From an uncultured Gemmatimonadales bacterium (GTDB lineage Bacteria; Gemmatimonadota; Gemmatimonadetes; Gemmatimonadales; GWC2-71-9), in contig CAWCFX010000001.1 in the NCBI GenBank assembly GCA_963795085.1, positions 768,001 through 832,000 on the forward strand: a DNA stretch of 64,000 nt, written 5' to 3'. The translations under genes and the position numbers were made by a program. Numbering within the stretch: position 1 is the first letter of the stretch; each line of letters starts with the position of its first letter. Under the pieces are notes generated by a model. The model worked only from the letters and a program-made list of their open reading frames with translations, did not search any database and had not been told where the DNA came from. Shown in pieces: positions 1 through 64,000 of this stretch.

Positions 1-909
1 GCCGGACCCGAACTTGACCAGCTGGGGTCGGGTCTGCCGGGCCACCCAGAGCAGGAATCCATCGTACCTCACGAAGACCTGGTCCCGGTCCTCGGGGACC
101 GGAATCCAGGGCGTCGCCGGCTCGTCGGGGCCGACCCGGGCCCACCGCCACTGGCCCCGGTGCCGGTCCCAGTCCCCCATGAACACGTCCATGAGCCGGG
201 CCTTGAGGTAGGCGGTGGTATCGATGTGCTCGGCGGGACTCTCCTCCAGGTGCTCGAGCAGCTTCTCCATGTCGATGACCTTGGTGGCGTTTTCGACGCC
301 GGGGGTGCGGGTCGCGCCTTCGTTCACGTGCTCCTCCAGCAGCCCGAGCATGCCGGCGAAGGTGCGGCGAAACTCACCCAGCCGGGGATCGTCCGGCATC
401 ACGAACAGCATGGGGGAGGCATGGACAACCCCCGCCGCCGTGAGCAGCCGGTCTGAGACCAGCGGGCCGGTCGGGTGGGCGGCGCTGATCTGGTCCTGTA
501 CCAGGTCGTCGGCAAAGGTGCCGCGGAGGTCGGGCGGCAGCACGGCGGAGGGATCCTTGTCCACCGAGCGGAAATTGAACTCCCGGCCGTCCGGTGCCCG
601 GAACCGGAGCGACTTGGTCTGTTGTCCGCCGCCCTGCTTGACCGGCGTGAGGCCGCCGGCAAAGGTGCCGAGGTCCAGGATGTCCACCTTGGTGGGGGTG
701 GTCCAGAGGTCCCGGTAGTCCGACCCGAAGAAGGTCCGCCAGATCCCTCCCGCTTCGTACTGGGGGCTGGGCGCGACCAGGGCCCAGGGGGTGGTATCGT
801 TCTGGGCCGCGGCGGGGGTGGCCGGGACCGGCAGCGTTCCCAGGCCGGCGAGCAGCAGACTGCCGGGGAACCGGCGCCAACCGGATGGACGGGCAAAGGC
901 GAGGGGCAT
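1..909 (-). CDS. Exported atypical kinase-like protein, 3' part outside window (resembles the region found N-terminal to BamA/TamA-type barrels)
   Basis: Not in the ORF track; translated by hand, open from ATG 909 to base 1. Signal-peptide-like start (..LLLAGLGTLPVPATPAAA-Q), YRDLWTTP, GGGQQTKSLRF, FRSVDKD, ARLMDVFMGDWDRHRGQWRW, VPEDRDQVF. Barrel is inferred, not visible. Confidence 0.7.
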   Translation of the reverse strand, partial: MPLAFARPSGWRRFPGSLLLAGLGTLPVPATPAAAQNDTTPWALVAPSPQYEAGGIWRTFFGSDYRDLWTTPTKVDILDLGTFAGGLTPVKQGGGQQTKSLRFRAPDGREFNFRSVDKDPSAVLPPDLRGTFADDLVQDQISAAHPTGPLVSDRLLTAAGVVHASPMLFVMPDDPRLGEFRRTFAGMLGLLEEHVNEGATRTPGVENATKVIDMEKLLEHLEESPAEHIDTTAYLKARLMDVFMGDWDRHRGQWRWARVGPDEPATPWIPVPEDRDQVFVRYDGFLLWVARQTRPQLVKFGSG

Positions 910-958
910 GGGATCGAGCCTCAGGGGTCGCAGTCGGTGACACGGTTGCAGTCTGGAA

Positions 959-1032
959 ATCATACTCCGGAGCGAGGCCGGGGCAAGAGACGGCGGTCAC
1001 AATTCGACGGCGTCCCCCTCCCGATGTAAGCT
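959..1032. promoter_or_regulatory. Candidate divergent sigma70-type promoters
   Basis: Minus: TTGCCC-16-TATGAT (986-959). Plus: TCGACG-17-TAAGCT (1004-1032). Pattern match only. Confidence 0.3.
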
Positions 1033-1066
1033 TCATCGGGCCAGGGGTGACGAACCGGGAGCGCAC

Positions 1067-2461
1067 ATGGGTCGAGGCTGGCTGGACCGTCTGCTCAGAG
1101 TCTTTACCGACGTTCGGGAGGGAGAAGGGGCGACCGCTCTGCTCCTCATGCTGAACGTGTTCCTGATCCTCACCGCGTACCTGATGCTCAAGGTAGTCCG
1201 GGAGCCGCTGATCCTGGCCGGCGGCGGCGCCGAGGTCAAGAGCTACGCCTCGGCGGGGCAGGCGATCCTGCTGCTCGTCCTGGTGCCGCTCTACGGCTGG
1301 GTGGCCAGCCGGTTTCCCCGCAAGAAGCTCATCAATATCGTCACCATCGGCTTTGCGCTCTGCCTCCCCCTGTTCTACCTGCTGGCCCGGCTCGACGTTC
1401 CCCTCGGCATTGTCTTCTTCCTGTGGATCGGGGTCTTCAACCTGATGATCGTGGCCCAGTTCTGGGCTTTCGCCAACGACATCTATACCACCGAAGAGGG
1501 CAAACGGCTTTTCCCGCTGGTGGCCTTCGGGGCCTCGGCGGGTGCGGTGGCCGGGAGTTTCATCGCAGGGCTGCTGATCGCGCCGGTGGGCGTGTACCAG
1601 CTCATGCTGGTGGCGGCGCTGGTCCTGCTGGCCAGCCTGGTGCTGACCAACATCGTGGACCGGCGGGAGCGGGCCCGGCGGGAGGGCCACCTCCCGCCGC
1701 CCGACACCACGGCCGAAATGCCGGCGGCCACCACCGCCGAGATGCGGGTGGCCACCACCGGCGAGATGCGGGCGGCGCCGGCGGGCACGCAGCCGGTGCA
1801 GCGGGAGGGCCCCTTCCAGCTGGTGCTCCGGAACCGGTACCTGCTGCTGATCGCGTTCATGATCCTGGTGCTCAACTGGGTGAACACCACCGGCGAATAC
1901 ATCGTCGGGCGGACGGTGAGCGAGGCCGCGGCCACCGCGGCGGCGCGGCCGGGCGCGCCCAGCGAGGAGGTGTTGATCGGGCAGTTCTACGCCGGATACA
2001 CCGGGGTGGTGAACCTGGCTGCGCTGCTGATCCAGCTGTTCCTGGTCTCCCGGATCGTCAAGTACGCCGGGGTGCACCGCGCGATTCTCATCCTGCCGTT
2101 CATCGCCCTGGGCGGGTATCTCCTGCTGGCGGTCTATCCCGTGCTGAGCGTGGTACGGTGGGCCAAGACGGCGGAGAACTCGACCGATTATTCGCTGCAG
2201 AACACCCTGCGCCACATGCTCTTCCTGCCCACCACTCGGGACCAGAAGTACAAGGCCAAGCAGGCGATCGACGGATTTTTCGTGCGGGCGGGGGACGTGC
2301 TGTCGGCCGTCCTGGTCTTCGGGGGGACGACCTGGCTGGCGCTCAGCTCCTCGGGCTTCGCGGCCTTCAACCTCGGCCTGGCGGTGGTGTGGCTGGTGCT
2401 GGCGGTGCTGGTGGGGCGGGAGTTCCGGCGGCGGACCGCGGAGCAGGTGGAAGGGCGATAA
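1067..2461 (+). CDS. Npt1/Npt2 (TLC, ATP:ADP antiporter family) nucleotide translocase
   Basis: About 12 hydrophobic segments; YLMLKVVREPL, QFWAFANDIYTTEEGKRLFP, ENSTDYSLQNT, KYKAKQAIDGFFVRAGD. Confidence 0.85.
   Translation: MGRGWLDRLLRVFTDVREGEGATALLLMLNVFLILTAYLMLKVVREPLILAGGGAEVKSYASAGQAILLLVLVPLYGWVASRFPRKKLINIVTIGFALCLPLFYLLARLDVPLGIVFFLWIGVFNLMIVAQFWAFANDIYTTEEGKRLFPLVAFGASAGAVAGSFIAGLLIAPVGVYQLMLVAALVLLASLVLTNIVDRRERARREGHLPPPDTTAEMPAATTAEMRVATTGEMRAAPAGTQPVQREGPFQLVLRNRYLLLIAFMILVLNWVNTTGEYIVGRTVSEAAATAAARPGAPSEEVLIGQFYAGYTGVVNLAALLIQLFLVSRIVKYAGVHRAILILPFIALGGYLLLAVYPVLSVVRWAKTAENSTDYSLQNTLRHMLFLPTTRDQKYKAKQAIDGFFVRAGDVLSAVLVFGGTTWLALSSSGFAAFNLGLAVVWLVLAVLVGREFRRRTAEQVEGR
1706..1777 (+). 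repeat. In-frame 24-bp tandem repeat x3 in translocase central loop
   Basis: Encodes TTAEMPAA-TTAEMRVA-TTGEMRAA. Confidence 0.85.
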
Positions 2462-2488
2462 GACGGCAGGACGGTAAGACGGTAAGGC
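2460..2488 (+). repeat. 8-mer tandem repeat (ARGACGGY) overlapping translocase stop
   Basis: AAGACGGC AGGACGGT AAGACGGT AAGGC. Confidence 0.7.
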
Positions 2489-2589
2489 TTTCCGGTCCGG
2501 ACTGTCACCGTGCCCTGCACCCGCGGCCGAGTAGACAGGCGAAGCATGCTCTCGGCGATTCTACGCTAGAGCGCGGTACGGGAAACCAT

Positions 2590-4833
2590 TCAGGCTCCTT
2601 TGCTCGCCCGGCGCCGGATTTCTTCCAGGTTCAGCGAAATCGAATCGTTGGAGCGCATCAGGTCCGCGATGATCTCCTCCCGCTCCCGGCCCCCGCTTCG
2701 CCGGGGACGCCGGTCCTCCAGGAACGGCCAGAGCCGGACCCGGACCGGGTCGGGCAGCGCGTTCTCGAGATATTCGAGGGCGGTGCCCCGCAGGTGCTCG
2801 TCGTCGGTAAAGAGACCGCGGAACGCAATCCGGAGCGGTGCCTCAGGGAGCGCCAGGGAGAGCACCGTGAACACGTGCTCCATGCTGCGGCCGGCCCGTT
2901 CCCGCAGAAATTCATCGAGGAAGGGATCCTCGACCCCCTCGTCGGCTTCGCTCAGCAGCCGCTGGCTCTCCCAGATCTGCCGGTCCACCATCACCTCGCG
3001 AAGTACCGCATCGAAGACCCGCTGGCCGGGGATCTCGAGTTCAGGGTGATGCCGGTGCAGTTCGGCCAGCGCCCGCCCGGAGCGGTAGCGCACTTCAAAC
3101 CGGCGGTCCCCCAAACCCTCCAACAGGCCGTTCACCGTGCGTTGCGAGGGGGCCGCCGCCAGCAGCGGCGGAATTCGCCGCCGGATGGCGAACGGCTGGT
3201 CCGGGTCCAGCATCGCGTCGAGCAACTGCCCCACGATGGAGGGCGCGATGGCGCGGAGCGCCTCCGCCGCCGGGCGGGCCACCTCGTCCCAGGCGAGCAG
3301 CGGCACGACATGGGGGACCAGGGCAGGCGTCAGCGTCCCGCGGCCCAGCGCGGCGCGGACCCGCGGCCGGTCGCGGGAGCGCAGGTCCTGGATGGCCAGG
3401 AGCTCGGCGTCGCCTTCCAGGGGCGGGGCGGCAGAAGACGGCTCCGCGTCGATACTCTCCGCTCTGATACTCTCCGCCGATGGTGCCTCCTGGCTCACGC
3501 CCGCCCCGACCAGCTGCCCCATGTCGAAGGTGGTCATGGTTTCGAACCCGGTCGGATGTTCCATGGTCACCGAGGTTCCCTCGCTGTCGAGCGCGGCACC
3601 ATGGGCGATCAGCTTCTTCTCCAGCGCTTCCCGATACCCGCCCTGCAGGTTCCGCGCGACCAGCACCGCTGCCGCCGAGAGCGCCACCGCCAGGACGAGG
3701 AGCGACTGGAACGCGATGGCCGGCACCACCAGCAGGCTGGCCTGGACGATGCCGCCGCCGATCACGTCGCCCAGCCGGACCGAGCCGACGTCCACCAGGG
3801 TCTTGGTGGCCCGCTTTTCGTGACGGCGGATCGGGGTGAAGAGCAGCTCATACCCGGAGCGGAAAAGCGAGTTGTGGAAAACGGCTTCGGCGCCCCGGGC
3901 CAGCGCGATGCTTCCCAGGCCGGGGACCATGAGCGCCCCGATGCCGGCAAGGCCCACCGAACCGGGCAGCACCGAGACGGTACCGGCCAGGCCAAGGCGG
4001 TCAAGGACGGCACGGGTGAACCCGCTCTGCACCAGGAAGGTGAGGAGCGAGACGCCGGTGTAGAAGGCGGCGAAGAACCGGAGCAGCCGTTCGCCATCGC
4101 CCATGCGGAGGACCGCCTGGCCCTTGAAGACAAAGTCCACCAGCCCCTCCGCCACCGTGCACAATACCACCAGGATGACAAGGTGGCGCAGGTACGGCAC
4201 CGTGCCGAGGAGCCGGACGCCTTCCAGGGTGGAAAGTCGCTGGGGAGGGGCCGCGGAAGCGGGCCGGGCCGGGCGGGAGGCCAGTAGCACCCGCACCATG
4301 ACGGTGGCGAGCAGGTGAAACCCGGCCAGCACCAGGAGCATGGCGCTGACTCCCGCCATCGCCGCGGTCCGTTCGGCCAGGACGCCACCGATCACCCCGC
4401 CGATGGTGCCCGCCGCCCCGATCCGGGCGATCTGGCGGCGGGCGCTCCGGGGATCGAACCGCTCGTTGACCATGGACCAGAACCCGGATATCAGCAGTGC
4501 GCCCATCACGGTGAAGTGGAGGTACACCAGGACGGCGACGGCCCGGCCGGAGGGGCCCATGAGGCCCCACTCCAGCAGCAGCAGCACCGTGCTCGCGCCG
4601 AACAGGGAGGGCACGAATCGCCAGGGACCGTGCCGGCTGATATGCCGGGCCGCCCAGAGGACGGCGATGACGGAGAGAATGGAGGAGGTGATCACCATGG
4701 TGGGCAGCATGGTGAGGGGAAAACTGGACAGAAACAGCGCGTCCCGGGTCGCCTTGCCTCCGACCTGGAAGGCGATCATGGCCGCCGAGGCGGCGGCCGC
4801 GGCGACTACCGCGGTCCGGCGGGACTCGGCCAC
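2590..4833 (-). CDS. Npt/TLC-like MFS transporter fused to C-terminal HEAT-like helical repeats
   Basis: GKATRDALFLS, FWSMVNERFDPRSARR, ELLFTPIRRHEKRATKTLVDVG; C-terminal HEAT-like LGDRRFEVRYRSGRAL, HLRGTALEYLEN. Confidence 0.75.
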   Translation of the reverse strand: MAESRRTAVVAAAAASAAMIAFQVGGKATRDALFLSSFPLTMLPTMVITSSILSVIAVLWAARHISRHGPWRFVPSLFGASTVLLLLEWGLMGPSGRAVAVLVYLHFTVMGALLISGFWSMVNERFDPRSARRQIARIGAAGTIGGVIGGVLAERTAAMAGVSAMLLVLAGFHLLATVMVRVLLASRPARPASAAPPQRLSTLEGVRLLGTVPYLRHLVILVVLCTVAEGLVDFVFKGQAVLRMGDGERLLRFFAAFYTGVSLLTFLVQSGFTRAVLDRLGLAGTVSVLPGSVGLAGIGALMVPGLGSIALARGAEAVFHNSLFRSGYELLFTPIRRHEKRATKTLVDVGSVRLGDVIGGGIVQASLLVVPAIAFQSLLVLAVALSAAAVLVARNLQGGYREALEKKLIAHGAALDSEGTSVTMEHPTGFETMTTFDMGQLVGAGVSQEAPSAESIRAESIDAEPSSAAPPLEGDAELLAIQDLRSRDRPRVRAALGRGTLTPALVPHVVPLLAWDEVARPAAEALRAIAPSIVGQLLDAMLDPDQPFAIRRRIPPLLAAAPSQRTVNGLLEGLGDRRFEVRYRSGRALAELHRHHPELEIPGQRVFDAVLREVMVDRQIWESQRLLSEADEGVEDPFLDEFLRERAGRSMEHVFTVLSLALPEAPLRIAFRGLFTDDEHLRGTALEYLENALPDPVRVRLWPFLEDRRPRRSGGREREEIIADLMRSNDSISLNLEEIRRRASKGA

Positions 4834-4834
4834 G

Positions 4835-5449
4835 TCATCGGTCCCCGTCCTTCAGTTGGCGGCCGAGTTCAGCCGCCAGGAGCCGCAGCTCGTTGACCAT
4901 GCCGCGTCCCTTCCACTCGGGCCGGGACTCCAGGTTGTCCAGCAGCGAACGGTACCACCAGAGGATCTCTTCCGCGTTGGCCAGGCAGATGGACGACAGG
5001 TACTCCCGCCCCAGCCGCCGCACGTCGGCGATCAGCGAGCCGCAGTAGTGAATCTCGCTCGCGGTGCAGACTTCCAGCGCACGGCTGCCGGCCCGGGCCA
5101 GCTGCCCGAGGTACTCCAGCTTGTACACCGTCCAGGGACGGAGCTGGCCCCGGCCGTCGTGGCGCGGCTCGCAGGCGTCCGACAGCACGGTAATGACCAC
5201 CGATCCGAACTTGTCCGCCACCTTGTGCCGCACCAGGTGCTGGTCATCCGGCCGGGTTTCGGCCAGCACCGGGTGGAGGATCCCGGCGATGATGGTGTGC
5301 TCATCGCAGCCAAAGCGGGCCAGGATGAGCCCGGTGTGCGATGGGTGGGTCAGGTAGGAAAGCCCGGTGCCTTCGCGAGAACGGGGCACATAGTACTTGG
5401 CTGCGAACGCCAGGGCATGATTGATGGGGTCGCTGTAGCCGTGGGCCAT
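4835..5449 (-). CDS. HD_4 / Mesh1-SAH-like protein with degenerate catalytic motifs
   Basis: INHALAFAA..SYLTHP..AGILHPVLAE..KFG; start moved to ATG 5449 because the ORF extension is repeat-derived. Confidence 0.75.
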   Translation of the reverse strand: MAHGYSDPINHALAFAAKYYVPRSREGTGLSYLTHPSHTGLILARFGCDEHTIIAGILHPVLAETRPDDQHLVRHKVADKFGSVVITVLSDACEPRHDGRGQLRPWTVYKLEYLGQLARAGSRALEVCTASEIHYCGSLIADVRRLGREYLSSICLANAEEILWWYRSLLDNLESRPEWKGRGMVNELRLLAAELGRQLKDGDR

Positions 5450-5524
5450 GGGAGTGCAGAGTTCAGAGTTCAGAGTGCAGAGTTCAGGGTCCAGAGCACT
5501 CTGCACTCTGCACTCTGCACTCCC
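5450..5524. repeat. Inverted pair of 7-mer arrays (AGTKCAG)n / (CTGCACT)n
   Basis: Ends GGGAGTGCAGAG and CTCTGCACTCCC are a perfect 12-bp inverted repeat; fills the queE-HD gap. Confidence 0.9.
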
Positions 5525-5525
5525 T

Positions 5526-6170
5526 TCAGGGGATGCCGAGAAGCTTATGCGTTTGGAGGCTCAAGCGCCATTCGGGGTGGGCCAGGCAATACTCGACGGC
5601 CAGCCGGGTGGTGGCATCCTTGTCGGGACCGTCCATGGGCTGAAGAAAGAAATGCTGGAAGGCGAGGCGCCGGTACCGTTCCGGTTCCGCGCCCGGCTGG
5701 GGGAAAACCAGCTTCAGCTCGTGGCCCTCCGTCAGGACGAGTGGGGCGCCGGCTTTGGGGCTGACGCAGATCCAGTCCAGCCCCGGGGGCGCTGGCTGGG
5801 TTCCGTTGGTCTCCACCGCCACCTCCAACCCGGTGGCGTGAAAGGCGTCGATCAGGGCGCTATTGAGCTGGAGCAGGGGTTCGCCCCCGGTGCAGACGAT
5901 GTAGGGACGGCCCCCGGATGACCTGGCGCCGTTTGTCCAGGTGTCGATCGCGGCCCCGGCGAGGGCCCCGGCGGTGGCGAACTTGCCGCCTCCCGGTCCC
6001 TCGGTGCCGACGAAATCGGTGTCGCAGAACTGGCAGACCGCCTGGTGCCGGTCCTCCTCCCGGCCAGTCCAGAGATTACACCCGGCGAAGCGGCAGAACA
6101 CAGCCGCCCGTCCCGCCTGGGCGCCCTCGCCCTGGAGGGTGTAGAAGAGTTCCTTGACGGCGTAAGACAC
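5526..6170 (-). CDS. queE: 7-carboxy-7-deazaguanine synthase, Cx14CxxC radical SAM type
   Basis: ELFYTLQGEG, CNLWTGREEDRHQAVCQFCDT, TGGEPLLQ, VETNGT, SLQTHK; GTG start at 6170. Confidence 0.95.
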   Translation of the reverse strand: MSYAVKELFYTLQGEGAQAGRAAVFCRFAGCNLWTGREEDRHQAVCQFCDTDFVGTEGPGGGKFATAGALAGAAIDTWTNGARSSGGRPYIVCTGGEPLLQLNSALIDAFHATGLEVAVETNGTQPAPPGLDWICVSPKAGAPLVLTEGHELKLVFPQPGAEPERYRRLAFQHFFLQPMDGPDKDATTRLAVEYCLAHPEWRLSLQTHKLLGIP

Positions 6171-6181
6171 AGGGGGAAGAT

Positions 6182-6306
6182 AATTGAGGGAATTGGGAAA
6201 TTGAGGGAATGTTGGAATTGAATCAAATTCCCTCAATTCCCTCAATTCCCTCAATTCCCTCAATTCCCTCAATTCCCTCAATTCCCTCAATTCCCTCAAT
6301 TCCCTC
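6182..6306. repeat. 9-mer array (AATTCCCTC)x9 with short degenerate inverted arm
   Basis: Nine copies at 6226-6306; AATTGAGGG-type copies at 6182-6220; queC stop lies in the array. Confidence 0.95.
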
Positions 6307-6994
6307 CCCCATATTTCCCCGGGTCGGTCATCCCCGCCTCCTGAAATCCCTGGAGCCGCAGCAGGCAGGCGTCGCAGCGGCCGCAGGCGAGGCCGTCCGG
6401 CGCGGCCGTGTAGCAACTGATCGTCATTCCATAATCCACGCCCAGTGCGCCGCCGCGCTGGATGATCTGTGCCTTGCTGAGATTGATGAGCGGGGTGTGG
6501 ATACTGAAGCGGCGGCCTTCAACGCCTGCCCGGGTGGCCAGGTTTGCCACCTGCTCGAAGGCGGCAATGAACTCGGGCCGGCAGTCTGGGTAGCCGCTGT
6601 AGTCCACCGCGTTCACCCCGATGAAAATGTCCTGCGCCCCGAGCACTTCGGCCCAGCCCAGGGCATAGGAGAGAAAAATGGTATTGCGGGCCGGGACGTA
6701 GGTCACCGGGATTTCGCCGGCCGTCTCCAGGGGAGACCGATCCAGCGGAACCTCCAGGTCCGAGGTGAGCGCCGACCCCCCCCAGGCACGAAGGTCGATC
6801 TGCGCCACGATGTGGCGAGCCACCCGCTGCGACTCGGCTACCCGTCGGGCGGCCGCCACCTCGGCCGCGTGCCGCTGGCCGTAGTCGAAACTCAGGGCGT
6901 AGGTCTCGAATCCATCGGTGCGGGCGATCGCCAGGACCGTCGCCGAATCGAGCCCGCCGCTCAGGAGCACCACCGCCTTCTGGGGAGGAACCAT
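6296..6994 (-). CDS. queC: 7-cyano-7-deazaguanine synthase
   Basis: SGGLDS, YGQRH, TYVPARN, SGYPDCR, SCY..CGRCDAC. Confidence 0.97.
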
Positions 6995-7012
6995 GGGGGA
7001 AATAAAACCGGA

Positions 7013-7906
7013 TCAGCCCTCCAGCACATGCTCGAGCGCGGGACCCAGCTCAGGGTAGCGAAAGCGATACCCTTCCTGCTCGAGCCGGAGCGGCGCCACC
7101 CGCGCGCTGGCCAGCAGGGTTTCCCGGGGCATGTCCCGCCCGTACAGGATGTTGAGCGCCAGCGTGGGTACCGGAATGAGGGCCGGCCGGTTGAGCGCCC
7201 CGCCGAGGGCCCGGGTGAAATCCTCGTTGCGGACCGCGCCGGGCGCCGTAAAATTGACCGGACCGGAGATGGACTCGTTGTCGAGCAGATAGACCAGGGC
7301 GGCGGTGAGGTCGTCGAGGGCGATCCAGCTCATCCACTGCCGCCCGGATCCGAGCCGGCCGCCGAGGCCGAGCCTGAAGGGGGTCAGCATCTTCTCGAGG
7401 GCGCCGCCCCGCCGGGTGAGCACGATGCCGAAACGGGGGTGTACCACCCGGATCCCCGCTTCCCGGGCGGGACCGGCCGCGGCTTCCCACTCCTCGGCCA
7501 GCCGGGGCAGGAAGCCGTCGCCGGCGAGGCTGGATTCGGTGAGGATCTCGTCGCCCCGGTCGCCGTAATAGCCGACCGCCGAGACGGAGATGAAGATCGC
7601 CGGGCGGGTCGGGAGCCCGGCCAGCCGCTGGGCAAGGAGACGCGTCGTGGAGAGCCGGCTCTCCCGGATTTCCTGCCGGGCTTCGCCGGTCCACCGGGTG
7701 GCGATGTTGGCCCCCGCCAGGTTGATGGCGCCGTCGAACCCGGCGAGGGCCGCCGGGTCGAGGGTTCCCGTCGCCGGGTCCCAGGAGATTTCGCCGGGCC
7801 GGGCCGGGCGCCGGACCAGCGGCACCGCAGTGTGGCCGGCCATTGCGAGCACTGGAAGCAAGGCCTGGCCTATCATTCCGCTGGATCCGGCGATGGCTAT
7901 CTTCAT
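7013..7906 (-). CDS. TIGR01777/YfcH-family NAD-dependent epimerase-like protein
   Basis: GSSGMIG, INLAGANI, SAVGYYG, GSGRQWMSWI, FRYPEL. Confidence 0.9.
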   Translation of the reverse strand: MKIAIAGSSGMIGQALLPVLAMAGHTAVPLVRRPARPGEISWDPATGTLDPAALAGFDGAINLAGANIATRWTGEARQEIRESRLSTTRLLAQRLAGLPTRPAIFISVSAVGYYGDRGDEILTESSLAGDGFLPRLAEEWEAAAGPAREAGIRVVHPRFGIVLTRRGGALEKMLTPFRLGLGGRLGSGRQWMSWIALDDLTAALVYLLDNESISGPVNFTAPGAVRNEDFTRALGGALNRPALIPVPTLALNILYGRDMPRETLLASARVAPLRLEQEGYRFRYPELGPALEHVLEG

Positions 7907-7952
7907 GACATCCGCTCCTGCTCGAGAATTCATTCCTCAGAAAGTAGCGCCC

Positions 7953-8465
7953 TTGATCACCCACAGGCGTTTCCGCGCCGGCGTGACGATCCCGGTGCTG
8001 GCTCTCTTCGTGGCCTGCCATGGCGGGAGAGCCGCACAGGGCCAGGAGCTGGCCTGCCGGGTGGCCCGGGTCAGCGATGGTGACTCATTTTACTGCGAGG
8101 GAGCCAAAAGGGTCCGGCTGACCGGTATTGATGCGCCGGAACTGGCCCAGGGCGCGATTGGGGACCAGGCTCGAGCGGCCCTTGTCGCCCTGATGCCCCC
8201 CGGAGCCGAGGTCACGCTGGAACTGGACGTCGCCCCGGAGGACCGCTACGGCCGGACTCTCGCATATGTGTGGCGGGATGGGAACATGGTCAACCGCGAG
8301 ATGGTGCGGCGGGGATGGGCGATGCTCTACACCGTGCCACCCAATGTCCGGCACGTCGAGCTGCTGCGGGCGGCGCAGGACTCCGCCCGGGGCGAGGCGG
8401 CCGGACACTGGAAGGACGGGGGATTCACCTGCCCGCCGGCCGAACACCGGCGGGGCAGGTGTTGA
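7953..8465 (+). CDS. Thermonuclease (SNase) family protein, possible lipoprotein
   Basis: DGDS, VRLTGIDAPE, DRYGRTLAYV, VNREMVRRGWA; LFVAC lipobox-like; start 7953 or 7983. Confidence 0.88.
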   Translation: MITHRRFRAGVTIPVLALFVACHGGRAAQGQELACRVARVSDGDSFYCEGAKRVRLTGIDAPELAQGAIGDQARAALVALMPPGAEVTLELDVAPEDRYGRTLAYVWRDGNMVNREMVRRGWAMLYTVPPNVRHVELLRAAQDSARGEAAGHWKDGGFTCPPAEHRRGRC

Positions 8466-8475
8466 GGGTGCCGGG

Positions 8476-9315
8476 TTAGCTGACCGCCACTTCGTTGACC
8501 ATCCCGTGCAGGAAGTGGGGTTTGCCATCCTTGCTGTCCGGGACGAAACAGACGAAGCCGTACTTGCCCGGAGTAAAGTCGTGGGTGATATAGGCCACCT
8601 GCCCCGGTGAAAGGCCGGCGATGCCTTCGACCAGCTTGCCGGGAAGCGGGCCATCCATCTTCTCGGCTGCCCGCAACCAGTCCTGGATAGTGGCGGCCGA
8701 ATCGAGCCGGACCATGACCAGTTCGTGGGGCTGGCCGGCCGTATTCCGGATTTCGATCGTGTGGGTGCCGGGGGTGATAGGCGTGGACCACTCGAAGCCA
8801 TAGTCCACCAGGGTCAGCGTGAGCCCGGCCGTGGGGGCCGGCGCGGCCGGGCCGGTGGCCGGGACCACGGTGAGGCCCCGCATCATGCCCTTGGCGACAT
8901 GGGGCTGACCGTCAGGCGACGGAATAACACAGAAGAACACGTAGTTGCCGCTGTCCACCGCCATCGTGGCGGAGAGTGTGTCACCCGGCTCCGCGGCGTT
9001 GGGACCGCCCACCATGACGGCCCAGGCGGGAAGGCTGTGTTCGCCGCCGGCCATGGCCTGCTGGAAGTCCTGCATGGTCTTGCCCTGGTCGAGCCGGACC
9101 AGGAACATGTGGTGGGCTTCCTTGCCGATGTTGGCGAGCCGGAAGGTGGTCATTCCCGCCGCGATGGTGTCGGGGCCGGTATAGGAATAATCGGCGGAGG
9201 AAAAGGTCACCGTCTGCGGCGCGGGCGGAGTGGCCGCGTCCTCTTTGGTGTCCGGGCGGCTGCATCCGCCCAGGACCAGGGCTGCGAGCGTGAGTCGTAA
9301 GGTCGTCTGGCGCAC
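8476..9315 (-). CDS. Lipoprotein with two cupredoxin-like domains
   Basis: LGGC lipobox; two repeats EAHHM..CVIP..PHVAKGM and QPHEL..CFVP..PHFLHGM. Confidence 0.75.
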   Translation of the reverse strand: MRQTTLRLTLAALVLGGCSRPDTKEDAATPPAPQTVTFSSADYSYTGPDTIAAGMTTFRLANIGKEAHHMFLVRLDQGKTMQDFQQAMAGGEHSLPAWAVMVGGPNAAEPGDTLSATMAVDSGNYVFFCVIPSPDGQPHVAKGMMRGLTVVPATGPAAPAPTAGLTLTLVDYGFEWSTPITPGTHTIEIRNTAGQPHELVMVRLDSAATIQDWLRAAEKMDGPLPGKLVEGIAGLSPGQVAYITHDFTPGKYGFVCFVPDSKDGKPHFLHGMVNEVAVS

Positions 9316-9409
9316 GGAAGATCCTTGTGTAATGGGGCCGACAATCTGCAGAATTGTGCGCCCGAACGCCAGTGGGCGTGGCTCAACTTCCTCCTTCCCG
9401 GACCGAACC

Positions 9410-11304
9410 ATGAACCGTTATCTCCTCCCGCTGGCTCTCGTCGCCGGCCTGGCCCAGCCGCTCTGCGCCCAGGTCCAGGATTCGTCGCCGTTCCGGGCGC
9501 TGGAACTGCCGGCCCCCACCGAGATGCGGTTGGGCTCGGGCCGGCCCGGCCCCCGCTATTGGCAGCAGCGGGCCGACTACCGGATCCGGGCGGTCCTGGA
9601 TCCCGATGCGGGCGAGCTCGTGGGCGAGGAGATCATCCGCTACACCAACAACAGTCCAACGGCGCTGGGGTACCTGTGGCTGCACCTGGAACAGAACATG
9701 TGCGACCCGGGCAGCGTGACCAACCAGCTGAACCAGCCCCCGCTGGTCTTCCTGGGTTCCACCTTCGATTTCTCCTGCAAATCATTTTCCGGGGGACTGG
9801 CGCTGGAACGGGTGCGTGCCGGGGGCCGCGACCTGGCCTCCATGATCTCCGGCGCCACGGTTCGGCTCGACCTCGCCGAACCGCTGGCGTCCGGGTCTTC
9901 GGTGGAGCTCGACATCGCCTGGCGCTTCCGGGTGCCGCCGTACGGCGGGGGGCGGATGGGCCGGGACGGCAGCCTCTTCGAGATCGCCCAGTGGTACCCC
10001 CGCCTGGCGGTGTACGATGATGTCCGGGGATGGAACCACGAGCCCTACATCGGCGCGGGAGAGTTCTATCTCGAGTATGGAAGCTTTGACGTGGCCCTCA
10101 CGCTCCCCGCCGCCTACGTGGTCGCCGCGACCGGCCAGCTGCAGAACCCGGGTGAGGTGCTGACCGGGCCGCAACGGGACCGGCTGGCGCTGGCGGCCCG
10201 CTCGGATACGGCGATCGCGGTGATCACCGCGGCGGAGGCCGGCCATGCCGCGGCCACCCGGCCCACCGCCACGGGGACTCTCACCTGGCGGTTCACCGCC
10301 GACAGCGTCCGCGACTTTGCCTTCGCCGCGGCGCCGAACTTCCGGTGGGATGCGAGCGGCTACCGGGGCATCCTGGTGCATACGCTCTACCGCCCGGAGG
10401 CCGCCCTGTGGACCGAATCCAACCGGATGGTGCGGGAGGCGCTCCGGTACTTCAGCGAACAGTGGTATCCCTATCCCTATTCTCACATCAGCAGCATCGA
10501 GGGCCCGGTTGAGGGCATGGAGTATCCCATGCTGACCTTCGACCCCACCGGCCCTACCCGGGAGGACCTGCACTGGGTGCTGGCCCACGAGCTGGGCCAC
10601 CAGTGGGTGCCGATGATCGTGGGGTCCAATGAGCGGCTCTATCCGTGGATGGACGAAGGGTTCAACACGTTCATCGACCTCGCCAATGCCGCGCAGTATT
10701 TCGCGGGGACGCCGTACGGAGACTCGATCGAGTGGAATTCACGCCGGATCTATCCCGAGCACGCGGTGCCCGGGCAGGAACAGCCCCTGATTGCCCGCCC
10801 GGTCGAAGTCAAGGATCTCTTCTGGGTGGGCTACCAGAAGCCGGCGCTGATGCTGCAACAGCTGCGGTACGAAGTGCTGGGCAAGGAGCGGTTCGACTTT
10901 GCCTTCCGGGAATATCTCCGGGCCTGGGCGTACAAGCATCCGACGCCGGCGGATTTCTTCCGGATCATGCGGGATGCCTCGGGGGTGGACCTCGACTGGT
11001 TCTGGCGGGGCTGGGTCCTCACGACCGCCCGGCTGGACCAGGCGGTGGATTCGGTCGTCAGCCGGGGGAAACCACCCGGATCTTCCTGAGCAACCGGGGC
11101 AGCATGGTGATGCCGCTCGAGATGGCCATCACCCGGCAGGGCGGCGGCGTTGAGACGGTCCGGCTGCCGGTGGAGATGTGGAACCAGGGACCCCGGTTCG
11201 TCCATGCCATCACCGGAGGCGGCCGGGTGACGCGGGTGATGGTGGACCCGCGACACGCCCTGACCGATACCCGGCGGGCGAACAACCGCTGGCCGCGCCG
11301 GTAA
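9410..11304 (+). CDS. M1 family zinc aminopeptidase, frameshifted near 11064-11068
   Basis: Signal peptide, YWQQRADY, GMEYPM, AHELGHQW, WMDEGFNT; frame stops at 11089 and the expected C-terminus continues in the -1 frame to 11304. Confidence 0.88.
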
Positions 11305-11321
11305 CCTCCCGCCCCGGGCGC

Positions 11322-12404
11322 TTACTTCTGCAGGGCCCGGCGGACCTGGATGAGCTCGGAGATGTTCTCGCTGCTGAGGACGCCGATGAGTTGCCCCTGG
11401 GCGTCCACCACCGGCAGTGCCGGCGTGCCGCTGGCGCGAAGCCGGGTCAGCGCCTCGTCAAACCCGAGCTCCGGGTGGAGCAGGGGTATGTTCGCCGTCA
11501 TGGCTTCCTGGACGGTGGACTGAGGTCCCCGCGCGGCCAGGCCCTGAATGAGGTTCTCCCGGCTCAGCATGCCTTCGATCCGCCCGTCGTTGTCGAGGGC
11601 CGGAAACTCGCGCTGGTTCCCTTCCAGCAGCATGGCCACGGCGACTTCCAGCCGGGCGTGCACCGGGATGGTGCGGAACCGGGTCATCATCATGTCGGCG
11701 ACCCGGACCCCGAGCCCCGCCGTCTTCTGCTCCACCGCCGCTACCTCGGCGCCGGCGCCCAGGAAGACGAAGAAGGCGATCAGCACCAGGACAAAATGAT
11801 TGGTGACCAGCCCGTACATGCCGCCGGCGAAGGCCAGCAACTGGCCCACCGCAGCGGCGGTGCGGGTGGCCCGGGGCAGCCCCCACTTCATCGCCAGGAT
11901 CGATCGCAGCATGCGCCCGCCGTCCATCGGGAACGCGGGCAGCAGGTTGAAGTAGAGCAGCATGAAGTTGACATGCATCAGCAGGCCCGCGCCCGAGTCC
12001 GCGTCGAGGTCGAGGGTGAAGATGGCGGGCTCGGCGCCGGACGCCCGCAGGTAGGCATAGAACCCCAGCGCGATCAGCAGCGTGACCAGCGGACCCGCGA
12101 CGGCGATGAGAAACTCCTGGCGCGGCTGTTCCGGCATGCGCTCGAGGCGGGCCAGGCCGCCGATGGGAAGCAGGATCACATCGGGCGTGCGGATCCCGAA
12201 CCGGCGGGCCATGGCGATGTGGCCGAACTCGTGCAGCAGCACACATCCGAACACCGCCAGGATGAACCCGACGGTCAGCAGCAGCTCCGGCATGCCCCCG
12301 GACTGGTAACCGCCCAGGCCATAGAAGCCGAGCAGCATGAGAAAGGTGACGTGGACTTTGACGTCGGTGCCGGCGACACGGAAAATGCGATAGCTCCAGG
12401 ACAT
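11322..12404 (-). CDS. M50 site-2 metalloprotease with CBS domain pair
   Basis: HEFGH, AGP, FNLLPAFPMDGGR, C-terminal CBS pair. Confidence 0.92.
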   Translation of the reverse strand: MSWSYRIFRVAGTDVKVHVTFLMLLGFYGLGGYQSGGMPELLLTVGFILAVFGCVLLHEFGHIAMARRFGIRTPDVILLPIGGLARLERMPEQPRQEFLIAVAGPLVTLLIALGFYAYLRASGAEPAIFTLDLDADSGAGLLMHVNFMLLYFNLLPAFPMDGGRMLRSILAMKWGLPRATRTAAAVGQLLAFAGGMYGLVTNHFVLVLIAFFVFLGAGAEVAAVEQKTAGLGVRVADMMMTRFRTIPVHARLEVAVAMLLEGNQREFPALDNDGRIEGMLSRENLIQGLAARGPQSTVQEAMTANIPLLHPELGFDEALTRLRASGTPALPVVDAQGQLIGVLSSENISELIQVRRALQK

Positions 12405-12547
12405 GGGGGAAGGATAACGGGATTGGCTATGCCGGGTGCCGGCCGCCCATCGCCGGGGATCCGGGCCTTCCGCCAACTGCCATCCCCAAAGCCCCGCCAT
12501 TATATTTCCGCCGAACCTCCAGCTGGAGCCGTACCATAGCCACTTCT

Positions 12548-14491
12548 GTGCCCGCCACCCCGGCCGCTCCGGCCGCGACCCCGGCCACCCCGCCGGGATG
12601 GACCATCAAGGATTCCGAAAAGCTCTACAACATGAGCGGCTGGGGCATGGGGTTCTTCCGCATCAACGCTGATGGCCACGTCGCGGTGCACCCGGACCGC
12701 AATCCCAAGCGGGGCCTGGACCTGTACCAGTTGGCCACCGACCTGACCGCCCAGGGGGTCGGCCTGCCGCTCCTCCTCCGGTTCTCGGATATTCTCCGGG
12801 CCCGCATCGAGATGCTGGCGGGCGCCTTCCAGAGTGCCATCAAGGAGTTCGAGTACGAGGGTTCCTACACGACGGTGTATCCCATCAAGGTGAACCAGCA
12901 GCGGCACGTCGTGCAGGAAATCGTCGAGTTCGGTGCGCCGTTCGGGGTCGGGCTCGAGTGCGGCAGCAAGGGAGAATTGCAGGCCATCCTGGGCCTTTCC
13001 GACGCCAGCAACCATCTCATCGTCTGCAACGGGTACAAGGACGAGGAGTTCATGCGGCTGGCGCTGATGGGGCACAAGGTGGGCCACACGGTGATGATCG
13101 TGCTGGAACAGCCCAACGAGCTGGACGTGCTGCTCAAGGTGGCCGCCGATATGGACGTCACGCCCACGGTCGGGGTGCGGATCAAGCTGGCCAGCGAGGG
13201 GGCCGGGCGGTGGGCCAAGAGCGGCGGCGAGAAGAGCAAGTTCGGCCTCTCCCCCGTCGAACTGATGAAGCTGCTGGACAAGCTGGAGACGCTGGGCCGG
13301 AAGGACGTGCTCAAGCTGGTTCACTTCCACCTCGGCAGCCAGATCACCGATATCCGCTACATCAAGGCCGGCCTGGAAGAGGTGGCCCGCTACTACGGCG
13401 AGCTGCGGCGGATGGGGTTTTCGATCGACTATGTCGATGTGGGCGGCGGGCTGGGTGTGGACTATGACGGTTCCCGCTCCACCCGCCCGGCCAGCGTCAA
13501 CTACACGATGCGGGAGTACGCCAACGACGTCGTCTATGTCATCGGCACGGCCTGCCGGTCGGCCGGCATCCCGATGCCGCACTTGATCTCGGAGTCGGGG
13601 CGGGCCATTACGGCGCACCATTCGCTGCTCCTCATCAACGTCATCGACGTCGAGTCCCAGAGCGAGCTGGCGGTCCCCGAACTGGGCAAGAAGCCGCACT
13701 CGCTGCTCAAGGAGATGGCCGAGAACCTGGAGAGCATGAGCCTGGAGCGGGCCCAGGAAGTGGCCCATGACGCCACCTTCGCCAAGGAGCGGGCCCAGGA
13801 ACTGTTTGCGAGCGGGGTGTTGAGCCTGCCCGAGCGGGCCCACGCGGAACAGCTCTTCCTGGCCACCCTGACCGGCCTGGTCCGGCTGATCGGAGAGGAC
13901 AAGGCGGCCTACGCCGAGATCATGGCCGATATCGATCCCATCCTGGTGGACCGCTATTTCTGCAATTTCTCCCTTTTCCAGTCATTGCCCGACAACTGGG
14001 CGATCGACCAGCTCTTCCCGATCATGCCCATCCACCGGCTGGCGGAGGCGCCCACCCGGCGGGGCACCCTGCAGGACGTGACCTGCGATTCCGATGGCAA
14101 GATCGAGCGGTTTGCGGGCGGGCGGAAAGGCAAACCCTCGCTGGAACTGCACCCGTACCGGGAGGATCAGCCCTACATCCTGGGCATCTTCCTCACGGGG
14201 GCGTACCAGGAAATCCTGGGCGACCTGCACAACCTGTTCGGCGATACCAACGCGGTGCACGTCCGGCTCAAGGAGCACGGTTATGAGATCACCGACCTGG
14301 TCCACGGCGACACCGTGACCGAAGTCCTCAACTATGTCCAGTTCCATGCCCAGGACCTGCTGGCCACCTTCCGCCGCAAGGTGAGCACGGCGCGGGGCCT
14401 GACGCGGCAGGAGGCGAATACGTTCATCGCCGACTACGTCGCGGGCCTGGAGGGCTATACGTACCTGGAAGGGGAGGTGCCGGCCGAATAG
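12548..14491 (+). CDS. speA: Biosynthetic arginine decarboxylase
   Basis: YPIKVNQ, GLECGSK, HFHLGSQI, DVGGGLGVDYDGS, ESGRA, TCDSDG, GAYQEILGDLHNLFG. Confidence 0.97.
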   Translation: MPATPAAPAATPATPPGWTIKDSEKLYNMSGWGMGFFRINADGHVAVHPDRNPKRGLDLYQLATDLTAQGVGLPLLLRFSDILRARIEMLAGAFQSAIKEFEYEGSYTTVYPIKVNQQRHVVQEIVEFGAPFGVGLECGSKGELQAILGLSDASNHLIVCNGYKDEEFMRLALMGHKVGHTVMIVLEQPNELDVLLKVAADMDVTPTVGVRIKLASEGAGRWAKSGGEKSKFGLSPVELMKLLDKLETLGRKDVLKLVHFHLGSQITDIRYIKAGLEEVARYYGELRRMGFSIDYVDVGGGLGVDYDGSRSTRPASVNYTMREYANDVVYVIGTACRSAGIPMPHLISESGRAITAHHSLLLINVIDVESQSELAVPELGKKPHSLLKEMAENLESMSLERAQEVAHDATFAKERAQELFASGVLSLPERAHAEQLFLATLTGLVRLIGEDKAAYAEIMADIDPILVDRYFCNFSLFQSLPDNWAIDQLFPIMPIHRLAEAPTRRGTLQDVTCDSDGKIERFAGGRKGKPSLELHPYREDQPYILGIFLTGAYQEILGDLHNLFGDTNAVHVRLKEHGYEITDLVHGDTVTEVLNYVQFHAQDLLATFRRKVSTARGLTRQEANTFIADYVAGLEGYTYLEGEVPAE

Positions 14492-14492
14492 T

Positions 14493-14628
14493 CAGTGGGA
14501 CAGTGGGACAGTGGGACAGGTGGGACAGTGGGACAGTGGGACAGTGGGACAGTGGGACAGTAGGACAGTAGGACAGTAGGACAGTAGGACAGTGGGACAG
14601 TGGGACAGTGGGACAGTGGGACAGTGGA
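14493..14628 (+). repeat. 8-mer array (CAGTRGGA), 16 copies plus a partial
   Basis: Fills the gap between convergent speA and kinase stops; block of four CAGTAGGA variants in the middle. Confidence 0.95.
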
Positions 14629-14629
14629 G

Positions 14630-17617
14630 CTATCCCCCCACTCGCTTAAGGCCGGCCCGGGCCTCCTCCAGCATTGGCCGGAACATTGGATCGGGATCAT
14701 TCCAGAGCGCCACGGCGCGCCGGTAGTCACGGCGCGCTTCGTCGTTGCGGCCCAGCCGCTCCAGGAGCCGGCCCCGGCGGATCAGGGACGGCGTGAGGTA
14801 GGGCAGCCCGAGGTAGGCCTTGTCGTCGAGCGTGGCAAACCAGTGCAGCGCTTCCGTCTCCCGCCCTTGCCGTTCCAGGAGGTCCGCCCGCAGGTACCGC
14901 TCGCGGGGACCGGAAAAGAACGGGCTCAACTGCAACAGGTAGGACAACCGGTAGTCCCCGCCTTCCAGCACCCGGAGGGCCTCGCCGGGGTTGCCCTGGC
15001 CCAGGGCGATCTCGGCGCGAATGCCCGCGGCCAGGTTGCGCGCCAGCTTGACCTGGTCCCCGAAGCTTCGCAGGGCGACCAGGCCATCCGCGGCGCGCGC
15101 CGCGGCGGGGTAATCCCGGGCCAGCGCCGCGTACAATCCCTGCAGGTAGAGGCGATAGTGATCGTAGAGGTCGCGATGAATCGTGAACTGAATGCTCGCG
15201 TCGGCGGGGGGCTCGATCCCCGGCGCCGCGATGGCAGACAGCCGCGGCCGCGCTGCCGCCAGCGATTCCGCCGGTGACTGCACGAAGGGGGCCGCCTGGA
15301 AATACGCGTCGTATGCCGTGGCGAGGCCCGGGTCCAGGGTCCTCGCGCTGTCGAGGTCCCGGCGCGCGGCTGCCCACTTTCCCATGCCCAGGTGGACCGC
15401 ACTCGCCATAAGGAACCCATTGGCCCGGATCACCGGGTTCCGCGAAGGGCTGGTCAGGAGGGCAACGACGGCGAGGCCCGCGGGCAGGTCCTCCGCATAG
15501 GATGCCACGTCCAGGACCGTAATCGCCACCGTCAGGCTGGTGCCCAGCCGCAGGGAGTCGAGGACCTGGCGCATGGCGGCGGTGTCCCGGTGCACCACGG
15601 CCTGCAGCATGGCGAGTTCCTGCTCTTCGGCCCGCGCCGCGGCCACCGTCTGCCCGCTCGCGGCACGGATCCGCTTCACCTTGGCCACCAGGGTGTCCAG
15701 GCCGGCTGTGTCATTGTCGGCGGCGGCCATCCGGGCGAGGTGGATCAGGGGGATCAGGTTATCCGGTTCGAACGAGACCACCCGCATCCAGGCCGGGCGT
15801 GATTCCCGAAAATCCCGGCCATGCACCGGACCGGTATGGAACAGCAGTTCCGCGAGCTGCATCCAGGCTTCGATATCGTCCGGGTAGGTGCCCAGGATGC
15901 CGCGAAAGATACGCTCGGCTGTCGCCAGGTCTCCGATAGTCCCGGCGGTGGTGGCCTGCAGCAACTGCCGAAACCGTTCCGGAAGCTCGGTGCTGAGCCG
16001 CTCGGCCCGCACCGCCGCATCCCGAACGATGTCATCCCGGGTCAGCCACTGGGCCGCGACGCTCATGCGATACCAGGCGAGGGCGAAGTTGGAATCCGCC
16101 GCGGTGGCCCGGGTGTACGCCGCCATGGCCTCGTCGAAGCGGCCGGTGCGCATCGCGCTCTCGCCGTCGAGGTAGGCCTTGAACGCGGGGAGCGAAGACG
16201 TCGTGACCCCGGCCAGCCGGCCCGCCGCGGACCCCGCGCGCTCGGCCAGCAACCGGGCGGCCAGCCGGTCCACCAGCTCGAACACCATCGACACGTCGCC
16301 CTCTTCCGTCGCCAGGAGGGCGGGCCGGTCCGAGTCATGGCCGTAGAGGCGGGCGGTGATCTGGACCCGCGGTCCTACGGCGACGACATCTCCCAGCACG
16401 AACATCCCCGCCGAAAAGCGCTGGGCCACCCGGCGGGCCTCCGCCGGGTCCAGGGGGCCGGCCTCCATCTGCTTGAGGTAGCTGAGCAGGGCACGCGTGT
16501 CGACCGTCCGCAGGTCGCCCGCCCCGTCCATCTTGGTGCTGAGCAGGGTGACCATGCCCTCGCCGAGGTGCAGCGTGTCCTGTCCCTGGACTGCAAACGG
16601 CATGACCGCGACGGTGGACGCATTGAGCGGGCTGGCGGAGGCAGGCATCAGCCGTACGACGACGAGATAGGCGCCGAGCAGGACGAGCAGCACCACGGCG
16701 ACCAGGGTGAGCGCACGGGAGCGGGGCGGGCTGACGGCCGGGGACGGTCCGCTTTCCCCCTGCTGCAGTGCGGTGCCGAATGCCCGGGCGGAGCGCTGGC
16801 GTCTGGCGGGATCCTTGGCCATGCCGGCCTGGATCGCCGTGTCGATCGGCGCCGAGATCTCCGGCCGCGCGACGCGCAGCGAGGGAACCGGGTCCATCAG
16901 GTGGCGGGCGGCGATGGCGGTAGGGCTGGGGCCGAGGTAGGGAGCCTTGCCCGCCAGCATTTCGTAGGTCACGCAGGCCAGGCTGTAGAGATCGCTCTTG
17001 CCGTCCACATCCGGCCGGCCCTCGATCTGCTCAGGGCTCATGTACGCCGGGGTCCCGATGGTATGCCCGGTCTCGGTCAGGTTTCCCGCCGCCTCCTGGT
17101 CCCGCAGGGCTCCCAGGGCCCTGGAGATGCCGAAGTCCGCCACCAGGGCGTGGCCCCCTTCGAGCAGGATGTTCTCCGGCTTGATGTCACGGTGCACCAC
17201 CCCGGCCGCGTGCGCGTGGTCCAGGGCTTCGGCGACCTCGGCGGCGATCTTGACCGCTACCGGCACGGGAAGGGCGCCCTCCCGCTCCAGCAGGGCGCGG
17301 AGGCTCTCCCCTTCGATCCGGGGCATGATGTAATACAGCACCGGCGGCTCCGCCGCGGTGGCCGCGACATCGCCGGAATCGAAGAGCGGGATGATATGGG
17401 GGTGGCGGAGCCGGGCCGCGATCTGGATCTCGCGGAGGAATCGCTCGGTGCCGAGGGCGGCGGCCAGCTCGGGCCGGAGCACCTTGATTGCCACGGTACG
17501 GTTGTGCTTCAGGTCCTCAGCGGTGTACACGGTCGCCATCCCGCCCCGCCCGATCTGCTCGCCGACCGTGTACCGGCCGGCGAGGGCCGCGCGCAGCCGG
17601 GCGGCGAGATCAGACAT
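14630..17617 (-). CDS. Ser/Thr protein kinase with TM segment and C-terminal TPR-like region
   Basis: GRGGMA, VAIK, HRDIKPEN, DFG, GTPAYMSPE; start ATG 17617. Confidence 0.92.
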   Translation of the reverse strand: MSDLAARLRAALAGRYTVGEQIGRGGMATVYTAEDLKHNRTVAIKVLRPELAAALGTERFLREIQIAARLRHPHIIPLFDSGDVAATAAEPPVLYYIMPRIEGESLRALLEREGALPVPVAVKIAAEVAEALDHAHAAGVVHRDIKPENILLEGGHALVADFGISRALGALRDQEAAGNLTETGHTIGTPAYMSPEQIEGRPDVDGKSDLYSLACVTYEMLAGKAPYLGPSPTAIAARHLMDPVPSLRVARPEISAPIDTAIQAGMAKDPARRQRSARAFGTALQQGESGPSPAVSPPRSRALTLVAVVLLVLLGAYLVVVRLMPASASPLNASTVAVMPFAVQGQDTLHLGEGMVTLLSTKMDGAGDLRTVDTRALLSYLKQMEAGPLDPAEARRVAQRFSAGMFVLGDVVAVGPRVQITARLYGHDSDRPALLATEEGDVSMVFELVDRLAARLLAERAGSAAGRLAGVTTSSLPAFKAYLDGESAMRTGRFDEAMAAYTRATAADSNFALAWYRMSVAAQWLTRDDIVRDAAVRAERLSTELPERFRQLLQATTAGTIGDLATAERIFRGILGTYPDDIEAWMQLAELLFHTGPVHGRDFRESRPAWMRVVSFEPDNLIPLIHLARMAAADNDTAGLDTLVAKVKRIRAASGQTVAAARAEEQELAMLQAVVHRDTAAMRQVLDSLRLGTSLTVAITVLDVASYAEDLPAGLAVVALLTSPSRNPVIRANGFLMASAVHLGMGKWAAARRDLDSARTLDPGLATAYDAYFQAAPFVQSPAESLAAARPRLSAIAAPGIEPPADASIQFTIHRDLYDHYRLYLQGLYAALARDYPAAARAADGLVALRSFGDQVKLARNLAAGIRAEIALGQGNPGEALRVLEGGDYRLSYLLQLSPFFSGPRERYLRADLLERQGRETEALHWFATLDDKAYLGLPYLTPSLIRRGRLLERLGRNDEARRDYRRAVALWNDPDPMFRPMLEEARAGLKRVGG

Positions 17618-17667
17618 GGCTCGGGTCCGGGCGCATGGCGGACCGGGGCCGGGGACTCGGGCTCCCC

Positions 17668-18954
17668 CTACTTCCGCTTGCCGATGGAGACGTAGGGACG
17701 CTCGTCGGCGCCGGTGTAGATCTGGCGGGGGCGGGAGATCTTCTGATCTTTGTCCAGCAGCATCTCTTCCCACTGGGCCAGCCACCCGGGCGTGCGGCCC
17801 AGCGCGAAGAGCACAGTGAAGTATTCGGTGGGATACCCCATCGCCTGGTAGATCAGGCCGGAGTAGAAGTCCACGTTGGGATAGAGCTTCCGGCTGATGA
17901 AATATTCGTCCTGGAGGGCGATCCGCTCCAGCTCGAGGGCAACTTCCAGCTTGGGATTGAGGCCGGTCTGGGCGAAGACTTCGTCGGCCACCCGCTTGAT
18001 CAGCTTGGCCCGGGGATCGTAGCTCTTGTACACCCGGTGGCCGAAGCCCATCAGCCGGCCCTCACCGCCCTTGACCTTCTCGATGAACGCGGGAATCTCC
18101 TTCTTGCTGCCGATCTCGTCCAGCATCCGGAGGACCGCCTCGTTGGCCCCGCCGTGGAGCGGCCCGTACAGGGCCGCGATACCGGCGGAAACGGCGGAGA
18201 ACGGGTCCACTTCCGAGGAGCCCACCGCCCGGACCGCGCTGGTCGAAGCGTTCTGTTCGTGGTCGGCATGCAGGATCAGCAGGATTTCCAGCGCCTTCTG
18301 CAGCACCGGGTTGGGCTCGTGCCTGCCCCCGATGCTGAACGTCATGTTGACGAAGTTCCCGATATAGCCGAGGTCGTTCCGGGGGAACTCGTAGGGCAGC
18401 CCGCGGCTGTGCCGAAAGGCGAATGCCGCGATGGTGGGCATCTTGGCCAGCAACCGGACCCGCTGGACGTAGCGGTTCTCCGCGTCGCGGATGTTCTTGG
18501 CGTCGGGGTAGAAGGTCGAGAGCGCGCCCACCACCCCGAGCAGCATGCCCATGGGGTGGGCGTCGTAGCGGAACCCGCCGAGAAACTTGATGATGTTGGT
18601 GTGCACGTAGGTGTGATAGGTAATGTCGTGCACGAACTTGTCGAGCTGGGCCTGGTTGGGCAGTTCCCCTTCGCAGAGGAGGTAGGCGACCTCGAGGAAG
18701 CTGGCATGCTCGGCCAGTTGCTCGATGGGATAACCCCGGTACCGCAGGATGCCCTTGTCCCCGTCGATGAACGTAATGGCGCTCCGGCAGGCCGCGGTGT
18801 TCATGAACGCCGGATCGTAGGTCATCAGTCCGAAGTCATCGTCTGCCGTCTTGATCTTGCGAAGGTCCATGGCCTGGATGGTGCCGTCGTTGATCGGCAG
18901 CTCGTAGGCCTTGCCGGTGCGGTTGTCGGTAACGGACAGGGATTCTTTGGACAC
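17668..18954 (-). CDS. gltA: Citrate synthase
   Basis: LHADHEQNAST, GPLHGGAN, MGFGHRVYK, YPNVDFYSG; GTG start. Confidence 0.97.
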   Translation of the reverse strand: MSKESLSVTDNRTGKAYELPINDGTIQAMDLRKIKTADDDFGLMTYDPAFMNTAACRSAITFIDGDKGILRYRGYPIEQLAEHASFLEVAYLLCEGELPNQAQLDKFVHDITYHTYVHTNIIKFLGGFRYDAHPMGMLLGVVGALSTFYPDAKNIRDAENRYVQRVRLLAKMPTIAAFAFRHSRGLPYEFPRNDLGYIGNFVNMTFSIGGRHEPNPVLQKALEILLILHADHEQNASTSAVRAVGSSEVDPFSAVSAGIAALYGPLHGGANEAVLRMLDEIGSKKEIPAFIEKVKGGEGRLMGFGHRVYKSYDPRAKLIKRVADEVFAQTGLNPKLEVALELERIALQDEYFISRKLYPNVDFYSGLIYQAMGYPTEYFTVLFALGRTPGWLAQWEEMLLDKDQKISRPRQIYTGADERPYVSIGKRK

Positions 18955-19082
18955 GGTGGTTCCTTGGTGTGGAGGCGGGGGGACGTCCCAAAATAGCCGG
19001 GATGCGGCAACCCGGGAAAGGCGCGGCGCCGGCCTGGGCCGGACGGGCGAAAGCGGACACATGCGATTACTCTACGGCCCCG

Positions 19083-20000
19083 ATGACGACGCCGATCTCC
19101 CTGTCCCTGGCCGACCGTGCCCGGGGCTGTCTCCTGGGCCTCGCGGCCGGCAATGTCCTGGGCCTGCCAGCCGAATTCCTGGGCACCGCGGATGCCATTG
19201 CCCGGCGGTTTCCCGGCGGGGTGACCGAGGTGCGCCGGGAGGATACGCCCGCCTCGCCTCACGACGATGACGTGGCCCTGGCATTGATCCAGGGGGAAGA
19301 ACTGCTCCAGCCCGAAATCGACGTGGAGCGCCTGGCCCGGCGCTGGGTGGAGTGGCGGCAGCGGGACGGCCGGGGCATCGGCACCTGGACCCGGACCGCC
19401 CTGGACCACATCGCCACCCAGCACTCGCCGCCGGCGCACACCGGCGGCGCCGCGGGTAACGGCTCGATCCCCCGCACCATTCCGGTCGCCCTGGCCACCG
19501 TGCATTCCCCCGCCAACCTGGTCAGCGGGTCCTACCACCTGGCCCACCTGCTGCATCCGGATCCCCGCTGCGCCTGGGGCGCGGTGGCGGTCAACGTCGC
19601 CGTCGCGTGGTTTCTGCATGGCGAACGCGACTTCCTTCCCGAGGTGCTGCAGGCGCTCACCGCCAATGGTGCCCCGGAAGAACTGATCGCAGCGGTGCGC
19701 CGGGTCCCGCTGGAGAAGCGAGAGGCCTTGCCCGTCGCCGGGCCGGAGGCGGGATACGTCGTGCATTGCGTGGAGATCGCGCTCTGGTTCGCCTACCACG
19801 AGCCGCAGCTGGAACGCGGTCTCGTCTGGCTGGCCAGTGCCGGGGGGGACACCGATACCAACGCGGCGGTGGCCGGCGCGCTCATGGGAGCCCGGGATGG
19901 TGAAGCCGCTATTCCCGGCCGTTGGCTGGAGCAGGTGGCCGAGGTGCCGCGCCTCCGGTCCCTCGCGAGCCGGCTGGTGGGAGAGATGGGGCAGGCGTAG
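19083..20000 (+). CDS. ADP-ribosylglycohydrolase (DraG/ARH) family protein
   Basis: RARGCLLGLAAGNVLG, HDDD, AGNGS, GGDTDTNAAVAGALMGA. Confidence 0.88.
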   Translation: MTTPISLSLADRARGCLLGLAAGNVLGLPAEFLGTADAIARRFPGGVTEVRREDTPASPHDDDVALALIQGEELLQPEIDVERLARRWVEWRQRDGRGIGTWTRTALDHIATQHSPPAHTGGAAGNGSIPRTIPVALATVHSPANLVSGSYHLAHLLHPDPRCAWGAVAVNVAVAWFLHGERDFLPEVLQALTANGAPEELIAAVRRVPLEKREALPVAGPEAGYVVHCVEIALWFAYHEPQLERGLVWLASAGGDTDTNAAVAGALMGARDGEAAIPGRWLEQVAEVPRLRSLASRLVGEMGQA

Positions 20001-20039
20001 CGGATCGGATAGCGAGCGGCTCAGCGCTGTGGCAATGAG

Positions 20040-21305
20040 CTATTGCGGCGCGGCGGTGAGGGGAGGCCCAGGGTCCGTGAGGAAGAACTCTGATTGGGGC
20101 TTTCGGTGGACAAAGGCACCGAGGTATGCGGCCCCCCACCTCCGGCGGAAGTCTTCCGCCTCGCGCTGGCCAACCAGGGCATACACGCTGCCACCGAAAC
20201 CGGCGCCGAAGGCGGAGGCTGCCACCGCGCCCTGTTCCCGTGCCAGCCGGGCCAGCGTGATCGTCTCGGGGACCTGGTTGCCCAGCATCCGTTCCGCCAG
20301 GAGCTGGGAAAGGTCCACGGTCTCTCCCAGCGCGGCCAGGTCACCCGACTCGAGCGCCGCCGCGGCGTCGGGCACCAGGACCGTGCTCTCCATGACCACC
20401 TGTTCCAGCCGGGCCAGCAGGTCAGCCTGTCCGAACTCTCCCTCTCCCACCAACTTGACCGCGGCCCGCCATCGGGCATGCGCATCCGGCTCGCCGTCCA
20501 CGGCGGCGAGGATGCTGGTGTCGGCCCGGCCGGTGGCCGCGTTCCAGATGGAGAAGAGCCGCGCCGTGAGACGGGGAATCCGGTTGTAGGCGGCTAACGC
20601 CGGGCCGGTCTTTTCCGCCGCCACCCCGCTCACCGCGATGACAAAGGTGAGATCGGGAGGAACCGGAAGGATCGCTTCCTGCCGGAGCGGACCGAACCGG
20701 CACTGCAACAGCGCGCCCGGCTGGCTCAGCAGGATGGCCGCATGGTCCTGGCACCCGCCGGCCGTCCCCACCCCCTGGTCGCCATCCAGGGAGCGATGCG
20801 CCGCTCCATTTTCCATCGCCCCCAGATACTCGGCCCGTTCCTCCGTTCCCGGAACATCGCGGCGAAACGAAGGGTGATCGCCCACCCGGTTTGCAGCGGC
20901 GAGCGCGTGGAAGAACCCGGTGACGAGGGCGCTGGAGGAACTGAGCCCGGCGGCGGAAGGCAGGTTGCTGGCGAAATGGATGTCGGCCCCGCGCGAAGAC
21001 CCGAAGTTTCGGGCCAGCCGGCGGGCGACGGCCATGGCGTAGCCGGCCCATCCCGAAACAATTTCCAGGTCCGGCCCGATCTCGAATCTGGTCTCCAGGT
21101 CCAGCCCGACGTCGTGGATGATGACCTGGCGGTCCGCCCGGGGCCGGGCCGCAACGGCGATGCCCCGGTCGATCGCGGCGACCAGGCTGCGACCGCCGGC
21201 GTAATCGGTGTGTTTGCCGAGGAACTCGAGCCGCCCCGGAACGAAGAACGAGAAGGTGTCTCTGCCGGTGGGGAGCCGGTCGAACAGATCCGCTGGAACG
21301 CTCAC
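20040..21305 (-). CDS. Galactokinase-like GHMP sugar kinase
   Basis: PGRLEFLGKHTDYAGG, LPSAAGLSSSSA, GAGFGGS. Confidence 0.85.
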   Translation of the reverse strand: MSVPADLFDRLPTGRDTFSFFVPGRLEFLGKHTDYAGGRSLVAAIDRGIAVAARPRADRQVIIHDVGLDLETRFEIGPDLEIVSGWAGYAMAVARRLARNFGSSRGADIHFASNLPSAAGLSSSSALVTGFFHALAAANRVGDHPSFRRDVPGTEERAEYLGAMENGAAHRSLDGDQGVGTAGGCQDHAAILLSQPGALLQCRFGPLRQEAILPVPPDLTFVIAVSGVAAEKTGPALAAYNRIPRLTARLFSIWNAATGRADTSILAAVDGEPDAHARWRAAVKLVGEGEFGQADLLARLEQVVMESTVLVPDAAAALESGDLAALGETVDLSQLLAERMLGNQVPETITLARLAREQGAVAASAFGAGFGGSVYALVGQREAEDFRRRWGAAYLGAFVHRKPQSEFFLTDPGPPLTAAPQ

Positions 21306-22105
21306 AATCGGACGGATTGATGCAGGAAATGACGCTGGACCCGGTCGATATCCCCCCGGGTCGAGATATCGAACACACCCTCCCCGGACCCGATCACCCG
21401 GTAGCGCTCGCCCAGGACGTCGATGGAGTACTGCACGGCATCGGGAAGTTCCAGTTCTCCCCGGGGCGAGGGGCCGATGGCGCGGCAGGCCTCGAAGATC
21501 CGGGGAGAGAACCGCCAGCAGTTCATGCTGGTCATGGCCTCATCGTTCCCGGTGCCGGAGGTCCCCAGGCGCTGGAGGTGCCCATCCTCTCCGGGAACCA
21601 CTACGGGGAAAGACTCGGCGCGCTCCCGGGGGACGCCGGTCCGTTCCATCAGGCCCGCCCGGGTAAAGGCGACGAGCCCCGGCCCATCGAGCTGGCGCAG
21701 GGCCGCGAGTGCGGCGCAGGGATAGTAGTTGTCGGAGTTGAGGACCAGGAACGGGTCGGCACCAGAGAAGCTTCGGGCGGCCAGCACGGCGTCTGCCGTT
21801 CCCAGGGGGGCGGCCTGGATGGCATGCTGAATGGTGATCCGGGTGAGCCCCAGCCCATCGTAGTAGTCGCGAACGGCACCGTGTTCCGGGCCGGTGACGA
21901 GACAGATCTCGACGGCGCCCGCATCGGCCAGGGCGGCCAGGGTGTAGTCCAGGAACGGCCGCCCGACCGGGATCATGGCTTTGACGCCGGTCGCCGCGAC
22001 CCGCGCCTGCTCGTCGGAAAGCGGGGCGGCGTCATCGGGCCGGCGCATCCGGGTGCCCAGGCCCCGGGCCATGATGACGGCCTTGGAGACGGCGCAAGGC
22101 GGCAA
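21302..22105 (-). CDS. Sugar-1-phosphate nucleotidyltransferase family protein
   Basis: KAVIMARGLGTRM, KAMIPVG, PLGTADAV, NSDN, SPRGELELPDA; start uncertain (TTG 22105 or 22129, both inside a repeat). Confidence 0.85.
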   Translation of the reverse strand: MPPCAVSKAVIMARGLGTRMRRPDDAAPLSDEQARVAATGVKAMIPVGRPFLDYTLAALADAGAVEICLVTGPEHGAVRDYYDGLGLTRITIQHAIQAAPLGTADAVLAARSFSGADPFLVLNSDNYYPCAALAALRQLDGPGLVAFTRAGLMERTGVPRERAESFPVVVPGEDGHLQRLGTSGTGNDEAMTSMNCWRFSPRIFEACRAIGPSPRGELELPDAVQYSIDVLGERYRVIGSGEGVFDISTRGDIDRVQRHFLHQSVRL

Positions 22106-22131
22106 GGGGGCAAGGGGGCCGGGGGGCAAGG
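22094..22131. repeat. 8-mer array (GCAAGGGG)
   Basis: GCAAGGCG GCAAGGGG GCAAGGGG GCCGGGGG GCAAGG. Confidence 0.75.
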
Positions 22132-23901
22132 TCAGTCGGCCGCCGCGCTCCACATCTTCGGCAGCAGGCGGACCAGTCCGGCCAGGCTGACGGCGAACAC
22201 GGCCAGCCACATGAAGCCCTGGGGGTGGTTGCCGTACAGGAAACTCCCGGTACCGAAGAGCGCCGAGTAGATGAAGGCCACGCCGAGCACCCAGCCGAGC
22301 AGACTGTTGCTGAAGCTGTCGGGGGACGGTCCCACGCCGGCTTCCTCGCGGATGCCGTTCCACCCGGGGCCGGCGGGGCGGACCAGTCGGTAGAAACTGA
22401 CCAGGGTGGCGCGGGCGGTCGGCTGGGAAAGAAAGGTCACGGTGATCCAGACGACCGAGGTCGAGGCGACCGTGATGATGAGCGAGATGTGTTCCGGGAT
22501 CCCGTGCCCGGTCTTGGAGGCGATGAAGAATCCGACCGCGACAATGAACGAGCTGGCCATGGCGGCGACTTCGCTCCAGGCGTTGATCCGCCACCAGAAC
22601 CAGCGGAGCAGGTAGAGCAGGCCGGTGCCGGCGCCGATCGAAAGCAGGAGGTTGAAGCTTTCCTTCGCCGAGTCGAAGACATAGGTCGTGAGCGCGGCGA
22701 CCACCATGAGTCCGACGGTGACCAGCCGGCCGACCATGACGTAGTGGCGCTCGGTCGCCGTGGGCACCATGAACCGGCGGTAGAGGTCGTGGACCAGGTA
22801 CGAGGTGCCCCAGTTGAGATGGGTGGACATGGTGGAGACGTAGGCCGACAGGAGGCCGGCGACCATGAGGCCCATCAGGCCGGCCGGCAGGAACCGGAGC
22901 ATGGCGGGATAGGCCATGTCGTGTCCCACCAGCCGGGGATCCACGTGGGGAAAGGTCCGCGAGATGTCCGATAGCTCGGGATAGACCAGGAGCGAGGCCA
23001 GGCCGACGATCACCCAGGGCCAGGGGCGGAGGGCATAGTGGGCCACGTTGAAGAGGAGGGTCCCGGCAAAGGCATCCTTCTCGCTTTTCGCGGCCAGCAT
23101 GCGCTGGGCGATATAGCTGCCGCCGCCGGGTTCGGCGCCGGGGTACCAGACTGACCACCACTGGATGGTGATGGGAATGATGAGCACCATCAGCGCCACG
23201 TCCCAGTTGCCGAAATCGGGCAGCAGGCCGAGGGTGCCCGGATCGGTCCGGGCGATCAGGCCGCTCAGGCCGCCCACCTCCGGCTGCTGCAGCGCGAAGT
23301 ATGCGGCGGCGAAGGACCCGGCCATGGCCACCCCGAACTGGATCATGTCGGTGACCATCACGCCCCAGAGGCCCGAGGTCGCCGCGAAGAAGATGTTGAG
23401 CACGGCGCAAATGAGCAGCGTCTTGCCCATGGGCCAGCCCAGCATCACGTTGGCGATCTTGACGGCGGCCAGGTTCACCGTCGCCATGATGAAACAGTTG
23501 AAAAAGAGGCCGAGGTACACCGACCGGAATCCGCGGACGAAGCTGGCCGCCTTGCCCGAGTAGCGGATTTCGTAGAACTCGAGATCGGTGAGCACCCGGG
23601 AGCGCCGCCACATCTTGGCGTAGAAGAAAACCGTGGCCATCCCGGTCAGCAGAAAGGCCCACCAGACCCAGTTGCTGGAGACGCCGCCGGTGCGGACCAG
23701 GTTGGTGACCAGGTTCGGAGTATCGGTGCTGAACGTGGTGGCCACCAGTGAAATGCCGATGAGCCACCAGGGGGCGGACCGGCCCGAGGTGAAGAACTCC
23801 GCCGTGCTGGCCCCCGCCCGGCGGGCCAGCAGGATCGCGGGGATGAAGGAGATGACGACCGATGCGATGACGATGGCCCAGTCCAGCGTGGTGAGATGCA
23901 T
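22132..23901 (-). CDS. Sodium:solute symporter (SSS) family
   Basis: EFFTSGRSAPWW, ATTFSTDTP, GVMVTDMIQF, YIAQRMLAAK, AYVSTMSTHLNWG. Confidence 0.92.
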   Translation of the reverse strand: MHLTTLDWAIVIASVVISFIPAILLARRAGASTAEFFTSGRSAPWWLIGISLVATTFSTDTPNLVTNLVRTGGVSSNWVWWAFLLTGMATVFFYAKMWRRSRVLTDLEFYEIRYSGKAASFVRGFRSVYLGLFFNCFIMATVNLAAVKIANVMLGWPMGKTLLICAVLNIFFAATSGLWGVMVTDMIQFGVAMAGSFAAAYFALQQPEVGGLSGLIARTDPGTLGLLPDFGNWDVALMVLIIPITIQWWSVWYPGAEPGGGSYIAQRMLAAKSEKDAFAGTLLFNVAHYALRPWPWVIVGLASLLVYPELSDISRTFPHVDPRLVGHDMAYPAMLRFLPAGLMGLMVAGLLSAYVSTMSTHLNWGTSYLVHDLYRRFMVPTATERHYVMVGRLVTVGLMVVAALTTYVFDSAKESFNLLLSIGAGTGLLYLLRWFWWRINAWSEVAAMASSFIVAVGFFIASKTGHGIPEHISLIITVASTSVVWITVTFLSQPTARATLVSFYRLVRPAGPGWNGIREEAGVGPSPDSFSNSLLGWVLGVAFIYSALFGTGSFLYGNHPQGFMWLAVFAVSLAGLVRLLPKMWSAAAD

Positions 23902-23932
23902 GGAAGTCCGGGTAAGGGTGAGGTGCGCCCCG

Positions 23933-26893
23933 CTATGGCTGCTGCTCTCCAACCAGCCGGGCCAGTTCCTCCCGCACCCGGCGCACCTGGAGCTGGAGGC
24001 GCGGCTCCGGGTTCGCGCGCAGCCGGAGATAATGCTGGTACGCGCGGATAGCGCCGGCCCGGTCGCCGATGAGCGAGGCCAGGCGGCCCTCCTCGCGCAG
24101 CAGCGTGGCCAGCAGCCAGGTATTGTTCCAGTGATAGGGCCGGCTCCGGATCGTGCGCAGCGCGCCGGGCACGTCTCCGGACTGTTCCCTGAGCCGGGCC
24201 AGCATGAGCTGAAGCAGGGGATCGCCGCTGCCCGCGCCGGCCTGCCGGGCTTCCAGCCGCTGGAGGTAGCCGGCGGCGTCCGCCTTTCCCTCGCGAACCG
24301 CCAGGGCGGCGCGGATCGTGGTGGCGCAGGCCTTGAACCCCTCCTCCCAGTCGGCTTGATCCGGGGGCACAATGGGCCGCTCCAGTCGCGCCGCCATGCC
24401 TTCGACGCCCGTGGTGTCTCCGCGGGAGAGCCGCCAGGCCGCGACCGCGCAGGTCAGTGAATACTGGCCCAGCCTGGCCTCGGTGGAGGCGGGCGTCGGC
24501 CCCAGCACGACCTGGGTGGCCGCGACCACGCTGGCCTGGGCCGCCAGGGTGTCGCCATCGCCGAAGATGGCGTCAAAGATGGGACCCAGGTGGCCCATGA
24601 AGGGGTCATGCTGGCGCAGCAGGTCGTAGTACGGAAGGACGGCGGTGGGCCGGCCCAGGTTGAGGAGCAGGTCGTTCTGCCGGTAGGCGGCTTCCATTCG
24701 CTGGTCCCGGGTCGCCGCCGCCGCCTCCACCGCCGCGGTGGCGGCCTCGGCGTCCGCCAGTTGAATGCCGTCAATGATCGCTGTCCCCGCGATGCGCACC
24801 AGACTGTGGTCGTTCATGTCGGGAAACCGAGCCCGGACGCGCCCCAGCGCCGCGGAGTCGTGAAGGGCGGCCGCGACCCGCCAGCGCATGAAATCGGCGA
24901 GGTCGCCGGTCGAATCAATCTGGAAATAGCGTCCCGCCAGCCGGCGGACCTGGGCGGTGTCCCCCGCCACGGCGTGTATCTCGATGAGGTGCTCGATCGG
25001 GGCGGCGAAGGTGGAGTCCAGCGCCGCCGCTTTCCGGAACGCCGACTCGGCCCGTCCCATCTGGTCCTCGGGGCCGAGGCCGAGTTCCCCGCCGGCATGG
25101 AAGTAAGAATCGCCCAGGTCATACCAGCCTTCGGCCGACTCCGGCGCCAGCGTCACCAGCCGCTGGGCCGCCTCGGTCCAGGCGCTCTGGGGGAGACGCT
25201 CGGGATAGCCGGCCATGGCTTGCTTCATGTCCAAAAAGGCGGCGTCCCGGGTCGAAAGCCGAAAGCGTAGCCGCTCTCCAAGGGCCAGCGCGCTGTCGCG
25301 CAGGTCCGTCTCGCCGAGCCAGTTCGCCGAACTGGCCAGCCCGATCGCGGCCAGCGCGAATCCACTATCCTGCTCCACCGCGCGCCGGAAATCCTGGAGG
25401 GCCCGGTTGTACGCTCCGTGCCGGTAGGCGGCCTGCCCGGCCAGGTAGGAGCGCAGCGCGGGGAGCGAGGTACTGGTCAGCTTCTCGAGCTGGTGCCCGG
25501 AGACTCCCGCGCTGCCCGCGAGCAGTTGCGCGGCGAGCCGGTCCACCAGGGGCACCAGGCTGTCGGGGGCGCCGGTGATCTCGCCGCGGCTTTCTTCCCG
25601 GCCGCTCCGCACGTCCACGATGGAACCGCTGAGCGTCAGCCGGTTCGGCGTACCCACGATGCTGCCGGTCAGCAGCTTCCCGGCCCCGAGTCCACGGGCC
25701 ACCTCGATGGCCTGTTCCCGGGGCAGGTTCCCCCCGCCGGCCCGCTTCCAGGCGCTCACCGAGGACTGCGGGTCGGTCGCCCGGGGCCCGCCTTCCCCCG
25801 TCAGTTTCGCCGCGAGGAGGTCCACCATGCCCTCGCCGTAGCTCGCATCGGCCCCGCTGACCCGGAACGGGAACACGGCGACCACGCCGCTATCCAGGGT
25901 GGAGGCCGCACCGCGGCCGCGCCACCAGAGCCATCCCGCAATGCCGAGCACCACCAGCACCACCGCGCCGACCGCCAGGGCGCGGGAGCGCAGGGGCCGG
26001 CCCGGCGGGGGCAGGGCGGCCGTCCCGGCTGATGGTGTCGCGCTTCGGTCGAGCTCCTGGCGCAGCTCGGCTGCGCTTTGCCACCGGTCGGCCGGCGATT
26101 TCGCCAGGCAGCGCATCACCAGCGCGGCCAGGATGGGCGGCACCGAGGCGCGGCGCTGGGACACCGGTTCCGGGGTCCTGGTCACCTGCGCGGCGAGCAC
26201 CTGCTGGGCCGTGGTGCCGATGAAGACCGGCCCGCCGGTCAGCATTTCATACGCCATGGCTCCCACGGCATAGATGTCGGCCCGGTGGTCCACGTGGGGA
26301 TCGGCGGCCGCCTGTTCCGGCGCCATGTAGGCCGGCGTACCCAGCGCGAGCCCGGCCGAGGTCAGCGCCGAGGAGCCGGCCGATTCGCTGAGCGCCTTGG
26401 CGACCCCGAAATCGGTGACCATGGCATGCTGGCCCGACACCAGGACATTGTCGGGCTTGATGTCGCGGTGCACGACACCGTGCGTATGGGCGTATTCGAG
26501 AGCGTCGAGCACGTCGTGGAGAATCTGAAGCACGACAGGCACCGGCAGCTCGCCCTCCCGCTCAAGGCGGGCCCGCAGCGATTCCCCCTCCACGTACGGC
26601 ATCGTGTAGTAGAGCAGGGGAGCATCGCCGGTCCCCGCCTGGCCGGCGGCAAGCAGCGGCACGATGTGGGGGTGCTGCAGGGGGGCGGCGACCTTGATCT
26701 CCCGGCGGAAGCGGTCCACGCTGAACCCGGCGCCCAGGTCGGGGGGCAGCACCTTGATGACCACCTTGCGGCCCAGCGCCAGCTCCTCGGCGAGGAAAAC
26801 GCGACTCATGCCGCCGCCGCCCAGTTCCCGCTCGATGGCGTAAGCCGCGCCGAGGGCGGCGGTGAGGCGGGCCTCCAGGTCGTCCGGTCTCAC
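23933..26893 (-). CDS. Ser/Thr protein kinase with TM segment and TPR-like region
   Basis: GGGGMS, VVIK, HRDIKPDN, DFG, YMAPE. Confidence 0.92.
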   Translation of the reverse strand: MRPDDLEARLTAALGAAYAIERELGGGGMSRVFLAEELALGRKVVIKVLPPDLGAGFSVDRFRREIKVAAPLQHPHIVPLLAAGQAGTGDAPLLYYTMPYVEGESLRARLEREGELPVPVVLQILHDVLDALEYAHTHGVVHRDIKPDNVLVSGQHAMVTDFGVAKALSESAGSSALTSAGLALGTPAYMAPEQAAADPHVDHRADIYAVGAMAYEMLTGGPVFIGTTAQQVLAAQVTRTPEPVSQRRASVPPILAALVMRCLAKSPADRWQSAAELRQELDRSATPSAGTAALPPPGRPLRSRALAVGAVVLVVLGIAGWLWWRGRGAASTLDSGVVAVFPFRVSGADASYGEGMVDLLAAKLTGEGGPRATDPQSSVSAWKRAGGGNLPREQAIEVARGLGAGKLLTGSIVGTPNRLTLSGSIVDVRSGREESRGEITGAPDSLVPLVDRLAAQLLAGSAGVSGHQLEKLTSTSLPALRSYLAGQAAYRHGAYNRALQDFRRAVEQDSGFALAAIGLASSANWLGETDLRDSALALGERLRFRLSTRDAAFLDMKQAMAGYPERLPQSAWTEAAQRLVTLAPESAEGWYDLGDSYFHAGGELGLGPEDQMGRAESAFRKAAALDSTFAAPIEHLIEIHAVAGDTAQVRRLAGRYFQIDSTGDLADFMRWRVAAALHDSAALGRVRARFPDMNDHSLVRIAGTAIIDGIQLADAEAATAAVEAAAATRDQRMEAAYRQNDLLLNLGRPTAVLPYYDLLRQHDPFMGHLGPIFDAIFGDGDTLAAQASVVAATQVVLGPTPASTEARLGQYSLTCAVAAWRLSRGDTTGVEGMAARLERPIVPPDQADWEEGFKACATTIRAALAVREGKADAAGYLQRLEARQAGAGSGDPLLQLMLARLREQSGDVPGALRTIRSRPYHWNNTWLLATLLREEGRLASLIGDRAGAIRAYQHYLRLRANPEPRLQLQVRRVREELARLVGEQQP

Positions 26894-29703
26894 GGCTCCT
26901 CCGTCAGCGCCGCGAGGCGGGCGCGGGCTTCCCTCACCCGGGGCTGCACATCCCGGTCGCCGTTCTTCCAGAGGTCAATGAACCGGCCATAGAACTCGCG
27001 GGCCTGCTCCCGGTCTCCCCGCTGCTCGTGCAGCTCGGCGAGGCGGAGGAGCGCGGGGGGGAGGACCAGCCCGTCGGTGTAAGCCCGGTTGGCGTGAGGC
27101 ATTTCCATGTAGGCGCGATACGCCCCGATCGCGGAGTCCGTCTGGCCGGCCCGGTCCCAGATCCAGGCGCGCTCTATTGTCTGGCAGGTGGGACAGAAGG
27201 GATCCCGGATCCGGGCGTTGTGGGCCAGGGCGGCGTCGAACCGCCGCTCCTGCATGGCGATCAGGGCCAGCACCGATTGATAGAACGCACCCTCCCGCCG
27301 TTGGAGATCGCGGGGAATCCGTTCGAACCCGCTGAGTTGAAGCCGGGCCTTGGTGACTTCGCCGGCCAGGGCGTACAGGAACCCGGCCTCGAGATAGGGG
27401 CGATCCAGGATATCCACGCTGTCGGGCGGCTGCTCCCGGAGCGCGCCATCCATCAGGGCGACCGCCCGTTCCGGGTGGCCCGTCGACACCAGGCCCATCG
27501 CCTCGTTGAAAATCTGGTCGTACCACGATTCGAGGTCGTCTAGCGCCAGCGCTTCGCGGCGGGCCGCCTGGAATTGTCGCTGGCTCAGGGCCAGGGCCCC
27601 GCGCTGGAACGCGAGGGTACCGGCGGCTTCAGCGGTGTTCAGGCGGGACCGCGCGTTATCCCGGTATTGGACAGCCATGGCGGTGACGACGCTCTCCGCC
27701 GCCAGGTGGCCGTGGAGGGCATATTGGGTCTGGACATCCTGCCAATCCATCGATTCGACGTTCCTGAAGCGGACCCGGATTCCCCGGAGCAGGCTGTCCG
27801 CGGCGGCCGCCCGCCCCTGGTTGATCAGCACCTCCGACAGGTTTCCGAAGGCGGAGAACCGGAGTGTATCAATGGCGAGAGCACGCCGGAGCAGGGAATC
27901 CGCCGCCGGATACCGGCCGTGCCGCGTATGAATCAGCGCCAGGTTATTCATGGCGCGCCAGTCGAGGGAGTCGGTCTCGAGGATGCCCCGGTAGGCGGCG
28001 GCGGCGCGGTCGTCCTCGAAGGTGACTGCGCTGTAGAACGAAGCCTCCGTCCAGAGCCGCTCCTGGCCCGAGAGCCGCTGGCGGTGCCGGAATGCCTCGG
28101 TCAGGGCGGCGACCGCCTCGGGCCGGCGGCCTTCGTTGGACCAGGTGATGCCGATTTTCCGCCAGGCCATCGCGAACCCCGAGTCGAGCGCGACGGCTTC
28201 CTCGAGCAAGGTCAACCCCCGCGGCAGGTCGCGCGCGATATCAATCGCGCTCAGCCCCAGCGAGTATTTCCGGAGCGCTTCCAGCGATCCGGTGGTGACC
28301 CGCTCGAGCGGGGGTGTGGCCGCGATGCTGCGGAGCGACTCGCCGATCTTCCGGCGCAGATCCCGGCTCAACCGCCCGAGTGCCTCGAGCAGATGGTCCG
28401 CGCTGGCGGCGTTCTGCCGGACCGCCACCAGTTCCCCCGGCTCGCCCGGCGCGATGACCCGGGCCGTGAGCAGGTACCCTGTCCCGACCGGACTGACCTC
28501 GGCGATCACCACCGCCTTGATGCCTTCCCGCTGGGCGATCTCCCGGCTCAGGGCTTCGTCGAGCACGGTGCCGGCCGGCTGCCGGGCCCGGGACAACGCG
28601 GCCTGGATCTCCTGGTCACTCACCATTCGGAGGACGTCCGACTGGGTGAGATCCACCCGGAGCGCCTGGGTGAGGGCGATCCCGAGGGTGGGGTCGGTGG
28701 TCTGGTTCAGCACGGCGGCCACCAGGATCCGGTCCTGATCTTTGAACAGCCCGCGCGAAACCAGGGAGCGGCGGGGCCAGAACCCGGTGGCTACCGATGT
28801 CACCAGCAGTAGCAACAGGAGGGCCCCGGTGGTGATCATGCGCCGTCGCAGGCGCGAAGAGGTGGCCGCCGGTCCCAGTGCCTCGAGCGTGGTGCGCACG
28901 GCGAAGGCAGTCGGCCGGCGGGCGGGATCCTTGGCCAGGCAGAACATGACGAGCTGGGAGAGCTGGTGCGGGGTGGACGGCTTGACTCGCTCGAGCGGAG
29001 TCGGCGTTTCCGCGATATGGGCCGCGATCAGCCCCTGCGGCGTTGGCCGGGTGAAGACGGGGCTGCCCGCCAGCATCTCGTAACCCACGGCGCCGAGGGC
29101 ATAGAGGTCGGCCCGCTGGTCGAGCCGGGTGTCCCCGGCGGCCTGCTCCGGCGCCATGTAGGCCGGGGTCCCGATCACCATCCCCTCGGTAGTGGCCTGT
29201 GGCGCGGCGTCATGCCGGGCCGTGGCCAACGCCTTGGCGATTCCGAAATCGGTGACCACCGCGTGGTTACCGGAGAGCAGGATGTTCTCGGGCTTGATGT
29301 CCCGGTGCACGACGCCCTTGCTGTGAGCGTGTTCCAGCGCGTCGGCCACGTCGCGCAGCAGCCGGGCGGCCTGCCCCGGCGCCATCGCCCCCTCCCGCTC
29401 GAGCAGGGCCCGCAGGCTCTGCCCCTCGACGTGCGGCATGCTGTACCAGAGCACGCCACCGGCCTCTCCGCTGGCGAGGACCGGGACGATGTGGGGGTGC
29501 TGGAGTGAGGCGGCGAGCTGGATTTCGCGGCGGAAGCGCTCGGCGCTGACCGCCGCGGCGATCTCGGGTGGAAGCGCCTTGATGACGACCTTGCGGCCCA
29601 ACGCGCGTTCCTCCGCCAGGAACACCCGGCTCATGCCTCCGCCGCCGAGTTCCCGCTCGACGAGGTAGGCCTCCCCCAGGGCCGAGCGAAGGTGCTCAAT
29701 CAA
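26890..29703 (-). CDS. Ser/Thr protein kinase with TM segment and TPR-like region
   Basis: GGGGMS, VVIK, HRDIKPEN, DFG, YMAPE; 4-bp overlap with the next kinase. Confidence 0.92.
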   Translation of the reverse strand: MIEHLRSALGEAYLVERELGGGGMSRVFLAEERALGRKVVIKALPPEIAAAVSAERFRREIQLAASLQHPHIVPVLASGEAGGVLWYSMPHVEGQSLRALLEREGAMAPGQAARLLRDVADALEHAHSKGVVHRDIKPENILLSGNHAVVTDFGIAKALATARHDAAPQATTEGMVIGTPAYMAPEQAAGDTRLDQRADLYALGAVGYEMLAGSPVFTRPTPQGLIAAHIAETPTPLERVKPSTPHQLSQLVMFCLAKDPARRPTAFAVRTTLEALGPAATSSRLRRRMITTGALLLLLLVTSVATGFWPRRSLVSRGLFKDQDRILVAAVLNQTTDPTLGIALTQALRVDLTQSDVLRMVSDQEIQAALSRARQPAGTVLDEALSREIAQREGIKAVVIAEVSPVGTGYLLTARVIAPGEPGELVAVRQNAASADHLLEALGRLSRDLRRKIGESLRSIAATPPLERVTTGSLEALRKYSLGLSAIDIARDLPRGLTLLEEAVALDSGFAMAWRKIGITWSNEGRRPEAVAALTEAFRHRQRLSGQERLWTEASFYSAVTFEDDRAAAAYRGILETDSLDWRAMNNLALIHTRHGRYPAADSLLRRALAIDTLRFSAFGNLSEVLINQGRAAAADSLLRGIRVRFRNVESMDWQDVQTQYALHGHLAAESVVTAMAVQYRDNARSRLNTAEAAGTLAFQRGALALSQRQFQAARREALALDDLESWYDQIFNEAMGLVSTGHPERAVALMDGALREQPPDSVDILDRPYLEAGFLYALAGEVTKARLQLSGFERIPRDLQRREGAFYQSVLALIAMQERRFDAALAHNARIRDPFCPTCQTIERAWIWDRAGQTDSAIGAYRAYMEMPHANRAYTDGLVLPPALLRLAELHEQRGDREQAREFYGRFIDLWKNGDRDVQPRVREARARLAALTEEP

Positions 29704-29751
29704 GAGCGTTCAGCTTTCAATCCAGTCTGCGGTGGAAGCGGCGGCCTGAAA

Positions 29752-30141
29752 TCATGTTCCCGGCAGGGTCACGGAACAGGTGGTGAGAAATCCCCCGCGG
29801 ACGTTGTACACGGTGGAGACCGTGAGCCGGGACGGCTCCAGCACCCGGTAGAGATCCTCGGCGATCCGCGCCGTGACGTGCTCCTGGAAGATGCCGACAT
29901 TGCGGTAGCTGGTCACGTAGTACTTGAGGCTCTTGAGTTCGATGCAGCGGTTACCCGGCACGTACGTGATGGTCAGGCGGGCGTAGTCGGGGAGCCCGCT
30001 GTAGGGGCACACGGCGCTGAACTCGCTGGTCTCGGTGACAATTTCCTGTGCCGGCCCCGAATATCCGAAGGTCTCCAGGACCCCGATGTCGATGGCCTCG
30101 GGGCCCACAAATGGGAGAGTCCTTCCTTCTGCGATCGCCAT
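29752..30141 (-). CDS. queF: NADPH-dependent preQ0 reductase, short unimodular type
   Basis: EFSAVCPYSGLPD, ELKSLKYY, FQEH, VRGG. Confidence 0.93.
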   Translation of the reverse strand: MAIAEGRTLPFVGPEAIDIGVLETFGYSGPAQEIVTETSEFSAVCPYSGLPDYARLTITYVPGNRCIELKSLKYYVTSYRNVGIFQEHVTARIAEDLYRVLEPSRLTVSTVYNVRGGFLTTCSVTLPGT

Positions 30142-30261
30142 ATGCCGTTCCTGGGAAGTTGCTGGAATCTAGAAGGGTCCCGCAGGCGGGGGAATGTGCG
30201 GATGTCGTCTTCCCGCCGCCGTTTCCGATTGGGGAGTACCTCTTCCACCACTGGAGCCGCC

Positions 30262-31287
30262 ATGGGACGCCTTTTCCTGCGAGTGCTTGCCGCCGCTACC
30301 ATCCTTGCCGGGTGCCAGCCGGACCGGGATCCGGCTGGCCCGGAGCCGGCGGCCGGCGTGGCGGCCCTGGGGCCCTCCGGGGCCTACACCCGGGTGCGGC
30401 TGCCCCTGCAGGATGCCTGGGCCGTCAATGACCGGGGCACCATCGTCGGCTATGTGAAGGGTGTCGGCGCCTGGTGGTCCAATGGCCAGCGGCGGGTGCT
30501 GCCGTCGCCTGCGGCTCCCTATTCCAGCTACTACGCGGGCAATGTCAGCGAGGATGACCGGATGGTCGGCGCCAGCTACTACGCCGGGAAGTACCGGGCG
30601 CTCTACTGGGCCGCGCCAACCTTCGCCCCGATCGACCTGGGTCACCTGGGAAGCGGCAGCGCCCAGGCCCTGGATGTGAACAGCAGCGGAGTCGTGGTCG
30701 GGGTATCCCGGGCGCCCTATGCGGGCGACGAGTGGCATGCCGTGCGGTGGCAAAAAGGCGGTGCGCTGGTCGATATCCACCCGCCCGGCTACCTGACCAG
30801 CACCGCGCTGCGGATCAATGACAACGGCGTCATCGTCGGGTTTGCGGACATGGCGACGCCGGGATATCACCGCGACGCGATCCGCTGGGAGCCGAACGGG
30901 ACCATCACCGTGATCCAGGCGACGACATCGGGCATCAGTTCCGGCGCCTATGGGCTCAACGCGATGGGCGACGCGTCGGGGCAGAACCCGAGCTTTGGGC
31001 CCACCATCTGGTTCAGCGACGGGACAACCCGGTTCTTTCCCAGCTCCCTGGGGGCGCAGTCGGCCCGGGGCGTGAACGGCAAGTACCGCATGGTGGGTTA
31101 CTACCAGGATCCCAACAACCAGATCAAGCCCTGGACGTCGGTCAAGGGCGTGGAGATGACCCTGCCGGTGGCCGCCAATGAGAGCGGTTCCGCGGCGGAC
31201 GTCAATGAATGCGGATGGATCGTGGGATGGTCCTACTTTGGTGCCACCATGACCGGGACCCTGTGGCAGCCGGCCGCCTGCGACTAG
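30262..31287 (+). CDS. Lipoprotein with about seven HAF-like extracellular repeats (probable beta-propeller)
   Basis: LAGC lipobox; repeated A-x-x-(V/I/L)-N-x-x-G-x-(I/V)-V-G units. Confidence 0.8.
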   Translation: MGRLFLRVLAAATILAGCQPDRDPAGPEPAAGVAALGPSGAYTRVRLPLQDAWAVNDRGTIVGYVKGVGAWWSNGQRRVLPSPAAPYSSYYAGNVSEDDRMVGASYYAGKYRALYWAAPTFAPIDLGHLGSGSAQALDVNSSGVVVGVSRAPYAGDEWHAVRWQKGGALVDIHPPGYLTSTALRINDNGVIVGFADMATPGYHRDAIRWEPNGTITVIQATTSGISSGAYGLNAMGDASGQNPSFGPTIWFSDGTTRFFPSSLGAQSARGVNGKYRMVGYYQDPNNQIKPWTSVKGVEMTLPVAANESGSAADVNECGWIVGWSYFGATMTGTLWQPAACD

Positions 31288-31353
31288 CGGGGGAGGCGCG
31301 CCTTGGCAACTAACAGCGGGCGGGCGCGTGGCGCCGGCCCGCTGCGGCTGGCG

Positions 31354-33216
31354 CTAGGGCACGAGCCCCTGCTCCAACCAGGTAAACTCGTCCTTGATCA
31401 CACCCTGCGCAACGGCGTAGGTCGCCACGTCGTCATTGTCGAAGATGTGGGCAAAGCGATCCTCCACACGGCGCCGAGCGTGGCGGGAGAACAGGTCCGC
31501 CAGCTGTACCGCGTTGGCGCCACCGTCGGCTGGCGGGCTCTTCTTCCCCTCCGCCATCTGGTGGGCCCGGCTGCACGCCGCCGCAATCGCCAGCAGTTCG
31601 GCGCCGATTTCCACCAGGCGGCCGAGCACCATTTGACGCTTCTCGAGCCGGGGCCCGAACCGGAGCATGCTGTGGAAGAGGGTGCGGGCCAGCCGGCGTG
31701 ACGTCCGGCTGACGAACCGCATGTGGGTGGCCAGGGAGCCAAACTCCCCGTAGCGGGGCCAGCGCCCCCAGCCCAGCCACAGCCGGGGATACCAGGTCGC
31801 GTAGAACGCGGCGGCCTTCACCAGCGGCCCGGCCAGCTTGCTGAGCGGGGTGGCCGGGTCGATCAGGGCGCCCGCTACTTTCATGTGAGTGTCCACCGCC
31901 TCCCGGGCGATGAAGAGCCGCATGATCTCGCTGGAGCCTTCGAAGATCAGGTTGATCCGGAAATCCCGCATCATCCGCTCGATCGGGTCGGGGGCCTCGC
32001 CCCGGGACCGCAGGCTGTCCGCAGTCTCGTACCCGCGTCCTCCCTTGATCTGCAGGCCGTCGTCCACAATCCGCCAGCCCATCTCGGTGTTCCACATCTT
32101 GGCCATCGCCGCTTCCAGGCGGATGTCGGTGCCGCCCCGGTCCGCCATCAGCGAGGCGAGGTCGGAGACGGCCTCCATCGCGAAGGTGTCCGCGGCCATC
32201 CGGCCCAGCTTGTTGGCGATGGCATCGTGCTTGCCGATGGGCGCGCCCCACTGGACCCGGGTGGCCGCCCAGCGCCGGCAGATTTCCAGCATCCGCTTGG
32301 ACCCGGCGACCGCGGAGGCGGGCAGGGTCAGCCGCCCGGTGTTCAGGGTGACCAGCGCGAGCTTGAGTCCCTTGCCCTCGCCCCAGAGAAGGTTCTCGAC
32401 CGGGACCTTCACATTGGTGAACCGGATGATACCGTTCTCCAGCGCGCGGAGCCCCATGAAGTGAAGCCGCTGGACCACCTCCACGCCGGGCCATTCCACC
32501 TCGACGATAAAGGCGGAGATCTTCCTGCCGGTCCGCGCCATCACCACCATGAGATCGGCGATGGTGCCGTTGGTGCACCACAGCTTCTCGCCGTTCAGGA
32601 TGTAGTGGGTGCCGTCGGCCGACAGTTCGGCGGTGGTGGTCAATCCGGCGGGGTCGGAGCCGACGCCGTTTTCCGTGAGGGCGAAGGCCGAGATGGCGCC
32701 CTTCGCGAGGCGGGGGAAGTACTTCTTCTTCTGTTCCGGGGTGCCGAAGAGCTTGAGCGGCGTGGGGACGCCAATTGACTGGGCGGCGGAGAGCAGGGCC
32801 GTCAGGTTGCCGTCCTGGCTGGTCACCAGCGCGATGGCGTGGGTATAGCTGTACTGGCTCAGGCCCAGGCCGCCGTATTCCGTGGGAATCTTGATGCCGA
32901 AGGCGCCCATCTCCCGTAGCCCCTGGACCACCTCCGGCGGGATCCGGCCTTCCCGGTCAATCGCATCGCTATCCACGCCCTGCATGAAGCGCTCCAGCTT
33001 TTCCATGAACGGGCGGGCGCGTTCCAGGTCTGCGGGGTCGGGCCGGGGGAACGGATGCACCAGGTCCAGCCGGAAATTCCCCTCGAAGAGCTCCCGCACA
33101 AAGCTGGGGGCCTCCCAGTCCGTCTCCCGGGCGGCTTCGGCGACTTCGCGGGCCTCCTTCTCGGTCGCGAGGCCGCTCGGCGGTGTCGGCGGCCGTTTCG
33201 TCATCAGGTCAGTCAT
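31354..33216 (-). CDS. Acyl-CoA dehydrogenase, long VLCAD-like type
   Basis: [42 protein letters not shown]. Confidence 0.93.
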
Positions 33217-33343
33217 GGACGGCTCAGGGTGGAAAGTTGGTACTGAGTTCTGGCGTTGTTAGCAGGCGCACCGCCCACCTGGTGATCCCAATGCACCCTT
33301 CCGGGCAACCCTCCGTGGACTCCGTGCTTTCGTGGTGAACTGC

Positions 33344-34024
33344 TCAAGGTTCATTCGGCACTGGAATGCGTCCCTGGACGCCCCGAAGTACGAGGTCAAC
33401 CACGTGTTGTTTCCGCTGCTCGCGAAAGGTGTCGTCCGCCGCGTTGAATCCGAGCGCGGGCATGACCGTGCGGGCGTGTACGGCCGGGAACCAGCAGAGT
33501 CCAATGATGCTCAACACGAGGTGCGCCGCTTCGACCCCCTGCGTCGTGTCGAGGCCCAGCTCTTCGGAGATGGCGGAGACCGCCTCGGCGGCGATGGTGG
33601 CGCTGGGGAGGCGCTGGAGCTGTTCGGCCCCGCTCAGGGCCTCCCGCTCCATCAGCCGGACGAAGTTGGGGTTGGCCATGATAAAATCGAAGTACTCCGC
33701 TACCGCGCCGGCCAGCACCACCTCGGACGGCTCCTGGCTGGCGAGGGCCCGATCGCGGCCGCTCCGAATCGCAGCACGCACCCGGCCGAAACAGCGTTCG
33801 AGCACCGCGTGGTAAAGCAAATCCTTGCTGCCGAAAAAATATCCCGGGGTGGCCCGGGAAACGCCGGCGGCGGCGCCGACCTGGTTGAGGCTGGTGCCCT
33901 CGTACCCCTGCTCCGCGAACAGCAGCTCGGCCGCGTTGAGGATGGCCTCGCGCGATCGGGCGGCATTTCGCTCTTTGTCGTTGCCGTGCCGGGTGCTGGT
34001 TACCATAGAGTTGGCCGGAGACAT
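33344..34024 (-). CDS. TetR/AcrR transcriptional regulator
   Basis: REAILNAAELLFAEQGYEGTSLNQVGAAAGVSRATPGYFFGSK; start uncertain. Confidence 0.9.
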   Translation of the reverse strand: MSPANSMVTSTRHGNDKERNAARSREAILNAAELLFAEQGYEGTSLNQVGAAAGVSRATPGYFFGSKDLLYHAVLERCFGRVRAAIRSGRDRALASQEPSEVVLAGAVAEYFDFIMANPNFVRLMEREALSGAEQLQRLPSATIAAEAVSAISEELGLDTTQGVEAAHLVLSIIGLCWFPAVHARTVMPALGFNAADDTFREQRKQHVVDLVLRGVQGRIPVPNEP

Positions 34025-34158
34025 GAACCATCCTTGCTTGCCGGCCAGCAAGTTAGCCTTGGGCTCGGCCACGTCAAGAGGCGGTGGCTCCTCCGGCCAG
34101 ATTGACCCGCCGGCCGAGCCCCCGTACCGTGGGGCACCGTCCATCACGGAGCCGTCTC

Positions 34159-34770
34159 ATGACCGCCCGCGCCCTCCTCGTTCTTGGCCTGCTGCTGATC
34201 CCGGACCTGGCCCCCGCCGGGCTATTCGCCCAGACGCCCGCCGCACCCCCGCCGCGGACCGGGGACGAACTCCAGGCCAGCTTCCTCGCTCACAGGAACG
34301 AGTTCGACTACCTCCTCGGCGACTGGGAGTTCACCAGCCAGAGCCAGCAGTACGGGAGGGGCCAGGGACTCTGGTCCGCGGTCCGGCTGGCCGAAGGCCA
34401 GATACTGGACGAGTACCGGGTGATGGGAGACAGCGGCGAGACGTACTACGTCACCACTACCCTGCGTAACTACAACGGGGCGCTCGACCGCTGGGAGCTC
34501 ACCGGCGCCGACGCCGGCCGCGGCCTGCTCGACACGGGAACGGGCCGCAAGGTCGGCGACGAAATCCATATCGAGCAGCACTTCGGCGTGGGCGGCCCGG
34601 AACCGTCGCTCTGGCGGATCCGCTACTACGACATCCGGCCCGATCGCTTCTCCTGGACCGGCGACCGCTCCACCGACGAGGGCCGCACCTGGATCCGGCA
34701 GTATCTCATCATCGAGGCCCGGCGGATCGGACCCGCGCGCGTGATGGAGCCGCTGACGGCAGGACGGTAG
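34159..34770 (+). CDS. Exported hypothetical protein (DUF1579-like beta-barrel)
   Basis: Signal peptide, FDYLLGDWEF, FSWTGDRSTDEGRTW. Confidence 0.65.
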   Translation: MTARALLVLGLLLIPDLAPAGLFAQTPAAPPPRTGDELQASFLAHRNEFDYLLGDWEFTSQSQQYGRGQGLWSAVRLAEGQILDEYRVMGDSGETYYVTTTLRNYNGALDRWELTGADAGRGLLDTGTGRKVGDEIHIEQHFGVGGPEPSLWRIRYYDIRPDRFSWTGDRSTDEGRTWIRQYLIIEARRIGPARVMEPLTAGR

Positions 34771-34817
34771 GATGGTGGGACGGTAAGGCGGTAGGATGGT
34801 AAGAGCGGCAGGATGGT
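34761..34817 (+). repeat. 8-mer array (AGGAYGGT) x7 containing the stop codon of the upstream gene
   Basis: AGGACGGT AGGATGGT GGGACGGT AAGGCGGT AGGATGGT AAGAGCGGC AGGATGGT; same family as 2460-2488. Confidence 0.85.
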
Positions 34818-34880
34818 ATGACGTTGGTTCCCTGGGCCATACCTATGCGCGGTACGCCACACCCCAGTGCGTCCCGCACT

Positions 34881-36131
34881 CTAGCGAAACGTGCCGGGAC
34901 TCACCTCGTAGGTCAGGTGGTACGCGCCGGCTTCATCTTCCGGGGCCCAGAAGCCCAGTTGCTCAGTCCACCGGGTCCGGGAGAGCCGGCGGCCGGCGAG
35001 GCTCAGGAAGCCGGCCGCCCGCCCGGTGATCACCCCCAGCTTGCGGAGGTCGGTGAGGCCGCGGGGCCGGTGAGACCGCCGCTCCTCCGTTATGCGCCGC
35101 GCGGTGGCGGGGCCGATGCCGGGGACCCGGGCCAGTTCCTCTCGGGAAGCCCGGGTAATCTCGACCGGAAACCGCTCCGGATGCGCCAGGGCCCAGGCCG
35201 CCTTGGGATCGAGCCCGAGCGGCAGATCGTCGCTCTCTCCGTAGGCGACTTCGTCGGCGGTAAAACCGTAGTCGGTCAGCAGGTGGGAGACCTGGTAGAG
35301 GCGGTGCTCACGCAGCGCCGGCGTGGCGGGCATGGATTCCAACGGGGTCCGCGCAATCGGCCGGAATGCGCTGAAATGGGGATGGTGCACGCCGCCCCCC
35401 CGAGAAAGGCTCGCCACGGTGTTGATCAGGGTGCGGTCGCTGTCCGGGGTGGCGCCCACTACGAACTGCATGGTGATCCCCGAGGCCCCGCCCGGCCGGA
35501 GCAGGTTCACCGGGCGACCCTCGGCCCGGCCCTCCCGCTCGCGCACCACCAACTGGCGCACCATTTCGAAGTTGTCCCGGGTGATGGTCCAGTTTTTCTC
35601 CGGGGCGATCGGCGCCAGGGTCGCCCCGCAGGGAGTCTCGAAGTTGACCGACACCCGGTTGGCGAGCGAGGTTACCTGTTCGATCTGGGCAGCATCGGCC
35701 CCCGGAACCAGCTTTACATGGATGTAGCCGGTGAACCGGTGACGATCCCGCAGCAGTTCCAGCGCGGTAATCAGGCCGTCCATGACCCGGACCGGCCGTC
35801 CCGGGATGCCGGTGGTGATGAACAGGCCGTCACACCACCCGCGGGCCCGCGCGGCGAGAAAAATCCGGACCAGCTCCTCCGGCTTGAGGAGGGTCCGGGG
35901 CATCTCGCGGTCCCGGCGCATCGGGCAGTAGTGGCAATTGAAGCTGCAGGCGTTGGTCATCAGAATGCGCAGCAGCCTGGTACGCCCGGCACCGGTGCGG
36001 AGATCCCGGATATTGATTGGGCCCAGGGCCCCCCGGGTATGCCGTAACCGGGGCGGCGGAGGGGCGCCGTCGCGATCGTCTACCGCGAGCGCCATCAGGA
36101 TGTCGAGTTTCTGGGCGAGCGTTTCCGGCAT
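34881..36131 (-). CDS. Putative DNA modification/repair radical SAM protein with HhH motif (TIGR03916-like)
   Basis: RILMTNACSFNCHYC, GYIHVKLVPG, LREHRLYQ, LDPKAAWAL..FPVEI, RVPGIGP. Confidence 0.85.
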   Translation of the reverse strand: MPETLAQKLDILMALAVDDRDGAPPPPRLRHTRGALGPINIRDLRTGAGRTRLLRILMTNACSFNCHYCPMRRDREMPRTLLKPEELVRIFLAARARGWCDGLFITTGIPGRPVRVMDGLITALELLRDRHRFTGYIHVKLVPGADAAQIEQVTSLANRVSVNFETPCGATLAPIAPEKNWTITRDNFEMVRQLVVREREGRAEGRPVNLLRPGGASGITMQFVVGATPDSDRTLINTVASLSRGGGVHHPHFSAFRPIARTPLESMPATPALREHRLYQVSHLLTDYGFTADEVAYGESDDLPLGLDPKAAWALAHPERFPVEITRASREELARVPGIGPATARRITEERRSHRPRGLTDLRKLGVITGRAAGFLSLAGRRLSRTRWTEQLGFWAPEDEAGAYHLTYEVSPGTFR

Positions 36132-36159
36132 GAGCCACCTTCGAGCAGATCCAGACAAC

Positions 36160-36188
36160 AGGGTAACCGAATAAACACCGAAAATCAA
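36160..36188 (-). promoter_or_regulatory. Candidate promoter with direct-repeat operator in the spacer
   Basis: Minus strand TTGATT-17-TACCCT; spacer is TTCGGT-GTTTA-TTCGGT. Confidence 0.5.
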
Positions 36189-36214
36189 TACTCACCTGCA
36201 CCCGGGTTTCCACC

Positions 36215-36721
36215 ATGGATTTTTCGCTTATCCTCCTCCGGCTGCTCCATATCGGTCTTGGGGTGTTCTGGGTCGGCGCTATCGTGTTCAACACGCTTTT
36301 CCTGGTCCCGGCGATTCGGGATGCCGGTCCCGACGGGGCCAAGGTTGCAGCTGGATTGATGAAACGCCGCTTCATGGACATAACCCCGGTGGTCGCCATC
36401 GTCACCATTATCTCCGGGCTTTGGCTCTATTGGAGGGCATCGGGTGGTTTCCAGCCGGCCTATGTGCACTCTCCCATGGGTGGCGCGCTGGCCGTGGGTG
36501 GGTTGCTGGCCATCGTGGGGTTTGCGGTGGGCATCGCTGTGATGCGGCCTTCGATGCTCAAGGCGGCCGCACTGGCCCGGGGAGCCGCGAGTTCGGCCGA
36601 CAAGGAATCGGTGATGGAGGAGGCGCAGCGGCTCCGGCTGCGGGCCCAGGGGGCGGGTAGGTGGGTGGCCGCACTGTTGAGCCTGAGCGTCGCGGCCATG
36701 GCCGTGGCGCGCTATCTCTGA
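36215..36721 (+). CDS. Four-TM membrane protein of unknown function
   Basis: LRLLHIGLGVFWVG, TIISGLWLY, four hydrophobic stretches. Confidence 0.75.
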   Translation: MDFSLILLRLLHIGLGVFWVGAIVFNTLFLVPAIRDAGPDGAKVAAGLMKRRFMDITPVVAIVTIISGLWLYWRASGGFQPAYVHSPMGGALAVGGLLAIVGFAVGIAVMRPSMLKAAALARGAASSADKESVMEEAQRLRLRAQGAGRWVAALLSLSVAAMAVARYL

Positions 36722-36739
36722 GCCAGCGGGCCAGACCTG

Positions 36740-37264
36740 GTGCCTGAACCGTGGCTTCGCGGGCCGCTCCCCGACGTGCCCCCCGCCCTGCAGCCGGCCG
36801 CCCACGCCCTGGTCGCATCAGGGGAGGAACTGGGCCTCCTGTTACCCGGCCTCGCCGCCGAAGAGATCTGGACCAGCCTCGACGGCGCCGCCACCATTGG
36901 TTTTCACCTGGTGCACCTGTCGGGGAGCACCGACCGCCTGCTCACCTACGCACGGGGCGAACCGCTGAGCGAACGGCAGCAAGGCGCTCTCGCCGCCGAG
37001 CGGGCACTGGCGGCGCCATACCCCGAGGTCGAGAGCTTGGTGCAGGAATGGAAAATGGTCGTGGACCGGGCCCTGGTTCAGTTGGCACGGACCCCAGCGG
37101 AGAGTCTGACGGCGCCGCGGTTCATTGGGCGCGCTCGGCTGCCATCAAACGTACTGGGCGTGCTCTTCCATGCGGCAGAGCACGCCCAGCGTCACACCGG
37201 CCAGGTGGTCACGACAGCGAAAATTCTTACCGGACGCCGACCGCCCCCCGCACCGACTCGATGA
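36740..37264 (+). CDS. DinB/YfiT-superfamily helical protein
   Basis: PEPWLRGP, GFHLVHLSGS, HAAEHAQRHTGQ. Confidence 0.8.
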   Translation: MPEPWLRGPLPDVPPALQPAAHALVASGEELGLLLPGLAAEEIWTSLDGAATIGFHLVHLSGSTDRLLTYARGEPLSERQQGALAAERALAAPYPEVESLVQEWKMVVDRALVQLARTPAESLTAPRFIGRARLPSNVLGVLFHAAEHAQRHTGQVVTTAKILTGRRPPPAPTR

Positions 37265-38645
37265 GCCTGGCGGAGTCGTATCCCAGCCCGCCCTTGAACA
37301 CGGTCACTACGTCCCGGATCTGGCCGGGAACCCGGACCGGGTCGCCCTTGATGACCACCAGGTCGGCGAGTTTTCCAACTGCGACCGATCCATATTCCCG
37401 GTCCGCACCCAGCACCCGCGCCCCGTTCAGGGTCATGATCTGAATGGCCTCCACCGGGGCGAAGCCGGCTTCGATCAGCAACTCGTAGTTCCGCTGGTCG
37501 CCGTAGCCGGGCAGGGCGCCGCCGTTGCCGGTCGGATCCACCCCCGCCGCCATCAGACCACCGGCCCGCACGAACGCCAGCTCGAACGCCTGCGCCTTCT
37601 TGAAGATCTCCTGCGAAATCGCAAAGGCGCCCGGCTCCGCCAGCCGGGCCCGCGACGTGAGGTACTCGGCCTTGGTCTCCGGGCTCATCGCGGCCAGCAC
37701 CCGCTCTTCCAGCGGCGGCCGGTTGGGCACGAACAACTCGAAGACCGCCAGGGTGGAGGTCATCGCGACCTTGTTGTCGATCATTGCCCGGAACGTGGTC
37801 TGGACCGGCTCACTCGACACATCGAGCGTGGCGAGCTTGGTCATGGCATCGCTGGGGCACTGGTCGGGCTGCTTGGCGGGGTCGTACTCCGTGTTGACGA
37901 ACAGCCCATGCTCCAGGTTGTCGATGCCGAGCGAGACAGCCTCCCGGAACCCGACGGAGCAGAGATGCCCGGTGACCTTGAGACCTCGTTTATGGGCCTG
38001 GTCAATGGCCGCGCCCATCACCGCCCGGCTCGGCGTCGTGTAGAACTTGAGCCAGGTGGCGCCTTCTTCCGCCCAGTAGTCCACCGTGCGGCGGGCTGCT
38101 TCCGGGGTGAGCAGCTGGTGCATGTGGCTGCTGCCGCCCTCGCCGGTGAGATAGGGGCCGGTGATATACATCCGGGGTCCCGGCACGTTGCCCTGCTCGA
38201 TGTTGCGCTTCAGATTGATTTCGCTGTACGGGGAAGCGCTGCCGGTGGTGCGGACGGTGGTGACACCGCTGGCCAGGTAGAGCCGCGGCCCCGTGGTGTT
38301 CATCTGGACGCTGCGGTTGCTCGTCGTGTAGAAGGTGTGGTCGTGGAGGCCGACGATGCCGGGGATCACCGTGTGGCCGGTGAGATCATGCACCTGGGCG
38401 CCCGGGGGGACCCGGACCGAGGCACTGGGGCCGAGCGCGGTAATCCGGTCGCCGGTGATGACGATGGTCTGGTCCACCATCGGGGCCGCGCCGGTGCCGT
38501 CCACCACCTGCACGTGGGTGAGGGCGACCACCGGCGCATCGACGCTGACCCAGTTACGCTGGCCGGCCGTGGCGCGGCCCGCTGCCTGGGCGGCCAGGCA
38601 CGCCGGCACGGCGATGAACGCGGCAAGAAGAACAGGTGAGCGCAT
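37227..38645 (-). CDS. Exported amidohydrolase family protein
   Basis: PGIVGLHDH, GVTTVR, WLKFY, VTGH, LEHG, GKLADLVV. Confidence 0.88.
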   Translation of the reverse strand: MRSPVLLAAFIAVPACLAAQAAGRATAGQRNWVSVDAPVVALTHVQVVDGTGAAPMVDQTIVITGDRITALGPSASVRVPPGAQVHDLTGHTVIPGIVGLHDHTFYTTSNRSVQMNTTGPRLYLASGVTTVRTTGSASPYSEINLKRNIEQGNVPGPRMYITGPYLTGEGGSSHMHQLLTPEAARRTVDYWAEEGATWLKFYTTPSRAVMGAAIDQAHKRGLKVTGHLCSVGFREAVSLGIDNLEHGLFVNTEYDPAKQPDQCPSDAMTKLATLDVSSEPVQTTFRAMIDNKVAMTSTLAVFELFVPNRPPLEERVLAAMSPETKAEYLTSRARLAEPGAFAISQEIFKKAQAFELAFVRAGGLMAAGVDPTGNGGALPGYGDQRNYELLIEAGFAPVEAIQIMTLNGARVLGADREYGSVAVGKLADLVVIKGDPVRVPGQIRDVVTVFKGGLGYDSARLIESVRGAVGVR

Positions 38646-38716
38646 GGCAGTCCCCAGGGAAACAGGAATGAACGTATGGCGGGCCGAGGACTGGCAAGAT
38701 ACTGCTGTCTCGACAC

Positions 38717-38836
38717 ATCCCTCAATCCCTCAATTCCCTCAATTCCCTCAATTCCCCCATTCCCTCAATTCCCTCAATTCCCTCAATTCCCCCATTCCCT
38801 CAATTCCCTCAATTCCCCTCCCATTTCCCTCAATTC
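38717..38836. repeat. Mixed 9-mer/8-mer array (TTCCCTCAA / TTCCCCCA)
   Basis: Same 9-mer as 6226-6306; multicopper oxidase stop (38830-38832) lies in it. Confidence 0.92.
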
Positions 38837-40938
38837 ACCCCCACCATCGCGTGCATTCCCGCCTCCAGGTGCTCGGCGATGTGGCAGTGGATCATCCAGG
38901 CTCCCGGATTGGAAAACTCCACCAGCAGATCGAGCGTCCCGCCCGCCGGCACCAGGGCGGTGTCCTTCCAGACGAGGTTGGCCGTCGGCACCTCGTTTCG
39001 AGCCAGCACCAGGAACCGCTGGCCGTGAAGATGGATGGGATGCTGCATGGCGTGAAGGGTGTGGCGGTCATTGACCAGCCGGATCCGGGCGAGCGTTCCC
39101 CGCTCCACCTTCCAGTCAATGTCCATGTTCTCCCGGCCGGTGCCCCCGTCGCGGATGATCCAGCGTATTTCCCGGCTGGTACTGAGCCAGTCCATCATCG
39201 GCATGGTGCCCACCCATTCCACCGGGTTGACGTAGGCGGTGTCCAGCCGCATCGCCTGGATCAGTCCAAAGGGGAGGCTGTCGCTTGCCACCTCGACCGT
39301 GAGGATGAGGGTCCGGTCGGGCGCCGCGCCGAGATAGTTACGCAGCGAGTCGGCCACGTCGCCAGTCTGGCGCAAGGTGCTGAAGGCGGGCCGCGGCTGC
39401 ATCCGGCGGGGCGGCGAAGCCTGGATGGTGGCGAGGGTATCGGTCTGGGGGAAGTACACGCCGGTCTGGTGATCGAGCGCCTGGATCCGGTTGAGGAAGG
39501 TGTAACTGCCCGGGGCTTCGATCCGCGCGTCCACGACGTATCGCTCCGCCGGCGCAATCGCGATGTTGTCCACCCACTCCTCCCGCTGGAACCGGCTCAG
39601 GTCGCCGGCGATGAGCTTGAGGCGGGCGCCCGGGAGCGAGAGGTTCCACGTCCTCACGTTGCTCACGTTGGTCAGGTAGAGCCGGACGACCTCGCCGGCC
39701 CGGACCTGGAACTCCGGCCGCGGCTCGCCGTTGACGAGCGGCGTGTTGCCAAACCGCCCCATGAACGCGTGCGTGGCCCGCTCCCGCCCGAAGGGGACCA
39801 GCCCCTCCCCGTCCATTAGCAGGTCGTCGAGCATGAGCACCAGTTCCCGGTCGGCGGGGGCGAAGAACGCCGGGTCGCTGGACCGGACCAGCAGGTTCCC
39901 GTAGAGTCCCAGGTCCTGCTGGATATCTTCGCGGACGTGCGGGTGGTACCAGTAGATGCCGGCATCCGGGAAGCGCACGGTGTAAAGGAAGTCTCCTCCG
40001 GCCGGGACTGCCGCCTGGGTCATCTCCGGCACCCCGTCGAACCGGTTGTCCAGCCGCACCCCGTGCCAGTGGATGGTGGACGGCTGGTCCAGCCGGTTCC
40101 GGAACTGCACCGTGACCGTCGCCGCCTGAGCCACCTCGATCAACGGGCCGGGATACTGCCCGTTGAAGCCGAACATCACGATGCTCCGCCCCGCGACCGA
40201 CCGGCGAATCCGCCCGGCCGTGAGCGAGAGGGTGTCCCCGTCCTGGAGCCGCACCAGCTCCCGGGGCCGGCCCGCCGGAATCTCGCCATCCTCCGGCGGC
40301 AGGTAGGGCGTGGCGCTGGGCCGCATCCGTTCCAGCCCGGGCACCATCGGGGTGATGCCCGGAAAATCGGGAGGCATGCGCCAGCCGTCCAACCCGGGAT
40401 GCCCGTGCGCTGCCGTCGCCTGGGGTGGGAGCATGTTGACGCCATGGGGCATCATGATCGTCCCCGGAGAACCGCCCCTGAGCACCAGTCTTCCCCGCCG
40501 CTGGGTCACGGTGTCTGATGCCTCGGCGCTGACCAGGACCAGGAACTTGTTGAGAGCGACCTCGCCCAGGCCGGTCGTTCCGTTCCGCACGATGCCGAGC
40601 CGGATGACGGTGTCGAAGGTCGGCGTCGTCACCCAGGCGATATAGGTGGTGTAATCACCCAGCGAGGCAGGCGGGGGGAGATCGGAGGCGCGGAGTTCCA
40701 GCTGAAATCGCTGGACTCCCCCCGTCGTGACGTCCACGCCGAAGGGGCCGGAGGCGCGGCCCAGCGTCACCATGCCCCGGGTGTCGAGCAGGTCCGGCGT
40801 GGGCTCCAGCGTCATGCAGTAGAGATCCCGGGCCGGCAGATGGCGCCCGGGGCGGTCGCAGAAATCGGCCGCCTGTTGGGGAGACGCCGCTGACGCGAGC
40901 AGGGCCGAGGCCAGGAGTCCGTGGCGCAGAGGCGACAT
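38830..40938 (-). CDS. Multicopper oxidase with N-terminal extension
   Basis: IHWHG, WYHPH, HPIHLHG, HCHIAEHLEAGM. Confidence 0.92.
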   Translation of the reverse strand: MSPLRHGLLASALLASAASPQQAADFCDRPGRHLPARDLYCMTLEPTPDLLDTRGMVTLGRASGPFGVDVTTGGVQRFQLELRASDLPPPASLGDYTTYIAWVTTPTFDTVIRLGIVRNGTTGLGEVALNKFLVLVSAEASDTVTQRRGRLVLRGGSPGTIMMPHGVNMLPPQATAAHGHPGLDGWRMPPDFPGITPMVPGLERMRPSATPYLPPEDGEIPAGRPRELVRLQDGDTLSLTAGRIRRSVAGRSIVMFGFNGQYPGPLIEVAQAATVTVQFRNRLDQPSTIHWHGVRLDNRFDGVPEMTQAAVPAGGDFLYTVRFPDAGIYWYHPHVREDIQQDLGLYGNLLVRSSDPAFFAPADRELVLMLDDLLMDGEGLVPFGRERATHAFMGRFGNTPLVNGEPRPEFQVRAGEVVRLYLTNVSNVRTWNLSLPGARLKLIAGDLSRFQREEWVDNIAIAPAERYVVDARIEAPGSYTFLNRIQALDHQTGVYFPQTDTLATIQASPPRRMQPRPAFSTLRQTGDVADSLRNYLGAAPDRTLILTVEVASDSLPFGLIQAMRLDTAYVNPVEWVGTMPMMDWLSTSREIRWIIRDGGTGRENMDIDWKVERGTLARIRLVNDRHTLHAMQHPIHLHGQRFLVLARNEVPTANLVWKDTALVPAGGTLDLLVEFSNPGAWMIHCHIAEHLEAGMHAMVGVN

Positions 40939-40941
40939 CGT

Positions 40942-42675
40942 TCAGTCCGGGGAACTCACGATTTCTACCGCCACCTTGTGGGGCCGTCCGTTCTGCACCG
41001 AGAGGACCACCAGGTTGACGCCGGCCCCGCCGCCGATGGGAATCCGCATCCCGGGCGACGGCTTTTGCGACATGGTCCGGTCCAGCCAGTCGGCCAGCGG
41101 CTCGTCCCGGGCCTTGCCGAGCTCGAGGCCATAGAAGTCCTCCAGGTCCCCCAGGGTGGCGACCTTGGCGTCCAGGCTGAACTCGTGCTCCCCGGCCAGG
41201 ACCATCTCGTCGGGCAGCCGCTCGGCGAACAGTTCGGCCACCACCTTCCGGTAGGAGACCGCGCTCAGCACGTACACCTGGTCGCCGTCCCGCATGACCG
41301 TCTTCCCGCGCGGGGAGATCACGTCTTTCTGCCGCACGATGAGCACCACCAGCGAGTCGGCGGGGAGCGCGAGCTTGCCGACCTCCTGGTCGGCGGCGTG
41401 GCTCCCGGCTTCCACCCGGTAGCCGAGCAGTTCCTGGCCGGTCTCCCGCAGGGCGGTCAGCTCCAGTGACACCGAGGCATCGGCGCTTTCTGACACCAGC
41501 TTGCCCAGCCGCCGGGCGATAGGGCCCAGCAGGGTGGACTGCACCAGCACCGAGAAGAGCACGACGAAGAACGTCACGTCGAAGATCGTGGCGGCACCGG
41601 GCAGGCCGGCAGCGAGGGGAATAGTGGCGAACACCACCGGGACGGCGCCGCGGAGCCCGCCCAGCGTGATGACCAGCCGGTCCCGCCAGTCGTAGCGGAA
41701 GAAGAGGGTGGCCACCCAGACCGAGAGCGGCCGTGCGATGAACACCAGGACCAGGGCGATGGCAATGCCCACCGGCGCCGCCGCAATCAGCCGGCTGGGA
41801 AAGGCGAGCAGGCCCAGCAGCACGAAGACGCCCACCTGGGCGATCCACGCGATGCCGTCGTGAAAGCGGCGGAGCCCGCGTTCGAAGGGCAGCCGGGCGT
41901 GGCCGATGAGCACCCCCGCGGCATACACGGCGATAAACCCGCTGCCGTGAAGTACGTGGGCCGCGCCATAGGCCAGGATGCCGCAGGCGAGGGAGAAGAC
42001 CAGGTAGAGTCCCGCGACGTCGAGGTGGAGCCGGCGCATGATCGCCGTGGCGGCCCAGCCGATCCCGCCCCCGATGGCGAGACCGATCCCCATCTGGAAG
42101 GCGAAGTTGGTGATGACCGACCACCAGGGCGGGCTGGTGCTCCCGGCCAGCATCGCCGTGAGGGTGACCACCAGGAAGATGGCGATCGGGTCGTTGAGTC
42201 CGGACTCGACCTCCAGCGTGGCCTTGAGCCGTTCCGGCAGGGTGACGCCCCGCCCGCGGAATGCCGCGAAGACGGCGGCCGCGTCGGTCGAGCCCAGGAT
42301 GCTGCCAAGGAGGAGGCCTTCGGTCCACCCGAGATTGAGCAGCAGCACCGCGGCGGCCCCGATGATCACCGCCGAGATCAGGACGCCAATGGTGGCGAGG
42401 AGGATGGTCGGACCGGCCACCCGGCGGATGTGGCGGACGGGGGTGCCTAGTCCGCCATCGTACAGGATCAGCGCCATCAGCCCGATGGAGAGGCCGCTGG
42501 TCAGCTGGGCATCGTTGAGCACGATGCCAACCGGCCCTTCTTCGCCGGCCAGCAGCCCGACGCCGACGAAAAGGATGATCAGGGGGACACCCGATCGCAG
42601 GGACAGGCGGCTCGACAGCACTCCCGCGATGAGGAGTACGCCGGTGATCAGCATCAGGCGGGCGGCTTGGTCCAT
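40942..42675 (-). CDS. cvrA: K+/H+ antiporter, CvrA/NhaP2 type with TrkA_C and CorC-like C-terminal domains
   Basis: ILYDGGL, STDAAAVF, LEVESGLNDP, GLRGAVPVV. Confidence 0.88.
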   Translation of the reverse strand: MDQAARLMLITGVLLIAGVLSSRLSLRSGVPLIILFVGVGLLAGEEGPVGIVLNDAQLTSGLSIGLMALILYDGGLGTPVRHIRRVAGPTILLATIGVLISAVIIGAAAVLLLNLGWTEGLLLGSILGSTDAAAVFAAFRGRGVTLPERLKATLEVESGLNDPIAIFLVVTLTAMLAGSTSPPWWSVITNFAFQMGIGLAIGGGIGWAATAIMRRLHLDVAGLYLVFSLACGILAYGAAHVLHGSGFIAVYAAGVLIGHARLPFERGLRRFHDGIAWIAQVGVFVLLGLLAFPSRLIAAAPVGIAIALVLVFIARPLSVWVATLFFRYDWRDRLVITLGGLRGAVPVVFATIPLAAGLPGAATIFDVTFFVVLFSVLVQSTLLGPIARRLGKLVSESADASVSLELTALRETGQELLGYRVEAGSHAADQEVGKLALPADSLVVLIVRQKDVISPRGKTVMRDGDQVYVLSAVSYRKVVAELFAERLPDEMVLAGEHEFSLDAKVATLGDLEDFYGLELGKARDEPLADWLDRTMSQKPSPGMRIPIGGGAGVNLVVLSVQNGRPHKVAVEIVSSPD

Positions 42676-42708
42676 CCCGGAAGATAAAGCGGTCGAACCG
42701 GGCGGGCG

Positions 42709-42740
42709 AAAACAGCGGGACGGCCTTGCCGGCCGCCCCG
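42709..42740 (-). terminator. Probable intrinsic terminator after amtB and the small ORF
   Basis: Minus strand CGGGGCGGCC-GGCAA-GGCCGTCCCG followed by CTGTTTT. Confidence 0.55.
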
Positions 42741-42749
42741 TTCCTCGGC

Positions 42750-42881
42750 TTACACCACTTCGGGAGCGGCAGCCTGGTCAGGCCGGGCCGGGGCCTCGGG
42801 GGCCTTCTCACCGGACGGCAGCAGCAGCCAGCTCAGCATGAGGCCGGCGAAGAGCGCGAGCGCAACGGGAAACAGCTCCAT
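42750..42881 (-). CDS. 43-aa single-TM small protein
   Basis: MELFPVALALFAGLMLSWLLLPSGEKAPEAPARPDQAAAPEVV; AGGAG RBS overlapping the amtB stop; below ORF-track cut-off. Confidence 0.6.
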   Translation of the reverse strand: MELFPVALALFAGLMLSWLLLPSGEKAPEAPARPDQAAAPEVV

Positions 42882-42893
42882 GGGTGGGTGCTC

Positions 42894-44135
42894 CTAGGAA
42901 ATGGTTGGCTGGTACGCGGCTTCGCCATGCTGGCTCAGGTCGAGGCCGCGGGCTTCTTCCTCGGCGGAGACCCGTACGCCGACCACCAGGTTGACGATCT
43001 TGAGCAGCCCCCAGGTGGCGGCGGCGGAGTAGGCCGCCACCGCGGCCACGGCGATGGCCTGGATTCCCAGTTGGCCGAGATTTCCGTAGAGCGCGCCGTC
43101 GGCACCGGCGGGATTGGCGAGCCTGGTCGCGAAGATCCCGGTCGCGAGCGCGCCGATGGTTCCCCCCACGCCATGGACGCCGAACACGTCCAGGGAATCG
43201 TCGGCGATGCGCCGCACCAGCTCGACCGCGAAGAAGCAGCCCAGCCCGGCGAGAAAACCGATGACAATGGCGCCGGTGGGAGTCACGAAACCGGCGGCAG
43301 GGGTAATGCCAACCAGGCCGGCGACCGCGCCCACCGTGGCGCCCACCACCCCCGGCTTGCGGTGCCGCATCCAGCTCGCGGTCATCCAGGTGAGGGCCGC
43401 CATGGCGGCGGCCGTGTTGGTCGCGACGAACGCGGTGGTGGCAAGCGCGCCGGCGCTCAGGGCGCTCCCCGCGTTGAATCCGAACCAGCCGAACCAGAGG
43501 AGCCCCGCGCCGGTGACGGTCATGGTCGCGTCGTGCGGCTCCACCGGCTTCTCTCCCACGCCCATCCGCCGGCCCAGTACCAGCGCGCAGACCAGGGCGG
43601 ACACGCCGGAGGCGATGTGCACGACGGTGCCGCCGGCAAAATCCAGCGCGCCCAGCTGGCGCAGCCAGCCGCCCTCCCCCCAGACCCAGTGGGCGACCGG
43701 ATCGTACACCAGGGTCGCCCAGAGCAGGGTGAACAGCGCGTAGGCCTTGAACCGCTTGCGCTCGGCAAAGGCGCCGGAGATCAGCGCCGGGGTGATCGCC
43801 GCGAACATCAACTGGAAGACCATGAACGCCTGGTGCGGCACCGTCGCGGCGTAGGCGGGGTGGGGGGCCGCTCCCACGCCGGCGAGGCCCACCCAGTCCA
43901 GGCCGCCGATCAGGCCGCCGTGGTCGGGGCCGAAGGCCAGGCTGTAGCCGAAGAGCACCCACTGGATGCTCACCAGCGCCAGGCAGAAGAAGCTGTGCAT
44001 GATCGTGGAGAGCACGTTCTTCTCCCGGACCAGCCCCCCATAGAACAGCGCAAGGCCGGGGATCATCAGCATGACCAGCGCGGACGACATCAGGACCCAG
44101 GCGGTATCGGCGGAGTCTATGCCGGTGGGGTTCAC
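42894..44135 (-). CDS. amtB: Ammonium transporter
   Basis: PGLALFYGG, FQLMFAAIT, AHWVWG, DFAGGTVVH, WFGWFGFNAGS, DDSLDVFGVHG. Confidence 0.97.
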   Translation of the reverse strand: MNPTGIDSADTAWVLMSSALVMLMIPGLALFYGGLVREKNVLSTIMHSFFCLALVSIQWVLFGYSLAFGPDHGGLIGGLDWVGLAGVGAAPHPAYAATVPHQAFMVFQLMFAAITPALISGAFAERKRFKAYALFTLLWATLVYDPVAHWVWGEGGWLRQLGALDFAGGTVVHIASGVSALVCALVLGRRMGVGEKPVEPHDATMTVTGAGLLWFGWFGFNAGSALSAGALATTAFVATNTAAAMAALTWMTASWMRHRKPGVVGATVGAVAGLVGITPAAGFVTPTGAIVIGFLAGLGCFFAVELVRRIADDSLDVFGVHGVGGTIGALATGIFATRLANPAGADGALYGNLGQLGIQAIAVAAVAAYSAAATWGLLKIVNLVVGVRVSAEEEARGLDLSQHGEAAYQPTIS

Positions 44136-44186
44136 GAAAGCTCCAGGTGAAGTGCGGGGCAGGGCGGGCCGGCCCGCCCCGGTTTA

Positions 44187-44353
44187 TCAGGCGTCGTCAG
44201 GAAGAACTCGTACGGATGGGGCCGCCGGTTCACCGCCGGCAGGTCCCGGGTCCGTTTCATCGCCTGCCAGGTTGCGATGGCGTCGGGCGTGAAGACATCG
44301 CCTTCGAGCAGGAACTCGTGGTCGGCGTCCAGCGCATCGAGGGTGGTGGCCAT
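44187..44353 (-). pseudogene. glnA: C-terminal remnant of type I glutamine synthetase
   Basis: LDALDADHEFLLEGDVFTPDAI..K..VNRRPHPYEFFL resembles the GS-I tail; native-looking GAC GCC TGA end is out of frame. Confidence 0.8.
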
Positions 44354-44630
44354 GTCGCTCCGCTGGACGGCTGTGGTGGTGAAGAACCGGGAGATCCAGA
44401 AAATGGATCGGTGAGAATACCACCCGGTACATTAGCTGTCAAGCAAATCCTGCCGATTATGCAACAAAGCATGACGTTTTTAACTTTTATTCCGCTATTT
44501 GTGTAAAGGTGAGCGATGAGAGTTGCATACCTTGCAGAATTCTGGGTACAACTGTGGCATGCCTGGGCCAACACCCCTGGTTCCCCGGCCCGGGTCGCCC
44601 GGAAGCCCGGGCGCGCCTTAGATTCCCGGG

Positions 44631-46322
44631 GTGAGCCAGCCGCGATGTTCCACCTGCCAGGCGCCCCTCGCGGCGGATGCGCTGTTCTGCATGAGCTGTG
44701 GCATGCCGGTGGGTTCGACCCCGGTGACCCGGGCGCCGTCGCGGGAGGGGGACATCCCGGTCCGCGACCGCCTGTCCAAGGCGCTGGGTCTCAAGTTCGA
44801 GGTGCGGGGGACGCTGGGCCGGGGCGGGTTCGCCGAGGTGTTTGAGGTGTTCGACCAGGACCTGCACCGGCGCCTGGCGGTCAAGGTGCTCCACCCCGAA
44901 ATCGCCTGGACCGGCGGCATGATCCTCCGCTTCAAGCAGGAGGCCCGGACCCTGGCCCGGCTGGACCACCCCAACATTCTTCCCATTCATTTCGTGGGCG
45001 AGGGTGAAGGGCTGGTCTATTACGCGATGCCGCTGGTGGAGGGCGAGACCGTTGCCGGGCTGTTGCGGGGGAAGCCGGCGCTGCCGGTGGACCAGGCCTT
45101 GGACATCGCCCGTCCGGTCCTGGACGCTCTCGACCACGCCCATGCCCTGGGGTTGGTCCACCGCGACATCAAGCCCGAGAACATCCTCATCCAGCGCAGT
45201 AACGGGCGGGTGCTGCTGGTGGATTTCGGAATTGCCAAGCAGCTGGGCGAGGCGACCAGCGGACTGACCGCGACCGGGTTTACCCTGGGTACGCCCCACT
45301 ACATGGCGCCGGAGCAGGCGCTGGGGCAGGGCAACCTGGACCACCGCGCGGATCTCTATGCCACCGGCGCGGTGCTGTACCAGATGGTCATCGGCGCGCC
45401 GCCGTACGAGGGTGAGTCGTCCCAGGAGATCGTCGGCAAGCATATCGCCGAACCCATCCCCCGGCCCAGTACCCGGGACACCCGGGTTCCCCACTGGCTG
45501 AGCGAGGTGATCGTACGCCTGCTGGCCAAGCGTCCGGAGGACCGATACCAGTCGGCGGCCGCCGTGCTGGAGGCGCTCGCCCTGGGGCGGGTCTCCGGCA
45601 AACAGGCGGCCGTCAGCGGGGACAGTGTGGCCCGCCGCATCGAGGCGGAGCAGACCGCCGTCATTCCCAGCCAGGAGCGTCCCGTGACTACTCCATCCAC
45701 GCCCGTCCCCGAAACCCGCCGGCGCGGGTCAGGGTGGCTGCTGCTTCTCCTGGTCGCGGCGCTCGCGGTCGCCGGCTACCTGCTGTTCCAGGGCGGGCCG
45801 ACCCTCGTCATCCAGAACCGGCTGGTAGAACCGGTCAAGGTCATCGCCGGGGGGCAGGAGCGGCAGGTCGCCGAAGGGGGTGAGGTGGCGATTCCACTCA
45901 AGCGGGGGGAGCGGCTCTTCGCCCAATGGTACCTGGTGCAGCCGCTGGGCCCCGGCGGCAAGCCGCTGGGTGAGTTGCTGCAGGGCACACTGCAGCAGGA
46001 CCAGGCGCGCGGCCGGGTAATCCTGGAGATCACGGCCCGCACCAGGGACGGCGCCCATTTCGCTCCCCTGGTGTCCAACGGCACCGACCGGCCGGTGCGT
46101 ATCATCGTGAACGCCGGATTGGCGGGGTCCACCGATTGCGAGTGCGGCGTGCCGGCCGGCTCCACCCGAACCCGGATCGGGTACTATCGGCTCTTCCAGA
46201 ACAGCACCGTGCGGGCCGTGGACGGGCAGGGCCGGAGCGCGACATTTCGGGACCTCGGCCCCCAGGTTCGGGATGCGGGAGGAAGTGTCGGACTGCGCTT
46301 CAACGCCGGCGACTTCCAGTAG
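44631..46322 (+). CDS. Ser/Thr protein kinase with N-terminal zinc ribbon, TM and extracytoplasmic domain
   Basis: CSTC..CMSC, GRGGFA, LAVK, HRDIKPEN, DFG, YMAPE. Confidence 0.92.
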   Translation: MSQPRCSTCQAPLAADALFCMSCGMPVGSTPVTRAPSREGDIPVRDRLSKALGLKFEVRGTLGRGGFAEVFEVFDQDLHRRLAVKVLHPEIAWTGGMILRFKQEARTLARLDHPNILPIHFVGEGEGLVYYAMPLVEGETVAGLLRGKPALPVDQALDIARPVLDALDHAHALGLVHRDIKPENILIQRSNGRVLLVDFGIAKQLGEATSGLTATGFTLGTPHYMAPEQALGQGNLDHRADLYATGAVLYQMVIGAPPYEGESSQEIVGKHIAEPIPRPSTRDTRVPHWLSEVIVRLLAKRPEDRYQSAAAVLEALALGRVSGKQAAVSGDSVARRIEAEQTAVIPSQERPVTTPSTPVPETRRRGSGWLLLLLVAALAVAGYLLFQGGPTLVIQNRLVEPVKVIAGGQERQVAEGGEVAIPLKRGERLFAQWYLVQPLGPGGKPLGELLQGTLQQDQARGRVILEITARTRDGAHFAPLVSNGTDRPVRIIVNAGLAGSTDCECGVPAGSTRTRIGYYRLFQNSTVRAVDGQGRSATFRDLGPQVRDAGGSVGLRFNAGDFQ

Positions 46323-46325
46323 AGT

Positions 46326-46390
46326 CCCCCCCCACTCCCATTCCCCCATTCCCCCTTGCCCCCTTGCCCCCTTACCCTCTTGCCCCCTTT
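46326..46390 (+). repeat. C-rich 8-mer array (CCCCCATT then CCCCCTTG)
   Basis: Fills the kinase-S2P gap; combines units seen at 38717 and at 22094/57800. Confidence 0.85.
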
Positions 46391-46398
46391 TCTAAAGC

Positions 46399-47100
46399 AT
46401 GTCTGATCCCGCCGGCGCGATCATTTACTACGTCGTCTTCCTGTTCTCCACGACCCTGCACGAGGCGGCCCACGCCTGGGCCGCGGCCCGCGGCGGCGAT
46501 CTCACGGCCTATCACGGCGGCCAGGTATCGCTGAGTCCGGTGCCGCATATCCGGCGGGAGCCGATCGGGATGGTCGTCCTCCCGCTCCTGTCGCTGGTGA
46601 TGATCGGATGGCCCTTCGGCTATGCCAGCGCCCCCTATGACATGGCCTGGGCCCGCCGGTATCCCCGGCGGGCGGGGCTGATGGCGCTGGCGGGACCGGC
46701 CTCCAACCTGGCGCTCGCCCTGATCGCGGTCGGGCTGATCCGCCTGGGCATGCTGGCTGGCTGGTTCTATGCGCCGCCGACTGTGAGCTTCGGGGAAATG
46801 GTGGGCACCGACCTGGGCCAGCTGTGGCCGGCCGCCGCCCGCATGGTGGGCATCCTGTTCTCGCTCAACCTGCTGCTCTGCGTCTTCAACCTGCTGCCCT
46901 TCCCGCCGCTGGACGGGGCCGGTGCCCTCCCGCTCCTCATGAATCCCCGGACCACCCGGCGATACCAGGACGCGGTCTGGGGCAACCCAATGATCTCCCT
47001 GATCGGCATCCTGATCGCCTGGCAGGTCTTTCCCAAGGTGTTCCAGCCCCTGTTCTTCGGGGCGATCAAGCTGGTGTATCCGGAGATGAGCTACCATTAG
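46399..47100 (+). CDS. Site-2 protease (M50) family protein
   Basis: HEAAH, GD, AGPASN, FNLLPFPPLDG. Confidence 0.9.
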   Translation: MSDPAGAIIYYVVFLFSTTLHEAAHAWAAARGGDLTAYHGGQVSLSPVPHIRREPIGMVVLPLLSLVMIGWPFGYASAPYDMAWARRYPRRAGLMALAGPASNLALALIAVGLIRLGMLAGWFYAPPTVSFGEMVGTDLGQLWPAAARMVGILFSLNLLLCVFNLLPFPPLDGAGALPLLMNPRTTRRYQDAVWGNPMISLIGILIAWQVFPKVFQPLFFGAIKLVYPEMSYH

Positions 47101-47103
47101 GAG

Positions 47104-47261
47104 GGGCGGGCGAACCTGGGCGGGCGAACTGGGCGGACAGTATCTCGACTGATTTTCCGCTCCGCCCTTCATGTCCGCCCTTCATGTCCGCCCATTTTCA
47201 TGTCCGCCCTTCATGTCCGCCCTTCATGTCCGCCCTTCATGTCCGCCCTTCATGTCTGCCC
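47104..47261. repeat. 13-mer array (TCCGCCCTTCATG) x7 with inverted GGGCGG-type arm
   Basis: Right arm 47161-47261 contains the dinB stop; left arm GGGCGGGCGAAC(C)T x2 plus GGGCGGACA at 47104-47139. Confidence 0.9.
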
Positions 47262-48455
47262 TCTGACCCCGCCTGGTTCGGCCTTATCCACCAGCTTGGC
47301 CACCTTCATCGCGTCAAACCCATACTTCTCCCGCACCTTGTCCACGGCGCTGGTGATCTCGCGGGCCCGGGTCCGCTGTTCCGGCTCGAAGAGATCGGCC
47401 GGGCCGGCCACGACGATGTTGGTGGCCGCGACGCCGATCAGGCGGGCGCCCTGGTTCCGGGCCCGCATCTCGGCGTAGGCCGGCCCGAACAGCTCCCGGG
47501 CGGCGGCGTAGATCTCGCCGTCCAGGCTGGTGGGTTGCGCCAGTGTCTTCCGGCGGGTAACGGTGCGGAAATCCCCGTGGCGGAGCTTGAGCTGGACGGT
47601 ACGGGCGGCGAGTCCTTCATCTCTCAACTGGGCCGCGACCCGCGCGGCGAACAGGGTGAGGATCCGGTCCAGCCGGGCCGGGTCGGTGCTGTCGGCGGAG
47701 AGGGTGGTCTCCCGGCTCACCGACTTTGGCAGCTGGCCGGGCGTGAGGACGGTGCCGCCATGGCCGTGGGCCCGGTATTTAAGCGCCTTGGCATCGGAGC
47801 CAACCAGGGCCGTCAGCTGCTCGAGCGACAGCTTCTGGACCTGCCAGACTTCGGCCAGGCCCAGCCGGGCCAGGTGGGCCGCCGTCTTGGGGCCAATCCC
47901 GGGCAGGGCGCCGAGCGGCAGGCCGGCGACGAAGCCGGCTTCCCAGCCGGGTCGAATTTCCATCAGCCCCCGGGGCTTGGCCGCGTCGGATGCCAGCTTG
48001 GCGATCATCCGGTTGGGTCCGATGCCGATGCTGCAATCAAGCCCGGCGGCGGTCCGCACCGCCTGCCGGATCTGCTCGGCCACCGGCAGGAGCGACACCG
48101 GGTAAAGCAACTCGGTTCCGGTGAAGTCGAGATAGGCCTCGTCCAGCGATGCCATCACCACGGTGGGCGAGAAATCCTGGAGCACCGCCCGGACCTCCCG
48201 GGAGGCCTGCCGGTAGTGGGCAAACGTGCCCTGGAAGAACGTGGCCTCCGGGCAGAGCCGCACCGCCTGGGCGATGGGCATCCCGGAACGGACACCGAAC
48301 TTCCGGGCGGCGTAGGACGCCGATTGGACCACGCCGCGCTGTTCCCGCCGTCCTCCCACCACCAGCAGATCCACGGTTCGCAGTTCCGGATGGAACCGGC
48401 GGCAAACCTCCACGAAAAAGGCGTCGAGGTCAACGTGAACGAAGCGGGGGGGCAT
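47250..48455 (-). CDS. dinB: DNA polymerase IV
   Basis: HVDLDAFF, SASYAARKFGVRSGMP, SLDEAYLD, AKLASDAAKP, PGIGPKT. Confidence 0.95.
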   Translation of the reverse strand: MPPRFVHVDLDAFFVEVCRRFHPELRTVDLLVVGGRREQRGVVQSASYAARKFGVRSGMPIAQAVRLCPEATFFQGTFAHYRQASREVRAVLQDFSPTVVMASLDEAYLDFTGTELLYPVSLLPVAEQIRQAVRTAAGLDCSIGIGPNRMIAKLASDAAKPRGLMEIRPGWEAGFVAGLPLGALPGIGPKTAAHLARLGLAEVWQVQKLSLEQLTALVGSDAKALKYRAHGHGGTVLTPGQLPKSVSRETTLSADSTDPARLDRILTLFAARVAAQLRDEGLAARTVQLKLRHGDFRTVTRRKTLAQPTSLDGEIYAAARELFGPAYAEMRARNQGARLIGVAATNIVVAGPADLFEPEQRTRAREITSAVDKVREKYGFDAMKVAKLVDKAEPGGVRGQT

Positions 48456-48676
48456 TGATGAAGCATGGCGGAGGGGGCCAGCCAAGGGGAAGCTCTGTGG
48501 CATTTCCGGCACAGCGCCCTGTGGTTCTGATCCATCACTGAGGCGCGGTTCCTCGGTTGGTAACAACCATTTGAGGAGCCTTGCGCAAAATTCCGGGCTC
48601 GGTATGGTTGCTGCAGGAAAAACGGCCTGAACGCCACCCCTGCCATTAACCAGAACATTTCTAGAGGACGGATCCC

Positions 48677-50104
48677 ATGATGCGTCGTACCTTCGGCATG
48701 GGCGTGTTGCTCATGCTTGCCGCGTGCGCAGGTGAGCCCGAAAGCAATTCCGCGGTGAATCCGGACGGCATGTCGGGATCCCGCCGATACATCGTCGTGC
48801 TGAAGGATGGTCCCGCGGCCGGCCCCGCCATGGCCGGCGCCGTGGCCCGTTCCCAGGGCATCACGCCGGTCCACGTGTACCAGGTGGTCCTGCCCGGCTT
48901 CGTCGCGACCCTCGACCAGGCGGCCGTCTCGGCGCTGCGGAGCGACCCGCGGGTCAGCTACATCGAGGAGGACCGGCCGGTCAGCATCAGCACCACCCAG
49001 ACCCCGACGGTGAACTGGGGCCTGGACCGGATCGACCAGTTGAACCTGCCGCTCAACAACAGCTATACCTACAACCGGACCGGCGCCGGGGTGCACTTCT
49101 ACGGCATCGACACCGGCATCCTGCCGACCCACGTGGACGTGGCCGGGCGGATGGGGAACGGGTTTACCTCGATCATTGACGGCAACGGTACCAACGACTG
49201 TAACGGACACGGCACCCACACGGCCACCACTGCGGCCGGCACGACCTACGGGGTGGCCAAGGCCATGACCATCCACCCGGTGCGGGTGCTGGACTGCGGC
49301 GGTTCCGGCTCCACGGCCGGCGTCATCGCGGGCATTGACTGGGTCACCCAGAACCGGGTGCTCCCGGCAGTGGCCAACATGAGCCTCGGCGGCTCGGTCA
49401 GCCAGGCGGAAAACCAGGCGGTCGCGGCCTCGGTCGCGTCCGGAGTGGTGTACGCCGTGTCTGCCGGCAACAGCAACACGCTGGCCTGTAACCAGTCCCC
49501 CGCCAGCGAGCCGTCGGCCCTGACGACCGCGGCCAGCAACAAGCAGGACAAGAAGGCGAGCTTCTCCAACTACGGGACCTGCGTGGATCTCTACGCGCCG
49601 GGCGTCAACATCACCGCGGGCTACATCGGCAGCAATACCGCCACGGCGGCGCTCTCCGGCACCTCGATGGCGTCGCCGCATGTGGCGGGCGTGGCCGGTC
49701 TCTATCTCGAGGCCAATCCGACCCACACCCCCGCCCAGGTCGCCGCGGCGCTGCTGGCCAATGCCACCGCCAACAAGATCGCCAACCCCGGCGTGGGCAC
49801 GCCGAACAAGCTGCTCTATATGGGCTTCATTACGGGAGGCGGGCCGGGCAACCAGCCGCCGGTGGCGAGCTTCACCTATTCCTGCGTGGCCGCCACCCAC
49901 AGTTGTACCCTCGACGGCTCCGGCTCCACCGACGATGTCGGCGTGGTTTCCTACGTCTGGAAGCGGAGCAACGGGAGCCAGATCGGCAGCGGGGTCTCTA
50001 TCAACGTCGGGTTCCCGCGGGCGGGTACCTTCCCGGTCTCGCTGACCGTGACGGATGCCGGGAACCTGTCGCACACCCAGACCCAGTCGGTCGTAGTGCC
50101 CTGA
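48677..50104 (+). CDS. S8 subtilase (aqualysin/proteinase K-like) lipoprotein with I9 propeptide and one PKD domain
   Basis: [33 protein letters not shown]. Confidence 0.93.
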
Positions 50105-50126
50105 TCGGCGGGGCTCGGATTACCAG

Positions 50127-50160
50127 GGGCGCCGGGCCAGCCCGGCGCCCTGCTGTTTTT
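50127..50160 (+). terminator. Intrinsic terminator
   Basis: GGGCGCCGGG-CCAG-CCCGGCGCCC then TGCTGTTTTT. Confidence 0.75.
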
Positions 50161-50330
50161 GTTCTATTGAGGACTGCCGAAGTTTGCACTCGCCGGGTCC
50201 ACCGGAAGTGGCGATCATCCTTTGGTAAAATGCTTGCCAAATTGGGACGATCCTGATTGTTTGTAATTCCACCGCGCGCTCTGGCCGGGCCCGCGGCGCT
50301 TCCCTCCCCACCCCCTGTAAGGATGGTTCC

Positions 50331-52025
50331 ATGAAGAGACGACTGCTCGCCAGTTGCTTGTTCGTTCTTGTCGCGGCCTGCGCCGGTGAGAACACCAATC
50401 CCTCCACCTCCTCCGAACCCTCGTTGAACAGCGCCGCTGCCGGCACCCAGCGCTACATCGTGGTGTTCAAGGACGAGGTCGTGGGCGCGCAGGCCACCAC
50501 CGATCAACTGCTTGCCTCGGTCGGTGCCCAGGCCGATTTCGTGTACGGCACGGCCATCAAGGGCTTTGCCGCGCCGCTCAGCGCCCAGGCGGTGGACCAG
50601 CTGCGCAAGGATCCCCGGGTCAGCTATATCACGCCCGACGGCCAGGTCGGCCTCCACATCACCCAGATGCCCACCCCGTCCTGGGGCCTCGACCGGATCG
50701 ACCAGAACAACCTGCCGCTCAACAACAGCTACACCTACTCCAATCAGGGGGCGGGGGTCCACTTCTACGGAATCGACACCGGGATCCTGGGGAGTCACAA
50801 CGACTTCACCGGCCGGATGAGCAACGGCTTTGACGCCATCGGCGGCGGCACCACCGATTGCAACGGGCACGGCACCCACACCGCGAGCACCGCCGCCGGC
50901 ACCACCTACGGCGTCGCCAAGTTGATGACGGTCCACCCGGTCCGGGTCCTCAACTGCTCCGGCTCCGGCACCTTCGCCCAGGTCATCGCCGGGATCGACT
51001 GGGTCACGGCCAACCGGGTCCTGCCGGCGGTGGCCAACATGAGCCTCGGCGGCGGCTTCGATCCCGCCACCAACCAGGCGGTGACCAACTCCATCGCCGC
51101 CGGGGTGTTCTACTCCCTCTCGGCCGGCAACAACTTCGGCAACGCCTGTAACAACTCGCCGGCCAGCACCCCGACCGCCACCACGGTGGCCTCCAGCGAG
51201 ATCAACGACGCCAAGTCGAGCTTCTCCGACACCGGCAGCTGCGTGGACATCTTCGCGCCGGGCGGCAACATCACCGCCGCCTGGATCGGCAGCAACACCG
51301 CCACCAACACGATCAGCGGCACCTCCATGGCGGCCCCCCACGTGGCCGGCGCCGCGGGCCTCTACCTGGCCGCGAACCCGGGCAGCACCCCGGCGGCCAT
51401 CAACACCGCCCTGGTCAACAACGCCACCAACAACAAGATCACCGGCTCGCTCCTGGCTGGCACCCCGAACAAGCTGCTCTACATGGGCTTCATCGGCGGC
51501 GGCGGCCCGCCCAACAATCCCCCGGTGGCCAACTTCAACTACAGCTGCACCCCGGGGCTGCTCTGCACCTTCGACGGTACCAGCTCCACCGACGACGTGG
51601 GCGTCGTCAGCTACTCGTGGACGCTCTCCGGCGGGAGCCAGGTCGCCAGCACCGCGACCTTCCAGCGCCAGTTCCCGAGCACCCGGACCTTCGACCTGAC
51701 CCTGACCGTGACCGACGGCGGCGGGCTCAGCAACAGCATCACCAAGACGGTGGACGTGCAGGCCTCGCCCGGCAACCAGGCGCCGACCGCGAGCTTCACG
51801 TACTCCTGCAACGCCAGCCACAGCTGCTCCTTCGACGCCAGCGGTTCCAGCGATGACGTCGGGATCGTGTCCTACAGCTGGCAGCGCGTGAACGGCACCG
51901 TGCTGGGCACCGGGGTGAACTTCAATTACGGCTTCCCCGCCGCCGGCAGCTTCAAGATCGTGCTGGTCGTGACCGACGGCCCCGGCCTCACCGGGAGCCA
52001 GACCCAGACGATCGCCGTTCCGTAA
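50331..52025 (+). CDS. S8 subtilase lipoprotein with I9 propeptide and two PKD domains
   Basis: [33 protein letters not shown]. Confidence 0.93.
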
Positions 52026-52049
52026 GGACCGCTGGTCGTGCAAGTAGCG

Positions 52050-52086
52050 GGGGCGGGTCTTCGGACCCGCCCCTGTTATTTTCTTT
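52050..52086 (+). terminator. Intrinsic terminator with cUUCGg loop
   Basis: GGGGCGGGTC-TTCG-GACCCGCCCC then TGTTATTTTCTTT. Confidence 0.85.
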
Positions 52087-52089
52087 CCT

Positions 52090-52989
52090 ATGAAAATCTC
52101 CTTCCTCGGCCTCGGCGCCATCGGCACCCCCATGGCGGCCCGCCTGGCGGCGGCCCATGACCTCACGGTGTGGAACCGGACCCTGGAACGGGCCCGCCGG
52201 TTCGCGGAGTCCCATCCGGCGGCGGTCGCCGCCTCGCCGCGGCACGCGGCTCTCGGGGCCGAGGTGGTCATCACCTGCCTGCCCACCTCCCGCGAGGTGG
52301 CGGGACTGCTCGACGGCGATGACGGCCTCCTGGCCGGCCTGGGCGCCGGCACCCTGTTCCTCGACTGCACCTCCGGCGATCCGTCCGGGTCCCGCCAGAT
52401 CGCCGGCCGGCTGGCGGAACTCGGCGTCGCCTTTGCCGATGCCCCGGTGAGCGGGGGCACCGATGGCGCCGCCGCCGGCCAGCTCACCGTGATGGTGGGC
52501 GGCGATGCCGCGACCTACCAGCGCGCCCGGCCGGTGCTCGAGGCCTTCGCCGGGCGGATCGAGCACATGGGACCGGTGGGCACCGGTCACGCCATGAAGG
52601 CGGTCAACAATGCGCTGCTGGCCGTGAACATCCAGGCGGTGGGGGAGGGCATGGTGGCGCTGGCGAAGGCGGGGGTCAACGTGGACCGCGCCTTTGCCGT
52701 GCTGAACGCCTCGAGCGGGCGTTCGTTCGTCAGCGAGAAACTGGTCCCCGAGCGGGTGCTCACCGGCCAGTGGCCGCGGACGTTCCGGTTGGCGCTCCTG
52801 GAAAAGGACGTCGCCATCGCCGGCAGCCTGTTGCGGGAGATGGCGGTGCCGGCGCCCCTGCTGGACCGGGTTCGCGAGCTGTTTACCCAGGCCCGAACGG
52901 AACTGGGCGAGGACGCGGACTACCTGGAGGCGATCAGGCTGACCGAGGCCGCGGCCGGGATAGCGCTGCGCTCAACCCCGGGCCGATAG
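52090..52989 (+). CDS. Beta-hydroxyacid dehydrogenase (3-hydroxyisobutyrate dehydrogenase family)
   Basis: [33 protein letters not shown]. Confidence 0.9.
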
Positions 52990-53048
52990 CGGCCGATACT
53001 AGGGCAGGCCGATCCCTGCTCGTCCACTCTTCATATGCGGATCCTGAC

Positions 53049-53510
53049 ATGGCCGATTGGGCTTCGACCGAGCGAATCAAGGCAGAAATTCTCCTGGCCG
53101 AGGGTCGTACCCTGGCCGGGGAGTTGCACCTGCAGGCGCGGGTGGCGCAACATGACGGGCCGGAGACGCCGCTGGAAATGCTCAACCGGCCGGACGCCTT
53201 CTTTCCGGTCACCCTGGACGACGGCCGCATCGGGTTCATCGCCAAGTCGCAGGTCTCGGCGATCCGGAGCGCCAGCGCGATGACGCCCGCCGATCCGGAG
53301 CGGGTAAGCGCGGCCAAGACGATCGGCCTGGAAGTGGTCATGGCGGGCGGCGCCGAGTACCGCGGCTGGGCCGCCCTCGAACTGCCGCCGACCCGGGCGC
53401 GCACGCTGGACTACCTGAATGCATCGGGGCTGTTCTTCATGCTGGAGAGCGAGGACGCCGCCTGGTTCATCCACCGCGAATACGTGCGCATGGTGCGGCC
53501 CCTCGACTGA
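53049..53510 (+). CDS. Hypothetical protein with two similar halves (DUF6812-like)
   Basis: ..LAGELHL..LEMLNRPDAFFPV..FIAKSQV and ..YRGWAAL..LDYLNASGLFFML..FIHREYV. Confidence 0.65.
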   Translation: MADWASTERIKAEILLAEGRTLAGELHLQARVAQHDGPETPLEMLNRPDAFFPVTLDDGRIGFIAKSQVSAIRSASAMTPADPERVSAAKTIGLEVVMAGGAEYRGWAALELPPTRARTLDYLNASGLFFMLESEDAAWFIHREYVRMVRPLD

Positions 53511-53584
53511 GGCTCCGCCCGGCGCCCGTTGCCAACGACACTTGCCCGGGATCCCGGGTTCACGATTTAGCTGACAGGAGCAGG

Positions 53585-55078
53585 ATGGCGCGACTGGACA
53601 AGTTCATCCAGGTCATGCGGGACCAGAAGGCCGAATCGCTGCGGCTGGCCGCCGGCCAGCCGGCGGCACTGGTGATCGGCGGGATGCCAAAGCCGATCAC
53701 CCGGGACAACCTCGCCGCCCCCCAGATCCTGGCCCTGGTGCGGGAGCTTGCTCCGGCCGGGGTGCCGGGTTCCGACGGGGATGCCCAGGCCTTCCGCTAC
53801 GGGGAGGGAGCGGAGGCCGTTGATGTCCTGGTGCGCACCACGCCCGAAGGACTGGTGGCCGAGCTGCGGCCTGGACCGGCCGCCGGGAATGGAACGGCCG
53901 CTGCTCCTGCGGCGTCTCCGGCCGGGGCGCCCACCGCGGGCCCAGGGAGAGTGACCCTGCGGAGCGCCGTGGCCGCGGACGACCCCGCGGCCCGCACCGA
54001 AGTGGACCGGCTGCTCCGCATTCTCTCCGATTCCGGCGCCTCCGACCTGCATCTCCGCACCGGCGAGCCGCCCATCGTTCGCCGGGACGGCGAGCTGGTG
54101 CGGCTGGAGGAGCCGCCCGTCACGGCCGATGCTCTGCAGGCCATGCTGGCCAGCATCATGCCGCTCAAGGACTACGACGAGTTCCGGGAGAACGGCGACG
54201 CGGATTTCGCCTATGAGATTTCCGGCCTGGCTCGCTTCCGCGGCAACGCCGCCCTCGATCACAAGGGTCCCATGGCGGTGTTCCGGGTCATCCCCAGCGC
54301 GATTCTCAGCGCCGACCAGCTGGGGTTGAGCCGGGAGGTCCAGGCCCTCTGCAACCTGAACAAGGGGCTGGTGCTGGTGACCGGGCCCACCGGCTCGGGC
54401 AAGTCCACCACCCTCGCCGCGCTGGTGGACCGGGTGAACCGCACCCGGAGCAATCACCTCATCACCATCGAGGATCCCATCGAGTTCGTCCACGAAAGCA
54501 AGAAATGCCTGGTCACCCAGCGCCAGGTGAGCGTGCACACGAAGAGCTTCCGGCAGGCGCTGCGGGCCGCCCTCCGGGAAGACCCCGATATCATCCTGGT
54601 GGGCGAGATGCGCGACCTGGAGACCGTCTCCATCGCCATCGAGACCGCGGAGACCGGCCACCTGGTGTTCGGCACCCTGCACACCACCACGGCGGCCTCG
54701 ACGATCGACCGGATCATCGACCAGTTCCCGGTGGACCGGCAATCCCAGGTCCGGGTGATGCTGTCGGAGTCGCTCCGGGGTGTGGTCTCCCAGGTGCTCT
54801 GCCGCAAGACGGGCGGCGGACGGGTGGCGGCGCGGGAGGTCCTGCTCAGCATTCCGGCCGTCTCCAACCTCATCCGCGAAGGGAAGACCTTCCAGATCCC
54901 GTCCATCATGCAGACCAACCGGAAGACCGGCATGGTGACCCTGAACGATGCGCTGCTGGAGCTGGTGGACCAGGGCCTGGTGGAGCCCCAGGAAGCCTAT
55001 CTCAAGTCGGTCGAGAAGACCGCCCTGCTCGCCTCCCTCAAGGCGAAGCGGCACGACGTCACCTTCCTGGATGCCTAG
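53585..55078 (+). CDS. pilT: Type IV pilus retraction ATPase with extra N-terminal domain
   Basis: ASDLHL, GPTGSGKST, TIEDPIE, LREDPDIILVGEMRD, GHLVFGTLH, VSNLIRE. Confidence 0.92.
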   Translation: MARLDKFIQVMRDQKAESLRLAAGQPAALVIGGMPKPITRDNLAAPQILALVRELAPAGVPGSDGDAQAFRYGEGAEAVDVLVRTTPEGLVAELRPGPAAGNGTAAAPAASPAGAPTAGPGRVTLRSAVAADDPAARTEVDRLLRILSDSGASDLHLRTGEPPIVRRDGELVRLEEPPVTADALQAMLASIMPLKDYDEFRENGDADFAYEISGLARFRGNAALDHKGPMAVFRVIPSAILSADQLGLSREVQALCNLNKGLVLVTGPTGSGKSTTLAALVDRVNRTRSNHLITIEDPIEFVHESKKCLVTQRQVSVHTKSFRQALRAALREDPDIILVGEMRDLETVSIAIETAETGHLVFGTLHTTTAASTIDRIIDQFPVDRQSQVRVMLSESLRGVVSQVLCRKTGGGRVAAREVLLSIPAVSNLIREGKTFQIPSIMQTNRKTGMVTLNDALLELVDQGLVEPQEAYLKSVEKTALLASLKAKRHDVTFLDA

Positions 55079-55106
55079 GCCCGCCTCCCGCGATTAAGCT
55101 TCCCCC

Positions 55107-55883
55107 ATGGATAGCCCTACCCTCGTCCTGGTCGCCCCCCAGGACATCGTCAACATCGCCAGCGCCGTCCGGATCTGCCGCAACTTCGGCATCACCGATC
55201 TCCGCCTGGTGACCCCGGCGGTGTTCGATCCCTGGCGGATCGAAGGCATCGCCCACAACACCGCGGCGCTGGTGGAGACCATCCGGATCTTCGATTCCCT
55301 CGACGCGGCGGTGGCGGACTGCGGCCTGGTCGTCGGCCTGACCGCGCGAGGCCGGACCGCCAAGCGGCACCTGCTCCGGCCCCGGGCCGCGGCCCGGGAG
55401 ATCGTGACCGCGCTGGGGGACGCCCCGGCCGCCATGGTCGCGGGACGGGAGGACAAGGGGCTCAGCAACGCCGAACTGGACCGTTGCCACCTGCTGGTGA
55501 CCATTCCCACCTCGCCCGACTATCCCTCCCTCAACCTGGCCCAGGCCGTCGCGGTGATGAGCTACGAGACCTGGCTGGCGCGGGGCGGGGAAGACCAGCC
55601 GGTCAAACCGCACCGCAAGCAGGCCGACCCCGCCCTGGCGGGCCAGATGGAAATGCTCTTCCAGGACTGGGAACGGTCGCTCTGGATCATCGAGTTCTTC
55701 AAGACCCGGCAGCCCGAGTCGGTGCTGCGCTCGCTCCGGGAAATTCTCTACCGGGCCCGGATGGACGGGCGGGAGGCGGCGCTGGTGCGGGCCATGGGGA
55801 TTGAAATCAGGAGGTTTACCGAGAGGAAAGGACTAACTGCAGAACTACAAAGCACGAAAGACGACAAAACAGACGTCAGTTGA
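55107..55883 (+). CDS. trmJ: TrmJ/LasT-family SPOUT RNA methyltransferase
   Basis: NIASAVRICRNFG, GREDKGLSN, IPT..YPSLNLAQAV. Confidence 0.85.
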   Translation: MDSPTLVLVAPQDIVNIASAVRICRNFGITDLRLVTPAVFDPWRIEGIAHNTAALVETIRIFDSLDAAVADCGLVVGLTARGRTAKRHLLRPRAAAREIVTALGDAPAAMVAGREDKGLSNAELDRCHLLVTIPTSPDYPSLNLAQAVAVMSYETWLARGGEDQPVKPHRKQADPALAGQMEMLFQDWERSLWIIEFFKTRQPESVLRSLREILYRARMDGREAALVRAMGIEIRRFTERKGLTAELQSTKDDKTDVS

Positions 55884-56470
55884 CCACCCTGCGGATGGCG
55901 AGCAGGGTGGCTTGAAAGTTCAGCAGTAAGCCGACCCGGAGATTGCTGGCCTTGAGATAGGAGCGCAGTTGCCTTTCATGCAGGTCGGTCAGGGTCTTGA
56001 CCGCCTTCAGCTCGACGATGATCTCTTCCTCGATAACCAGGTCCAGGCGGTGAAGGCCGACGTCGATTCCCTCGTAGAGCACGGTAATTTCTTTCTGGGA
56101 TTCAAAGGCGATCTGCCGCTTCGCCAGTTCCACGCTCATCGCCTTCTGATAAATCGACTCGATGAACCCAGGCCCCAGTGCCCGGTGCACGGCGATGGCG
56201 GCCCCGATCACCTTCCCCGAGGAAGGCTCGAACTCCAGCTCGGTTTCCGCAGCCCGGGATACCGGCAGGTCTTCGCCCGTGATGCCCAGCCCATCCGCCA
56301 TGTCGCTCCATCCTTTCACCATTGATAGCAGGGCATCGCCATAGCCCCGTCATCCCTTTTCACGCTGTCTGGGGCAGGAAATCGCAAGGCTTTCTAGTGA
56401 GATATGTGCTGAGGTCCACATGCGCCATTCGCCGGTTCTTCGATCTTTTGTATTTTGTCGTTCGGCGGTT
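55835..56470. mobile_element. Candidate GxxExxY cassette bounded by imperfect inverted repeats
   Basis: Left AACTGCAGAACTACAAAGCACGAAAGA vs reverse complement of right AACCGCCGAACGACAAAATACAAAAGA: 21/27 identical; visibly AT-richer than neighbours. Mobility is inferred. Confidence 0.5.
55876..56301 (-). CDS. GxxExxY protein (PD-(D/E)XK_3 nuclease-like)
   Basis: AAIAVHRALGPGFIESIY, RLDLVIEEEIIVELKAV, QLRSYLK, GLLLNF. Confidence 0.93.
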   Translation of the reverse strand: MADGLGITGEDLPVSRAAETELEFEPSSGKVIGAAIAVHRALGPGFIESIYQKAMSVELAKRQIAFESQKEITVLYEGIDVGLHRLDLVIEEEIIVELKAVKTLTDLHERQLRSYLKASNLRVGLLLNFQATLLAIRRVVN

Positions 56471-56580
56471 GTTGACACCTGACGCCTCCCGCCCTCTTTA
56501 CCCTTCCCTAACTCCCACCCCCATATTAACTTCCGCGCCGCACACCGGACCCTTTCCCGGCCCCCTGGGCCGAGGTCGGC

Positions 56581-57072
56581 TTGGCGCGATCCACCGCATA
56601 CTGGGCCGCGAATTTCTACCGCGACCCTGACGAACCACCCCGGCCCCAGGCCCCCCTTCGGGACCTGCCGCCCATCGCGGCCGCGCGGTTCCGGATGCTG
56701 CGCGACACGCTCCGGTCCATCGAAGGCGTCCACGAGAAGGTCCGCTTCATTCGGCCCAACTGGAAATGGGCCTGGGAGTACTCGGTGCCGGCCCGCAAGC
56801 TCTGCTGGCTCCACGCCATGGAGACCGGTGTGGCGGGGACCTTTGCCATCACCGACGACGATACCCGGCACCTGGTGGCCGCCCGCCCTGCCGCCGTCAT
56901 CCTCCGCGCGGTCCGGGATGGCGTCCGCACCGGGCCGGTCACCTGGTGCTCGCTCGAGTTCACCGACCGCCGCTCGGTGGATGCCTTCCTGGGGTTCATG
57001 AAAAAGAAAGCGGCCTGGGTCGCCGCGTTTCCGCCGGAAAGCCGGGTGTTCCGGGGCCGGTCCGCCGGGTAG
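56581..57072 (+). CDS. Hypothetical protein (DUF3788-like)
   Basis: GC3-biased ORF filling the gap; NWKWAWEY..RKLCWL. Family call is tentative. Confidence 0.6.
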   Translation: MARSTAYWAANFYRDPDEPPRPQAPLRDLPPIAAARFRMLRDTLRSIEGVHEKVRFIRPNWKWAWEYSVPARKLCWLHAMETGVAGTFAITDDDTRHLVAARPAAVILRAVRDGVRTGPVTWCSLEFTDRRSVDAFLGFMKKKAAWVAAFPPESRVFRGRSAG

Positions 57073-57111
57073 AATTCGCGGGAAATCCGCCCCGAGTGCG
57101 GGCTTGCTTTA

Positions 57112-57129
57112 TCGTGAATGATTTCACAA
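57112..57129. promoter_or_regulatory. Rex-like operator upstream of actA
   Basis: TCGTGAATGATTTCACAA matches TTGTGAA-N4-TTCACAA at 13/14; overlaps candidate TTGCTT-17-CAAACT promoter. Confidence 0.65.
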
Positions 57130-57200
57130 ACTTCTCCGGCCCCGAGTGCAGCCGCGCACGTCGAGGCACCTTTTTATCTCACGCCGGGTGAACAGCGCGT

Positions 57201-57800
57201 ATGCGTAAGCTCGTCCTTGTCGGGAGTGGAACCACGGCCCTGGCCCTCGCGGGTTTCTTCATCCTGCAGGGTGCCGGCGGTCCCACCCCCGCCGCGGCAC
57301 CCCAGGGCCAGCCGCCGGCGGCCCCCGCCAACCCGGTCGCCATCGAGGACACCGGGGCCCTGGCAGGACCCCGCCAGCCGATCTTCTTCCGCCACGACAT
57401 TCACGCCGGGCAGTACCAGATCCAGTGCCAGTACTGCCACTACTCCGTCAGCGTCTCGTCCGAGCCGGGCATCCCGACGGTGGAAACCTGCATGGGGTGC
57501 CACCTGGTCATCGCCGGGTCCGATAGCGGGGCCCGCACTGAAATCCGCAAACTCCGCCAGGCCAGCGCGGAGAAGAAACCCATCGAGTGGGTGCGGATCC
57601 ACGCCCTGGCCCGCCATGCGCACTTCCCCCACCAGCGGCATATCAAGGCGATGGGCCCCACCGCCTGCATGACCTGCCACGGCGACGTGCAGCGCATGCC
57701 CCAGGTGTACAAGGTCAACAACGTGACCAACATGGGCTTCTGCATTACCTGCCATATCGAACGAAAAGTCTCCCGCGACTGTACGGTGTGTCATTACTGA
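57201..57800 (+). CDS. actA: Alternative complex III pentahaem cytochrome c
   Basis: Five CxxCH motifs (CQYCH, CMGCH, CMTCH, CITCH, CTVCH); QPIFFRHDIHAG. Confidence 0.9.
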   Translation: MRKLVLVGSGTTALALAGFFILQGAGGPTPAAAPQGQPPAAPANPVAIEDTGALAGPRQPIFFRHDIHAGQYQIQCQYCHYSVSVSSEPGIPTVETCMGCHLVIAGSDSGARTEIRKLRQASAEKKPIEWVRIHALARHAHFPHQRHIKAMGPTACMTCHGDVQRMPQVYKVNNVTNMGFCITCHIERKVSRDCTVCHY

Positions 57801-57873
57801 AGGGGGCAAGGGGGCAAGGGGGCAAGGGGGCAAGAGGGCAAGGGGGCAAAAGGGGGCAGGGGGGCCAGGGGGT
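57800..57873 (+). repeat. 8-mer array (AAGGGGGC), about nine copies
   Basis: Starts on the last base of the actA stop codon. Confidence 0.92.
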
Positions 57874-57909
57874 ACGCAATCGATGATGCATCAGAATCCC
57901 GGAGCATGA

Positions 57910-60900
57910 ATGTCTGACGAAACCAGCCCAGCCGAAACCGGCACTCTCGACCGGCGGAAGTTCCTCACGGTGCTCGGCGTCACCGGGGGCGGCGCCGCGG
58001 TCCTGTCCGGCTGCTCGACCGACCGGATCGAGAAGCTGGTTCCCTACCTCGTCCAGTCCGAGAACCAGGTGCCCGGCGTCCCCACGGTCTATGCCAGCAC
58101 CTGTACCGAGTGCGCGGCCGCCTGCGGCCTCCACGTGCGGACCCGGGAGGGCCGGGCCATCAAGCTGGAAGGCAATCCCGAACACCCCGTCAATCGCGGC
58201 AAGCTCTGCTCCATGGGCCAGTCCTCGCTCCAGGCCCTCTACAACCCGGCCCGGCTCAAGGGCCCCATGGCGCGCGACGCGGCCGGCACCTTCACGGCGA
58301 TCACCTGGGACCAGGCCATCACCACCCTGGCGCAGCGGGTTTCCGCCGCGAACGGGCGCCTCGCGGTCATCTCGGGCGCCGGCCGGGGCACCTTCTCCGA
58401 CCTGCTGAGCGACTGGGCGGATGCCGCGGGCGGCCGGGTGGTGCGCTACCGGCCGCTCGACCACGAGGCGCTTCGCGCCGGCACCAGCCAGGTGTTCGGG
58501 TCCGACCAGCTCCCCGCCTACAACTTCGCCGCGGCCCGCTACATCCTCTCCTTCGGCGCCGACTTCCTGGAGCACTGGCATTCCCCGGTCGAAAACCAGC
58601 GCGGCTACGCCGAGGCGCGGGCGCCCAAAGACGGCGAAGCGGCGCGGCACGTGGCCATCGCGCCCCGGCTCTCGCTCACCGCGATGAACGCGGACGAGTG
58701 GCACGCCAGCCGGCCCGGCGGCGACACCGCCGTGGCCCTGGCCATGGCCAACGTGATCCTCGGCGAGCGCACCGGGTCGCCCGCGGATGCCAATGCCGTG
58801 CGGGGTGCCCTGGCGCGGTTCACCCCCGAAATGGCCGCTGAGGCCAGCGGGCTCGGCCCCGAGGTCATCCGCCGGCTGGCCCGGGAGTTCGCGTCGGCCA
58901 GTCCCAGCCTGGCCGTCGCCGGCGGCTTGGCCGACCAGCACCGCGGCGCCGGCGAACTCTGCGCGGCGGTCAACCTGCTGAACTACGTGGCGGGCAACGT
59001 CGGACGCACCGTCACCATGGGCGCCGATCTCGATCACGGCGACGGCTACGGCGCCATGGTCCAGCTGACGCAGCAGATGGGGCAGGGCCAGGTGGCGGTG
59101 CTGCTGGTGCACGATGCCAATCCCGCTTACACGCTGCCCAAGTCCCTGGGCTTCCCGGAACAGCTCACCAAGGTCGGGTTCAAGGTCTCCACGTCCATGT
59201 TCCTGGACGAGACCAGCGCCCAGTGCGACCTGATCCTCCCCGATCACCACGCCCTCGAGCGGTGGGGCGATGCCCGGCCCCGGGCCGGGGTGTATGGACT
59301 GCTTCAGCCGGTGATGGAACCGGTCTTCGGGCGGCGTCCCAACGAGGCCGGCACCATGGCCACCGGCGACCTGCTGCTCAAGACCGCGCAGAAAGCCGGC
59401 GGACCCCTGGCCCGCTTCACCGCGCCGACCTTCGAGGCCCACCTCAAGTCGGCGTTTGCCGCCGCCCACGGCAGCGACGCCGCCTGGCGCGAGGCGCTGG
59501 CCCGGGGCGGCATCTTTGCGGACGCCCCGGCGGCGCCCGCCTCCACCGGTTTGGGCGGCGGTGCCGGCCAGCCGGCCTTCACCCCGCCCGCCTTCGACGG
59601 CGACGGTGCTTTCTTCTTCGTTCCCGCCACCTCCGTGTACGGCGACGGCCGCGGCGCCAACCGGCCCTGGCTGCTGGAACTGCCCGACCCGGTCACCAAG
59701 GTGACCTGGCATTCCTGGGTCGAGATTCACCCGGAGGCCGCCCGCCGCCTCAACGTGAAAGACGGCGAGATCCTCCGGCTCACCTCGCCCGCCGGCAGCA
59801 TCGAGGCGCCGGCCTATGTCTTCGCCGGCATCCACCCCGAAGCGGTGGCGGTGCCGATGGGCCTGGGCCACACCCAGTACGGCGACTGGGCCAAAGACCG
59901 CGGCGTCAACCCGCTCGACCTGCTCGGCGCCCGGGACGGCAACGGATTCCTGCCCTATCAGTCCACCAGAGTCTCGGTCGAAAAGACCGGGGCCTGGGTC
60001 CAGCTGGCCCGCACCGAAGGCACCCCCCGGCAGCTGGGCCGCGGCATCGTCGGCGCCATGACCATCGAGGCGGTGCGGCAGGGCCAGACCCTCGAGGAGT
60101 ACGAGAAGAACGCCGGGCATGGCCACCACGAGGTCAACACCGAGCGCGAGGTGGAAGCCATCGAGGGCTTCTACCAGAGCCAGCAGGAGAAGCTCCAGCA
60201 CGGGGAGTACGCCCGGGAACACCCCCAGTGGGGCATGACCATCGACCTGGCCCGCTGCACCGGGTGCTCGGCCTGCGTGGTCGCCTGTTACGCCGAGAAC
60301 AACATCCCGATCGTGGGCGAGGACGAAGTGCGCCGGGGCCGCGAAATGACCTGGCTCCGGATCGAACGGTACTGGGAAGGCGGCGACGAAGGACATCCGC
60401 TGGAAGCCCGGGTCATTCCCATGCTGTGCCAGCACTGCGCCAGCGCCCCCTGCGAGCCGGTCTGCCCGGTGTACGCCTCCTATCACACCGCCGACGGGCT
60501 CAACGGCCAGGTCTACAACCGCTGCGTGGGAACCCGGTACTGCTCCAACAACTGTCCCTACAAGGTCCGCTACTTCAACTGGTTCGCCTACGCCAAGAAG
60601 GCCTTCCCGGAGCCGCTCAACCTGCAGCTCAATCCGGACGTGACGGTGCGGGCCCGCGGCGTGATGGAAAAGTGCACCTTCTGCGTGCAGCGGATCCGCG
60701 CCGTCCAGAACCAGGCCCGGCTGGACGACCGCGCGGTGCGGGACGGCGAGGTGGTCACCGCCTGCGCCCAGGCCTGCCCGTCCGACGCCATCGTGTTCGG
60801 CAACCGGGCGGACCCGGAGAGCCGGGTCAGCCGGACGGCGGGAGACCGGCGCGGCTACCACGTGCTGGAGGAGATCAACACCCGGCCCGCGATTACCTAC

Positions 60901-60936
60901 CTGGCGAAAGTCCTGCACCGGTCGGAGGCGCACTAA
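57910..60936 (+). CDS. actB: Alternative complex III ActB (molybdopterin-oxidoreductase-like plus Fe-S domain)
   Basis: Tat motif RRKFL, KLEGNPEHP, CTGCSACVVAC, CQHCASAPCEPVCP, CVGTRYCSNNCPYKVR, EKCTFC. Confidence 0.92.
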   Translation: MSDETSPAETGTLDRRKFLTVLGVTGGGAAVLSGCSTDRIEKLVPYLVQSENQVPGVPTVYASTCTECAAACGLHVRTREGRAIKLEGNPEHPVNRGKLCSMGQSSLQALYNPARLKGPMARDAAGTFTAITWDQAITTLAQRVSAANGRLAVISGAGRGTFSDLLSDWADAAGGRVVRYRPLDHEALRAGTSQVFGSDQLPAYNFAAARYILSFGADFLEHWHSPVENQRGYAEARAPKDGEAARHVAIAPRLSLTAMNADEWHASRPGGDTAVALAMANVILGERTGSPADANAVRGALARFTPEMAAEASGLGPEVIRRLAREFASASPSLAVAGGLADQHRGAGELCAAVNLLNYVAGNVGRTVTMGADLDHGDGYGAMVQLTQQMGQGQVAVLLVHDANPAYTLPKSLGFPEQLTKVGFKVSTSMFLDETSAQCDLILPDHHALERWGDARPRAGVYGLLQPVMEPVFGRRPNEAGTMATGDLLLKTAQKAGGPLARFTAPTFEAHLKSAFAAAHGSDAAWREALARGGIFADAPAAPASTGLGGGAGQPAFTPPAFDGDGAFFFVPATSVYGDGRGANRPWLLELPDPVTKVTWHSWVEIHPEAARRLNVKDGEILRLTSPAGSIEAPAYVFAGIHPEAVAVPMGLGHTQYGDWAKDRGVNPLDLLGARDGNGFLPYQSTRVSVEKTGAWVQLARTEGTPRQLGRGIVGAMTIEAVRQGQTLEEYEKNAGHGHHEVNTEREVEAIEGFYQSQQEKLQHGEYAREHPQWGMTIDLARCTGCSACVVACYAENNIPIVGEDEVRRGREMTWLRIERYWEGGDEGHPLEARVIPMLCQHCASAPCEPVCPVYASYHTADGLNGQVYNRCVGTRYCSNNCPYKVRYFNWFAYAKKAFPEPLNLQLNPDVTVRARGVMEKCTFCVQRIRAVQNQARLDDRAVRDGEVVTACAQACPSDAIVFGNRADPESRVSRTAGDRRGYHVLEEINTRPAITYLAKVLHRSEAH

Positions 60937-62283
60937 ATGGCGGTCATCGCTCCACCCACCCACGTGATCACCCAGACGCACGCGGAGGTCACCCGCGACG
61001 TCGTGGGCACGCTGAGCACGCCGAGCCGGGGCTACATGCTCCTGCTGGGCGGCGCGGTCGCGCTCTTCCTGGTCGGCCTGGTGACGTTCGTGATCGAACT
61101 CCGGGTCGGGCTGGGCGTGGCGGGCTACACGCCGCCGGTCATGTGGCTGGTGTACATCACGACCTTCGTGTTCTGGGTCGGCATCGGACACGCGGGGACC
61201 CTGATCAGCGCCATCCTGTTCCTGTTCCGCTCGCCCTGGCGCACCGTGGTGTACCGGGCCACCGAGGCGATGACCGTGTTCGCCGTCATGACCGCGGCGC
61301 TGTTTCCCATCATCCACATCGGGCGCCAGTGGTTCTTCTACTGGCTGCTGCCCTATCCCAACCAGCGGTTCCTGTGGCCCAACTTCAAGTCGCCGCTGGT
61401 GTGGGACGTGTTCGCCATCAGCACCTACCTCACGGTCTCCACCACCTTCCTGGTGGTGGGGCTGGTCCCCGATCTCGCCGCGGTGCGCGACAAGGTGGGC
61501 GGCTGGCGCAGCAAGGTGTACCAGATGTTCGCCATCGGGTGGAAGGGCACCGACAACCAGTGGCGCCATTACAGCCGGGCCTATCTCTACCTGGCCGCGC
61601 TGGCCACCCCGCTGGTGCTCTCGGTCCACTCGGTGGTGAGCTGGGACTTCGCCATGAGCATCGTGCCCGGCTGGCACGGGACCATTTTCGCGCCCTACTT
61701 CGTGGCCGGCGCCATCTATTCCGGCATCGGGATGGTCTTCACCCTGCTGATCCCGCTCCGCCGGGCGCTCAAGCTGGAGCACATGATCACCGAGTATCAC
61801 TTCGATAACCTGGCGAAGCTGACGCTCCTCACCGGCTCCATCCTCGCCTACGCCTACGCGATGGAATACTTCGTTGCCTGGTACAGCGGGAACGTGTTCG
61901 AACAGACCACCTTCTTCCGCCGCGCCTTCGGGCCCCAGTGGTGGGCCGGCTGGTCCATGATCATCTGCAACGCCTTCGTGTCCCAGCTGCTCTGGTTCCG
62001 GAAGATCCGCACCAACATGACGGCGCTGTTCATCATCTCGATCTTCATCAACATCGGGATGTGGTTCGAGCGGTACGTGATCATCGCCAGCTCGCTGGCC
62101 AACGATTACCTGCCCTACGCCTGGGGCCAGGCCAACCCGACCTGGGCCGACTGGGGCATCCTGCTCGGCTCCTTCGGCTGGTTCGGGATGTGGTTCCTGA
62201 TGTTCGCCCGCACCTTCCCGATCGTCGCCATCCAGGAGATCAAGGAATTGATTCCCTTCCCCCGGCGGAAAGGGGCGCACTGA
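60937..62283 (+). CDS. actC: Alternative complex III NrfD-type membrane subunit
   Basis: FVFWVGIGHAGTLISA, NFKSPLVWDVFA, SVHSVVSWDFA, GMWFERY. Confidence 0.95.
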   Translation: MAVIAPPTHVITQTHAEVTRDVVGTLSTPSRGYMLLLGGAVALFLVGLVTFVIELRVGLGVAGYTPPVMWLVYITTFVFWVGIGHAGTLISAILFLFRSPWRTVVYRATEAMTVFAVMTAALFPIIHIGRQWFFYWLLPYPNQRFLWPNFKSPLVWDVFAISTYLTVSTTFLVVGLVPDLAAVRDKVGGWRSKVYQMFAIGWKGTDNQWRHYSRAYLYLAALATPLVLSVHSVVSWDFAMSIVPGWHGTIFAPYFVAGAIYSGIGMVFTLLIPLRRALKLEHMITEYHFDNLAKLTLLTGSILAYAYAMEYFVAWYSGNVFEQTTFFRRAFGPQWWAGWSMIICNAFVSQLLWFRKIRTNMTALFIISIFINIGMWFERYVIIASSLANDYLPYAWGQANPTWADWGILLGSFGWFGMWFLMFARTFPIVAIQEIKELIPFPRRKGAH

Positions 62284-62795
62284 TGGCTACCACCGTCCCC
62301 GGCGTGCTCGCCTCGTTCGTCTATGTCGATGCGGCGGTCGGCGCCATCCGGGCCATCAAGCAGCAGGGCCGGAGCGACCTGACCGTGTACTCCGCGGCGC
62401 CCAACCACGAAATCGAAGCGGCCCTGGGCCACAAGGTGAGCCCGGTCCGGCTCTTTACCCTGGTCGGCGGCGTCACCGGCGTCATCGCGGGGCTGGCCAT
62501 GACCTACTGGATGTCGCTGGACTGGCCGCTCAACGTCGGCGGCAAGCCGATCGCCACGGTGCCCCCCTATGTCGTGTTCATGTTCGAGCTGATGGTGCTG
62601 GCCGGCGCCCTCGCCACGGTGGCGGGCGTCGTGATCCTGTCCGCCCTCTACCGGAAGAAAGGGGCGATGTACGATCCCCGGTTCACCGACGACCGGATCG
62701 GCATCTTCGTCCCCTGCGACCCCGCCGACGCGTCGGCGGTGGAAAACCTGCTCCGGAAGTTCGGCGCTGAGGAGATCCGACATGCGACGGCCTGA
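62283..62795 (+). CDS. actD: Alternative complex III subunit D (DUF3341)
   Basis: DWPLNVGGKP, FELMVL, YDPRFTDD. Confidence 0.9.
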   Translation: MATTVPGVLASFVYVDAAVGAIRAIKQQGRSDLTVYSAAPNHEIEAALGHKVSPVRLFTLVGGVTGVIAGLAMTYWMSLDWPLNVGGKPIATVPPYVVFMFELMVLAGALATVAGVVILSALYRKKGAMYDPRFTDDRIGIFVPCDPADASAVENLLRKFGAEEIRHATA

Positions 62796-63372
62796 GCGGC
62801 GGGCGCGGCTGGCCCTGTTCCTGACCCTGGGGCTCGGCGCCTGCCAGTTCTACTACGACAAGGTCCCCTCGCCCGACGACCTGATGCACATCGTGCCCTG
62901 GTTCGACGCCATGATCGGCGGGCCGGCGGTGCACCCCTACGAGTCGGGCGACCTGCCCCGCTACACCGTACCGGGAACCGTCCCGGTCACCGGCGGCGAG
63001 GCCGACTACGAGGCCGACTGGCGGGCGGCCCGCACCGCCCAGGCCGACGCCCTGGCCAACCCGACCGATCGCTCGGTCACGGCGCGGGGCGATTCCGCCT
63101 ACCAGACGTTCTGCGCCACCTGTCACGGGGCCGCCGGCGCCGGGGATGGGCTGGTCGGCCGCCGGATGGGTGCCCCCAGCCTGCTGACCGACCGGGCCCG
63201 CGCCTTCTCCGACGGCTATCTCTATTCCATCATCCGCTACGGCCGCGGCGTGATGCCCCGCTATGGGGACAAGATCTTCAATCCGGAGCATCGCTGGGCG
63301 GTGGTGAACTACCTGCGCATGCTGCAGGCGCAGGGCGCCCAGCCCGCCGCCGCGCCGGGAGCCACGCCATGA
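62782..63372 (+). CDS. actE: Alternative complex III monohaem cytochrome c lipoprotein
   Basis: LGAC lipobox, CATCHG, GRGVMP, RWAVVNYLR. Confidence 0.88.
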   Translation: MRRPERRARLALFLTLGLGACQFYYDKVPSPDDLMHIVPWFDAMIGGPAVHPYESGDLPRYTVPGTVPVTGGEADYEADWRAARTAQADALANPTDRSVTARGDSAYQTFCATCHGAAGAGDGLVGRRMGAPSLLTDRARAFSDGYLYSIIRYGRGVMPRYGDKIFNPEHRWAVVNYLRMLQAQGAQPAAAPGATP

Positions 63373-64000
63373 CCGAAGCCACCCTGCGCGAACGCCTCCT
63401 CTCCCAGCCGATCGGCGGGCGCTACCAGCCGTTCATGATCATGGGAGCCCTGCTCACGGTGCTGGGCAGCGTGCTGTTCATTCCCGCCCTGATGGGCGAG
63501 CATGCCGGCCGGGCCTGGCACCTGTTCCACGTCAACTGGCTCTTCTTTACCAGCCTGTCCGCCGGCAGCATTGCGCTGGCGGCGGTGCACAAGATCGCCA
63601 ACGCCAAGTGGTCCGGGGTGATCCTTCGCTTCGCGGAGGCCAACGTCGCCTTCCTGCCCCTGTCGTTCATCGGCTTCCTGCTGATCATCGGGCCCGGCTA
63701 CCACCACATCTTCCCCGAGTTCCACGGCCTCGGCCACAGCAAGGAACTCTGGCTCTCCCGGCCCTGGATGTTCTGGCGGCTGTTCATCGGGATCGGCGGC
63801 ATGACGGCCCTGGCCATCCTGCTGGTGCGGGCCGACATGATCGCCGACATGCACGCGCTGGCCTCCCGGGTCTCCGAGAGCACCCGGCGCCGCTTCGACG
63901 CCGCCGCCGGCCGGGCCCGGTACGATGGCAGCGTGGAGAGCGCCATCCGGCAGGAGCGGCGGATCCACCGGCTGGCGCCGGCCTATATCGTGGTGTACGC
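63369..64000 (+). CDS. actF: Alternative complex III subunit F, truncated by window edge
   Basis: Hand translation MTEATLRE..RAWHLFHVNWLFF..AKWSGVILRFAEA..KELWLSRPWMFWR; position after actE. Confidence 0.8.
   Translation, partial: MTEATLRERLLSQPIGGRYQPFMIMGALLTVLGSVLFIPALMGEHAGRAWHLFHVNWLFFTSLSAGSIALAAVHKIANAKWSGVILRFAEANVAFLPLSFIGFLLIIGPGYHHIFPEFHGLGHSKELWLSRPWMFWRLFIGIGGMTALAILLVRADMIADMHALASRVSESTRRRFDAAAGRARYDGSVESAIRQERRIHRLAPAYIVVY

Follow-up and report, generated by a model that had tools for sequence, protein, structure and literature searches.

The gene at the left edge of the window, the whole 64,000-nucleotide stretch of Gemmatimonadales DNA analysed here, codes for a Sec-exported outer-membrane protein in which an atypical-kinase domain is joined to a POTRA-less Omp85 barrel. 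One Gemmatimonadales clade, the window copy included, keeps this kinase-barrel gene beside TLC1 and TLC2HEAT, two genes encoding homologues of ATP/ADP carriers, an arrangement which hints, without proof, at ATP delivery to the periplasm. The window contains only the 5' third of the gene. Recovery of the full gene, which had been recommended in the first-pass annotation, shows a leftward continuation beyond the window to G000:C1:766300 and a product of 869 or 887 aa. The shorter form starts from the ATG at 909, as does the database protein P0002, and the longer one from the ATG at 963; the Omp85 barrel is coded beyond the window. The product consists of a signal peptide, an N-domain of about 350 aa without a Pfam assignment, a linker rich in beta-strands and an Omp85 barrel of 16 strands; the kinase-fold domain lies approximately at residues 90-405 and the linker at 410-520. 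The exported kinase-like protein of the first-pass annotation thus stands in its export signal and its kinase fold, but it is an Omp85 outer-membrane fusion and not a soluble protein. At 50% identity the family comprises over 3,000 clusters, in Gemmatimonadota, Ignavibacteriota, Chlorobiota, Bacteroidota and others. A search for shorter, stand-alone kinase-domain proteins gave 542 matches and, among the matches listed, these are mostly contig-end fragments labelled 'partial'. The features of the region are:

1..909, minus strand: 5' part of the kinase-barrel gene, residues 19-321 of the 887-aa frame; the open reading frame (1..963) crosses the left window edge
73..93, minus strand: EDRDQVF, residues 291-297, after two short strands
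148..177, minus strand: GDWDRHRGQW, residues 263-272, after a long helix; candidate catalytic loop D-x-H-x-x-Q
556..573, minus strand: FRSVDK, residues 131-136, at the end of the third strand
610..633, minus strand: Gly-rich loop GGGQQTKS, residues 111-118, between two N-lobe beta-strands (DSSP of the model)
805..909, minus strand: signal-peptide-like N-terminus with a basic start, a LLLAGLGTL core and an AAA-Q site, without a lipobox Cys
910..1066, no strand: divergent intergenic region of 157 bp, with a promoter-like hexamer pair on each strand
1067..2461, plus strand: TLC1, 464 aa, a distant member of the NTT/TLC nucleotide-carrier family
2590..4833, minus strand: TLC2HEAT, 747 aa, an NTT/TLC-like membrane domain followed by C-terminal HEAT-like helical repeats

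Kinase fold and conserved motifs of the N-domain

Structural models firmly predict an atypical-kinase fold, similar to those of CotH, PI4KII and CtkA, for the N-domain. The AF2 model of residues 40-580 shows a pLDDT of 94.5 and a pTM of 0.93, and the 25 Foldseek matches with E<=1e-3 are without exception kinases: CtkA is the first (1.5e-5), and PI4KIIa, CotH, HipA and Fam20C are also found. The VIA comparison gives Z 15.6 for PI4KIIb (257 aligned residues, rmsd 4.3), 15.0 for CotH and 14.7 for CtkA; a second, independent VIA search, over 48,161 chains, gives 15.0 for PI4KIIa, 14.7 for CotH and 13.7 for CtkA, and its best 36 rows are all kinases. The structural alignments to kinases span approximately model residues 53-366. 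The kinase fold read from the motifs is borne out by AlphaFold and structure search. No named family of Pfam or NCBIfam covers the N-domain, and the CotH (PF08757), PI3_PI4_kinase (PF00454) and HipA_C (PF07804) families show no match at E<=1 in the window protein. CotH PF08757 is found collinearly in two of 30 relatives, with E 0.025 and 0.16, under the 23.8-bit cut-off. A single-sequence search of the N-domain against PDB sequences gave nothing meaningful; the family profile touched CtkA residues 147-177 at the place of the catalytic loop, not significantly (E 1.4), and the ESM Atlas gave only sub-threshold leads (score 0.80) to CotH- and HipA-bearing clusters, one of them with 30% CotH members.

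The four motifs which had been read in kinase order are all present and constitute the invariant or near-invariant core of the family, and their conservation across 118 relatives of 34-79% identity shows that they are not due to chance. R132, K136, R267, D292 and D294 are invariant in the 118 relatives; D264, D266, H268, Q271 and W272, as well as the G, Q and T positions of GGGQQTKS, are at least 90% conserved. These residues follow the kinase order along the secondary structure of the model, and the family-invariant residues probably sit at the positions of the nucleotide-binding lysine, the catalytic loop and the metal-binding Asp of kinases. From the sequence, K136 is a candidate nucleotide-binding lysine, and D292 and D294 are candidates for the metal-binding role of the kinase DFG motif. 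Arg and Lys make up six of the 10 residues that are invariant in the N-domain. PI3/4-kinases and HipA have an Asn in the catalytic loop, D-x-H-x-x-N, followed two strands later by the metal-binding Asp; the near-invariant Q271 stands in the place of this Asn, so the chemistry may differ.

The N-domain differs from each of the known kinases that it resembles. PI4KIIalpha and PI4KIIbeta (PDB 4pla and 9hhm) are the best structural matches (Z 15.0-15.6), and they share with the window protein the D-R-H motif of the catalytic loop and a location, predicted in the window protein, at the membrane surface. However, they are eukaryotic lipid kinases, 8-10% identical to the window protein, DRHxx is followed by Asn in PI4KII and by Gln in the window protein, and nothing in the window protein points to an inositol-lipid substrate. 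CotH, the spore-coat kinase of Bacillus (PDB 5jd9 and 5jda), shows the same fold (Z 14.7-15.0, 252-253 aligned residues, rmsd 4.1-4.2); it acts outside the cytoplasm proper, as is predicted for the window protein, but it has no Omp85 barrel. CotH is described as a Ser/Thr protein kinase whose targets are spore-coat proteins (PMC7821199). CtkA is a bacterial atypical Ser/Thr kinase (Z 13.7-14.7), and HipA reaches Z 11.6-11.8; CtkA, HipA and HipT are cytoplasmic toxins or secreted effectors and do not contain a barrel.

The export signal and the Omp85 barrel

The N-terminal sequence MPLAFARPSGWRRFPGSLLLAGLGTLPVPATPAAAQ is signal-peptide-like as read. A hydrophobic core after K/R is found in 107 of the 118 aligned relatives by a crude hydropathy test, a lipobox-like N-terminus is found in three of 118, and residues 1-37 of P0002 show a pLDDT below 50 in the full-length model. 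The similar start of the relatives, together with the outer-membrane barrel, upholds the export that had been proposed. Pfam Omp85 (PF01103) covers residues 592-851 with 46.0 bits, against a gathering cut-off of 24. The full-length model (pLDDT 93.4, pTM 0.89) packs the domains confidently and contains 16 barrel strands between residues 530 and 865 of P0002, and the best Foldseek matches of the barrel are the BamA of F. nucleatum (E 6e-11), Sam50 and TamA. Loop 6 of Omp85 proteins carries a conserved (V/I)RG(F/Y)-type motif; a motif of this type, TLRGW, is located at residues 790-794 of P0001, and the conservation of R774 and G775 in P0002 is 90% or more. No POTRA was matched by Pfam at E<=1 in the kinase-barrel protein: in the models, the 110 residues ahead of the barrel are all beta-strand and the remainder shows the kinase fold. 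The protein scores 25.2 bits with the NCBIfam BamA model TIGR03303, below the cut-off of 297. BamA/TamA family is the database name given to close homologues.

Other Omp85 subfamilies which contain an enzyme or lack POTRA are the patatin-like PlpD, WD40-Omp85 and metalloprotease-Omp85 proteins (Heinz and Lithgow 2014, PMC4104836), and, like them, the window protein has a 16-strand barrel preceded by a region that is enzymatic or contains no POTRA. In the main text of that paper none of these subfamilies has a kinase-fold N-domain and the word 'kinase' occurs 0 times, while its tables S1-S3 could include the cluster unnamed (PMC4104836). The literature search found no description of an Omp85-kinase fusion or of a periplasmic ATP-fed kinase, and the kinase-fold N-domain represents a new domain architecture for the Omp85 superfamily. 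The barrel would hold the kinase domain against the outer membrane, on its periplasmic side. Alternatively, it could work as in type V secretion, as has been proposed for the patatin-Omp85 protein PlpD, carrying the N-terminal domain to the cell surface or releasing it, so that the kinase would act outside the cell. An N-terminal enzyme domain on an Omp85 barrel is the architecture of PlpD (PMC11116518). This self-export is nevertheless very improbable: the passenger-POTRA-barrel order of type Vd autotransporters is not found, since neither Pfam nor the model shows a POTRA between the enzyme domain and the barrel, the domains are confidently packed against each other, and an extracellular site of action would leave the operon with inner-membrane nucleotide carriers difficult to account for.

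The carrier genes and their linkage to the kinase-barrel gene

TLC1 is separated from the kinase-barrel gene by the divergent gap, whose 157 bp hold from the ATG at 909 and become 103 bp from the ATG at 963. This gap contains promoter-like pairs at 937-966 (plus strand) and 986-959 (minus strand), two against 0.0 in shuffled sequences, which are consensus matches only. The Npt/TLC translocase reported next to the kinase gene is above the Pfam TLC threshold (48.3 bits, cut-off 21), and TLC1 also matches MFS_1 with 45.1 bits. Among PDB sequences at E<=1, its membrane domain matches only ADP/ATP carriers, 9j3n (E 2.7e-4) and 9j3j (E 3.1e-4), and the stretches FW.FAN.I and K.K.K.AID are common to TLC1 and the solved carriers. 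TLC2HEAT shows 34.2 bits with Pfam TLC (cut-off 21) and a weak HEAT_2 match (E 0.095), which in its orthologue of locus L010 reaches E 8.5e-6 (26.4 bits, cut-off 27.7). Its membrane domain also matches only ADP/ATP carriers at E<=1 (9j3j with E 1.5e-4, 9j3n with E 0.021), and residues 478-594 match an alphaRep repeat protein (E 0.05). This second TLC-like gene was absent from the first-pass annotation. Both carriers are above the Pfam threshold of the NTT/TLC family (TC 2.A.12; PF03219), yet they are very divergent, and with TIGR00769 (NTP/NDP exchange transporter) TLC1 and TLC2HEAT score 41.7 and 30.4 bits, far below the cut-off of 387.2. Major, Embley and Williams (2017, PMC5381601) describe an NTT domain with C-terminal HEAT repeats, its function being unknown, as widespread among bacteria that live freely, and TLC2HEAT resembles this NTT-HEAT clade in its probable domain order. 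The sections of that paper drawn on here do not mention an operon with an outer-membrane kinase for NTT carriers.

Twenty sampled genomes contain a TLC1 orthologue (at least 50% identity), and 12 of them show the kinase-barrel gene within 5 kb on the same contig (11 of 19 if the unpublished G057 is left out). Eight loci show the order TLC1, kinase-barrel, TLC2HEAT on one strand; in locus L013 the genes overlap by 4 nt at one junction and lie 4 nt apart at the other. L010 shows the order STK, TLC1, Metallophos, kinase-barrel and TLC2HEAT, with junctions of 28, -4, 6 and 28 nt. The adjacency is kept in at least five different gene orders, often as a tight operon of TLC1, an optional phosphoesterase gene, kinase-barrel and TLC2HEAT with overlapping stop and start codons. 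An exported metallophosphoesterase gene adjoins in nine of the 20 TLC-linked loci. One Acidobacteriota MAG (n=1) contains a kinase-barrel gene of the Gemmatimonadales type with TLC1 directly downstream. The genes for HD_4 and a QueE-like protein, beside TLC2HEAT, and for GGDEF and ABATE, downstream of the kinase-barrel gene, have no tblastn match in 20 related loci and are not part of the conserved unit.

The proposed linkage of the two genes across genomes, often in an operon, therefore stands locally, but it is limited to a clade: a TLC-like gene lies within 8 kb in only seven of 79 family loci. In the FastTree tree of the kinase-barrel proteins, 16 of the 18 TLC-linked copies belong to one clade of 20 and at least four label changes are required, so the independent linkage events are few. 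Whole genomes show no enrichment of the pair, both genes being found in 26 of 151 genomes against 22.6 expected. Of 48 genomes with a kinase-barrel gene, 22 show no TLC-like match, and 45 of the 151 genomes contain TLC-like genes without a kinase-barrel gene. The two kinase-barrel paralogues of the window genome are not TLC-linked. The TLC1/TLC2HEAT pair is found without the kinase-barrel gene in four loci and TLC1 alone in three. The missing enrichment, these separate carrier genes and the concentration of the linked copies in one clade are compatible with a lack of direct coupling, in which the NTT pair would be an independent transport unit, possibly regulated by a Ser/Thr kinase, the kinase-barrel an outer-membrane protein for biogenesis or regulation, perhaps a pseudokinase, and the adjacency a synteny inherited in one bacterial family. 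We consider this improbable: overlapping or near-abutting coding regions, the insertion of the kinase-barrel gene between the two carrier genes and the several orders that preserve adjacency are unexpected from drift alone, and the catalytic-type residues are invariant in all 118 sequences.

A possible ATP supply and the phosphate-related neighbours

The periplasm is generally taken to be without ATP, and the processes of the envelope are thought to be powered indirectly. Export of ATP that feeds an envelope kinase is, tentatively, the best reading of the TLC-linked loci. The NTT-type antiporters would run 'outward' along the cell's own gradient, ATP leaving and ADP (plus phosphate) returning, and the exported ATP would be the phosphoryl donor of the kinase in a compartment otherwise without ATP. 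Kinase and phosphoesterase would work as a pair, the one phosphorylating and the other dephosphorylating an envelope substrate that is probably strongly anionic. In Rufibacter, Pontibacter and P0237, the metallophosphoesterase is fused N-terminally to the kinase-barrel protein. Fam20C, a eukaryotic secretory-pathway kinase of related fold (Z 10.6), works in the ER and Golgi, a compartment that imports ATP through a carrier; the carrier family, the compartment and the organism are other than those of the window system, and the likeness is a functional analogy and not a family relationship. A kinase active-site pattern on an outer-membrane barrel, in an operon with two homologues of ATP/ADP carriers, is a testable case for ATP- or phosphoanhydride-dependent chemistry at the outer membrane, and it offers a functional context for the NTT and NTT-HEAT carriers of free-living bacteria catalogued in 2017. 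The ATP supply is weakened by the seven TLC-linked loci among 79, by the 22 of 48 genomes without a TLC-like match and by the rest of the family, which is found beside polyphosphate and phosphatase genes.

Among the 79 family loci, phytase-like genes are found in 26 and Metallophos-like genes in 24, and His_Phos_1 and PAP2 genes are also found. These neighbours are of the phosphate-acquisition type and would fit an uptake system, in which the barrel and the phosphoesterase capture or process external nucleotides or other organic phosphate, the carriers run in their classical direction and import nucleotides, and the kinase-fold domain binds or re-phosphorylates nucleotides. The Arg and Lys among the invariant residues would suit a polyanionic ligand, and every NTT characterised so far works as an importer (Major et al. 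2017, PMC5381601). Uptake is unlikely, however, because the conserved Asp/His/Asp residues of catalytic type favour chemistry over mere binding, a phosphoesterase that strips nucleotides would counteract their import, and a solute-pore role of a POTRA-less Omp85 barrel has no support.

PPK1 is found in 19 and DUF4956 in 21 of the 79 family loci. None of the 20 TLC-linked loci contains PPK1, DUF4956, phytase-like or HD-PycTM genes, which are found in 19, 22, 27 and 13, respectively, of the 75 other loci. DUF4956 is linked to VTC-domain genes; VTC shows no match among the scanned neighbours of the family loci, and a literature search for CotH together with DUF4956 or VTC gave nothing relevant. 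One paralogue of the window genome shows a weak CHAD match (E 0.005, below threshold). The PPK1 and DUF4956 neighbours, their mutual exclusivity with TLC genes, the CHAD match and the Arg/Lys-rich invariant residues could indicate that the kinase-fold domain handles polyphosphate, as donor or substrate, or that polyphosphate crosses the outer membrane through the barrel. In that case the TLC carriers of the clade would be a lineage-specific replacement that transports a related phosphate compound, with no supply of ATP to the kinase. This is about as improbable as the lack of coupling, since a single clade accounts for most of the exclusivity, PPK1 is a cytoplasmic enzyme and, with DUF4956 uncharacterised, polyphosphate has no established exporter. 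We also know of no kinase of the CotH/PI4KII-type fold that uses polyphosphate. Under the ATP-supply reading, the sister lineages encode the kinase-barrel with PPK1 and DUF4956 instead of the carriers, which suggests a polyphosphate-based supply or substrate in them.

A wider generalisation, which we regard as doubtful, is that some free-living diderms energise envelope chemistry directly, with NTT carriers that export ATP and retrieve ADP for an Omp85-borne kinase, reversible phosphorylation in the periplasm by this kinase and the exported metallophosphoesterase, and a polyphosphate route in sister lineages. If true, such a direct supply would give the so far orphan NTT and NTT-HEAT carriers a first function in free-living bacteria, and the absence of ATP-dependent kinases from the periplasm would no longer hold as a rule.

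The kinase-barrel gene and its predicted fold

The left end of the window shows a minus-strand gene, kinase-barrel, whose product has an N-terminal kinase-fold domain and a C-terminal Omp85 barrel, followed by two carrier genes, TLC1 and TLC2HEAT. Residue numbers refer to the complete kinase-barrel frame, which has 887 amino acids once the flanking DNA is included.

1..963, minus strand: kinase-barrel ORF, open at the left edge of the window
residues 111-118, minus strand, in ORF 1..963: GGGQQTKS
residues 131-136, minus strand, in ORF 1..963: FRSVDK
residues 263-272, minus strand, in ORF 1..963: GDWDRHRGQW
residues 291-297, minus strand, in ORF 1..963: EDRDQVF
1067..2461, plus strand: TLC1
2590..4833, minus strand: TLC2HEAT, a TLC-like membrane domain and then a C-terminal helical-repeat domain

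The four motifs are those named by the first-pass annotation, and all are present. P0002, an 869-aa database protein identical to the product, begins at the second ATG of the frame (window 909), and this start gives the 157-bp divergent gap to TLC1 described earlier; the gap is 103 bp if the ATG at 963 is taken as the start. The gap carries one promoter-like hexamer pair per strand; the minus-strand pair, from which transcription would begin past the ATG at 963, weakly favours the ATG at 909. The N-terminus looks like a Sec signal peptide and, together with the outer-membrane barrel, supports the proposed export. Pfam places an Omp85 domain over residues 592-851 (46 bits, cut-off 24) and has no match in residues 1-590; NCBIfam matches only Omp85 and BamA, all below threshold. 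Near homologues, from Gemmatimonadota MAGs, are labelled 'BamA/TamA family outer membrane protein' in the database, which makes Gemmatimonadota the probable phylum of the window as well.

AlphaFold2 models of residues 40-580 (pLDDT 94.5, pTM 0.93) and of the full 869-aa protein (pLDDT 93.4, pTM 0.89) bear out the kinase fold suspected from the motifs. With the N-domain model, a Foldseek search of the PDB finds 25 structures at E<=1e-3, kinases without exception, led by Helicobacter pylori CtkA (1.5e-5), PI4KIIalpha, Bacillus cereus CotH, HipA and the Golgi casein kinase Fam20C. Aligned to the Foldseek candidates with VIA-align, the model scores Z 15.6 with PI4KIIbeta (257 residues, rmsd 4.3), 15.0 with CotH and 14.7 with CtkA, the kinase matches covering model residues ~53-366. 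A Foldseek-independent search of 48,161 representative chains places kinases in the first 36 positions (PI4KIIalpha Z 15.0, CotH 14.7, CtkA 13.7). The C-terminal third forms 16 strands in the model and resembles the BamA, Sam50 and TamA barrels (best match E 6e-11), and an all-beta linker of ~110 residues joins it to the kinase fold; neither the Pfam scan nor the full-length model contains a POTRA domain. By its fold matches, its 16-strand barrel and the lack of POTRA, the protein is a fusion of an atypical-kinase domain with a POTRA-less Omp85 barrel.

In a family alignment of 118 sequences (34-79% identity), R132, K136, R256, R267, D292, D294, G302, R390, R455, F577 and R798 are invariant, and conservation is 90% or more at D264, D266, H268, Q271 and W272. 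In the model, the Gly-rich loop lies within a beta-hairpin, K136 comes after the adjacent strand, the D-R-H-x-x-Q loop after a long helix, and D292/D294 after two short strands. Mapped by order alone, the motifs would correspond to the kinase G-loop, strand-3 lysine, catalytic loop and DFG aspartate. Position 271 in the candidate catalytic loop is Gln, where PI3/4-kinases and HipA have Asn. Of the ten residues invariant in the N-domain, six are Arg or Lys, pointing to a strongly anionic ligand. Kinship to kinases is marginal at the sequence level: Pfam CotH gives a sub-threshold match in two of 30 relatives, the family profile reaches the CtkA catalytic region at E 1.4, and ESM Atlas leads score 0.80. 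Sequence tests fail to place kinase-barrel in the CotH, PI3/PI4-kinase or HipA families, or in BamA/TamA.

The Omp85 superfamily survey (PMC4104836), in the portion consulted, describes POTRA-bearing, patatin-like, WD40, metalloprotease, lipoprotein and N-terminus-less subfamilies, and the word 'kinase' is absent from its main text. Among the papers listed by full-text literature searches, none describes an Omp85-kinase fusion or an ATP-supplied periplasmic kinase. The protein is filed as a new architecture made from known kinds: Omp85 barrel, protein-kinase-like fold and NTT carriers.

Carrier genes, spread of the family and TLC linkage

TLC1 exceeds the Pfam TLC threshold and also matches MFS_1, and both carriers fall far under the NCBIfam cut-off for characterised NTP/NDP exchangers. 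Against all PDB sequences (E<=1), the membrane domains of both match only two solved ADP/ATP carriers, 9j3n and 9j3j, and share recognisable motifs with them; these being the only matches, both are classed from sequence as divergent NTT-type carriers, TLC2HEAT with a probable NTT-HEAT architecture. Major et al. (PMC5381601) describe this architecture as monophyletic and common among free-living bacteria, with no function assigned. An HD_4 (RelA/SpoT-type HD) gene at 4835-5506 ends 1 nt before the TLC2HEAT start on the same strand, a pairing absent from the 20 related loci. In many loci the gene directly upstream of TLC1 encodes a Hanks-type Ser/Thr kinase, a type with many members in these genomes; the window genome's (L004:6394-8289, 2 kb beyond the left edge of the window) may hold two tandem kinase-like domains, since two separate segments match kinase domains.

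The kinase-barrel family is large: 3,289 of 8,000 candidates scored in a 90%-identity database match, 3,102 representatives are present at 50% identity, and the peptide pattern [GN]D[WR]DRHxxQW is found at 601 loci or more in species-representative genomes. The 79 loci retained from the latter collection belong to Gemmatimonadota, Ignavibacteriota, Chlorobiota, Bacteroidota, Calditrichota and one Acidobacteriota MAG. Paired kinase-barrel genes, some in tandem, occur on single contigs in several genomes (L055, L073, L094, L049, L052; G131:C5, G084:C32). The window genome has two further paralogues (50% and 42% identity), neither linked to TLC; one paralogue of this genome, L006:8571-11741 (1056 aa), shows a weak CHAD match (E 0.005, below threshold).

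Linkage to TLC genes, which the first-pass annotation set as a test, holds in one clade and shows no excess at the genome level. Twenty genomes besides the window's match TLC1 at 50% identity or more along most of its length. In 12 of these, kinase-barrel lies within 5 kb on the same contig (11 of 19 without the unpublished G057, used for coordinates only); in the remaining eight it is on a different contig (five) or has no match (three). Twenty loci were retrieved and searched with the window's proteins: eight show TLC1, kinase-barrel and TLC2HEAT in this order on a single strand, one ends after TLC1 and kinase-barrel, two have different gene orders, four carry just the convergent TLC1/TLC2HEAT pair, TLC1 stands by itself in three and kinase-barrel by itself, in three frames, in one. 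This last gene (L020:7903-10344, G023), from the genome with the TLC1 nearest to the window's (64% identity), either has frameshifts or reflects assembly errors. Junctions are tight: L013 shows a 4-nt overlap between TLC1 and kinase-barrel and a 4-nt gap to TLC2HEAT, and L010 shows Ser/Thr kinase, TLC1, metallophosphoesterase, kinase-barrel and TLC2HEAT with junctions of 28, -4, 6 and 28 nt. The window has a third variant, with kinase-barrel divergent from TLC1 and TLC2HEAT convergent with it.

Of 151 sampled genomes in the phylum, 48 have the kinase-barrel N-domain and 71 a TLC1-like protein; both occur in 26, against 22.6 expected by chance, with 22 of the 48 lacking a TLC-like match to this query and 45 genomes having TLC-like genes alone. 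In the 79 family loci, a TLC-like gene lies within 8 kb in seven, in more than one gene order, and 72, many of them short contigs, have none. These 72 loci, the co-occurrence figure and the unlinked paralogues count against an obligatory partnership. Linkage without biochemical coupling would agree with the co-occurrence figure, and is nevertheless judged quite unlikely in view of the overlapping or near-abutting coding regions. A FastTree phylogeny of 91 kinase-barrels of near-full length puts 16 of its 18 TLC-linked copies in one clade of 20 (support 94), and the window's lies in the enclosing clade of 36 (support 95); the linkage label needs at least four changes, and none of 500 shuffles is equally clustered. 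The TLC-linked copy from the Acidobacteriota MAG groups with Gemmatimonadales sequences, which would fit joint transfer of kinase-barrel and TLC1.

Neighbouring genes across the family

Neighbours in the 79 loci were counted by ORF clustering and Pfam scans and then iterative searches. At least one of the metallophosphoesterase-like, phytase-like, DUF4956 and PPK1 genes is found in 53 of them.

Genes near kinase-barrel, in the 79 loci and in TLC-linked compared with other loci
Metallophosphoesterase-like: 24/79; TLC-linked 9/20; other 23/75
SdiA-regulated/phytase-like: 26/79; TLC-linked 0/20; other 27/75
DUF4956: 21/79; TLC-linked 0/20; other 22/75
Polyphosphate kinase PPK1: 19/79; TLC-linked 0/20; other 19/75
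HD-PycTM: 13/79; TLC-linked 0/20; other 13/75

The TLC context and the PPK1/DUF4956/phytase-like/HD-PycTM context are mutually exclusive, a pattern and not a statistic, because most of the TLC-linked loci belong to one clade and 12 of them were chosen for being linked. The polyphosphate genes near the remaining family members point either to another donor supply or to a polyphosphate-like anion as the true ligand; a function centred on polyphosphate is put at a low probability.

The window genome itself shows, on contig 4 (L005:5737-11626), a same-strand row of DUF4956, SdiA-regulated/phytase-like, metallophosphoesterase and, directly downstream of the last and closing the row, the 50%-identity paralogue. 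Triple fusions of 1257-1335 aa, in Rufibacter (L100:6717-10487), Pontibacter (L101:6717-10544) and P0237, carry a metallophosphoesterase as N-terminal part, then the kinase-fold domain and the Omp85 barrel, and are a gene-fusion link between phosphoesterase and kinase-barrel, elsewhere separate adjacent genes. HD-PycTM, an HD phosphohydrolase fused to a Pycsar-effector membrane domain, adjoins kinase-barrel in L043, L065, L096, L100 and others, often together with genes of nucleotide-cyclase type (Guanylate_cyc, DUF2652), a hint at a layer of cyclic-nucleotide signalling.

Possible function of the locus and repeats in the window

Established points are the export signal, the outer-membrane barrel, the kinase fold, the conserved active-site-like pattern, the NTT-type neighbours and the operon-level linkage in one clade. 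The barrel N-terminus of solved Omp85 proteins is periplasmic and, with an exported phosphoesterase at the far N-terminus of some fusions, the simplest topology would have the kinase domain beneath the barrel, on the periplasmic side; type V-like display of this domain at the surface is improbable. A periplasmic kinase would need a phosphoryl donor. NTT carriers are exchangers of ATP against ADP and phosphate, and the gradients of a respiring free-living cell would push ATP out and ADP in. The earlier proposal, that the carriers export ATP and return ADP for an envelope kinase, is the best single reading, putative and held with somewhat less than even confidence. A reading in which the carriers import, for nucleotide or phosphate scavenging, seems unlikely.

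Next to the HD_4 gene, the window shows two adjoining 7-bp tandem arrays (5452-5522, GAGTTCA x 6.4 and GCACTCT x 3.9), which cover the 5' end of this gene and the short gap to a QueE-like radical-SAM ORF (5526-6416). The over-extended 5' end of the latter contains a perfect tandem array of nine copies of the 9-bp unit AATTCCCTC (6226-6306), which is probably intergenic.

Follow-up and report, generated by a model that had tools for sequence, protein, structure and literature searches.

Results

Short-unit tandem arrays at gene ends

The window, the whole stretch of 64,000 nt analysed here, comes from a soil-type bacterium of the order Gemmatimonadales and carries ten arrays of head-to-tail units of 7–14 nt (Table 1). 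A sequence-only reading had listed ten simple-repeat arrays; TRF, used for array detection, recovered all of them, each between called genes, and together they cover 829 of the window's 4,681 intergenic bases. Genes were called with a custom codon-score caller, and start codons are therefore approximate.

Table 1. Repeat arrays of the window and the operon that holds two of the two-arm modules
Feature	Position	Strand	Basis or remark
Single G-rich array, TAAGACGG ×3.5	2459–2486	+	TRF
Operon: queC (6296–6973), queE (5526–6170), HD-domain gene (4835–5449)	4835–6973	-	hairpin modules at both internal junctions
Two-arm module, GAGTKCA ×6.4 (5452–5496) and GCACTCT ×3.9 (5496–5522)	5452–5522	-	TRF, folding
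Two-arm module, long arm AATTCCCTC ×9 (6226–6306) and opposite 3-unit arm (6183–6210)	6183–6306	-	TRF, folding
Single array, CAGTGGGA ×16.8	14493–14627	+	TRF; fold z -0.2
Single array, GCAAGGGG ×4.8; minus (coding) strand C-rich, CCCCTTGC ×4.8	22094–22131	-	TRF
Single G-rich array, GACGGTAG ×8.5	34755–34823	+	TRF; fold z +0.5
Single array, TCCCTCAAT ×13.2; minus strand G-rich, ATTGAGGGA ×13	38718–38836	-	TRF
Single C-rich array, CCCCCTTG-type (TRF 46337–46389; C-rich run from 46326)	46326–46389	+	fold z -0.4
Two-arm module, GGGCGGGCGAACCT ×2.4 (47104–47136) and TCCGCCCTTCATG ×7.6 (47161–47262)	47104–47262	.	TRF, folding
Single G-rich array, AAGGGGGC ×8.9	57800–57872	+	TRF; fold z +1.2

Three loci, read earlier as inverted pairs at 5450, 6182 and 47104, are indeed two-arm modules that fold as long hairpins. 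Two of these bridge a stop codon to the next start, both in an operon of queC, queE (identified by NCBIfam TIGR04508, E 1e-106) and an HD-domain (HD_4) gene. As minus-strand mRNA, the module between queE and HD_4 is a 71-nt hairpin (dG -51.6, z -8.8) that begins 3 nt past the queE stop (5526–5528) and ends 2 nt ahead of the HD_4 ATG (5449). In the module between queC and queE (dG -68.7, z -6.9), the long arm is G-rich on the minus strand and contains the queC TGA (6296–6298), and the short arm ends 12 nt ahead of the queE GTG (6170). The third module (dG -64.8, z -5.1) lies in a convergent gap: its GGGCGGGCGAACCT arm starts 3 nt past the TAG of an M50 peptidase gene and the TGA of dinB (47250–47252) lies inside the last TCCGCCCTTCATG unit, so that, on the strand of either gene, the arm that comes next is G-rich.

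The seven other loci hold a single arm and fold no better than shuffles (z -1.3 to +1.2). The first triplet of the 2459 array, in a convergent gap, is the TAA stop of a transporter gene (1067–2461), with the opposite gene's stop 103 nt off, and the array at 34755, also in a convergent gap, contains the TAG of the gene at 34159–34770. The 14493 array occupies 135 of the 138 nt between the stop of an arginine decarboxylase gene (14489–14491) and that of an opposite-strand kinase gene (14630–14632). The 38718 array encloses the TGA of a multicopper oxidase gene (38830–38832), the next start (38645) being 72 nt away, and that at 57800 begins at the final base of the TGA of a multihaem cytochrome gene (57201–57800) and lies 37 nt ahead of the ATG of the next gene, in an alternative complex III operon. 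The 46326 array takes up 64 of the 76 nt between the TAG of a kinase gene (46320–46322) and the ATG of the M50 peptidase gene (46399). The 22094 array adjoins the TGA of a symporter gene (22132–22134) and extends into the N-terminal region of a nucleotidyltransferase gene, in which, ahead of the conserved KAVIMARGLGTR, in-frame starts occur only at GTG 22153, TTG 22129 and TTG 22105.

Contact with stop codons, as had been proposed, is the rule: all ten arrays lie within 4 nt of one (joint probability 1.8e-5 under random placement within each gap), and at six loci the stop lies inside the array (2459, 6296, 34768, 38830, 47250 and 57798). By gap type, the window has arrays in 5 of its 16 tandem gaps, in 4 of 8 convergent ones and in none of 11 divergent ones (22094 omitted, its array being overlapped by a gene call); in Gemmatirosa plasmid 1, where arrays lie 1–120 nt from gene ends, the corresponding counts are 38 of 167, 19 of 38 and 12 of 56. 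Only 38% of window genes are preceded by a Shine-Dalgarno core, compared with 18% when a control position is examined. The genes whose stops adjoin arrays are housekeeping ones (queC, queE, speA, dinB and the cytochrome gene); phase-variation contingency loci, in which the unit number of an SSR in the promoter or 5' coding region of a surface or virulence gene switches expression, were rejected as a class, since the arrays follow such stops. CRISPR arrays were likewise rejected, the units running head to tail without spacers.

The two arms have a nearly fixed order

The earlier reading held that, on a gene's coding strand, the G-rich arm follows a stop and the C-rich arm precedes a start. As worded this cannot fail, because any orientation satisfies one of its two clauses. 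However, scoring each array by the gene end that it abuts gives the rule content beyond tautology: of 13 array ends that abut a stop, 10 are G-rich when read on the coding strand of the gene concerned, and all four start-abutting ends are C-rich. The three exceptions (the far side of 14493, 22094 and 46326) belong to arrays that fill their gap, and wherever a single array fills a tandem gap, its coding-strand sequence is C-rich (three of three cases: 22094, 46326 and 13420 in the comparison locus L081).

The testable form of the rule is geometric: either strand, read 5' to 3', has the G/purine-rich arm before the C-rich one, irrespective of gene orientation. Among the 43 inverted pairs that lie in gaps across 796 kb of Gemmatimonadota DNA, 42 are G-first (window 3/3), comprising 15 of 15 in convergent, 8 of 8 in divergent and 19 of 20 in tandem gaps, a count that overstates the evidence because copies of one family are not independent. 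Scored by exact canonical unit, 18 of 19 units, several of them related, have this order, and one family (GAGCGTG/CTCCACG) is found in both. Single arrays in the same DNA obey it in 34 of 40 cases (20 left-hand G-rich and 14 right-hand C-rich, against 4 and 2 breaking it; Fisher p 1.3e-5). The automated counts of gap type, side and single arrays leave out 22094 and score 6226 and 47161 as singles, their short partner arms falling under the TRF threshold. In all data together, 107 arrays follow the polarity rule and 16 violate it. Units of relatives that contain no G runs (GTTGAGTC, AGTGAGA, GGACTGAAGAA and CGTGGCTG) keep the identical arm order. Replication direction was rejected as its cause, as arrays that are G-rich on the plus strand lie on both sides of a switch in gene orientation and GC skew near 44–48 kb. 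The polarity rule is the fixed arm order viewed from the adjoining gene and has no relation to the direction of transcription.

Unit families and their spread

Comparison loci were taken from the listed matches to queE (80 loci, of which 16 are named Gemmatimonadota; the best is 75% identical among the matches listed); they come from genomes other than the window's own, and stretches of Gemmatirosa plasmids, the best plasmid matches of the window, were used in addition. Between six and nine of the 50 window proteins are syntenic in the Gemmatimonadales loci L055, L003, L073, L017, L021 and L010, with citrate synthase 82–86% identical between these and the window. Array density per 100 kb is 14.1 in the window, 6.0 in the 16 Gemmatimonadota loci and 17.6 in Gemmatirosa plasmid 1, against 1.8 in 64 loci of other phyla (1.03 Mb), which marks the arrays as a trait of the lineage.

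Recurrence of units at distant sites, noted earlier, was borne out by canonical rotation: the 6226 unit equals the 38718 unit, 22094, 46337 and 57800 share one unit, and the units of 2459 and 34755 are one base apart, their arrays having a 15-nt higher-order start in common. None of the window units occurs as a tandem dimer in 89 other loci examined. In Gemmatirosa plasmid 1, from a related genome, the arrays are dispersed palindromic elements of ~150 nt with conserved outer ends and loops; 11 copies inspected have no target-site duplication, though their inverted ends are conserved. Around the window arrays no conserved flanks, terminal inverted ends or tag were found, nor did Pfam reveal a transposase, Y1 included, among the 50 window genes, so that dispersal here has no known agent. 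Rfam gave no match at the gathering score. Short-unit repeat modules, in families specific to the genome, have colonised the gaps that follow genes, and unit recurrence, the dispersed Gemmatirosa elements and the near-fixed arm order support a process beyond local slippage.

Hairpins at the queC–queE–HD_4 junctions of relatives

Hairpin stems in the window and its relatives are near-perfect and 25–45 bp long. At the orthologous junction, relatives' hairpins (z -4.8 to -8.1) have a stem that runs from the final base of the stop to 4–7 nt ahead of the ATG, and a consensus over four relatives contains 33 pairs, four of them compensatory, with one change from A-U to C-G repeated in three successive units. 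An earlier suggestion that the arrays are selected mRNA structures thus gains ground at the three two-arm loci; it does not extend to the seven single arms, which have no predicted structure, and a hairpin role can cover only a minority of the ten window loci.

Where arrays are present, junction gaps measure 76–147 nt. Elsewhere the genes are closely packed: queC and queE overlap by 4 nt in L073, L046 and L010, queE and HD_4 overlap by 4 nt in L017, and gaps of 18 nt and 37 nt separate the latter pair in L003 and L010, respectively. That some relatives have no arrays at these junctions shows the arrays to be dispensable. Across seven syntenic relatives (six per junction), no inserted gene was found at queC/queE or queE/HD_4; each junction has either a hairpin or a gap of between -4 and about 230 nt.

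Discussion

A palindromic module with a nearly fixed arm order

The arrays are best described as palindromic modules whose two strands both read from a G/purine-rich arm into a complementary C/pyrimidine-rich arm, each arm being a tandem array and the two of unequal length (9 versus 3 units; 2.4 versus 7.6). Arms would lengthen or shorten by slippage, independently of one another, and single-arm arrays may be modules whose second arm was lost or never formed. Modules occupy gaps that were formerly tiny or absent, as relatives with 4-nt overlaps at the same junctions indicate; little else than array therefore separates the genes, and the stop codon adjoins the array or is even provided by it. 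In mRNA, a module with both arms would form a long hairpin. In operons, the upstream stop and the downstream start would both sit at the stem base, where a terminating ribosome could open the stem, free the next start and so preserve translational coupling; between convergent genes the hairpin would close both 3' ends. Arm order is probably maintained by selection on mRNA: purine arms, which often carry stop triplets, would be tolerated after genes, and near a start a C-rich, unstructured leader would be tolerated where G-rich sequence, being Shine-Dalgarno-like or quadruplex-prone, would not. We give roughly even odds (about 0.5) to this account as a whole, namely genome-specific palindromic modules after genes, with a fixed arm order and an mRNA hairpin role, the function being deduced from geometry.

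It is possible, though unlikely, that the arrays are instead a neutral by-product, slippage expanding chance seeds in unconstrained DNA and purifying selection at coding sequence and promoters setting which survive, with neither dispersal nor function. The absence of arrays at the same junctions in some relatives, the differing copy number of the two arms and the empty divergent gaps of the window all fit such a view, and slippage with a heptamer bias was put forward to explain long SSRs (Mrazek 2007, cited in PMC4679880). However, it does not account for the recurrence of one 8-nt unit at three distant sites and of one 9-nt unit at two, a higher-order start common to two arrays, an arm order near-fixed even in divergent gaps, or a hairpin retained across four species with compensatory changes.

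That the arrays act as G-quadruplex or i-motif elements, the quadruplexes of the G-rich strand regulating transcription or translation, we consider distinctly doubtful. A canonical G4 motif is present on the G-rich strand at six of the ten window loci, and related units formed quadruplexes in vitro according to PMC4692102; however, no such motif occurs at 2459, 5450, 22094 or 34761, the transcribed strand at 22094 and 46326 is the C-rich one, and the G-run-free units of relatives follow the arm order too. Quadruplex potential is not required for the pattern of location and polarity.

Stems of this length match the size of RNase III substrates. Hairpins that end transcripts, or whose cutting uncouples the stability of neighbouring cistrons, would also agree with the enrichment of arrays in convergent gaps in the window and in Gemmatirosa. 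Against this rather improbable alternative, none of the three window hairpins has a T run behind its stem, and terminator-like sites are not enriched (10 versus 8.0 +/- 2.5 in shuffles, scanned over 1–20 kb), so that intrinsic terminators, defined by a GC-rich stem-loop and a U tract, were rejected. Moreover, two of the three hairpins lie inside an operon, directly ahead of a start codon, and single arms are incapable of such action.

The sequence-only reading had also proposed that the arms are scars left around small mobile genes that come and go (GxxExxY, four-helix-bundle, DUF559). This is now highly improbable. A GxxExxY/PDDEXK_3 gene does occur in the window (55876–56322), and queE is flanked by arrays on both sides; yet the former has no neighbouring array. 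Between arms there is no gene but queE, which every syntenic relative has at this position as a conserved part of the operon, and in the seven such relatives examined neither queC/queE nor queE/HD_4 contains an inserted gene. Nor do complementary arms surround a small gene anywhere in the 796 kb, 17 candidate rows being low-complexity matches or complete hairpins flanking an ordinary gene. Finally, repeats are prone to mis-assembly, but an assembly artefact is scarcely credible given that independent assemblies (L055, L073, L021, L070, L046 and L003) carry arrays of this kind at matching junctions and that a finished plasmid record contains them too.

Relation to known repeats

Among the best-ranked matches of a literature search there was no account of intergenic tandem repeats, extragenic palindromes or hairpins in Gemmatimonadota, and Gemmatimon* does not occur in PMC4060949, PMC13155455 or PMC12699852. 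The closest counterparts of the palindromic modules are the GGGAATC and GGGGA(C/T)T repeats of Xanthomonas and Nostoc, whose location, polarity and convergent pairs are described by Rehm et al. (2015; PMC4692102); with polarity already published there for other phyla, the present arrays add a new lineage to a kind of repeat that is known but whose mechanism is unsolved. As in those repeats, dispersed tandem units are over-represented in non-coding DNA (all ten arrays are intergenic), arrays often overlap a stop codon, G-first pairs are frequent (3/3 in the window, 42/43 overall), and an array is retained at the same junction between species with changing length. Also in common are scarcity between divergent ORFs (window 0/11, Gemmatirosa plasmid 1 12/56) and a G-rich strand nearer the 5' neighbouring ORF whatever its orientation. 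The window unit GAGGGAATT even has the GGGAAT core of the repeats in PMC4692102. That paper's account of function, in the part concerned, leaves it unknown and proposes a quadruplex role. Unlike the repeats described there, those reported here belong to another phylum and to several unit families of 7 to 14 nt per genome, and 4 of the 10 window loci contain no quadruplex motif; a preference for four G tracts is likewise not seen, copy numbers spanning 2.4–16.8 and showing no peak at four. Further differences from the description in PMC4692102 are that window hairpins bridge stop and start inside an operon and that, in Gemmatirosa, dispersed palindromes of larger size have the arrays as their inner arms.

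Cyanobacterial STRRs and long SSRs resemble the window arrays in that short units make up long intergenic arrays, each genome has a few unit families and the phylogenetic distribution is patchy. STRR units are heptamers of heterocystous cyanobacteria, and to our knowledge their definition includes neither a fixed arm order nor stop-codon contact. For long SSRs of 5–11 nt the mechanism is described as not settled (Mrazek 2007, in the citing passage of PMC4679880). The TAACTGA heptamers of marine Beggiatoaceae, for which the corresponding text of PMC4679880 proposes a role in translation, are also abundant intergenic direct repeats and sit a few nt from start codons. However, as given in that text, they form a single unit family, mostly of 2–6 copies, upstream of starts and not after stops, with only one indirect repeat in 170 sets.

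REP, BIME and REPIN elements, with proposed roles in mRNA stabilisation or termination, are portrayed in the relevant portion of PMC3733652 as species-specific extragenic palindromes, mostly after genes, between tandem and convergent ORFs, and often as inverted dimers able to fold in RNA, traits that the window modules have too. REPs in that portion differ in being single palindromes of 20–40 bp with GTAG or CGTC tags, some of them RAYT-linked. The arms of the window modules, by contrast, are tandem arrays with no recognised tag, in a window with no transposase among its 50 genes. Of MITE traits, the Gemmatirosa copies have the conserved inverted ends, which the window arrays lack.

A bolder extension, which we regard as a long shot, is that the module renews itself in several phyla (Gemmatimonadota, Xanthomonas and Nostoc). 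Its purine-first order would then be set by the way in which it is made or copied, possibly because a break has repeats added at each of its 3' ends, or because one-sided deletion beside a G-rich strand that blocks replication eats away the spacer as far as the neighbouring gene; complete modules would have been co-opted as stop-to-start hand-over hairpins, letting the insertion sit inside a translationally coupled operon. If so, STRR and long-SSR arrays would have one common mechanism, where long arrays of 5–11-nt units in free-living bacteria have had no accepted one since they were catalogued. The rules of location, polarity and pairing of the Xanthomonas and Nostoc heptamer now apply to a third phylum, where the units are many and unrelated. 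As some rule-obeying units cannot form quadruplexes, the question moves from how a G4 motif acts to why purine-first order is universal. The junction between queE and the HD-domain gene, overlapping in some species and hairpin-bridged in others, provides a test bed.

Arrays and stop codons

Tandem Repeats Finder (TRF) returned 68 rows for the window (G+C, 68%), among which arrays of period 7–14 nt were conspicuous. The ten intergenic array loci (see table) are real; within genes, the tandem repeats with higher scores have a period divisible by three (21, 24, 15 and 24 nt at 1412, 1705, 3442 and 19132). Genes were called with a home-made caller based on codon scores, for which long ORFs of high GC3 in the window served as the training set, and start codons are approximate; 40 of the 50 called genes have a Pfam match at E <= 1e-5.

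Intergenic arrays and predicted hairpins in the window
Feature	Position	Unit and copies	Strand	dG (kcal/mol)	z	Source
Array	2459-2486	TAAGACGG x3.5				TRF
Two-arm array	5452-5496, joined directly to 5496-5522	GAGTKCA x6.4; GCACTCT x3.9				TRF
Hairpin	5448-5528		minus	-51.6	-8.8	Folding
Two-arm array	6226-6306; opposite arm 6183-6210	AATTCCCTC x9; three units
Hairpin	6168-6300		minus	-68.7	-6.9	Folding
Array	14493-14627	CAGTGGGA x16.8				TRF
Array	22094-22131	GCAAGGGG x4.8				TRF
Array	34755-34823	GACGGTAG x8.5				TRF
Array	38718-38836	TCCCTCAAT x13.2				TRF
Array	46337-46389	C-rich run from 46326				TRF
Two-arm array	47104-47136 and 47161-47262	x2.4; TCCGCCCTTCATG x7.6				TRF
Hairpin	47101-47250			-64.8	-5.1	Folding
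Array	57800-57872	AAGGGGGC x8.9				TRF

The sequence-only reading held that every array touches a stop codon or begins a few bases from one. This is borne out: with codons checked directly, a stop lies no more than 4 nt away at 10/10 loci (joint chance 1.8e-5 under random placement of each array in its own gap), and at six it lies inside the array (TAA 2459, TGA 6296, TAG 34768, TGA 38830, TGA 47250 and TGA 57798). Arrays fill 20–100% of their gaps. All four single arrays in tandem gaps lie against the stop, with the next start at a distance of 9, 37 and 72 nt, and none at 22094. Arrays occupy 5/16 tandem, 4/8 convergent and 0/11 divergent gaps in the window, and 38/167, 19/38 and 12/56, respectively, on Gemmatirosa plasmid 1. 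Six of the ten loci carry a G4 motif on the G-rich strand.

The array at 22094 runs into the start region of a nucleotidyltransferase gene whose conserved N-terminus (KAVIMARGLGTR) begins at 22084. Its C-rich unit contains TTG and is in frame with that gene. The only in-frame starts upstream of 22084 are GTG 22153, which overlaps the upstream gene, and a pair of TTG codons within the array; the array therefore either gives the start codon or is partly translated, and may be the source of that codon or of a Pro/Leu-rich N-terminal extension. At comparison locus L021 (3608-3662), the queC frame reads through an CGGTACGG array and meets a stop only beyond it, making the array a translated C-terminal extension.

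Arm order

It had also been proposed that, read on the coding strand, a G-rich arm follows a stop and a C-rich arm precedes a start. So worded, the rule admits no exception. A tandem gap satisfies it whether its array is G-rich (and 'follows a stop') or C-rich (and 'precedes a start'); in convergent gaps both orientations put G-rich sequence after one of the stops, and in divergent gaps both put C-rich sequence before one of the starts. The rule's real content is strand-symmetric and gene-independent: whichever strand of a gap is read, the G-rich arm lies 5' and the C-rich arm 3'. Restated by the gene end that each array actually abuts, the rule stands, stop-abutting ends being G-rich on that gene's coding strand in 10/13 cases and start-abutting ends C-rich in 4/4. 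The rule fails at three ends, namely at the far side of 14493, at 22094 and at 46326, where arrays fill 98%, 100% and 84% of the gap, respectively; the latter two lie in tandem gaps and are C-rich on the coding strand.

The order of the arms is nearly fixed in a wider set of 796,144 bases. Tandem arrays form 72 candidate inverted pairs in this set, and where a pair falls in a called gap and its arms are clearly of opposite skew, the G-rich arm comes first in 42/43 (convergent 15/15, divergent 8/8, tandem 19/20). Counted by exact canonical unit the figure is 18/19, several units being related and copies of one family not independent; the GAGCGTG/CTCCACG family occurs in both orders. Arrays with no detected partner mostly follow the same rule (left and G-rich, 20; left and C-rich, 4; right and G-rich, 2; right and C-rich, 14; Fisher p 1.3e-5), and in the full set of arrays 107 conform to it and 16 do not. 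These automated counts omit 22094, where the gene call overlapped the array, and score 6226 and 47161 as singles. Across the whole window, array orientation does not follow the switch at 44–48 kb, where genes turn from mostly minus (up to ~44 kb) to plus and the GC skew changes sign. The coding strand of the window is C-rich.

Hairpins at operon junctions

The gene at 5526-6170, 'unknown' before NCBIfam, is queE (TIGR04508, E 1e-106), which places the 5450 and 6182 arrays at both internal junctions of a minus-strand queC–queE–HD-domain operon. As the sequence-only reading had it, three loci (5450, 6182 and 47104) keep both arms as inverted pairs. Scored as RNA against dinucleotide shuffles, 3/3 are predicted to form hairpins far better than the shuffles; the 7/7 single-arm loci fold no better (z -1.3 to +1.2). 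At both operon junctions the base of the predicted stem holds the upstream gene's stop and the downstream gene's start: UGA, A, a 71-nt hairpin and AUG between queE and HD_4 (the HD-domain gene), and UGA within the first unit, hairpin and GUG between queC and queE.

At the orthologous queE/HD_4 junction, four relatives (L055, L073, L021 and L070) carry a predicted hairpin of another unit, AGCGGGGN (dG -67 to -89, z -5.8 to -8.1), whose stem runs from the last base of the stop to 4–7 nt before the ATG. Their alignment gives a consensus stem of 33 pairs, 4 of them changed on both sides, including one A-U to C-G change that recurs at matching positions in three consecutive units; the hairpin is conserved here, with compensatory changes. 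Predicted hairpins also occur at the queC/queE junction of L055 (z -4.8) and between queE and a convergent gene in L046 (z -6.3). Elsewhere these junctions leave no room for an array: queC and queE have a 4-nt overlap in L073, L046 and L010, as have queE and HD_4 in L017, and queE and HD_4 are 18 and 37 nt apart in L003 and L010, respectively. The arrays are thus additions to once-tight junctions, which accounts for their extending from one codon to the next. At the 3' end of the arginine decarboxylase gene, L055 has an AGTGAGA/TCTCACT pair versus CAGTGGGA x17 in the window. No Rfam family matches, and terminators made up of a hairpin and a T run show no enrichment (10 versus 8.0 +/- 2.5).

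We infer that single arms are half modules; complete modules would keep neighbouring genes translationally coupled, or would close 3' ends. The order with the purine arm first is probably kept because G-rich sequence next to starts is not tolerated, stop-bearing purine arms after genes being tolerated. An SD core lies upstream of 19/50 window genes (9/50 at a control position) and 126/366 Gemmatirosa genes (56/366), so that most genes start without a clear Shine–Dalgarno sequence and C-rich leaders are the norm. Alternatively, the arm order could be intrinsic to the way in which modules arise or are copied; the present data fit either reading. The suggestion that the arms are left by cassettes around small genes is not supported, none of the 17 rows from a search for complementary arms on either side of a small gene being convincing.

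Relatives and unit families

A queE-query search of genome contigs gave at least 80 loci (best identity 75% among the matches listed, which did not include the window's own genome). Between 6 and 9 of the 50 window proteins recur in conserved order at each of six Gemmatimonadales loci (L055, L003, L073, L017, L021 and L010), where citrate synthase is 82–86% identical. Among plasmids, a window kinase was best matched by the two Gemmatirosa kalamazoonensis plasmids, sampled over 450 kb (plasmid 1) and 50 kb (plasmid 2), which are plasmid DNA of another genus. At period 6–16, >=3 copies and score >=50, arrays per 100 kb number 14.1 in the window, 6.0 in 16 Gemmatimonadota loci, 17.6 on plasmid 1, 8.0 on plasmid 2 and 1.8 in 64 loci of other phyla (1.03 Mb); array density is thus a lineage trait, not an assembly accident. 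Inverted pairs with the G-rich arm first, or an array a short way upstream of queE, also occur outside named Gemmatimonadota, in an unclassified 'bacterium' (L038 4266-4366), a Burkholderiales MAG (L076 5353-5494) and a Terracidiphilus MAG (L040 3181-3212), and the trait may extend beyond a single phylum.

The recurrence of units at distant sites was confirmed: 6226 and 38718 share a unit, as do 22094, 46337 and 57800 (canonical rotation), and the units at 2459 and 34755, with the common start GACGGCAGGACGGTA, differ by one base. None of the window's units was found as a tandem dimer in 89 other loci, relatives have array units of their own, and unit families are genome-specific. In Gemmatirosa, arrays are the inner arms of dispersed ~150-nt palindromic elements whose inverted ends are conserved and whose loops are palindromic (one family in at least eleven copies, a nested A-B-B'-A' family in at least eight); no such conserved flanks surround the window's arrays. 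These modules are dense on plasmid 1 (L081, L083-L090), with arrays in 69/261 gaps, and arrays occupy 0/31 gaps in the 50-kb sample of plasmid 2 (L082). A short array pair (CTCCCG ... GAGCGGG), 560 nt apart, occurs twice on plasmid 1 (L083 31-632 and L084 3090-3692), suggesting that an element of ~600 nt is repeated there.

The polarity rule is already published for the GGGAATC repeats of Xanthomonas and the GGGGA(C/T)T repeats of Nostoc (Rehm et al. 2015, PMC4692102). That paper describes them as enriched in non-coding DNA and depleted between divergent ORFs, with two sites 'with convergent orientation' in 70–75 cases per genome and junctions usually kept between two species while length changes; it reports no function found. 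The unit GAGGGAATT (6183-6306 and 38718-38836) has the GGGAAT core of the Xanthomonas repeat and resembles the GGGGATT of Nostoc, and three phyla thus have a nearly identical core. In other accounts, TAACTGA repeats sit just upstream of starts (MacGregor 2015, PMC4679880, which also summarizes the Mrazek 2007 survey of long SSRs), and REPs resemble the window's arrays in their post-gene, tandem or convergent location and inverted dimers (PMC3733652). Our literature search found no description of such repeats for Gemmatimonadota.

Other genes

The 73-residue ORF 44132-44353 (minus) matches glutamine synthetase in the enzyme's final ~50 residues only (NCBIfam GlnA positions 413-465, E 5e-7) and is probably a gene remnant, a C-terminal piece of that enzyme; it lies directly upstream of an ammonium transporter gene, with a gap of 370 nt after it. 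The GxxExxY/PDDEXK_3 gene 55876-56322 (minus; E 2e-41) has no adjoining repeat array and overlaps the 3' end of a SpoU methylase gene convergently by 8 nt. Four Ser/Thr protein kinase genes lie within the 64 kb (14630-17617, 23933-26893, 26890-29703 and 44724-46322), two with TPR repeats and two adjacent.
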